This document shows positions 1-32,000 of a stretch of 32,000 bases of DNA, piece after piece. Below the pieces are notes generated by a model. That model did no database searches. It had not been told where the DNA came from and saw nothing but the letters and a program-made list of their open reading frames with translations. This DNA comes from Sinorhizobium meliloti (GTDB lineage: Bacteria > Pseudomonadota > Alphaproteobacteria > Rhizobiales > Rhizobiaceae). The stretch is from NCBI RefSeq assembly GCF_017876815.1, contig NZ_JAGIOS010000004.1:197538-229537 (forward strand). Reading direction: 5' to 3'. The position numbers and the translations under genes were made by a program. Position 1 is the first letter of the stretch. The number at the start of each line of letters is the position of its first letter.

Positions 1-1237
1 CCCGGCTCGATGCGGAAGCCGCGGATCTTCACCTGGTCGTCATTGCGGCCCAGAAACTCGAGATTGCCGTCCGGCAGGTAGCGCGCCAGGTCGCCGCTCC
101 GGTACATCCGGGCGCCGGCCTTGCCGCTGAACGGATCCGCCAGGAACCGCTCCGCCGTCAGATCCGGACGGTTCAGGTAGCCGCGCGCCACCCCCGCCCC
201 GCCGATATAAAGCTCACCAACCGCCCCAAACGGAACCGGCTGACCATGGCCGTCAAGCACATAAAGCCGCGTGTTCGCAATCGGACGGCCGATATGTGGC
301 ACAGCGTCACTGAAGAGCTGTCCCGACGTTGCCACCACAGTAACTTCCGTAGGACCATAGTTGTTTATTAACTTGAGAGGCGACGGTAGCCGGGAAGGCA
401 CACGCTGCAGACGATCACCGCCAATAAGCAAGTACTCCAACAAGGGAGTTACCAGCTCGCCTTCCAATGCCGTTGCAGCCAGCGGCGTGACTAAAAAGGC
501 GGCGTCCAGTGGTTGATCACGCCACCATTGCAGGAGAAGCAGAGGATCTCCTGCTGCCGGTCTGGGTGGGAGCAGCAATGTGCTGCGATTGTATAATGCA
601 GACCATAACTCCCAAGCGCTGGCATCGAATGCCACTCCAGCCGTGAGTGTGCAGCAGGTTTCTGGTTGCGGACAAAATGTTTGCACATGCCATGCTGTGA
701 GATTGACCAGGCTTTGATGCTCGACCATGACGCCCTTAGGCGTGCCGGTGGATCCCGATGTGTAGATGACATAGGCGAGATTGCGGGCTGTCAGGCCGAG
801 GGCATGCGGGTCGGGATCGTCAGCGGACTGGTCGGCCCAGGCGGGCATGGCCGTATCGAGATCGACCGCGCTCAGATCGGCGATTGCCTCGGCGCCCAAC
901 GCCGCGCGACCGGCGGCGTCGCAAAGCAGCAGCCGCGGGCCGGCATCGTCGAGCAACTGCCGCAGCCGTTCGCCGGGATAGGCCGGGTCGAGCGGCACAT
1001 AGGCGCCGCCGGCCTTGAGGATCGCCAGCAGTCCCACCACCATCGCCGGGCTGCGCTCGACGCAGATCGCCACTGGCTGGTCCGGCCTCACCCCGAGCCC
1101 GATCAGATGATGGGCCAGCCGGTTGGCATCGGCATTGAGCGCGCCATAGGAGATCGACTGCTCTTCGAAGACCAGTGCGACCGCGTCGGGCACCCGGCGC
1201 ACCTGCGCCTCGAACAGCGCATGCACGCAAAGATCCG
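1..1237 (-). other. Adenylation domain, module 10 (C-terminal part cut by window edge); specificity core 294..716; code DAWLLGNVVK = Leu-like
   Basis: Duplicate of module 4 at offset 19523. Shadow ORFs 173..358, 491..772 and 666..1646 are identical to 19696..19881, 20014..20295 and 20189..21169. Confidence 0.65.
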
Positions 1238-4200
1238 ACGGATAGTCCGCTTCCGTCCGGTTCAACTCCTCCAGCAGGTAGCTGCGCTCCTCAGCCGGAA
1301 GAATGTCGAGCTCGCGCACCGGCCTATCGGGCGCTCGCTCCAGCGCGTCGACCAGTTGCTCGAGCGCCCGCTGCATATAGCCGCAGATCCGATCGGCGGA
1401 GATCGGTTCGACCGCATCCGCCGTGAGCCCCAGCTCCTGACCAAAATCATCCACCGACAATGTCAGCGGGTAGTTGGTCCGTTCCTCGCCCCCCAGCCAT
1501 TCCATGCCGGACAGCACGTCGCTTGTTCCCTCGCCGGCCATGGCCGGCGTGTTGTGGCGATAGTTCAGCAGCGCACTGAACAGTGGCGCTGGTGCGGCAA
1601 TATCGCTGCAGCGTTGCGCCAATGCCAGCGAGGCATGCTCGTGTGAGAGCAATTCGGCCAGACGGGCGTGGGCGATACGCACACTTTCCTCGACCCCGGT
1701 CTCATCCAGATCCAGCCGCAACGGCAAGGTATTCATGAACAAGCCCATGGCACGGTCGGCGCCGGCACCCGCATGCATGCGGCCGAACAGCACCGTGCCG
1801 AACACCACCTGCTCGCGCCCGCTGCTCAGCGCCACCACCTGGGCCCAGGCCAGATGGCAAAGGCTAGCCAGACTCACCCCCAGCCGCCGCGCCTGGTGGC
1901 GCAGCCGATCGTTGAGCGCCTGCGGCAGCATCCGCCGTGCCTCGCGGGATCCGCGGCCGTCGCCGTAGACCTCGCTCAGAGCGAACGGCAGGGTCGGCTC
2001 GTCGATGTCGGCCAGCATCTCCCGGAAGAACGCTTCATGCGCTTTGGCATCCATGCCAAGCCGCGCCTGCGCCACCAGGTTGCGGAACGGCTGCGGCGCT
2101 GCAAGCTCATGCGCGCGCCCCTGCAGCACGGCCCGGACCTCGGCATGCATCACTTCGGCCGTCGTATGATCGCCGATCAGATGGTGCTGCAACACCAAAA
2201 GCAGCCAGCGCCCACTGCCCGGTTCGCGCGCGATCACGAACCGCATCAGCGGCGCCCGGCCAAGGTCGAGACGGTACTGGCGCGGATCGAACCGCCGCCT
2301 GAGCTCATCGGCGCCGGAACCATCACAGCCCTCCAGCTCGACCTCGAGCACATCCAAGGCCGCCTTGCGCCAGACAACCTGCGCCGGGCTCGACAGACCC
2401 TCCCAGACAAAGGCCGTGCGCAGAATGTCGTGGCGGTCGACCACCTGTTGAACCGCAGCAAGGTAGCGATCGAGCACACCCCGCTCGGCAAAGGCCATCT
2501 GCGACATCAGGAGATAGGGGTCACCCTGGGTTGCCAGCAAATGATGGAACAGAATGCCGTCCTGCAGCGGCGACAGGCCATAGATATCCTGGATATTGCC
2601 GACGCCGCCGGGCACCGTCGACACGATCCGGTCGATCTCCGGTTGGGTAAGATCGATCAGCGGCAGCATCTGCGGCGTGATCGCCGTACTCTGTTCCGTG
2701 ATCGGGTTGGCAGGCACCGCCACCTCCCGGTGGCTGCCAAGACTGGCGGCCAGATCGGCAAGCATCGGCTTTGCAAATACGGTGCGAACCTCGACCCCGA
2801 GCGACAGCCGCCGCAGACGCTCCATCATTTGAACGGCCAACAATGAGTGGCCGCCGAGTTCGAAGAAGTTGTCGTGGCGCCCGACCTGCTCGACGCCGAG
2901 AAGCTCGGCCCAGATCCCGGCCAGCAGCGTCTCGATCTCGCCCTGCGGCGCCTCGTAGGCCCGACGCGCATAGGCATCGTCGTCGGGGACCGGCAGCGCC
3001 TTGCGATCGAGCTTGCCGTTCACCGTCAGCGGCAGTGCATCCAGCCGCACGAAGGCCGACGGCACCATGTAGTCCGGTAGCAGGCCACCCAGATGCGCCC
3101 GCAACGACGCAGCAAGCCCGGCGCCATCGGCTTCGGCCGACCCGTCCGTCGTCTTCGCAACCACATAGGCGACGAGCCGCTTGTCGCCCGCCGCATCCGC
3201 GTGCGCCACCACCGCGGCATCGCCGACAAGCTCATGCTCCAGCAGCCGGGCGGCGATCTCGCCCGGCTCGATGCGGAAGCCGCGGATCTTCACCTGGTCG
3301 TCATTGCGGCCCAGAAACTCGAGATTGCCGTCCGGCAGGTAGCGCGCCAGGTCGCCGCTCCGGTACATCCGGGCGCCGGCCTTGCCGCTGAACCGATCCG
3401 CCAGGAACCGCTCCGCCGTCAGATCCGGACGGTTCAGGTAGCCGCGCGCCACCCCCGCCCCGCCGATATAAAGCTCACCAACCGCCCCAAACGGAACCGG
3501 CTGACCATGGCCGTCAAGCACATAAAGCCGCGTGTTCGCAATCGGACGGCCGATCGGCACATTCGTCGATGCGGAAAGATCTGCAGGGATGTCATGGAAA
3601 GCACAACCGACAACCGCTTCCGTCGGGCCATACTCGTTGACCATTCTAGCCGCCGGCTGGATCTGACGCCATAGCTCGACCGTCGAAGACGACAATGCCT
3701 CACCGCCAATGACGAGCACCTCCACCTGACTGGCATCTCCAGCCGACTGCAGTTGCTGTCCAAGAACATCCAGATGGCTCGGGGTGACATTGACCAGCCC
3801 GCACGGTGTGCCGACCCTTGACCTGATCCCCTCGACCTCGTCCCCCTCTTTCGTAAGCAATGCATGGCCGCCAGAGACCAAAGGCGCAAACAGGCTGTTG
3901 ACCGTGGCATCGAAGGCGAGCGAAGAGGAGACGACGGATGAGGATATGGGAGCGTAGCTCTCACGAGCCCAGCTTAGATAATTGGTCATCCCGCGATGCT
4001 CGACCATGACGCCCTTAGGCGTGCCGGTGGATCCCGATGTGTAGATGACATAGGCGAGATTGCGGGCTGTCAGGCCGAGGGCATGCGGGTCGGGATCGTC
4101 AGCGGACTGGTCGGCCCAGGCGGGCATGGCCGTATCGAGATCGACCGCGCTCAGATCGGCGATTGCCTCGGCGCCCAACGCCGCGCGACCGGCGGCGTCG

Positions 4201-7200
4201 CAAAGCAGCAGCCGCGGGCCGGCATCGTCGAGCAACTGCCGCAGCCGTTCGCCGGGATAGGCCGGGTCGAGCGGCACATAGGCGCCGCCGGCCTTGAGGA
4301 TCGCCAGCAGTCCCACCACCATCGCCGGGCTGCGCTCGACGCAGATCGCCACTGGCTGGTCCGGCCTCACCCCGAGCCCGATCAGATGATGGGCCAGCCG
4401 GTTGGCATCGGCATTGAGCGCGCCATAGGAGATCGACTGCTCTTCGAAGACCAGTGCGACCGCGTCGGGCACCCGGCGCACCTGCGCCTCGAACAGCGCA
4501 TGCACGCAAAGATCCGACGGATAGTCCGCTTCCGTCCGGTTCAACTCCTCCAGCAGGTAGCTGCGCTCGTCGGGAGGCAGGATGTCCAGCTCGGACACCG
4601 GCTGCTCGGCATCGGCAAGCATCGCCCGCAGCAGCGCCAGCAGATAACCACATTGCCGCTCGATCGTCGCCCGGTCGAACAACGCCGTCGCATAACCGAG
4701 AGTCCCGGCGATGGCCTCGCCCTGCTCTCCCAGGTTCAGTTCCAGATCGAACTTGACCTGATCGAGCCCCTCGCCCGCAGCCTCCACCTGCAGCCCCGGC
4801 AGGTCCAATGACCCGCCGGTGTTGTTCTGCCAGGCCAGTCCCACCTGGAACAACGGCGTGTGACCGAGAGCCCGGGGCGGCTGGACGATCTCCACCACCT
4901 GCTCGAACGGCAGGTCCTGATGATCCTGCGCAGTCAAGGCCGCGCGCCGCGCCCGTTCCAGGAGATCGGACACGCTCGGCTCGCCCGACAGATCGATTCG
5001 AACCGCCAGGGTGTTGACGAAGAAACCGATTAGATCCTCGATCTCGCGGCGACGACGATTGGCCGTCGGCACACCGATCACGATATCGTCCTGCCCGGAC
5101 AGGCGCGACAGCACCGCAGCCCAGGCCGCCAGCACTGTCATGAACAACGTCGTGCCATGCTGCCGGCTCAGCCGCTTGAGCCCGCGCGTCAGAGCCTCAT
5201 CGATGATAACCGGCACGCTGGCTCCGGCAAACGACTGCTGTGCCGGCCGCGGCCGGTCCGTCGGCAGCGCCAGACGGGCCGGGGCGCCAGACAGGGTGTC
5301 GCGCCAATACTGCGCCTGACGCTGCAGCCGCTCGCCGGACAACCATTGCCGTTGCCAGGCGGCATAATCCGGATACTGGATCGCCAGCGGCGGCAAAGGA
5401 TCGTCCTCTCCAGCCTCAAACGCGCGGTAAAGGCTGCTGAGCTCGCGCACCAGCACCCCCATCGACCAGCCGTCCGAGACTATGTGATGCTGCGTCAGCA
5501 GAAAGACGTGCTCCTCATCCGCCAGCCGGATCAGCCGGCCGCGGATCAGCGGCTCGCGCGCCAGATCGAACGGCGTGCGCGCCTCTTCTTGGCACAGATC
5601 CAAAAGCGCGGCTTGCGCATCCGGCCTGTCCCGCAGATCGTGCTCGACCACCGGCAATCCCCTGTCCCCGGACAAAATCTGGACCTGCGGGTCATCCTCT
5701 CCGGCGACGAACGTGCAGCGCAGCGCCTCGTGACGGGCAAACAGGCGGTCAAGGCTGCGCCGCCAGGCGACACGGTCGAGTCTGCCCTGCAGTCGCCACC
5801 CCAGGGGAATGTTATAGTTCGTGCTGTCTTCGTCCAACTGTGCCAAGAACCAGAGACGCTGCTGCGAATAGGACAGCGGAAGCGCACCATCACGTCCGAC
5901 TGGCATGATGACCGGTGCTGTCTGCGCACCAGAACCGTTCAGCACTTCGCCAACACTTAGCGCCAAATCGGCCAATGTTGGCTTGGCGAACAGGATCGCC
6001 AGCGGCAGCTCCACTGCCAAGGCCTCGGTCAGCCGGACGAGCACGCGCACCGCCAACAATGAGTGGCCGCCGAGCTCGAAGAAGTTGTCGTGGCGCCCGA
6101 CCTGCTCGACGCCGAGAAGCTCGGCCCAGATCCCGGCCAGCAGCGTCTCGATCTCGCCCTGCGGCGCCTCGTAGGCCCGACGCGCATAGGCATCGTCGTC
6201 GGGGACCGGCAGCGCCTTGCGGTCGAGCTTGCCGTTCACCGTCAGCGGCAGTGCATCCAGCCGCACGAAGGCCGACGGCACCATGTAGTCCGGTAGCAGG
6301 CCACCCAGATGCGCCCGCAACGACGCAGCAAGCCCGGCGCCATCGGCTTCGGCCGACCCGTCCGTCGTCTTCGCAACCACATAGGCGACGAGCCGCTTGT
6401 CGCCCGCCGCATCCGCGTGCGCCACCACCGCGGCATCGCCGACAAGCTCATGCTCCAGCAGCCGGGCGGCGATCTCGCCCGGCTCGATGCGGAAGCCGCG
6501 GATCTTCACCTGGTCGTCATTGCGGCCCAGAAACTCGAGATTGCCGTCCGGCAGGTAGCGCGCCAGGTCGCCGCTCCGGTACATCCGGGCGCCGGCCTTG
6601 CCGCTGAACGGATCCGCCAGGAACCGCTCCGCCGTCAGATCCGGACGGTTCAGGTAGCCGCGCGCCACCCCCGCCCCGCCGATATAAAGCTCACCAACCG
6701 CCCCAAACGGAACCGGCTGACCATGGCCGTCAAGCACATAAAGCCGCGTGTTCGCAATCGGACGGCCGATCGGCACATTCGTCGATGCGGAAAGATCTGC
6801 AGGGATGTCATGGAAAGCACAACCGACAACCGCTTCCGTCGGGCCATACTCGTTGACCATTCTAGCCGCCGGCTGGATCTGACGCCATAGCTCGACCGTC
6901 GAAGACGACAATGCCTCACCGCCAATGACGAGCACCTCCACCTGACTGGCATCTCCAGCCGACTGCAGTTGCTGTCCAAGAACATCCAGATGGCTCGGGG
7001 TGATTTTGACCAGGCTGCGGCCTAAGCCAAGCTCTACCTTAAGGTTTTCGGTTTCATTTCGGTTGGATATGAGATGTTCCTGCGCACCACAGATTAGAGG
7101 CGCGAACAGGCTGGTAATCGTGGCATCGAAGGCGAGCGAAGAGGAGACGACGGATGAGGATATGGGAGCGTAGCTCTCACGAGCCCAGCTTAGATAATTG

Positions 7201-10200
7201 GTCATCCCGCGATGCTCGACCATGACGCCCTTAGGCGTGCCGGTGGATCCCGATGTGTAGATGACATAGGCGAGATTGCGGGCTGTCAGGCCGAGGGCAT
7301 GCGGGTCGGGATCGTCAGCGGACTGGTCGGCCCAGGCGGGCATGGCTGCATCGAGATCGACCGCGCTCAGATCGTCGATTGCCTCGGCGCCCAACGCCGC
7401 GCGGCCGGCGGCGTCGCAAAGCAGCAGCCGCGGGCCGGCATCGTCGAGCAACTGCCGCAGCCGTTCGCCGGGATAGGCCGGGTCGAGCGGCACATAGGCG
7501 CCGCCGGCCTTGAGGATCGCCAGCAGTCCCACCACCATCGCCGGGCTGCGCTCGACGCAGATCGCCACTGGCTGGTCCGGCCTCACCCCGAGCCCGATCA
7601 GATGATGGGCCAGCCGGTTGGCATCGGCATTGAGCGCGCCATAGGAGATCGACTGCTCTTCGAAGACCAGTGCGACCGCGTCGGGCACCCGGCGCACCTG
7701 CGCCTCGAACAGCGCATGCACGCAAAGATCCGACGGATAGTCCGCTTCCGTCCGGTTCAACTCCTCCAGCAGGTAGCTGCGCTCGTCGGGAGGCAGGATG
7801 TCCAGCTCGGACACCGGCTGCTCGGCATCGGCAAGCATCGCCCGCAGCAGCGCCAGCAGATAACCACATTGCCGCTCGATCGTCGCCCGGTCGAACAACG
7901 CCGTCGCATAACCGAGAGTCCCGGCGATGGCCTCGCCCTGCTCTCCCAGGTTCAGTTCCAGATCGAACTTGACCTGATCGAGCCCCTCGCCCGCAGCCTC
8001 CACCTGCAGCCCCGGCAGGTCCAATGACCCGCCGGTGTTGTTCTGCCAGGCCAGTCCCACCTGGAACAACGGCGTGTGACCGAGAGCCCGGGGCGGCTGG
8101 ACGATCTCCACCACCTGCTCGAACGGCAGGTCCTGATGATCCTGCGCAGTCAAGGCCGCGCGCCGCGCCCGTTCCAGGAGATCGGACACGCTCGGCTCGC
8201 CCGACAGATCGATTCGAACCGCCAGGGTGTTGACGAAGAAACCGATTAGATCCTCGATCTCGCGGCGACGACGATTGGCCGTCGGCACACCGATCACGAT
8301 ATCGTCCTGCCCGGACAGGCGCGACAGCACCGCAGCCCAGGCCGCCAGCACTGTCATGAACAACGTCGTGCCATGCTGCCGGCTCAGCCGCTTGAGCCCG
8401 CGCGTCAGAGCCTCATCGATGATAACCGGCACGCTGGCTCCGGCAAACGACTGCTGTGCCGGCCGCGGCCGGTCCGTCGGCAGCGCCAGACGGGCCGGGG
8501 CGCCAGACAGGGTGTCGCGCCAATACTGCGCCTGACGCTGCAGCCGCTCGCCGGACAACCATTGCCGTTGCCAGGCGGCATAATCCGGATACTGGATCGC
8601 CAGCGGCGGCAAAGGATCGTCCTCTCCAGCCTCAAACGCGCGGTAAAGGCTGCTGAGCTCGCGCACCAGCACCCCCATCGACCAGCCGTCCGAGACTATG
8701 TGATGCTGCGTCAGCAGAAAGACGTGCTCCTCATCCGCCAGCCGGATCAGCCGGCCGCGGATCAGCGGCTCGCGCGCCAGATCGAACGGCGTGCGCGCCT
8801 CTTCTTGGCACAGATCCAAAAGCGCGGCTTGCGCATCCGGCCTGTCCCGCAGATCGTGCTCGACCACCGGCAATCCCCTGTCCCCGGACAAAATCTGGAC
8901 CTGCGGGTCATCCTCTCCGGCGACGAACGTGCAGCGCAGCGCCTCGTGACGGGCAAACAGGCGGTCAAGGCTGCGCCGCCAGGCGACACGGTCGAGTCTG
9001 CCCTGCAGTCGCCACCCCAGGGGAATGTTATAGTTCGTGCTGTCTTCGTCCAACTGTGCCAAGAACCAGAGACGCTGCTGCGAATAGGACAGCGGAAGCG
9101 CACCATCACGTCCGACTGGCATGATGACCGGTGCTGTCTGCGCACCAGAACCGTTCAGCACTTCGCCAACACTTAGCGCCAAATCGGCCAATGTTGGCTT
9201 GGCGAACAGGATCGCCAGCGGCAGCTCCACTGCCAAGGCCTCGGTCAGCCGGACGAGCACGCGCACCGCCAACAATGAGTGGCCGCCGAGCTCGAAGAAG
9301 TTGTCGTGGCGCCCGACCTGCTCGACGCCGAGAAGCTCGGCCCAGATCCCGGCCAGCAGCGTCTCGATCTCGCCCTGCGGCGCCTCGTAGGCCCGACGCG
9401 CATAGGCATCGTCGTCGGGGACCGGCAGCGCCTTGCGATCGAGCTTGCCGTTCACCGTCAGCGGCAGTGCATCCAGCCGCACGAAGGCCGACGGCACCAT
9501 GTAGTCCGGTAGCAGGCCACCCAGATGCGCCCGCAACGACGCAGCAAGCCCGGCGCCATCGGCTTCGGCCGACCCGTCCGTCGTCTTCGCAACCACATAG
9601 GCGACGAGCCGCTTGTCGCCCGCCGCATCCGCGTGCGCCACCACCGCGGCATCGCCGACAAGCTCATGCTCCAGCAGCCGGGCGGCGATCTCGCCCGGCT
9701 CGATGCGGAAGCCGCGGATCTTCACCTGGTCGTCATTGCGGCCCAGAAACTCGAGATTGCCGTCCGGCAGGTAGCGCGCCAGGTCGCCGCTCCGGTACAT
9801 CCGGGCGCCGGCCTTGCCGCTGAACGGATCCGCCAGGAACCGCTCCGCCGTCAGATCCGGACGGTTCAGGTAGCCGCGCGCCACCCCCGCCCCGCCGATA
9901 TAAAGCTCACCAACCGCCCCAAACGGAACCGGCTGACCATGGCCGTCCAGCAGATAGATCCGCGTGTTCGAGATCGGACGCCCGATCGTTTCGACAACAG
10001 CCTGTCCCCTCGGCATGCAAATCCAAGTCGAGTACGTCGTTGTCTCCGAAGGGGCGTACAGATTGCAAATCTTCTGGACGCGCGTGCTCTCGAATATCCT
10101 CTCGATTAGGTCTGCCTTCACCCGCTCGCCCGCCAAATTGATGACGCTTGCCGATGCCGGCACGGCTTTCTGGTTGACCAGAGCGGTGATCGCCGAGGGG

Positions 10201-13200
10201 ACCGTGTTGATCAAGGAGGCATCCACGGGCGTTCGGGCCAGCTTCAGTGCATCCTCGACGAGGTACAGCTTGCTTCCCTGCGAAAGCGGAAGGAAACACT
10301 CGTAAACGGACAGATCAAAACAGACCGAGGTCGAGAACAGCGTGCGCCTGATCTCTGATTCGGCAAACACGCCGCCACTCCAATGCAGCAGGTTCACTGT
10401 GTTCCGATGCTCGACCATGACGCCCTTAGGCGTGCCGGTGGATCCCGATGTGTAGATGACATAGGCGAGATTGCGGGCTGTCAGGCCGAGGGCATGCGGG
10501 TCGGGATCGTCAGCGGACTGGTCGGCCCAGGCGGGCATGGCCGTATCGAGATCGACCGCGCTCAGATCGGCGATTGCCTCGGCGCCCAACGCCGCGCGAC
10601 CGGCGGCGTCGCAAAGCAGCAGCCGCGGGCCGGCATCGTCGAGCAACTGCCGCAGCCGTTCGCCGGGATAGGCCGGGTCGAGCGGCACATAGGCGCCGCC
10701 GGCCTTGAGGATCGCCAGCAGTCCCACCACCATCGCCGGGCTGCGCTCGACGCAGATCGCCACTGGCTGGTCCGGCCTCACCCCGAGCCCGATCAGATGA
10801 TGGGCCAGCCGGTTGGCATCGGCATTGAGCGCGCCATAGGAGATCGACTGCTCTTCGAAGACCAGTGCGACCGCGTCGGGCACCCGGCGCACCTGCGCCT
10901 CGAACAGCGCATGCACGCAAAGATCCGACGGATAGTCCGCTTCCGTCCGGTTCAACTCCTCCAGCAGGTAGCTGCGCTCGTCGGGAGGCAGGATGTCCAG
11001 CTCGGACACCGGCTGCTCGGCATCGGCAAGCATCGCCCGCAGCAGCGCCAGCAGATAACCACATTGCCGCTCGATCGTCGCCCGGTCGAACAACGCCGTC
11101 GCATAACCGAGAGTCCCGGCGATGGCCTCGCCCTGCTCTCCCAGGTTCAGTTCCAGATCGAACTTGACCTGATCGAGCCCCTCGCCCGCAGCCTCCACCT
11201 GCAGCCCCGGCAGGTCCAATGACCCGCCGGTGTTGTTCTGCCAGGCCAGTCCCACCTGGAACAACGGCGTGTGACCGAGAGCCCGGGGCGGCTGGACGAT
11301 CTCCACCACCTGCTCGAACGGCAGGTCCTGATGATCCTGCGCAGTCAAGGCCGCGCGCCGCGCCCGTTCCAGGAGATCGGACACGCTCGGCTCGCCCGAC
11401 AGATCGATTCGAACCGCCAGGGTGTTGACGAAGAAACCGATTAGATCCTCGATCTCGCGGCGACGACGATTGGCCGTCGGCACACCGATCACGATATCGT
11501 CCTGCCCGGACAGGCGCGACAGCACCGCAGCCCAGGCCGCCAGCACTGTCATGAACAACGTCGTGCCATGCTGCCGGCTCAGCCGCTTGAGCCCGCGCGT
11601 CAGAGCCTCATCGATGATAACCGGCACGCTGGCTCCGGCAAACGACTGCTGTGCCGGCCGCGGCCGGTCCGTCGGCAGCGCCAGACGGGCCGGGGCGCCA
11701 GACAGGGTGTCGCGCCAATACTGCGCCTGACGCTGCAGCCGCTCGCCGGACAACCATTGCCGTTGCCAGGCGGCATAATCCGGATACTGGATCGCCAGCG
11801 GCGGCAAAGGATCGTCCTCTCCAGCCTCAAACGCGCGGTAAAGGCTGCTGAGCTCGCGCACCAGCACCCCCATCGACCAGCCGTCCGAGACTATGTGATG
11901 CTGCGTCAGCAGAAAGACGTGCTCCTCATCCGCCAGCCGGATCAGCCGGCCGCGGATCAGCGGCTCGCGCGCCAGATCGAACGGCGTGCGCGCCTCTTCT
12001 TGGCACAGATCCAAAAGCGCGGCTTGCGCATCCGGCCTGTCCCGCAGATCGTGCTCGACCACCGGCAATCCCCTGTCCCCGGACAAAATCTGGACCTGCG
12101 GGTCATCCTCTCCGGCGACGAACGTGCAGCGCAGCGCCTCGTGACGGGCAAACAGGCGGTCAAGGCTGCGCCGCCAGGCGACACGGTCGAGTCTGCCCTG
12201 CAGTCGCCACCCCAGGGGAATGTTATAGTTCGTGCTGTCTTCGTCCAACTGTGCCAAGAACCAGAGACGCTGCTGCGAATAGGACAGCGGAAGCGCACCA
12301 TCACGTCCGACTGGCATGATGACCGGTGCTGTCTGCGCACCAGAACCGTTCAGCACTTCGCCAACACTTAGCGCCAAATCGGCCAATGTTGGCTTGGCGA
12401 ACAGGATCGCCAGCGGCAGCTCCACTGCCAAGGCCTCGGTCAGCCGGACGAGCACGCGCACCGCCAACAATGAGTGGCCGCCGAGCTCGAAGAAGTTGTC
12501 GTGGCGCCCGACCTGCTCGACGCCGAGAAGCTCGGCCCAGATCCCGGCCAGCAGCGTCTCGATCTCGCCCTGCGGCGCCTCGTAGGCCCGACGCGCATAG
12601 GCATCGTCGTCGGGGACCGGCAGCGCCTTGCGGTCGAGCTTGCCGTTCACCGTCAGCGGCAGTGCATCCAGCCGCACGAAGGCCGACGGCACCATGTAGT
12701 CCGGTAGCAGGCCACCCAGATGCGCCCGCAACGACGCAGCAAGCCCGGCGCCATCGGCTTCGGCCGACCCGTCCGTCGTCTTCGCAACCACATAGGCGAC
12801 GAGCCGCTTGTCGCCCGCCGCATCCGCGTGCGCCACCACCGCGGCATCGCCGACAAGCTCATGCTCCAGCAGCCGGGCGGCGATCTCGCCCGGCTCGATG
12901 CGGAAGCCGCGGATCTTCACCTGGTCGTCATTGCGGCCCAGAAACTCGAGATTGCCGTCCGGCAGGTAGCGCGCCAGGTCGCCGCTCCGGTACATCCGGG
13001 CGCCGGCCTTGCCGCTGAACGGATCCGCCAGGAACCGCTCCGCCGTCAGATCCGGACGGTTCAGGTAGCCGCGCGCCACCCCCGCCCCGCCGATATAAAG
13101 CTCACCAACCGCCCCAAACGGAACCGGCTGACCATGACCGTCCAGAAGATAGATCCGAAGATCCGGAATCCGTTCGCCGATCGGACCGCATGAGCTGGAC

Positions 13201-15668
13201 GTATCAGACTTGTTAAGAAGCCGATAGGTCACATGCACAGTCGTCTCTGTGATGCCGTACATGTTGATCAGCCGTGGGGCATGCTCACAATGCCGTTCGA
13301 ACCACGGCTTAAGAGAGGAAGGCTCCAGGGCCTCGCCTCCAAAAATCAAATAGCGAAGCTGGTTGCGAACTCCACTCTCACGCTCGGCTTCGATCAGAGC
13401 TTTAAACGCCGAGGGCGTCTGGTTGAGCACCGTGGCGCTTGACTTGCAAACCAGCGTATAAAAGTCGGGAGCAGAGCGAGCTATATGCTCCGGTACGAGA
13501 ACCAGACGGCCACCACAGTGGAGCGCTCCCCACAACTCCCAAACCGAGAAGTCGAATGAGAAAGAATGAAACAGGCACCAGACATCGCGCTCGTTGAAAT
13601 CGTACCAGCTCCGCGTCGCCTCAAACAAACGGACAATTTGCGCATGCTCGACCATGACGCCCTTAGGCGTGCCGGTGGATCCCGATGTGTAGATGACATA
13701 GGCGAGATTGCGGGCTGTCAGGCCGAGGGCATGCGGGTCGGGATCGTCAGCGGACTGGTCGGCCCAGGCGGGCGTGGCCGCATCGAGATCGACCGCGCTC
13801 AGATCGTCGATTGCCTCGGCGCCCAACGCCGCGCGGCCGGCGGCGTCGCAAAGCAGCAGCCGCGGGCCGGCATCGTCGAGCAACTGCCGCAGCCGTTCGC
13901 CGGGATAGGCCGGGTCGAGCGGCACATAGGCGCCGCCGGCCTTGAGGATCGCCAGCAGTCCCACCACCATCGCCGGGCTGCGCTCGACGCAGATCGCCAC
14001 TGGCTGGTCCGGCCTCACCCCGAGCCCGATCAGATGATGGGCCAGCCGGTTGGCATCGGCATTGAGCGCGCCATAGGAGATCGACTGCTCTTCGAAGACC
14101 AGTGCGACCGCGTCGGGCACCCGGCGCACCTGCGCCTCGAACAGCGCATGCACGCAAAGATCCGACGGATAGTCCGCTTCCGTCCGGTTCAACTCCTCCA
14201 GCAGGTAGCTGCGCTCGTCGGGAGGCAGGATGTCCAGCTCGGACACCGGCTGCTCGGCATCGGCAAGCATCGCCCGCAGCAGCGCCAGCAGATAACCACA
14301 TTGCCGCTCGATCGTCGCCCGGTCGAACAACGCCGTCGCATAACCGAGAGTCCCGGCGATGGCCTCGCCCTGCTCTCCCAGGTTCAGTTCCAGATCGAAC
14401 TTGACCTGATCGAGCCCCTCGCCCGCAGCCTCCACCTGCAGCCCCGGCAGGTCCAATGACCCGCCGGTGTTGTTCTGCCAGGCCAGTCCCACCTGGAACA
14501 ACGGCGTGTGACCGAGAGCCCGGGGCGGCTGGACGATCTCCACCACCTGCTCGAACGGCAGGTCCTGATGATCCTGCGCAGTCAAGGCCGCGCGCCGCGC
14601 CCGTTCCAGGAGATCGGACACGCTCGGCTCGCCCGACAGATCGATTCGAACCGCCAGGGTGTTGACGAAGAAACCGATTAGATCCTCGATCTCGCGGCGA
14701 CGACGATTGGCCGTCGGCACACCGATCACGATATCGTCCTGCCCGGACAGGCGCGACAGCACCGCAGCCCAGGCCGCCAGCACTGTCATGAACAACGTCG
14801 TGCCATGCTGCCGGCTCAGCCGCTTGAGCCCGCGCGTCAGAGCCTCATCGATGATAACCGGCACGCTGGCTCCGGCAAACGACTGCTGTGCCGGCCGCGG
14901 CCGGTCCGTCGGCAGCGCCAGACGGGCCGGGGCGCCAGACAGGGTGTCGCGCCAATACTGCGCCTGACGCTGCAGCCGCTCGCCGGACAACCATTGCCGT
15001 TGCCAGGCGGCATAATCCGGATACTGGATCGCCAGCGGCGGCAAAGGATCGTCCTCTCCAGCCTCAAACGCGCGGTAAAGGCTGCTGAGCTCGCGCACCA
15101 GCACCCCCATCGACCAGCCGTCCGAGACTATGTGATGCTGCGTCAGCAGAAAGACGTGCTCCTCATCCGCCAGCCGGATCAGCCGGCCGCGGATCAGCGG
15201 CTCGCGCGCCAGATCGAACGGCGTGCGCGCCTCTTCTTGGCACAGATCCAAAAGCGCGGCTTGCGCATCCGGCCTGTCCCGCAGATCGTGCTCGACCACC
15301 GGCAATCCCCTGTCCCCGGACAAAATCTGGACCTGCGGGTCATCCTCTCCGGCGACGAACGTGCAGCGCAGCGCCTCGTGACGGGCAAACAGGCGGTCAA
15401 GGCTGCGCCGCCAGGCGACACGGTCGAGCCTGCCCTGCAGTCGCCACCCCAGGGGAATGTTATAGTTCGTGCTGTCTTCGTCCAACTGTGCCAAGAACCA
15501 GAGACGCTGCTGCGAATAGGACAGCGGAAGCGCACCATCACGGCTGATCTTCGGGATCAGTGTGGCCTTTAGGTTGCTGCCTCGACTTCGCGCTCTGGCC
15601 AGGGAAAGGAGCTTAGCTAAGCCGTCTGAATCCAGTTCTTCTAATTGGCCGATGACAAAATCCGTCAT
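1..15668 (-). CDS. Non-ribosomal peptide synthetase, gene 2 (5' 15.7 kb; 3' end beyond position 1): dock-C-A(Thr)-T-C-A(Cys)-T-C-A(Asn)-T-C-A(orphan code)-T-C/E-A(Leu-like, cut by window edge)
   Basis: Not in the ORF track because there is no in-window stop. Hand translation from ATG 15668-15666 gives [75 protein letters not shown]..., the same C-domain sequence as in the 5133-aa ORF. The His codons of all GVMVEH (A3) anchors here (717, 3996, 7212, 10407, 13644) are in phase with ATG 15668. The divergent stretches I hand-translated (all of core 13143-13643 and the 7004-7118 patch) have no stops, and the rest of core 6771-7211 matches core 3555-3995. 1-6731 duplicates an open part of the 5133-aa ORF. 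Confidence 0.85.
1313..2677 (-). other. Condensation domain, dual C/E-like type, module 10
   Basis: Duplicate of 20836..22200. HHLLATQGD at 2520..2546; HH of HHLIGDH at 2181..2186. Confidence 0.7.
2741..2960 (-). other. Thiolation domain, module 9, type 2
   Basis: The reverse complement of 2790..2852 reads [21 protein letters not shown]. Ser codon 2844..2846. Confidence 0.85.
2993..4516 (-). other. Adenylation domain, module 9; specificity core 3555..3995; code DANNVGEVGK (no assignment)
   Basis: Duplicate of module 3 at offset 19523. Shadow ORF 3434..3964 is identical to 22957..23487. Confidence 0.7.
4592..5892 (-). other. Condensation domain, LCL-like, module 9
   Basis: Duplicate of 24115..25415 at offset 19523. 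HH at 5484..5489. Confidence 0.8.
5957..6176 (-). other. Thiolation domain, module 8, type 1
   Basis: Duplicate of 25480..25699. Ser codon 6060..6062. Confidence 0.85.
6209..7732 (-). other. Adenylation domain, module 8; specificity core 6771..7211 (mosaic); code DATKVGEVGK = Asn
   Basis: Hand translation gives [57 protein letters not shown]... The rest of the core is identical to modules 3 and 9. T239 is the codon at 7113-7115 and K278 the codon at 7005-7007. Confidence 0.78.
7004..7118 (-). other. 115-bp divergent low-GC patch inside the module 8 A core (the A4-A5 segment holding code positions 239 and 278)
   Basis: Base-by-base comparison of 6997-7126 with 3781-3910. The flanks are identical and the first and last mismatches are at 7004 and 7118. 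The two segments have equal length (130 bp between shared anchors). Confidence 0.85.
7808..9108 (-). other. Condensation domain, LCL-like, module 8
   Basis: Shadow ORFs 8373..9176 and 8762..9145 are identical to the other LCL copies. HH at 8700..8705. Confidence 0.8.
9173..9392 (-). other. Thiolation domain, module 7, type 1
   Basis: The shadow-ORF translation matches the other type 1 copies. Ser codon 9276..9278. Confidence 0.85.
9425..10927 (-). other. Adenylation domain, module 7; specificity core 9948..10406; code DLYNNALTYK = Cys-type
   Basis: The + strand shadow ORFs 9964..10305 and 9907..10299 are identical to those at 16536..16877 and 26271..26612, so this is the same core as in modules 2 and 5. 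Confidence 0.72.
11003..12303 (-). other. Condensation domain, LCL-like, module 7
   Basis: Shadow ORFs 11568..12371 and 11957..12340 are identical to those of the LCL copies inside the 5133-aa ORF. HH at 11895..11900. Confidence 0.8.
12368..12587 (-). other. Thiolation domain, module 6, type 1
   Basis: Shadow ORFs 12316..12585 and 12474..12707 are identical to the copies at 25428..25697 and 25586..25819. Ser codon 12471..12473. Confidence 0.85.
12620..14164 (-). other. Adenylation domain, module 6; specificity core 13143..13643; code DFWNIGMVHK = Thr
   Basis: Hand translation of the minus strand gives [169 protein letters not shown]. This yields the textbook Thr code. Confidence 0.8.
14240..15540 (-). 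other. Condensation domain, LCL-like, module 6 (first domain of gene 2)
   Basis: Hand translation from 15542 downward gives [44 protein letters not shown]... HH of HHIVSDGWS is at 15132..15137. Shadow ORF 14805..15572 matches the other LCL copies except for one substitution. Confidence 0.8.
15543..15668 (-). other. N-terminal 42-aa leader of gene 2 before the C domain: putative acceptor docking element
   Basis: [42 protein letters not shown] precedes [17 protein letters not shown]. Confidence 0.5.
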
Positions 15669-18600
15669 TTCAGACTCCTAGAAGAAAGCAGTTTCTGAAG
15701 TTCGTGGCTATCAAATTCTTGTGCAATCAAGCTGATGGAAGATTCACGGGCTAGCTCGGCCAATGTTGGCTTGGCGAACAGGATCGCCAGCGGCAGCTCC
15801 ACTGCCAAGGCCTCGGTCAGCCGGACGAGCACGCGCACCGCCAACAATGAGTGGCCGCCGAGTTCGAAGAAGTTGTCGTGGCGCCCGACCCGCTCGACGC
15901 CGAGAAGCTCGGCCCAGATCCCGGCCAGCAGCGTCTCGATCTCGCCCTGCGGCGCCTCGTAGGCCCGACGCGCATAGGCATCGTCGTCGGGGACCGGCAG
16001 CGCCTTGCGATCGAGCTTGCCGTTCACCGTCAGCGGCAGTGCATCCAGCCGCACGAAGGCCGACGGCACCATGTAGTCCGGCAGCAGGCCACCCAGATGC
16101 GCCCGCAACGACGCAGCAAGCCCGGCGCCATCGGCTTCGGCCGACCCGTCCGTCGTCTTCGCAACCACATAGGCGACGAGCCGCTTGTCGCCCGCCGCAT
16201 CCGCGTGCGCCACCACCGCGGCATCGCCGACAAGCTCATGCTCCAGCAGCCGGGCGGCGATCTCGCCCGGCTCGATGCGGAAGCCGCGGATCTTCACCTG
16301 GTCGTCATTGCGGCCCAGAAACTCGAGATTGCCGTCCGGCAGGTAGCGCGCCAGGTCGCCGCTCCGGTACATCCGGGCGCCGGCCTTGCCGCTGAACGGA
16401 TCCGCCAGGAACCGCTCCGCCGTCAGATCCGGACGGTTCAGGTAGCCGCGCGCCACCCCCGCCCCGCCGATATAAAGCTCACCAACCGCCCCAAACGGAA
16501 CCGGCTGACCATGGCCGTCCAGCAGATAGATCCGCGTGTTCGAGATCGGACGCCCGATCGTTTCGACAACAGCCTGTCCCCTCGGCATGCAAATCCAAGT
16601 CGAGTACGTCGTTGTCTCCGAAGGGGCGTACAGATTGCAAATCTTCTGGACGCGCGTGCTCTCGAATATCCTCTCGATTAGGTCTGCCTTCACCCGCTCG
16701 CCCGCCAAATTGATGACGCTTGCCGATGCCGGCACGGCTTTCTGGTTGACCAGAGCGGTGATCGCCGAGGGGACCGTGTTGATCAAGGAGGCATCCACGG
16801 GCGTTCGGGCCAGCTTCAGTGCATCCTCGACGAGGTACAGCTTGCTTCCCTGCGAAAGCGGAAGGAAACACTCGTAAACGGACAGATCAAAACAGACCGA
16901 GGTCGAGAACAGCGTGCGCCTGATCTCTGATTCGGCAAACACGCCGCCACTCCAATGCAGCAGGTTCACTGTGTTCCGATGCTCGACCATGACGCCCTTA
17001 GGCGTGCCGGTGGATCCCGATGTGTAGATGACATAGGCGAGATTGCGGGCTGTCAGGCCGAGGGCATGCGGGTCGGGATCGTCAGCGGACTGGTCGGCCC
17101 AGGCGGGCATGGCCGTATCGAGATCGACCGCGCTCAGATCGGCGATTGCCTCGGCGCCCAACGCCGCGCGACCGGCGGCGTCGCAAAGCAGCAGCCGCGG
17201 GCCGGCATCGTCGAGCAACTGCCGCAGCCGTTCGCCGGGATAGGCCGGGTCGAGCGGCACATAGGCGCCGCCGGCCTTGAGGATCGCCAGCAGTCCCACC
17301 ACCATCGCCGGGCTGCGCTCGACGCAGATCGCCACTGGCTGGTCCGGCCTCACCCCGAGCCCGATCAGATGATGGGCCAGCCGGTTGGCATCGGCATTGA
17401 GCGCGCCATAGGAGATCGACTGCTCTTCGAAGACCAGTGCGACCGCGTCGGGCACCCGGCGCACCTGCGCCTCGAACAGCGCATGCACGCAAAGATCCGA
17501 CGGATAGTCCGCTTCCGTCCGGTTCAACTCCTCCAGCAGGTAGCTGCGCTCCTCAGCCGGAAGAATGTCGAGCTCGCGCACCGGCCTATCGGGCGCTCGC
17601 TCCAGCGCGTCGACCAGTTGCTCGAGCGCCCGCTGCATATAGCCGCAGATCCGATCGGCGGAGATCGGTTCGACCGCATCCGCCGTGAGCCCCAGCTCCT
17701 GACCAAAATCATCCACCGACAATGTCAGCGGGTAGTTGGTCCGTTCCTCGCCCCCCAGCCATTCCATGCCGGACAGCACGTCGCTTGTTCCCTCGCCGGC
17801 CATGGCCGGCGTGTTGTGGCGATAGTTCAGCAGCGCACTGAACAGTGGCGCTGGTGCGGCAATATCGCTGCAGCGTTGCGCCAATGCCAGCGAGGCATGC
17901 TCGTGTGAGAGCAATTCGGCCAGACGGGCGTGGGCGATACGCACACTTTCCTCGACCCCGGTCTCATCCAGATCCAGCCGCAACGGCAAGGTATTCATGA
18001 ACAAGCCCATGGCACGGTCGGCGCCGGCACCCGCATGCATGCGGCCGAACAGCACCGTGCCGAACACCACCTGCTCGCGCCCGCTGCTCAGCGCCACCAC
18101 CTGGGCCCAGGCCAGATGGCAAAGGCTAGCCAGACTCACCCCCAGCCGCCGCGCCTGGTGGCGCAGCCGATCGTTGAGCGCCTGCGGCAGCATCCGCCGT
18201 GCCTCGCGGGATCCGCGGCCGTCGCCGTAGACCTCGCTCAGAGCGAACGGCAGGGTCGGCTCGTCGATGTCGGCCAGCATCTCCCGGAAGAACGCTTCAT
18301 GCGCTTTGGCATCCATGCCAAGCCGCGCCTGCGCCACCAGGTTGCGGAACGGCTGCGGCGCTGCAAGCTCATGCGCGCGCCCCTGCAGCACGGCCCGGAC
18401 CTCGGCATGCATCACTTCGGCCGTCGTATGATCGCCGATCAGATGGTGCTGCAACACCAAAAGCAGCCAGCGCCCACTGCCCGGTTCGCGCGCGATCACG
18501 AACCGCATCAGCGGCGCCCGGCCAAGGTCGAGACGGTACTGGCGCGGATCGAACCGCCGCCTGAGCTCATCGGCGCCGGAACCATCACAGCCCTCCAGCT

Positions 18601-21600
18601 CGACCTCGAGCACATCCAAGGCCGCCTTGCGCCAGACAACCTGCGCCGGGCTCGACAGACCCTCCCAGACAAAGGCCGTGCGCAGAATGTCGTGGCGGTC
18701 GACCACCTGTTGAACCGCAGCAAGGTAGCGATCGAGCACACCCCGCTCGGCAAAGGCCATCTGCGACATCAGGAGATAGGGGTCACCCTGGGTTGCCAGC
18801 AAATGATGGAACAGAATGCCGTCCTGCAGCGGCGACAGGCCATAGATATCCTGGATATTGCCGACGCCGCCGGGCACCGTCGACACGATCCGGTCGATCT
18901 CCGGTTGGGTAAGATCGATCAGCGGCAGCATCTGCGGCGTGATCGCCGTACTCTGTTCCGTGATCGGGTTGGCAGGCACCGCCACCTCCCGGTGGCTGCC
19001 AAGACTGGCGGCCAGATCGGCAAGCATCGGCTTTGCAAATACGGTGCGAACCTCGACCCCGAGCGACAGCCGCCGCAGACGCTCCATCATTTGAACGGCC
19101 AACAATGAGTGGCCGCCGAGCTCGAAGAAGTTGTCGTGGCGCCCGACCTGCTCGACGCCGAGAAGCTCGGCCCAGATCCCGGCCAGCAGCGTCTCGATCT
19201 CGCCCTGCGGCGCCTCGTAGGCCCGACGCGCATAGGCATCGTCGTCGGGGACCGGCAGCGCCTTGCGGTCGAGCTTGCCGTTCACCGTCAGCGGCAGTGC
19301 ATCCAGCCGCACGAAGGCCGACGGCACCATGTAGTCCGGTAGCAGGCCACCCAGATGCGCCCGCAACGACGCAGCAAGCCCGGCGCCATCGGCTTCGGCC
19401 GACCCGTCCGTCGTCTTCGCAACCACATAGGCGACGAGCCGCTTGTCGCCCGCCGCATCCGCGTGCGCCACCACCGCGGCATCGCCGACAAGCTCATGCT
19501 CCAGCAGCCGGGCGGCGATCTCGCCCGGCTCGATGCGGAAGCCGCGGATCTTCACCTGGTCGTCATTGCGGCCCAGAAACTCGAGATTGCCGTCCGGCAG
19601 GTAGCGCGCCAGGTCGCCGCTCCGGTACATCCGGGCGCCGGCCTTGCCGCTGAACGGATCCGCCAGGAACCGCTCCGCCGTCAGATCCGGACGGTTCAGG
19701 TAGCCGCGCGCCACCCCCGCCCCGCCGATATAAAGCTCACCAACCGCCCCAAACGGAACCGGCTGACCATGGCCGTCAAGCACATAAAGCCGCGTGTTCG
19801 CAATCGGACGGCCGATATGTGGCACAGCGTCACTGAAGAGCTGTCCCGACGTTGCCACCACAGTAACTTCCGTAGGACCATAGTTGTTTATTAACTTGAG
19901 AGGCGACGGTAGCCGGGAAGGCACACGCTGCAGACGATCACCGCCAATAAGCAAGTACTCCAACAAGGGAGTTACCAGCTCGCCTTCCAATGCCGTTGCA
20001 GCCAGCGGCGTGACTAAAAAGGCGGCGTCCAGTGGTTGATCACGCCACCATTGCAGGAGAAGCAGAGGATCTCCTGCTGCCGGTCTGGGTGGGAGCAGCA
20101 ATGTGCTGCGATTGTATAATGCAGACCATAACTCCCAAGCGCTGGCATCGAATGCCACTCCAGCCGTGAGTGTGCAGCAGGTTTCTGGTTGCGGACAAAA
20201 TGTTTGCACATGCCATGCTGTGAGATTGACCAGGCTTTGATGCTCGACCATGACGCCCTTAGGCGTGCCGGTGGATCCCGATGTGTAGATGACATAGGCG
20301 AGATTGCGGGCTGTCAGGCCGAGGGCATGCGGGTCGGGATCGTCAGCGGACTGGTCGGCCCAGGCGGGCATGGCCGTATCGAGATCGACCGCGCTCAGAT
20401 CGGCGATTGCCTCGGCGCCCAACGCCGCGCGACCGGCGGCGTCGCAAAGCAGCAGCCGCGGGCCGGCATCGTCGAGCAACTGCCGCAGCCGTTCGCCGGG
20501 ATAGGCCGGGTCGAGCGGCACATAGGCGCCGCCGGCCTTGAGGATCGCCAGCAGTCCCACCACCATCGCCGGGCTGCGCTCGACGCAGATCGCCACTGGC
20601 TGGTCCGGCCTCACCCCGAGCCCGATCAGATGATGGGCCAGCCGGTTGGCATCGGCATTGAGCGCGCCATAGGAGATCGACTGCTCTTCGAAGACCAGTG
20701 CGACCGCGTCGGGCACCCGGCGCACCTGCGCCTCGAACAGCGCATGCACGCAAAGATCCGACGGATAGTCCGCTTCCGTCCGGTTCAACTCCTCCAGCAG
20801 GTAGCTGCGCTCCTCAGCCGGAAGAATGTCGAGCTCGCGCACCGGCCTATCGGGCGCTCGCTCCAGCGCGTCGACCAGTTGCTCGAGCGCCCGCTGCATA
20901 TAGCCGCAGATCCGATCGGCGGAGATCGGTTCGACCGCATCCGCCGTGAGCCCCAGCTCCTGACCAAAATCATCCACCGACAATGTCAGCGGGTAGTTGG
21001 TCCGTTCCTCGCCCCCCAGCCATTCCATGCCGGACAGCACGTCGCTTGTTCCCTCGCCGGCCATGGCCGGCGTGTTGTGGCGATAGTTCAGCAGCGCACT
21101 GAACAGTGGCGCTGGTGCGGCAATATCGCTGCAGCGTTGCGCCAATGCCAGCGAGGCATGCTCGTGTGAGAGCAATTCGGCCAGACGGGCGTGGGCGATA
21201 CGCACACTTTCCTCGACCCCGGTCTCATCCAGATCCAGCCGCAACGGCAAGGTATTCATGAACAAGCCCATGGCACGGTCGGCGCCGGCACCCGCATGCA
21301 TGCGGCCGAACAGCACCGTGCCGAACACCACCTGCTCGCGCCCGCTGCTCAGCGCCACCACCTGGGCCCAGGCCAGATGGCAAAGGCTAGCCAGACTCAC
21401 CCCCAGCCGCCGCGCCTGGTGGCGCAGCCGATCGTTGAGCGCCTGCGGCAGCATCCGCCGTGCCTCGCGGGATCCGCGGCCGTCGCCGTAGACCTCGCTC
21501 AGAGCGAACGGCAGGGTCGGCTCGTCGATGTCGGCCAGCATCTCCCGGAAGAACGCTTCATGCGCTTTGGCATCCATGCCAAGCCGCGCCTGCGCCACCA

Positions 21601-24600
21601 GGTTGCGGAACGGCTGCGGCGCTGCAAGCTCATGCGCGCGCCCCTGCAGCACGGCCCGGACCTCGGCATGCATCACTTCGGCCGTCGTATGATCGCCGAT
21701 CAGATGGTGCTGCAACACCAAAAGCAGCCAGCGCCCACTGCCCGGTTCGCGCGCGATCACGAACCGCATCAGCGGCGCCCGGCCAAGGTCGAGACGGTAC
21801 TGGCGCGGATCGAACCGCCGCCTGAGCTCATCGGCGCCGGAACCATCACAGCCCTCCAGCTCGACCTCGAGCACATCCAAGGCCGCCTTGCGCCAGACAA
21901 CCTGCGCCGGGCTCGACAGACCCTCCCAGACAAAGGCCGTGCGCAGAATGTCGTGGCGGTCGACCACCTGTTGAACCGCAGCAAGGTAGCGATCGAGCAC
22001 ACCCCGCTCGGCAAAGGCCATCTGCGACATCAGGAGATAGGGGTCACCCTGGGTTGCCAGCAAATGATGGAACAGAATGCCGTCCTGCAGCGGCGACAGG
22101 CCATAGATATCCTGGATATTGCCGACGCCGCCGGGCACCGTCGACACGATCCGGTCGATCTCCGGTTGGGTAAGATCGATCAGCGGCAGCATCTGCGGCG
22201 TGATCGCCGTACTCTGTTCCGTGATCGGGTTGGCAGGCACCGCCACCTCCCGGTGGCTGCCAAGACTGGCGGCCAGATCGGCAAGCATCGGCTTTGCAAA
22301 TACGGTGCGAACCTCGACCCCGAGCGACAGCCGCCGCAGACGCTCCATCATTTGAACGGCCAACAATGAGTGGCCGCCGAGTTCGAAGAAGTTGTCGTGG
22401 CGCCCGACCTGCTCGACGCCGAGAAGCTCGGCCCAGATCCCGGCCAGCAGCGTCTCGATCTCGCCCTGCGGCGCCTCGTAGGCCCGACGCGCATAGGCAT
22501 CGTCGTCGGGGACCGGCAGCGCCTTGCGATCGAGCTTGCCGTTCACCGTCAGCGGCAGTGCATCCAGCCGCACGAAGGCCGACGGCACCATGTAGTCCGG
22601 TAGCAGGCCACCCAGATGCGCCCGCAACGACGCAGCAAGCCCGGCGCCATCGGCTTCGGCCGACCCGTCCGTCGTCTTCGCAACCACATAGGCGACGAGC
22701 CGCTTGTCGCCCGCCGCATCCGCGTGCGCCACCACCGCGGCATCGCCGACAAGCTCATGCTCCAGCAGCCGGGCGGCGATCTCGCCCGGCTCGATGCGGA
22801 AGCCGCGGATCTTCACCTGGTCGTCATTGCGGCCCAGAAACTCGAGATTGCCGTCCGGCAGGTAGCGCGCCAGGTCGCCGCTCCGGTACATCCGGGCGCC
22901 GGCCTTGCCGCTGAACCGATCCGCCAGGAACCGCTCCGCCGTCAGATCCGGACGGTTCAGGTAGCCGCGCGCCACCCCCGCCCCGCCGATATAAAGCTCA
23001 CCAACCGCCCCAAACGGAACCGGCTGACCATGGCCGTCAAGCACATAAAGCCGCGTGTTCGCAATCGGACGGCCGATCGGCACATTCGTCGATGCGGAAA
23101 GATCTGCAGGGATGTCATGGAAAGCACAACCGACAACCGCTTCCGTCGGGCCATACTCGTTGACCATTCTAGCCGCCGGCTGGATCTGACGCCATAGCTC
23201 GACCGTCGAAGACGACAATGCCTCACCGCCAATGACGAGCACCTCCACCTGACTGGCATCTCCAGCCGACTGCAGTTGCTGTCCAAGAACATCCAGATGG
23301 CTCGGGGTGACATTGACCAGCCCGCACGGTGTGCCGACCCTTGACCTGATCCCCTCGACCTCGTCCCCCTCTTTCGTAAGCAATGCATGGCCGCCAGAGA
23401 CCAAAGGCGCAAACAGGCTGTTGACCGTGGCATCGAAGGCGAGCGAAGAGGAGACGACGGATGAGGATATGGGAGCGTAGCTCTCACGAGCCCAGCTTAG
23501 ATAATTGGTCATCCCGCGATGCTCGACCATGACGCCCTTAGGCGTGCCGGTGGATCCCGATGTGTAGATGACATAGGCGAGATTGCGGGCTGTCAGGCCG
23601 AGGGCATGCGGGTCGGGATCGTCAGCGGACTGGTCGGCCCAGGCGGGCATGGCCGTATCGAGATCGACCGCGCTCAGATCGGCGATTGCCTCGGCGCCCA
23701 ACGCCGCGCGACCGGCGGCGTCGCAAAGCAGCAGCCGCGGGCCGGCATCGTCGAGCAACTGCCGCAGCCGTTCGCCGGGATAGGCCGGGTCGAGCGGCAC
23801 ATAGGCGCCGCCGGCCTTGAGGATCGCCAGCAGTCCCACCACCATCGCCGGGCTGCGCTCGACGCAGATCGCCACTGGCTGGTCCGGCCTCACCCCGAGC
23901 CCGATCAGATGATGGGCCAGCCGGTTGGCATCGGCATTGAGCGCGCCATAGGAGATCGACTGCTCTTCGAAGACCAGTGCGACCGCGTCGGGCACCCGGC
24001 GCACCTGCGCCTCGAACAGCGCATGCACGCAAAGATCCGACGGATAGTCCGCTTCCGTCCGGTTCAACTCCTCCAGCAGGTAGCTGCGCTCGTCGGGAGG
24101 CAGGATGTCCAGCTCGGACACCGGCTGCTCGGCATCGGCAAGCATCGCCCGCAGCAGCGCCAGCAGATAACCACATTGCCGCTCGATCGTCGCCCGGTCG
24201 AACAACGCCGTCGCATAACCGAGAGTCCCGGCGATGGCCTCGCCCTGCTCTCCCAGGTTCAGTTCCAGATCGAACTTGACCTGATCGAGCCCCTCGCCCG
24301 CAGCCTCCACCTGCAGCCCCGGCAGGTCCAATGACCCGCCGGTGTTGTTCTGCCAGGCCAGTCCCACCTGGAACAACGGCGTGTGACCGAGAGCCCGGGG
24401 CGGCTGGACGATCTCCACCACCTGCTCGAACGGCAGGTCCTGATGATCCTGCGCAGTCAAGGCCGCGCGCCGCGCCCGTTCCAGGAGATCGGACACGCTC
24501 GGCTCGCCCGACAGATCGATTCGAACCGCCAGGGTGTTGACGAAGAAACCGATTAGATCCTCGATCTCGCGGCGACGACGATTGGCCGTCGGCACACCGA

Positions 24601-27600
24601 TCACGATATCGTCCTGCCCGGACAGGCGCGACAGCACCGCAGCCCAGGCCGCCAGCACTGTCATGAACAACGTCGTGCCATGCTGCCGGCTCAGCCGCTT
24701 GAGCCCGCGCGTCAGAGCCTCATCGATGATAACCGGCACGCTGGCTCCGGCAAACGACTGCTGTGCCGGCCGCGGCCGGTCCGTCGGCAGCGCCAGACGG
24801 GCCGGGGCGCCAGACAGGGTGTCGCGCCAATACTGCGCCTGACGCTGCAGCCGCTCGCCGGACAACCATTGCCGTTGCCAGGCGGCATAATCCGGATACT
24901 GGATCGCCAGCGGCGGCAAAGGATCGTCCTCTCCAGCCTCAAACGCGCGGTAAAGGCTGCTGAGCTCGCGCACCAGCACCCCCATCGACCAGCCGTCCGA
25001 GACTATGTGATGCTGCGTCAGCAGAAAGACGTGCTCCTCATCCGCCAGCCGGATCAGCCGGCCGCGGATCAGCGGCTCGCGCGCCAGATCGAACGGCGTG
25101 CGCGCCTCTTCTTGGCACAGATCCAAAAGCGCGGCTTGCGCATCCGGCCTGTCCCGCAGATCGTGCTCGACCACCGGCAATCCCCTGTCCCCGGACAAAA
25201 TCTGGACCTGCGGGTCATCCTCTCCGGCGACGAACGTGCAGCGCAGCGCCTCGTGACGGGCAAACAGGCGGTCAAGGCTGCGCCGCCAGGCGACACGGTC
25301 GAGTCTGCCCTGCAGTCGCCACCCCAGGGGAATGTTATAGTTCGTGCTGTCTTCGTCCAACTGTGCCAAGAACCAGAGACGCTGCTGCGAATAGGACAGC
25401 GGAAGCGCACCATCACGTCCGACTGGCATGATGACCGGTGCTGTCTGCGCACCAGAACCGTTCAGCACTTCGCCAACACTTAGCGCCAAATCGGCCAATG
25501 TTGGCTTGGCGAACAGGATCGCCAGCGGCAGCTCCACTGCCAAGGCCTCGGTCAGCCGGACGAGCACGCGCACCGCCAACAATGAGTGGCCGCCGAGCTC
25601 GAAGAAGTTGTCGTGGCGCCCGACCTGCTCGACGCCGAGAAGCTCGGCCCAGATCCCGGCCAGCAGCGTCTCGATCTCGCCCTGCGGCGCCTCGTAGGCC
25701 CGACGCGCATAGGCATCGTCGTCGGGGACCGGCAGCGCCTTGCGGTCGAGCTTGCCGTTCACCGTCAGCGGCAGTGCATCCAGCCGCACGAAGGCCGACG
25801 GCACCATGTAGTCCGGTAGCAGGCCACCCAGATGCGCCCGCAACGACGCAGCAAGCCCGGCGCCATCGGCTTCGGCCGACCCGTCCGTCGTCTTCGCAAC
25901 CACATAGGCGACGAGCCGCTTGTCGCCCGCCGCATCCGCGTGCGCCACCACCGCGGCATCGCCGACAAGCTCATGCTCCAGCAGCCGGGCGGCGATCTCG
26001 CCCGGCTCGATGCGGAAGCCGCGGATCTTCACCTGGTCGTCATTGCGGCCCAGAAACTCGAGATTGCCGTCCGGCAGGTAGCGCGCCAGGTCGCCGCTCC
26101 GGTACATCCGGGCGCCGGCCTTGCCGCTGAACGGATCCGCCAGGAACCGCTCCGCCGTCAGATCCGGACGGTTCAGGTAGCCGCGCGCCACCCCCGCCCC
26201 GCCGATATAAAGCTCACCAACCGCCCCAAACGGAACCGGCTGACCATGGCCGTCCAGCAGATAGATCCGCGTGTTCGAGATCGGACGCCCGATCGTTTCG
26301 ACAACAGCCTGTCCCCTCGGCATGCAAATCCAAGTCGAGTACGTCGTTGTCTCCGAAGGGGCGTACAGATTGCAAATCTTCTGGACGCGCGTGCTCTCGA
26401 ATATCCTCTCGATTAGGTCTGCCTTCACCCGCTCGCCCGCCAAATTGATGACGCTTGCCGATGCCGGCACGGCTTTCTGGTTGACCAGAGCGGTGATCGC
26501 CGAGGGGACCGTGTTGATCAAGGAGGCATCCACGGGCGTTCGGGCCAGCTTCAGTGCATCCTCGACGAGGTACAGCTTGCTTCCCTGCGAAAGCGGAAGG
26601 AAACACTCGTAAACGGACAGATCAAAACAGACCGAGGTCGAGAACAGCGTGCGCCTGATCTCTGATTCGGCAAACACGCCGCCACTCCAATGCAGCAGGT
26701 TCACTGTGTTCCGATGCTCGACCATGACGCCCTTAGGCGTGCCGGTGGATCCCGATGTGTAGATGACATAGGCGAGATTGCGGGCTGTCAGGCCGAGGGC
26801 ATGCGGGTCGGGATCGTCAGCGGACTGGTCGGCCCAGGCGGGCATGGCCGTATCGAGATCGACCGCGCTCAGATCGGCGATTGCCTCGGCGCCCAACGCC
26901 GCGCGACCGGCGGCGTCGCAAAGCAGCAGCCGCGGGCCGGCATCGTCGAGCAACTGCCGCAGCCGTTCGCCGGGATAGGCCGGGTCGAGCGGCACATAGG
27001 CGCCGCCGGCCTTGAGGATCGCCAGCAGTCCCACCACCATCGCCGGGCTGCGCTCGACGCAGATCGCCACTGGCTGGTCCGGCCTCACCCCGAGCCCGAT
27101 CAGATGATGGGCCAGCCGGTTGGCATCGGCATTGAGCGCGCCATAGGAGATCGACTGCTCTTCGAAGACCAGTGCGACCGCGTCGGGCACCCGGCGCACC
27201 TGCGCCTCGAACAGCGCATGCACGCAAAGATCCGACGGATAGTCCGCTTCCGTCCGGTTCAACTCCTCCAGCAGGTAGCTGCGCTCGTCGGGAGGCAGGA
27301 TGTCCAGCTCGGACACCGGCTGCTCGGCATCGGCAAGCATCGCCCGCAGCAGCGCCAGCAGATAACCACATTGCCGCTCGATCGTCGCCCGGTCGAACAA
27401 CGCCGTCGCATAACCGAGAGTCCCGGCGATGGCCTCGCCCTGCTCTCCCAGGTTCAGTTCCAGATCGAACTTGACCTGATCGAGCCCCTCGCCCGCAGCC
27501 TCCACCTGCAGCCCCGGCAGGTCCAATGACCCGCCGGTGTTGTTCTGCCAGGCCAGTCCCACCTGGAACAACGGCGTGTGACCGAGAGCCCGGGGCGGCT

Positions 27601-30600
27601 GGACGATCTCCACCACCTGCTCGAACGGCAGGTCCTGATGATCCTGCGCAGTCAAGGCCGCGCGCCGCGCCCGTTCCAGGAGATCGGACACGCTCGGCTC
27701 GCCCGACAGATCGATTCGAACCGCCAGGGTGTTGACGAAGAAACCGATTAGATCCTCGATCTCGCGGCGACGACGATTGGCCGTCGGCACACCGATCACG
27801 ATATCGTCCTGCCCGGACAGGCGCGACAGCACCGCAGCCCAGGCCGCCAGCACTGTCATGAACAACGTCGTGCCATGCTGCCGGCTCAGCCGCTTGAGCC
27901 CGCGCGTCAGAGCCTCATCGATGATAACCGGCACGCTGGCTCCGGCAAACGACTGCTGTGCCGGCCGCGGCCGGTCCGTCGGCAGCGCCAGACGGGCCGG
28001 GGCGCCAGACAGGGTGTCGCGCCAATACTGCGCCTGACGCTGCAGCCGCTCGCCGGACAACCATTGCCGTTGCCAGGCGGCATAATCCGGATACTGGATC
28101 GCCAGCGGCGGCAAAGGATCGTCCTCTCCAGCCTCAAACGCGCGGTAAAGGCTGCTGAGCTCGCGCACCAGCACCCCCATCGACCAGCCGTCCGAGACTA
28201 TGTGATGCTGCGTCAGCAGAAAGACGTGCTCCTCATCCGCCAGCCGGATCAGCCGGCCGCGGATCAGCGGCTCGCGCGCCAGATCGAACGGCGTGCGCGC
28301 CTCTTCTTGGCACAGATCCAAAAGCGCGGCTTGCGCATCCGGCCTGTCCCGCAGATCGTGCTCGACCACCGGCAATCCCCTGTCCCCGGACAAAATCTGG
28401 ACCTGCGGGTCATCCTCTCCGGCGACGAACGTGCAGCGCAGCGCCTCGTGACGGGCAAACAGGCGGTCAAGGCTGCGCCGCCAGGCGACACGGTCGAGTC
28501 TGCCCTGCAGTCGCCACCCCAGGGGAATGTTATAGTTCGTGCTGTCTTCGTCCAACTGTGCCAAGAACCAGAGACGCTGCTGCGAATAGGACAGCGGAAG
28601 CGCACCATCACGTCCGACTGGCATGATGACCGGTGCTGTCTGCGCACCAGAACCGTTCAGCACTTCGCCAACACTTAGCGCCAAATCGGCCAATGTTGGC
28701 TTGGCGAACAGGATCGCCAGCGGCAGCTCCACTGCCAAGGCCTCGGTCAGCCGGACGAGCACGCGCACCGCCAACAATGAGTGGCCGCCGAGCTCGAAGA
28801 AGTTGTCGTGGCGCCCGACCTGCTCGACGCCGAGAAGCTCGGCCCAGATCCCGGCCAGCAGCGTCTCGATCTCGCCCTGCGGCGCCTCGTAGGCCCGACG
28901 CGCATAGGCATCGTCGTCGGGGACCGGCAGCGCCTTGCGGTCGAGCTTGCCGTTCACCGTCAGCGGCAGTGCATCCAGCCGCACGAAGGCCGACGGCACC
29001 ATGTAGTCCGGTAGCAGGCCACCCAGATGCGCCCGCAACGACGCAGCAAGCCCGGCGCCATCGGCTTCGGCCGACCCGTCCGTCGTCTTCGCAACCACAT
29101 AGGCGACGAGCCGCTTGTCGCCCGCCGCATCCGCGTGCGCCACCACCGCGGCATCGCCGACAAGCTCATGCTCCAGCAGCCGGGCGGCGATCTCGCCCGG
29201 CTCGATGCGGAAGCCGCGGATCTTCACCTGGTCGTCATTGCGGCCCAGAAACTCGAGATTGCCGTCCGGCAGGTAGCGCGCCAGGTCGCCGCTCCGGTAC
29301 ATCCGGGCGCCGGCCTTGCCGCTGAACGGATCCGCCAGGAACCGCTCCGCCGTCAGATCCGGACGGTTCAGGTAGCCGCGCGCCACCCCCGCCCCGCCGA
29401 TATAAAGCTCACCAACCGCCCCAAACGGAACCGGCTGACCATGGCCGTCAAGCACATAAAGCCGCGTGTTCGCAATCGGACGGCCGATCGGCACATACCG
29501 GTGAGGCGCCTCAATTCTCGTGTCGGTAAGAAAGGTGGTCGCCCAAATCGTAGTCTCCGTCGGACCATAAAGATTTCTGAGAGATTTTACCCTTCTGCCG
29601 AGGTTCGAGGCCAGTTCTGAAGGCAACGCTTCGCCGCCACACAACGCACTTAAATCGGGCGCACCCTCCCAGCCGGCGTCGAAGAGCATACGCCACGCCG
29701 CGGGGGTCGCCTGCATCACAGTTATCTTCTGATGGGATAGATACCGCTGTAATCCAATAACACTGGTTCCGTGAGCAACAACGACGTTAGCTCCCACGGC
29801 CAGTGGCAGATAGAGTTCCAGCCCCGCAATGTCGAAAGAGATCGTCGTGATCGCGAGGAGTGAATCGCGCTCTGTGAGGCCCGATACATCTAAAAGAGCG
29901 CGTAGAACATTGAGAACACTTGCATGCTCGACCATGACGCCCTTAGGCGTGCCGGTGGATCCCGATGTGTAGATGACATAGGCGAGATTGCGGGCTGTCA
30001 GGCCGAGGGCATGCGGGTCGGGATCGTCAGCGGACTGGTCGGCCCAAGCGGGCATGGCCGCATCGAGATCGACCGCGCTCAGATCGGCGATTGCCTCGGC
30101 GCCCAACGCCGCGCGACCGGCGGCGTCGCAAAGCAGCAGCCGCGGGCCGGCATCGTCGAGCAACTGCCGCAGCCGTTCGCCGGGATAGGCCGGGTCGAGC
30201 GGCACATAGGCGCCGCCGGCCTTGAGGATCGCCAGCAGTCCCACCACCATCGCCGGGCTGCGCTCGACGCAGATCGCCACTGGCTGGTCCGGCCTCACCC
30301 CGAGCCCGATCAGATGATGGGCCAGCCGGTTGGCATCGGCATTGAGCGCGCCATAGGAGATCGACTGCTCTTCGAAGACCAGTGCGACCGCGTCGGGCAC
30401 CCGGCGCACCTGCGCCTCGAACAGCGCATGCACGCAAAGATCCGACGGATAGTCCGCTTCCGTCCGGTTCAACTCCTCCAGCAGGTAGCTGCGCTCCTCA
30501 GCCGGAAGAATGTCGAGCTCGCGCACCGGCCTATCGGGCGCTTGCTCCAGCGCGTCGACCAGTTGCTCGAGCGCCCGCTGCATATAGCCGCAGATCCGAT

Positions 30601-31066
30601 CGGCGGAGATCGGTTCGACCGCATCCGCCGTGAGCCCCAGCTCCTGACCAAAATCATCCACCGACAATGTCAGCGGGTAGTTGGTCCGTTCCTCGCCCCC
30701 CAGCCATTCCATGCCGGACAGCACGTCGCTTGTTCCCTCGCCGGCCATGGCCGGCGTGTTGTGGCGATAGTTCAGCAGCGCACTGAACAGTGGCGCTGGT
30801 GCGGCAATATCGCTGCAGCGTTGCGCCAATGCCAGCGAGGCATGCTCGTGTGAGAGCAATTCGGCCAGACGGGCGTGGGCGATACGCACACTTTCCTCGA
30901 CCCCGGTCTCATCCAGATCCAGCCGCAACGGCAAGGTATTCATGAACAAGCCCATGGCACGGTCGGCGCCGGCACCCCATGCATGCGGCCGAACAGCACC
31001 GTGCCGAACACCACCTGCTCGCGCCCGCTGCTCAGCGCCACCACCTGGGCCCAGGCCAGATGGCAA
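15665..31066 (-). CDS. Non-ribosomal peptide synthetase, gene 1, main open frame (5133 aa): [C/E C-terminal part]-A(Gly)-T-C-A(Cys)-T-C-A(orphan code)-T-C/E-A(Leu-like)-T-C/E-A(Cys)-T-docking tail
   Basis: ORF-track translation carries repeated NRPS core motifs: [21 protein letters not shown] (A3), [15 protein letters not shown] (A6), [37 protein letters not shown] (A7/A8), [10 protein letters not shown] (A10), [11 protein letters not shown] (T), and HHIVSDGWS or HHLIGDH (C). The Met at 31066 and about 30 following residues are out-of-frame read-through, not a real start. NRPS homology in this frame begins at about 30977. Confidence 0.9.
15668..15757 (-). other. C-terminal 30-aa tail of gene 1 after the T domain: putative donor docking element
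   Basis: [30 protein letters not shown]. Too short for a TE or R domain, and it replaces the normal in-cis T-C linker. Confidence 0.5.
15675..15679 (-). promoter_or_regulatory. Shine-Dalgarno AGGAG for gene 2, 6 nt upstream of ATG 15668, inside the end of gene 1
   Basis: The minus strand reads TAGGAGTCTGAAATGA. The ATG and the gene 1 TGA overlap (ATGA), implying translational coupling. Confidence 0.7.
15758..15964 (-). other. Thiolation domain, module 5, type 1 (last domain of gene 1)
   Basis: [48 protein letters not shown]. Ser codon 15848..15850. Confidence 0.85.
15997..17499 (-). other. Adenylation domain, module 5; specificity core 16520..16978; code DLYNNALTYK = Cys-type
   Basis: Same core translation as module 2 ([21 protein letters not shown]...[22 protein letters not shown]). 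Confidence 0.72.
17575..18939 (-). other. Condensation domain, dual C/E-like type, module 5
   Basis: Same translation as the module 4 copy. HHLLATQGD at 18782..18808; HH of HHLIGDH at 18443..18448. Confidence 0.7.
19003..19222 (-). other. Thiolation domain, module 4, type 2
   Basis: [37 protein letters not shown]. Ser codon 19106..19108. Confidence 0.85.
19255..20760 (-). other. Adenylation domain, module 4; specificity core 19817..20239; code DAWLLGNVVK = Leu-like
   Basis: Core motifs are [30 protein letters not shown] and [14 protein letters not shown]. The code is one position (278, L for F) from the Leu code DAWFLGNVVK. Confidence 0.65.
20836..22200 (-). other. Condensation domain, dual C/E-like type, module 4
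   Basis: N-terminal [10 protein letters not shown] at 22043..22069, [10 protein letters not shown] (HH at 21704..21709), [12 protein letters not shown] (C5-like). Confidence 0.7.
22264..22483 (-). other. Thiolation domain, module 3, type 2 (precedes a C/E-like domain)
   Basis: ...[41 protein letters not shown]. Ser codon 22367..22369. Confidence 0.85.
22516..24039 (-). other. Adenylation domain, module 3; specificity core 23078..23518; code DANNVGEVGK (no assignment; Asn-like scaffold)
   Basis: Core motifs are [30 protein letters not shown] and [14 protein letters not shown]. The code differs from the Asn code DATKVGEVGK only at positions 239 and 278. Confidence 0.7.
24115..25415 (-). other. 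Condensation domain, LCL-like, module 3
   Basis: Same translation as the module 2 C domain. HH of HHIVSDGWS is at 25007..25012. Confidence 0.8.
25480..25699 (-). other. Thiolation domain, module 2, type 1
   Basis: Same sequence as the module 1 T domain. Ser codon 25583..25585. Confidence 0.85.
25732..27234 (-). other. Adenylation domain, module 2; specificity core 26255..26713; code DLYNNALTYK = Cys-type
   Basis: Core motifs are [29 protein letters not shown] and [14 protein letters not shown]. The same core translation occurs in modules 5 and 7. Confidence 0.72.
27310..28610 (-). other. Condensation domain, LCL-like, module 2
   Basis: Motifs: [13 protein letters not shown] (C1), RHEALRCTF (C2), [10 protein letters not shown] (C3; HH at 28202..28207), YPDYAAWQ (C4), [11 protein letters not shown] (C5), HQDLPFEQV (C6). 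Confidence 0.8.
28675..28894 (-). other. Thiolation (PCP) domain, module 1, type 1 (precedes an LCL domain)
   Basis: [65 protein letters not shown]. The Ser codon is at 28778..28780. Confidence 0.85.
28927..30444 (-). other. Adenylation domain, module 1; specificity core 29489..29923; code DILQLGLIWK = Gly
   Basis: Core motifs are [28 protein letters not shown] and [14 protein letters not shown]. Hand alignment to GrsA-PheA positions 235/236/239/278/299/301/322/330/331, with K517 in the constant block, gives the textbook Gly code. Domain edges are approximate. Confidence 0.8.
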
Positions 31067-31880
31067 AGGCTAGCCAGACTCACCCCCAGCCGCCGCGCCT
31101 GGTGGCGCAGCCGATCGTTGAGCGCCTGCGGCAGCATCCGCCGTGCCTCGCGGGATCCGCGGCCGTCGCCGTAGACCTCGCTCAGAGCGAACGGCAGGGT
31201 CGGCTCGTCGATGTCGGCCAGCATCTCCCGGAAGAACGCTTCATGCGCTTTGGCATCCATGCCAAGCCGCGCCTGCGCCACCAGGTTGCGGAACGGCGGC
31301 GCTGCAAGCTCATGCGCGCGCCCCTGCAGCACGGCCCGGACCTCGGCATGCATCACTTCGGCCGTCGTATGATCGCCGATCAGATGGTGCTGCAACACCA
31401 AAAGCAGCCAGCGCCCACTGCCCGGTTCGCGCGCGATCACGAACCGCATCAGCGGCGCCCGGCCAAGGTCGAGACGGTACTGGCGCGGATCGAACCGCCG
31501 CCTGAGCTCATCGGCGCCGGAACCATCACAGCCCTCCAGCTCGACCTCGAGCACATCCAAGGCCGCCTTGCGCCAGACAACCTGCGCCGGGCTCGACAGA
31601 CCCTCCCAGACAAAGGCCGTGCGCAGAATGTCGTGGCGGTCGACCACCTGTTGAACCGCAGCAAGGTAGCGATCGAGCACACCCCGCTCGGCAAAGGCCA
31701 TCTGCGACATCAGGAGATAGGGGTCACCCTGGGTTGCCAGCAAATGATGGAACAGAATGCCGTCCTGCAGCGGCGACAGGCCATAGATATCCTGGATATT
31801 GCCGACGCCGCCGGGCACCGTCGACACGATCCGGTCGATCTCCGGTTGGGTAAGATCGATCAGCGGCAGCATCTGCGGCG
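30520..31880 (-). other. Condensation domain, dual C/E-like type, upstream of module 1; disrupted by a 1-nt deletion and carrying a 3-nt in-frame deletion
   Basis: Motifs: [27 protein letters not shown] (HHLLATQGD at 31723..31749), [19 protein letters not shown] (HH at 31384..31389). Edges are approximate. Confidence 0.7.
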
Positions 31881-32000
31881 TGATCGCCGTACTCTGTTCC
31901 GTGATCGGGTTGGCAGGCACCGCCACCTCCCGGTGGCTGCCAAGACTGGCGGCCAGATCGGCAAGCATCGGCTTTGCAAATACGGTGCGAACCTCGACCC
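30940..32000 (-). CDS. NRPS fragment (end of a T domain plus the N-terminal ~2/3 of a C/E-type condensation domain); 5' end beyond the window; the upstream part of gene 1 in a different frame
   Basis: The frame is open to the window edge ([10 protein letters not shown] precedes the Met at 31968). The translation equals the other C/E copies up to ...[12 protein letters not shown], then reads [12 protein letters not shown]-stop, because one base is missing relative to the three other copies. Confidence 0.8.
30975..30980 (-). other. Frameshift site: 1-nt deletion relative to the three other C/E copies
   Basis: The + strand reads ggcaccccatgcatgcgg here and ggcacccgcatgcatgcgg at 1766, 18028 and 21289. 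The coding strand changes from catgcgggtg to catggggtg. Confidence 0.9.

Follow-up and report, generated by a model that had tools for sequence, protein, structure and literature searches.

The window, a stretch of 32,000 nucleotides analysed in full, carries on its minus strand ten C-A-T NRPS modules made of four types of DNA block, and the near-identity of their scaffold is very probably maintained by gene conversion between modules, while the specificity cores persist and are re-dealt by tracts bounded in the linkers. The locus belongs to an NRPS that is carried on conjugative accessory plasmids in Sinorhizobium meliloti and S. medicae, and the window is the middle portion of a two-gene NRPS of about 16 modules in all. 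In a megablast search of PLSDB, the closest plasmid was pMl1 of S. meliloti ml46 (99.8%) and about 30 Sinorhizobium or Rhizobium plasmids matched at 95% or more.

To obtain block lengths and variable columns, anchor-to-anchor units were aligned with MAFFT. The ten anchors (717, 3996, 7212, 10407, 13644, 16979, 20240, 23519, 26714 and 29924) all fall, on the minus strand, on the third base of the codon for the His of GVMVEH. The alignment bore out the original prediction that near-identical scaffold blocks alternate with differing cores in all ten modules; its four block types stood, whereas its lengths of 574, 423-501 and ~680-720 bp gave way to 573, 465-507 and 674 nt for block i, the core and block iii, respectively. 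At the DNA level, linker copies match one another at 99.3-100%. Block i, from the CA motif in the C-A linker to A3, is present ten times; 6 of its columns are variable, and each copy is 0-4 sites away from the commonest version. Block iii, from the extended A6 into the T domain, is present in 9 full copies with 5 variable columns, and a tenth is reduced by the window edge at position 1 to a 248-nt stub. The T-half+C cassette exists in two types, 99.3-100% identical within type. Among the 6 copies of type 1 (LCL-type, 1483 nt), five are 100% identical and the sixth, 99.3% identical to the others, has an extra 140 nt of C- and N-terminal tails holding the gene boundary; the 4 copies of type 2 (dual E/C-type, 1546 nt) are 99.9-100% identical (Table 1).

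Table 1. Modules, blocks and other features of the window, listed along the minus strand after the two genes
Feature	Position	Strand	Remark
NRPS gene 1, 3' part, modules M1-M5	15665..32000	-	
NRPS gene 2, 5' part, modules M6-M10	1..15668	-	continues past window edge at position 1
Type 2 T-half+C cassette (dual E/C-type) before M1	30497..32000	-	cut by window edge
M1 block i (CA motif to A3)	29924..30496	-	
M1 core, Gly (DILQLGLIWK)	29444..29923	-	480 nt
M1 block iii (extended A6 to T1 motif)	28770..29443	-	
Type 1 T-half+C cassette (LCL-type), M1/M2	27287..28769	-	1483 nt
M2 block i	26714..27286	-	
M2 core B (DLYNNALTYK)	26249..26713	-	465 nt
M2 block iii	25575..26248	-	
Type 1 cassette, M2/M3	24092..25574	-	
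M3 block i	23519..24091	-	
M3 core Cn (DANNVGEVGK)	23033..23518	-	486 nt; nested variable stretch 23311-23425
M3 block iii	22359..23032	-	
Type 2 cassette (dual E/C-type), M3/M4	20813..22358	-	1546 nt
M4 block i	20240..20812	-	
M4 core, Leu-like (DAWLLGNVVK)	19772..20239	-	468 nt
M4 block iii	19098..19771	-	
Type 2 cassette, M4/M5	17552..19097	-	
M5 block i	16979..17551	-	
M5 core B	16514..16978	-	465 nt; identical to M2 and M7 cores
M5 block iii	15840..16513	-	
Type 1 cassette spanning gene 1/gene 2 boundary	14217..15839	-	1623 nt
M6 block i	13644..14216	-	
M6 core, Thr (DFWNIGMVHK)	13137..13643	-	507 nt
M6 block iii	12463..13136	-	
Type 1 cassette, M6/M7	10980..12462	-	
M7 block i	10407..10979	-	
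M7 core B	9942..10406	-	465 nt
M7 block iii	9268..9941	-	
Type 1 cassette, M7/M8	7785..9267	-	
M8 block i	7212..7784	-	
M8 core, Asn (DATKVGEVGK)	6726..7211	-	486 nt; equals Cn outside nested stretch
Nested 115-nt mini-cassette in M8 core	7004..7118	-	
M8 block iii	6052..6725	-	
Type 1 cassette, M8/M9	4569..6051	-	
M9 block i	3996..4568	-	
M9 core Cn	3510..3995	-	486 nt; identical to M3 core
M9 block iii	2836..3509	-	
Type 2 cassette, M9/M10	1290..2835	-	
M10 block i	717..1289	-	
M10 core, Leu-like	249..716	-	468 nt; identical to M4 core
M10 block iii	1..248	-	cut by window edge
Duplicated segment of gene 1, 6772 nt	19524..26295	-	99.9% to window 1-6772 (gene 2)

The A cores occur in six versions in the window. 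The Gly, Asn and Thr cores are present once, core B, for which the Cys of the original prediction is a tentative call, three times, and Cn and the Leu-like core twice each, copies of one version being 100% identical; cores of different type are only ~50% identical to each other. As had been proposed, nine of the ten specificity-code positions lie inside the core and K517 (in NGKLDRK) inside block iii. Boundaries were expected to be uniform: the 5' boundary does fall at the same codon in every module, but the 3' boundary is staggered over ~55 nt, a 15-aa stretch there being common to Gly, Cn, Asn and Leu and missing from B and Thr. Asn and DANNVGEVGK, taken at first for separate cassettes, are in fact one, since all 54 of their 54 differences fall in the nested 115-nt stretch (53% identity within, 100% outside), which carries code positions 239 and 278.

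We propose that each module would comprise four recombination units, namely two linkers (one from the CA motif as far as A3, the other from the extended A6 as far as the serine motif of the T domain) and two functional units, a 'specificity' core (A3 to A6) and a 'chirality' unit (the second T half and the whole C domain, of LCL or dual E/C type). Homologous recombination among modules, in the form of gene conversion, would homogenise the linkers and same-type units within a plasmid, resulting in concerted evolution. Homology would be interrupted by the ~50%-identical unlike cores and by the two C types, which would thereby survive as sharply bounded islands whose edges lie at conserved motifs. 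The identity of the linkers would allow conversion or unequal-exchange tracts with both ends in linkers to carry whole cores or multi-module stretches elsewhere, and the resulting re-dealing of the amino acid at each position would lead closely related strains to encode different peptides. Sequence divergence alone could be enough to block conversion in the cores; as parts of this explanation we infer the role of selection in keeping them, the recombination enzymology, the product, and what each of the two C types would mean for D or L configuration.

Comparison with orthologous clusters in relatives revealed homogeneity within each lineage and fixed differences between lineages, and supports homogenisation of the scaffold by gene conversion: all paralogous copies of block i, block iii and the C cassettes share lineage-specific substitutions. 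In the draft relative L001, 7 of 7 block i copies and 5 of 5 ungapped block iii copies share substitutions that none of the 9-10 copies in the window has, with 3 sites fixed in block i and 7 in block iii. Among 10 sequences, including the WSM419 reference plasmid pSMED03, block iii copies differ on average at 0.4-2.7 positions per 674 nt within a strain and at 5-11.7 between the four lineages; for the type 1 and type 2 cassettes alike, the figures are 0-3 differences within a strain and 7-17 between lineages. Orthologous cores differ by ~1% between lineages, as does the scaffold. Minor scaffold haplotypes have a patchy distribution over modules and strains, the pattern that short conversion tracts would produce.

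The 100% identity of same-type units and the large segments duplicated at 99.9% would also be expected if the array had been born recently, by serial amplification of one module into which foreign cassettes were then pasted, with no ongoing homogenisation, and the GC content of the cores (0.49-0.59), far below that of the scaffold (0.66-0.69), is such as imported DNA might have. We consider this unlikely. In Rhizobium sp. 007 the module order is nearly the same (B Gly Gly B Q B B / Thr B Asn Cn ? Gly, resembling that of S. medicae ml29) with scaffold paralogs only 80-100% identical (mean 88%), so the array is older than its homogeneity. Four plasmid lineages each have their own substitutions fixed in all copies, and recent birth would need an independent re-amplification in every lineage with the order retained; lineage-wise grouping of scaffold copies and a conserved module order are already largely seen. 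Scaffold paralogs are 82-98% and cores 50-57% identical in S. terangae, S. kostiense and Bradyrhizobium. Core types and the GC contrast also recur in Bradyrhizobium and in further species of Sinorhizobium. Core divergence keeps step with scaffold divergence, identity being 80% between core B and its counterpart in Bradyrhizobium and 88% between core Q and that of S. kostiense, with matching scaffold divergence, and the core types are as old as the scaffold.

Pasting of cores is supported by the comparison with ml46. The two sequences are colinear at 99.85-99.9% apart from one region, where the window has Cn-C2-Leu and ml46 has Q-C2-Gly. This region lies in the duplicated segment of gene 1, which aligns to its donor-like counterpart in gene 2 of the window with 7 mismatches and no gaps and contains block iii, C1, block i, the Cn core, block iii, C2, block i, the Leu core and the start of block iii. 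Our reading is that a long tract of conversion or duplication, which would have moved two cores, left this footprint. Combined, these results support the view that pasting and homogenisation, the two alternatives of the original prediction, are facets of one process. Module order differs in 8 of 8 complete Sinorhizobium plasmids examined, and the string of the window is unlike any of them. Some comparison assemblies are imperfect, with a collapsed core in L001 and fragmented CDSs in ml56, ml20 and WSM1115, and some of the variety that module orders seem to show may be an artefact of this.

The arrangement B-Cn-Leu-B had no match in any PLSDB record, and a misjoin between identical repeats is therefore possible in the assembly of the window. 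That the uniformity itself was produced by assembly or polishing, truly similar modules having been evened out by consensus building and perhaps mis-ordered, is very improbable. Assembling exact repeats of 0.6-1.5 kb, present up to ten times, is indeed difficult, multi-mapping short reads used in polishing long-read assemblies could inflate identity within a genome, L001 contains a chimeric core (core 5: 79% identity, 28 gaps), and the window has a unique gene 1 arrangement and one frameshift. Yet nine plasmids from four countries, pSMED03 among them, were assembled independently and contain the same blocks, with identity within a plasmid of at least 99.6%; copy-specific minor variants are preserved and are shared by the window and ml46 at corresponding modules; and the frame is intact across 32 kb except for one base. 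That purifying selection alone holds the scaffold constant, without recombination, is extremely improbable, although the scaffold blocks do hold catalytic motifs (A1-A3, A6-A10) and the Ppant site. The copies agree at the nucleotide level, synonymous sites included, with 0-4 differences per 573-674 nt, whereas identity to orthologs in other species is 77-89%. Lineage-specific substitutions occur in all copies at once, and synonymous divergence between paralogs was found not to equal that between orthologs.

Both the block structure and the idea of swaps are already published (PMC8097286, PMC11428043), and the locus is a striking, extreme example of a recently described mode of NRPS evolution that brings no new principle. 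The ~20 NRPS pathways of the kahalalide symbiont Candidatus Endobryopsis kahalalidifaciens have a 'unit-and-linker' organisation (Li, Ioca, He and Donia, PNAS Nexus 2024, PMC11428043) with the same four boundaries as here (CA motif, A3, extended A6 and T1) and a matching set of four pieces (CA-A3 linker, Acore specificity unit, A6-T1 linker, and chirality unit comprising T1 motif-C-CA motif). The 14-aa CA motif found here resembles ELLETFNxTE(VA)YP of the kahalalide system, both lying 28 aa ahead of A1, and in both systems the linkers are the recombination sites and the specificity and chirality units are largely uncoupled. Exchange in that obligate symbiont takes place among ~20 pathways; here the partners are modules within a single assembly line, which a culturable, free-living bacterium carries on a conjugative plasmid. 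The linkers, 'highly conserved' there, are here near-identical at the DNA level, the D-type unit is apparently a dual E/C domain instead of E plus DCL, and variation is seen here, unlike in the kahalalide case, between conspecific strains.

Natural Acore subdomain swaps are known from NRPS families, cyanobacterial ones among them (Baunach et al. 2021, PMC8097286), and there too the only piece exchanged is the segment of the A domain that bears specificity. Each of those swaps is a single event deduced from orthologous clusters, and their breakpoints vary, whereas here a single 5' breakpoint and the ~55 nt 3' zone are common to seven core types in every module of one synthetase. The likeness to engineered subdomain swaps (Crüsemann 2013 and Kries 2015, as cited in PMC8097286) that had been drawn for this locus is apt, except that the natural unit, from A3 to the extended A6 (155-169 aa), is larger; as in the cyanobacterial cases, it is longer than the engineered flavodoxin-like subdomain.

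Concerted evolution of PKS and NRPS modules has been described by Medema et al. (2014, PMC4256081), who name two extremes, the NRPS for syringopeptin and the PKS for mycolactone. As here, internal recombination homogenises domains within a cluster, and functionally diverged parts escape the homogenisation cycle in that model. The mycolactone PKS is, like the present locus, an extreme, repetitive and plasmid-borne mega-synthase, carried on pMUM001. The earlier model dealt with whole domains and trees; here the escape units are the A sub-domain and the T-half+C unit, their edges are base-pair-sharp, and differences fixed between plasmid lineages show the process at work.

Three coding sequences had been counted in the window. 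There are two genes, the third apparent one arising because a 1-nt deletion at ~30977 breaks gene 1, whose frame is shifted upstream of that point; if real, this deletion would inactivate the gene. The type 2 cassette before M1 that contains it also has a 3-nt deletion at ~31297 relative to the other copies. The open frame of gene 1 runs from 31066 down to a stop at 15665-15667 (minus strand, 5133 aa), and the ATG of gene 2 (15668-15666, minus strand) overlaps the gene 1 TGA as ATGA, a 4-nt overlap also present in the ml46 annotation.

All long open reading frames in the window lie on the minus strand (see table), and they belong to two genes, gene 1 carrying modules M1 to M5 and gene 2 modules M6 to M10, numbered along transcription. 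The original prediction counted three coding sequences; comparison with further copies of the same condensation domain showed that these are parts of two genes. A single nucleotide is deleted at ~30977 (minus strand; ATGCGGG to ATGGGG), inside a C domain of the putative dual E/C type, and breaks gene 1; when the missing base is put back one continuous frame is obtained, so the third ORF piece is part of gene 1. Neither this deletion nor a 3-nt deletion located 320 nt upstream (~31297) is present in the window's three further copies of this domain or in the nine copies carried by the closest plasmid, pMl1 of strain ml46. The single-base deletion is either a sequencing error or a genuine inactivating mutation. 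The stop of gene 1 and the start of gene 2 overlap as ATGA (15665-15668), which suggests translational coupling of the two genes. Pfam searches detected solely Condensation, AMP-binding, AMP-binding_C and PP-binding domains in repeating order (E-values of 1e-27 to 1e-232 for gene 1), which amounts to ten C-A-T modules of ~1065-1111 aa with a period of 3195-3335 nt. By their domain order, their A motifs and their readable code, they are elongation modules of a type I NRPS.

Open reading frames, specificity codes and nested mini-cassettes of the window, and gene content of the closest plasmid
Feature	Position	Strand	Length	Content or assignment
Gene 1 frame	31066 to stop at 15665	minus	5133 aa	
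Gene 2 frame	ATG 15668-15666, off window edge at position 1	minus		
Third ORF piece	31998-30943	minus		stops mid condensation domain
Nested mini-cassette, M8	7004-7118	minus	115 nt	
Nested mini-cassette, M3	23311-23425	minus	115 nt	
Nested mini-cassette, M9	3788-3902	minus	115 nt	
Code of M1				DILQLGLIWK, Gly
Code of M2, M5, M7				DLYNNALTYK, labelled B, no substrate assigned
Code of M3, M9				DANNVGEVGK, labelled Cn, no substrate assigned
Code of M4, M10				DAWLLGNVVK, Leu-like
Code of M6				DFWNIGMVHK, Thr
Code of M8				DATKVGEVGK, Asn
ml46 pMl1 (CP140885.1), gene 1			10 modules	Formyl_trans_N (formyltransferase-like) domain, then C domain, then first A domain
ml46 pMl1, gene 2			6 modules	T-TE at end
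ml46 pMl1, downstream of gene 2				conserved 511-aa protein without Pfam match, ParB-N protein, 219-aa hypothetical protein without Pfam match, nitroreductase/SagB-like protein, PPTase

The sequence was cut at the ten A3 anchors of the original prediction, all of which were exact, and the anchor-to-anchor units were aligned; from global alignment with free end gaps, whose values are meaningless for divergent block pairs, only high-identity pairs were used. The alignment confirmed that the modules are built of only four block types, with near-identical scaffolds and two T-half+C cassettes. Block i, from the C-A linker to GVMVEH, is 573 nt long and has six variable columns among its ten copies, and block iii, running from HGQPVPF via A6-A10 to a motif of 10 residues, is 674 nt long and has five variable columns among nine full copies and a 248-nt stub. 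The type 1 T-half+C cassette (C1, 1483 nt) is present six times; five copies are identical and the sixth, 99.3% identical and otherwise standard, contains 140 extra bases that hold the boundary between the two genes, which sits in the T-C linker. The four copies of the type 2 cassette (C2, 1546 nt) are 99.9-100% identical. The cores, that is the A3-to-A6 specificity units, are 465-507 nt long and share ~50% identity between types. Their boundaries had been expected at the same codon in every module: this holds for the 5' edge, where all types diverge 0-2 nt past the His codon of GVMVEH, but not for the 3' edge, which is staggered over ~55 nt, identity resuming 0-53 nt before a motif of 17 residues. 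C1 and C2 differ up to ...ELDILP(P/A)(D/E)E and are identical from a motif of 16 residues onwards. A CA-like motif is present, with 28 aa between its YP and ISYGAL, the A1 motif. Block iii ends in a motif of 12 residues, after which RVLVRLTE... is always found before C1 and QMMERLRR... always before C2.

The specificity codes were read by alignment to a GrsA-PheA segment. The Gly, Thr and Asn codes obtained are the exact textbook Stachelhaus codes, so the code register is valid. Lys517 is located in block iii, in the constant part of the module as anticipated. A literature search returned nothing for the codes DLYNNALTYK, DANNVGEVGK or DAWLLGNVVK; it gave no backing for the Cys that the original prediction had read from DLYNNALTYK, and cores B, Cn and Q (the last from other plasmids) are given no substrate. 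Six separate core versions had been distinguished; Asn and Cn are one and the same cassette of 486 nt apart from a nested stretch of 115 nt, which contains all of their 54 differences (53% identity inside, 100% outside). This mini-cassette alters code positions 239 and 278, giving DATKVGEVGK or DANNVGEVGK, and represents a mosaicism finer than the A3-A6 unit.

The C1 cassette carries a motif of 11 residues together with HHIVSDGWS, as in ordinary LCL domains. Numbered within the cassette, C2 has a stretch of 19 residues, containing an extra N-terminal HHLLATQGD, at residue 103 and, where the His motif usually lies, QHHLIGD at residue 223. Dual E/C domains reportedly have such an extra N-terminal HH[I/L]xxxxGD beside the C3 His motif and no upstream E domain. 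No separate E domain was detected with Pfam in the window, where every module is a plain C-A-T, and by these motifs C2 is a putative dual epimerisation/condensation domain. Searches of PDB sequences with C1 and C2 did not separate the LCL, DCL and dual E/C subtypes. As each T-domain second half agrees with the type of the C domain that follows it, the cassette can be read as a 'chirality unit', with a D or L outcome predicted from the C motifs. In the published unit-and-linker organisation a specificity unit and the chirality unit after it are largely uncoupled. In a small sample across strains, B, Gly, Cn and Thr cores were each seen before both C1 and C2, whereas Leu and Q (a further core type) always precede C2 and Asn always precedes C1.

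A protein search pointed to the Rhizobiaceae. A scan of GTDB representative genomes with block i gave 85% identity at best among the matches listed (S. terangae), and megablast against PLSDB gave 99.8% for pMl1 of S. meliloti ml46 and at least 95% for ~30 plasmids, including pSMED03 of S. medicae WSM419. These plasmid matches identify the locus as the NRPS carried by conjugative accessory plasmids in Sinorhizobium meliloti and S. medicae. A literature search found no account of a Sinorhizobium NRPS cluster or of its product. The start of gene 1 in ml46, with a formyltransferase-like and a C domain, is unusual.

Near-identity of the scaffolds may be accounted for by selection alone, by recent duplication of modules or by continued homogenisation through gene conversion, the last having been one of two alternatives in the original prediction. 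With selection only or with recent duplication, copies at the same position on different plasmids would be the closest relatives; the opposite was observed, which argues for homogenisation. In L001, a draft relative (GCA_054089665.1) diverged by ~1%, all seven copies of block i and all five ungapped copies of block iii carry substitutions absent from every copy in the window, and these fixed differences amount to 3 sites in block i and 7 in block iii. Among ten sequences of four lineages ({window, ml46, ml56}, {1132, L001}, {AK21} and {S. medicae}), copies of block iii from one strain differ at 0.4-2.7 sites and those from different lineages at 5-11.7 sites, and C1 and C2 follow the same pattern. 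Ungapped full-length matches were required in two of the tables, from which the S. medicae copies of block i and the cores of other lineages are therefore absent; for those lineages the conclusions are based on block iii, C1 and C2. The reference plasmid of WSM419 shows the same pattern, which thus does not stem from the peculiarities of a single assembly method. The array is also older than its homogeneity: with a slash at the gene boundary, the cluster of Rhizobium sp. 007 reads B Gly Gly B Q B B / Thr B Asn Cn ? Gly and the same order is found in S. medicae ml29, where the module marked by a question mark is Leu, but the scaffold paralogs of Rhizobium sp. 007 are 80-100% identical (mean 88%). 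Combined, these results show concerted evolution by gene conversion: paralogs resemble each other more than orthologs do, in an array that predates their homogeneity, and the lineage-specific differences fixed in all copies support the gene-conversion alternative of the original prediction.

Cores and scaffolds also differ in base composition. In the window, GC is 0.49-0.59 in cores, 0.68-0.69 in blocks i and iii and 0.657 in C cassettes, with GC3 values of 0.50-0.75, 0.82-0.85 and 0.785, respectively. A recent foreign origin of the low-GC cores was considered and rejected, as the core types and the contrast are also found in Bradyrhizobium and other Sinorhizobium, with core divergence matching scaffold divergence. 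The contrast was seen for overall GC in the relatives from S. terangae, S. kostiense and Bradyrhizobium, whose scaffolds are far less homogenised; scaffolds there are 82-98% alike and cores 50-57%. As core types are common to several genera and have diverged to the same extent as the scaffold, they represent an old toolkit rather than recent imports. The contrast may possibly be caused by GC-biased gene conversion or by a separate history of the cores. Assembly-line genes are said to contain repeats of intense nucleotide skew (GRINS); judged qualitatively at the level of blocks, such skews were not seen in the scaffold blocks (GC skew of +0.005 to +0.12, AT skew of -0.07 to -0.12).

Cassettes have probably moved as well. 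Window and ml46 align colinearly, at 99.85-99.9% identity, except for one stretch of gene 1, which reads Cn-C2-Leu in the window and Q-C2-Gly in ml46; other strains have Q-C2 followed by Gly or B at this place. The gene 1 Cn-C2-Leu segment with its flanks (6772 nt) differs by 7 mismatches from the Cn-C2-Leu segment of gene 2 in the window itself. A long non-reciprocal conversion tract, bounded by the identical linkers and leaving the donor in place, would generate such a near-copy. Provided that the assembly is correct, this is a non-reciprocal transfer in which the donor was kept, and this one core-carrying tract bears out the 'pasting' of cassettes, the second alternative of the original prediction. 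Minor scaffold haplotypes are distributed patchily across modules and strains.

The order of modules varies between strains. All eight complete Sinorhizobium plasmids have different module strings, mainly in gene 1, and the string of the window (Gly-B-Cn-Leu-B/Thr-B-Asn-Cn-Leu) is unlike all eight, part of these differences, including that of the window, being possibly assembly-made, as CDSs are fragmented in several of the assemblies compared and a core is collapsed in one draft. The gene 1 arrangement of the window is absent from all PLSDB records. L001 was first taken as a further case of different module order and was then dropped, since its core 5 (JBSZLK010000006.1, 15263-15774) resembles two types at once. 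Aligned to Cn, this core has 79% identity and 28 gaps, and it is simultaneously 77% identical to B; it has a stop codon inside and looks like a consensus of collapsed modules; the module order of L001 was accordingly left out of the comparison. In plasmid pWSM1115_3 of S. medicae WSM1115, where many CDSs are fragmented, a multi-module repeat spans the gene boundary (Q B B / Thr B Asn Q B B / Thr B), and arose either by true tandem duplication or through misassembly. The locus, with L001 as an instance, is a warning that short-read or unpolished assemblies collapse or mis-order genes of this kind.

Concerted evolution of PKS and NRPS domains has been described, and the NRPS of syringopeptin and the PKS of mycolactone were named as extreme examples (Medema et al. 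2014, PMC4256081), and natural swaps of the Acore only, with retention of the C-A linker and the Asub-T interface, are widespread (Baunach et al. 2021, PMC8097286). The closest match is provided by the kahalalide NRPSs of Ca. Endobryopsis kahalalidifaciens, in which a 'unit-and-linker' organisation is delimited by the CA, A3, extended A6 and T1 motifs into a specificity unit, a chirality unit and two linkers; its authors left open whether this organisation is unique to their symbiont (PMC11428043, 2024). The four block edges of the window coincide with these four motifs. The CA motif, ELLETFNxTE(VA)YP in kahalalide NRPSs, corresponds to a motif of 14 residues in the window, situated 28 residues before A1 as in the kahalalide definition (~28 aa). 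The two systems share the specificity unit from the end of A3 to the extended A6, and in both the T1 motif splits the T domain, its second half being tied to the downstream C type. They differ in the D-subtype chirality unit, which contains a separate E domain in kahalalide NRPSs and none in the window, where C2 with the extra HHLLATQGD is found instead. Unlike in the kahalalide system, recombination takes place among modules of a single plasmid-borne assembly line, the linker DNA is near 100% identical, and variation is seen between conspecific, culturable strains. These results indicate that the unit-and-linker organisation is not unique to the kahalalide symbiont; the locus is an unusually clean further case of a known organisation and establishes no new principle.

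For NRPS engineering, the central practical issue is which parts of the enzyme tolerate exchange. The natural answer has so far been read from single events here and there, or from a single algal symbiont that cannot be cultured. The plasmid locus gives the same answer from an unrelated lineage, with base-pair-sharp edges and linkers that are near 100% identical: A3-to-A6 cores and T-half+C units are swapped, and the CA-A3 and A6-T1 linkers are retained. Its value is that NRPS exchange units can be studied in a natural experiment that is tractable. The host is a genetically tractable model bacterium, and whole units seem to distinguish its natural variants, of which dozens have been sequenced. 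How fast and by what mechanism the units recombine, how well swaps are tolerated functionally, and whether C domains indeed exert no gatekeeping against new substrates thereby become directly testable. We regard as doubtful, taken as a whole, the reading in which the plasmid NRPS is a natural combinatorial peptide generator, re-dealt fast through its identical linkers and hypervariable by diversifying selection rather than by neutral instability. If it were true, gene conversion and unequal exchange would re-deal specificity and chirality units, each conspecific strain would make a different peptide of 14-16 residues, and diversifying selection would act via competition or host interaction; the excess of 10-20 points in scaffold GC over the cores might then be a footprint of long-term GC-biased gene conversion.

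Stretches 97-98% identical to the window are also found on Rhizobium plasmids. The cluster of Rhizobium sp. 007 (NZ_CP064189.1) is a mosaic with respect to Sinorhizobium, with 96% identity for the Thr core, 98% for one C1, 93% for the Asn and Cn cores and 79-86% for most blocks, a pattern that suggests recombination between plasmid lineages of different genera. Plasmid pTA1_4 of Rhizobium ruizarguesonis TA1 (NZ_CP088108.1) carries, at ~457-461 kb, an NRPS stretch 96-98% identical to the window and arranged C1 B C2 Gly C2 Cn, which has no gene in the PLSDB table and whose three copies of block i are mutually 100% identical; it probably goes back to a transfer of the same cluster into Rhizobium and survives as a pseudogene remnant.

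Follow-up and report, generated by a model that had tools for sequence, protein, structure and literature searches.

Why does one adenylation (A) domain of an NRPS carry a 115-bp tract that differs at 54 positions from the matching tract of its sister modules, when the sequence on both sides is the same in all of them? This question is raised by module 8 of the NRPS locus in the window, which is the whole stretch of 32,000 nucleotides of Sinorhizobium meliloti DNA that was analysed. The tract changes two residues of the specificity code. The initial annotation had explained it by gene conversion or horizontal transfer of a very short, low-GC tract that turned an orphan core into an Asn core.

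The NRPS modules and the divergent tract of module 8

Two giant NRPS genes lie back to back in the window, both on the minus strand, and their Pfam annotation consists of repeated Condensation, AMP-binding, AMP-binding_C, and PP-binding domains. The downstream gene (open frame 3..15677, with its left end beyond the window) encodes modules 6 to 10. Its ATG at 15668-15666 overlaps the stop codon of the upstream gene, which encodes modules 1 to 5 in an open frame at about 15665..31069. The 5' end of this upstream frame is the product of an apparent 1-bp deletion at 30977/30978, inside a dual E/C-type condensation domain. In annotated relatives, the matching gene pair adjoins a PPTase gene and a SagB-family dehydrogenase gene, and the annotated NRPS genes, which are carried on conjugative plasmids of nodule bacteria, sum to about 53 kb.

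A 300-nt segment was present in ten copies in the window, with a spacing of 3.2-3.3 kb and 98-100% identity. In a module-by-module alignment the ten modules were ~100% identical except in two places, the condensation domain, which is of two types (dual E/C and LCL), and the A-domain core. The variable A-domain cores are 420-462 bp long and lie between motifs A3 and A6. The A domains were matched by PF00501 (AMP-binding) and PF13193 beside Condensation and PP-binding, with Pfam E-values from 1e-175 to 1e-243, and the core motifs A3 (SGSTGxPKG), A4 (FDxS), A5 (NxYGPTE), and A6 (GELxIGG) were located in them. The two Pfam domains, the core motifs, and the C-A-T context place them among the NRPS adenylation domains of the AMP-binding superfamily. 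Their closest PDB relatives were likewise NRPS A domains.

Specificity codes were read by alignment to GrsA-PheA numbering. The reference fragment used, which we take to be that of GrsA-PheA, gives the canonical code DAWTIAAICK, and this checks the numbering. The code was DILQLGLIWK (Gly) for module 1, DLYNNALTYK for modules 2, 5, and 7, DANNVGEVGK for modules 3 and 9, DAWLLGNVVK for module 4, DFWNIGMVH- (Thr) for module 6, and DATKVGEVGK for module 8. The partial core of module 10 reads DAWL... and is of the same type as that of module 4.

Positions 6600-7400 of the window were compared without gaps with module 9 (offset -3216) and module 3 (offset +16307). Module 8 differed from both at 58 positions, 54 of them inside 7004..7118 and the other four at 6610, 7347, 7349, and 7375, while modules 3 and 9 did not differ from each other at any position of the compared stretch. 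The variable core of module 8 (6771..7211, minus strand, A3 to A6) was identical to the cores at 3555-3995 and 23078-23518 at all 326 positions outside the tract, and the clustering of the differences was highly significant (binomial P = 7e-41). The computed alignment thus placed all core differences in one tract instead of spreading them over the whole core, as the initial annotation had reported from inspection. The flanks at 6611..7003 (3' of the tract in the coding sense) and 7119..7346 (5' of it), both on the minus strand, matched modules 3 and 9 at 100% identity. Across their A and T domains, modules 8 and 9 differed only in the island and the four scattered bases.

The divergent island at 7004..7118 (minus strand) encodes I238 to I279 in a form with Thr at position 239 and Lys at position 278 (T/K). 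The homologous tracts of module 9 (3788..3902, minus strand) and module 3 (23311..23425, minus strand) are identical to each other and have Asn at both positions (N/N). Both forms are in frame, of equal length, and without a stop, and both peptides quoted in the annotation were found. The codon for position 239 (7113..7115, minus strand) is ACC in module 8 and AAC in modules 3 and 9, and the codon for position 278 (7005..7007, minus strand) is AAA and AAT, respectively. Each is a one-base difference, and the coordinates annotated for the changes N239T and N278K were correct. Code positions 235, 236, 299, 301, 322, 330, and 331 are identical between the forms, so that only 239 and 278 change.

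Thirteen amino acids are conserved between the two forms within the tract. Those near the tract edges keep the same codons in both forms, whereas six of the 13 have different codons, and all six are interior (six of the seven interior residues). The differing interior codons argue for an old divergence of the tract and against recent point mutation in place. This codon pattern indicates an old divergence that was probably eroded inward from both sides.

Base composition, donor searches, and occurrence in relatives

Low GC content had been taken as the mark of a transfer. The two counts given for it, 26/60 for the line 7021-7080 and 40/60 for the line 3781-3840, are correct, but the true homologous line is 3805-3864, which lies 24 nt away and has 36/60. 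For the whole tract, the count was 57/115 in module 8 and 70/115 in modules 3 and 9. All variable cores were GC-poor, with a GC of 0.54-0.59 and a GC3 of 0.52-0.75 against 0.653 and 0.78 for the gene, and a scan of all 117-nt windows found others that fall to the same GC minimum. In Bradyrhizobium sp. 27S5, both tract forms were GC-poor (0.51 and 0.46 against 0.67 for the locus), and the N/N tract was the poorer one. Low GC as a foreign signature was ruled out, because every variable core is GC-poor and other 117-nt windows are as low as the tract. The composition anomaly is not unique to the tract and does not mark a transfer.

No donor of the tract was found. A tblastn search against 72,556 plasmids gave nothing above 57% outside the T/K group of Sinorhizobium and Rhizobium sp. 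007. A scan of 185,579 species genomes revealed no donor, and its only close relatives were the draft genomes of S. kostiense and Ensifer sp., with 85% amino-acid identity; at the nucleotide level they differed at 12 of 115 tract positions and at 19-21 of 326 flank positions. Among 1.84 billion representative proteins, searched without a word index, there was likewise no donor; the best match reached 62% over 55 residues, of which 16 are conserved motif residues. A protein homolog search with the 55-aa tract peptide returned three candidates, all of them fragments. When the tract alone was considered, the best match outside the rhizobial NRPS family was a protein of an Acidobacteriaceae MAG, at 54%. 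An intragenomic donor among the other cores with K278 (the Asp-like DGTK cores of ml46 and Bradyrhizobium) was rejected, since their tracts are unrelated. The donor for which the initial annotation had proposed a search was not found in any of the three collections.

A 1.2-kb query around the tract matched conjugative plasmids of S. meliloti and S. medicae at 98-99.7%, with S. meliloti ml46 pMl1 as the best match (99.7%), and Rhizobium plasmids at about 93%. The two NRPS genes belong to an accessory plasmid of the conjugative Sinorhizobium type, from a family spread over Sinorhizobium, Rhizobium, and Bradyrhizobium. The T/K tract alone was detected in 13 plasmid records at 88-100% identity, 11 from Sinorhizobium at 99-100% and two from Rhizobium sp. 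007 at 95% and 88%. The N/N tract was detected in 43 records, among them R. leguminosarum, R. ruizarguesonis, and, at 71-84%, Bradyrhizobium; in all, about 45 plasmid records have cores of this family. An assembly artefact was ruled out, because many complete plasmid records that were deposited separately show the same mosaic. Most often the T/K module is present in one copy, and the module order Thr-Ala-T/K-N/N-Leu is found both in the window and in S. meliloti ml46. Complete 441-bp cores have evidently been shuffled between module positions in relatives. The possibility that the N/N and T/K forms track the type of the downstream condensation domain (dual E/C or LCL) was also considered; this is true in the window but fails in WSM419 and in the short Rhizobium sp. 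007 fragment L001.

Concerted evolution of the flanks and origin of the tract

The cores compared came from the window, Rhizobium sp. 007 (L001 and L002), S. medicae WSM419 (L003), and S. meliloti ml46 (L004). The T/K and N/N forms differed at 55 of 115 tract positions and 3 of 326 flank positions in L002 and at 55 of 115 and 2 of 326 positions in WSM419. When the flanks of the window were compared with those of L002, 23-24 sites differed for each form, and 22 of these were common to both forms (hypergeometric P = 7e-31). For WSM419, 5-7 sites differed for each form, and five were common to both (hypergeometric P = 7e-10). Vertical descent after a single mosaic event would be expected to give independent flank substitutions in each form. 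The substitutions common to both forms instead indicate that the flanks were homogenised within each lineage while the tract stayed distinct. Between lineages the tract diverged by 4-12% (4-5% for L002 and 12% for L001) and the flanks by 7-11% (7% and 11%, respectively). Because the divergence of the tract is similar to that of the flanks, the two-form state is older than these lineage splits.

At the protein level, the flanks clustered by genome and the tracts by type. Paralogous flanks were closer to each other within a genome than orthologues were between genomes, and they shared lineage-specific substitutions, which is the pattern of intragenic gene conversion. A T/K module and an N/N module lie side by side in Bradyrhizobium sp. 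27S5 and were identical across 3.5 kb except for 43 + 2 differences; the 43 span codon 238/239 to codon 278, and the two lie elsewhere. Read at the level of sequence, these comparisons show that the flanks evolve in concert and that the mosaic is old and recurrent. That homologous recombination between modules shapes the region is clear from the identity of flanks within genomes and from the shared substitutions. A recent event was not supported, as the two-form tract is also present in S. medicae, Rhizobium sp. 007, and S. kostiense/Ensifer, with a parallel case in Bradyrhizobium, and has diverged about as much as the flanks.

The edges of the island vary by a few bases among strains. Most strains have the right edge at 7118, and S. 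meliloti 1132, in which codon 238 is the N/N-type GTC, has it at 7115; the left edge is at 7004 in the window and at 6989-6999 in L002, L003, and L045. In the strains compared, homogenisation never extended across codon 239 or 278. The edges adjoin the conserved motifs FDAT and ITPSHL. Edge position alone is non-discriminating, since an import that recombined inside these motifs would look alike.

To judge the direction of change, a panel of 125 cores with E322/V330/G331 was drawn from the best 150 matches to a T/K query among the representative proteins and is therefore biased toward T/K. Within this biased panel, K278 was present in almost every core and T239/K278 in about 95%. The nearest outgroup matched the T/K tract at 54%, the flanks at 60%, and the N/N tract at 33%. 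The T/K tract is thus nearer to the outgroup than the N/N tract, and the annotated direction, from orphan core to Asn core, was not supported. If anything, the N/N form would be the derived one, opposite to the earlier wording. When the two code positions were left out, two clades emerged among the tract interiors. One consisted of the T/K tracts of Sinorhizobium, Ensifer, and Rhizobium sp. 007. The other was a general clade with a mixture of N/N, T/K, and T/D tracts, which came from Mesorhizobium, R. mayense, Bradyrhizobium, and Paraburkholderia. This mixture indicates that point mutation, too, flips the code positions within the family. Among the tracts of the family, the T/K tract of Sinorhizobium and its clade is an outlier, with 33-49% identity to the other tracts, compared with 0.5-0.73 among those.

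These observations are probably best explained if the cores of module 8 and modules 3/9 are two old sister forms of one Asn-type family, in which the flanks were homogenised and the 115-bp tract was kept by selection as an unconverted island. Recombination between near-identical modules, by gene conversion or unequal crossing-over, would keep the modules uniform in each lineage. Homogenisation would reach right to codons 239 and 278, and the tract between them would be the unconverted remainder. Conversion across either codon would produce a hybrid pocket or a changed residue in the peptide and would be removed by selection. Conversion wholly inside the 108-bp interval would have both ends in 47% mismatched sequence, which is disfavoured by homologous recombination, so the interior would stay diverged through linkage. 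We infer that selection on residues 239 and 278 protects the island and that the substrates of the two forms differ. The short fragment L001, in which a T/K core lies beside a T/D core and the flanks are not homogenised, counts against this explanation.

The sharp bounds of the island, its intact frame, its lower GC count, and its published Asn code could also be expected if a low-GC donor had recently supplied a very short tract, by gene conversion or horizontal transfer, that was pasted into an N/N core and re-targeted it to Asn. Such a recent event is strongly disfavoured, because 13 plasmids from two genera have the tract at 88-100% identity and its divergence is about that of the flanks, every variable core is GC-poor against the gene, with the Bradyrhizobium N/N tract the lower of its pair, and no donor emerged from the three collections, the best tract-only match outside the rhizobial NRPS family being at most 54%. 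An ancient single import, in which a diverged Asn-type tract replaced residues 238-279 in the ancestor of Sinorhizobium, Ensifer, and Rhizobium sp. 007 and was then maintained, is unlikely but agrees with several observations. The Sinorhizobium T/K clade is separate from the general mixed clade with the code positions excluded, and its outlier position would be equally expected for an old import from outside the family. The T/K tract also shares the motifs E-x-EN-L and GRRL[IV]KI with an Acidobacteriaceae Asn-type domain, and NRPSs have commonly evolved by partial Acore substitutions that break close to core motifs (PMC8097286). However, the plasmids, species genomes, and representative proteins yielded no T/K-clade core in flanks of its own that could be the source, and the outgroup similarity of the T/K tract matches that of the flanks, as under one common history. 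An ancient import differs from retention of an old sister form in the start of the island only, not in its upkeep. The island may have started either as a short tract brought in from a diverged relative or as an ancient paralogue with overwritten flanks.

The island might also be a neutral relic, in which the two forms would share one amino acid as substrate, Asn or one close to it, and recombination would be blocked by the 47% mismatch without selection. The codes agree at eight of ten positions, and T/N at position 239 and K/N/D at position 278 flip on similar tract backgrounds, so these positions are perhaps tolerant. A neutral relic nevertheless appears improbable. A conversion starting in the identical flanks could overwrite the whole 115-bp heterology, and entire 441-bp cores were evidently shuffled among module positions in relatives. 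The island has outlasted flank divergence of at least 7-11% in several lineages, an analogous pair exists in Bradyrhizobium, and the mostly single-copy T/K module keeps its place in the same module order in ml46 and the window.

Predicted substrates and comparison with known systems

The code of module 8, DATKVGEVGK, fits the Asn Stachelhaus code DATK[LV]GEVGK (positions 235-517). The same code is tabulated as Asn for A3 and A4 of Zmn in the zeamine NRPS paper, where the assignment is a prediction from the code (PMC3547906). The annotated change from DANNVGEVGK to a published Asn code was thus confirmed by the GrsA alignment and by this paper. Module 8 has the identical ten-residue code to Zmn A3/A4. 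The code DANNVGEVGK agrees with the Asn code at eight of ten positions and had no occurrence in the searchable literature. Most likely, module 8 loads Asn and modules 3 and 9 load a different small polar residue, although both forms could yet load Asn given this agreement. Nothing relevant was found in the literature on pSMED03, on NRPSs of Sinorhizobium accessory plasmids, or on the cluster itself. The locus flags an orphan natural product, an uncharacterised peptide whose synthetase has ten modules in the window.

If modules 8 and 9 truly load different residues, they would represent a natural controlled experiment on a minimal re-programming swap in an NRPS. The cause of the difference would be one 38-residue segment, or perhaps only two single-base changes. 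The pair would also show, in a clear case that can be dated, how selection preserves a very small island amid pervasive gene conversion. More tentatively, and with some doubt, the 38-residue stretch 239-278 may be a self-contained minimal specificity cassette that switches between Asn and another, possibly nonproteinogenic substrate and that is kept, and occasionally exchanged across genera, by NRPSs of rhizobial plasmids. For engineering, such a cassette would be a unit of about one quarter the size of the flavodoxin-like subdomain.

The ~441-bp cores of the window NRPS, when set against other module types, correspond to the classic Acore exchange unit. Swaps of the Acore or flavodoxin-like subdomain have reportedly been described by Crusemann et al. 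in 2013, for hormaomycin, and by Kries et al. in 2015. Baunach et al. (2021) described substitutions of parts of the Acore that break close to conserved motifs and alter specificity while the C-A linker, Asub, and T interfaces are spared (PMC8097286), and NRPS diversification of this kind is also described in PMC9205934. The exchange unit extends from about A4 to A5/A6 and covers most of code positions 235-331. In contrast, the island covers residues 238-279 only, and seven of nine pocket positions are identical between its two forms. It is thus a sub-part of that unit, and its evidence is retention under homogenisation and not a demonstrated swap. The initial claim that the change is much finer than domain or subdomain exchange therefore holds for its size, but as an exchange event it gives way to retention, which is favoured.

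In the model of Medema et al. (2014), domains escape concerted evolution through functional divergence, and either stabilising selection or reduced recombination at diverged sequence is allowed (PMC4256081). The rhizobial locus resembles this model in that paralogous modules within a cluster are closer than orthologues between clusters and that the segments which stay different are the function-linked ones. It is unlike it in that the escaped segment is not a whole domain but 115 bp (38 residues) between two specificity codons, and in its extreme background of about 100% identity over kilobases in 10 modules.

In microcystin synthetase, tracts of 167, 707, and 1029 bp and point mutations in the pocket alter A-domain specificity, as Shishido et al. 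reported in 2013 (PMC3640908). In that system the products had been verified by chemistry and donors had been inferred, whereas the rhizobial island is known from sequence and the collections searched gave no donor for it. The island is shorter than these tracts and recurs across genera with the same edges. The phenomenon is of a known kind, and this instance is unusual in its small size (38 residues and two of ten code positions), in its uniform background, and in having nearly the same edges across genera.

Base composition of the A-domain cores

The variable A-domain cores, between motifs A3 and A6, lie at positions 294-716, 3555-3995, 6771-7211, 9987-10406, 13182-13643, 16559-16978, 19817-20239, 23078-23518, 26294-26713 and 29489-29923. 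The GC content of every core was 0.54 to 0.59, below the gene-wide value of 0.653, and GC3 was 0.52 to 0.75 compared with 0.78 gene-wide. The homogenized scaffold, the near-identical remainder of the modules, is repeatedly converted, and GC-biased gene conversion could explain its higher GC content. A separate origin of the cores could also account for their lower GC content.

Condensation domains and the junction of the two genes

The condensation domains in the window are of two types, the common one being marked by HHIVSDG. The alternative type, on the minus strand at about 880-2850, 17140-19110, 20400-22370 and 30800-32000, carries an N-terminal HHLLATQGD motif together with HHLIGDH, a combination that fits the pattern known for dual epimerization/condensation domains. 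It is placed after modules 3, 4 and 9 and before module 1. In the window it pairs with the N/N core (asparagine at specificity positions 239 and 278), a pairing that fails in some relatives.

Compared with the other copies, the most upstream domain of this type lacks 1 bp at 30977/30978, where it reads CATG-GGGTG in place of CATGCGGGTG. This 1-bp deletion disrupts the frame and leaves the NRPS divided between two ORFs, at 30943-31998 and 15665-31066. Either the lesion is a true pseudogene deletion, or a G run was misread in sequencing or misassembled. A second deletion, of 3 bp and in frame, is found at 31297/31298, about 320 bp upstream in the coding sense.

At 15665-15668, the ATG of the downstream NRPS gene overlaps the stop codon of the upstream gene (ATGA), which suggests that the two genes are translationally coupled. 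The downstream protein opens with a short N-terminal leader without a domain, which could serve as a docking element.

Related NRPS loci

In short-read drafts of Paraburkholderia mimosarum, Mesorhizobium abyssinicae, Bradyrhizobium spp., Rhizobium mayense and R. calliandrae (loci L010 to L017), the variable cores of the same NRPS family occur as isolated contigs of 427 to 1541 bp. Identical scaffolds presumably collapse during assembly, so such clusters are probably undercounted and misassembled in draft genomes.

Plasmid unnamed4 of Rhizobium sp. 007 carries a short 7.7-kb NRPS remnant (354221-361906) flanked by IS630 and IS6 transposases. Its T239/D278 core adjoins a T/K core, and the flanks of the pair differ at 106 of 326 positions and are not homogenized.

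Module order and gene sizes differ between the window and its close relatives: the NRPS genes measure 26.7 and 26.7 kb in S. medicae WSM419 pSMED03 and 20.3 and 33.2 kb in S. meliloti ml46 pMl1. Strain ml46 also has an additional DGTK (Asp-like) core, absent from the window. These differences indicate that modules are frequently gained, lost and reshuffled through recombination between repeats.
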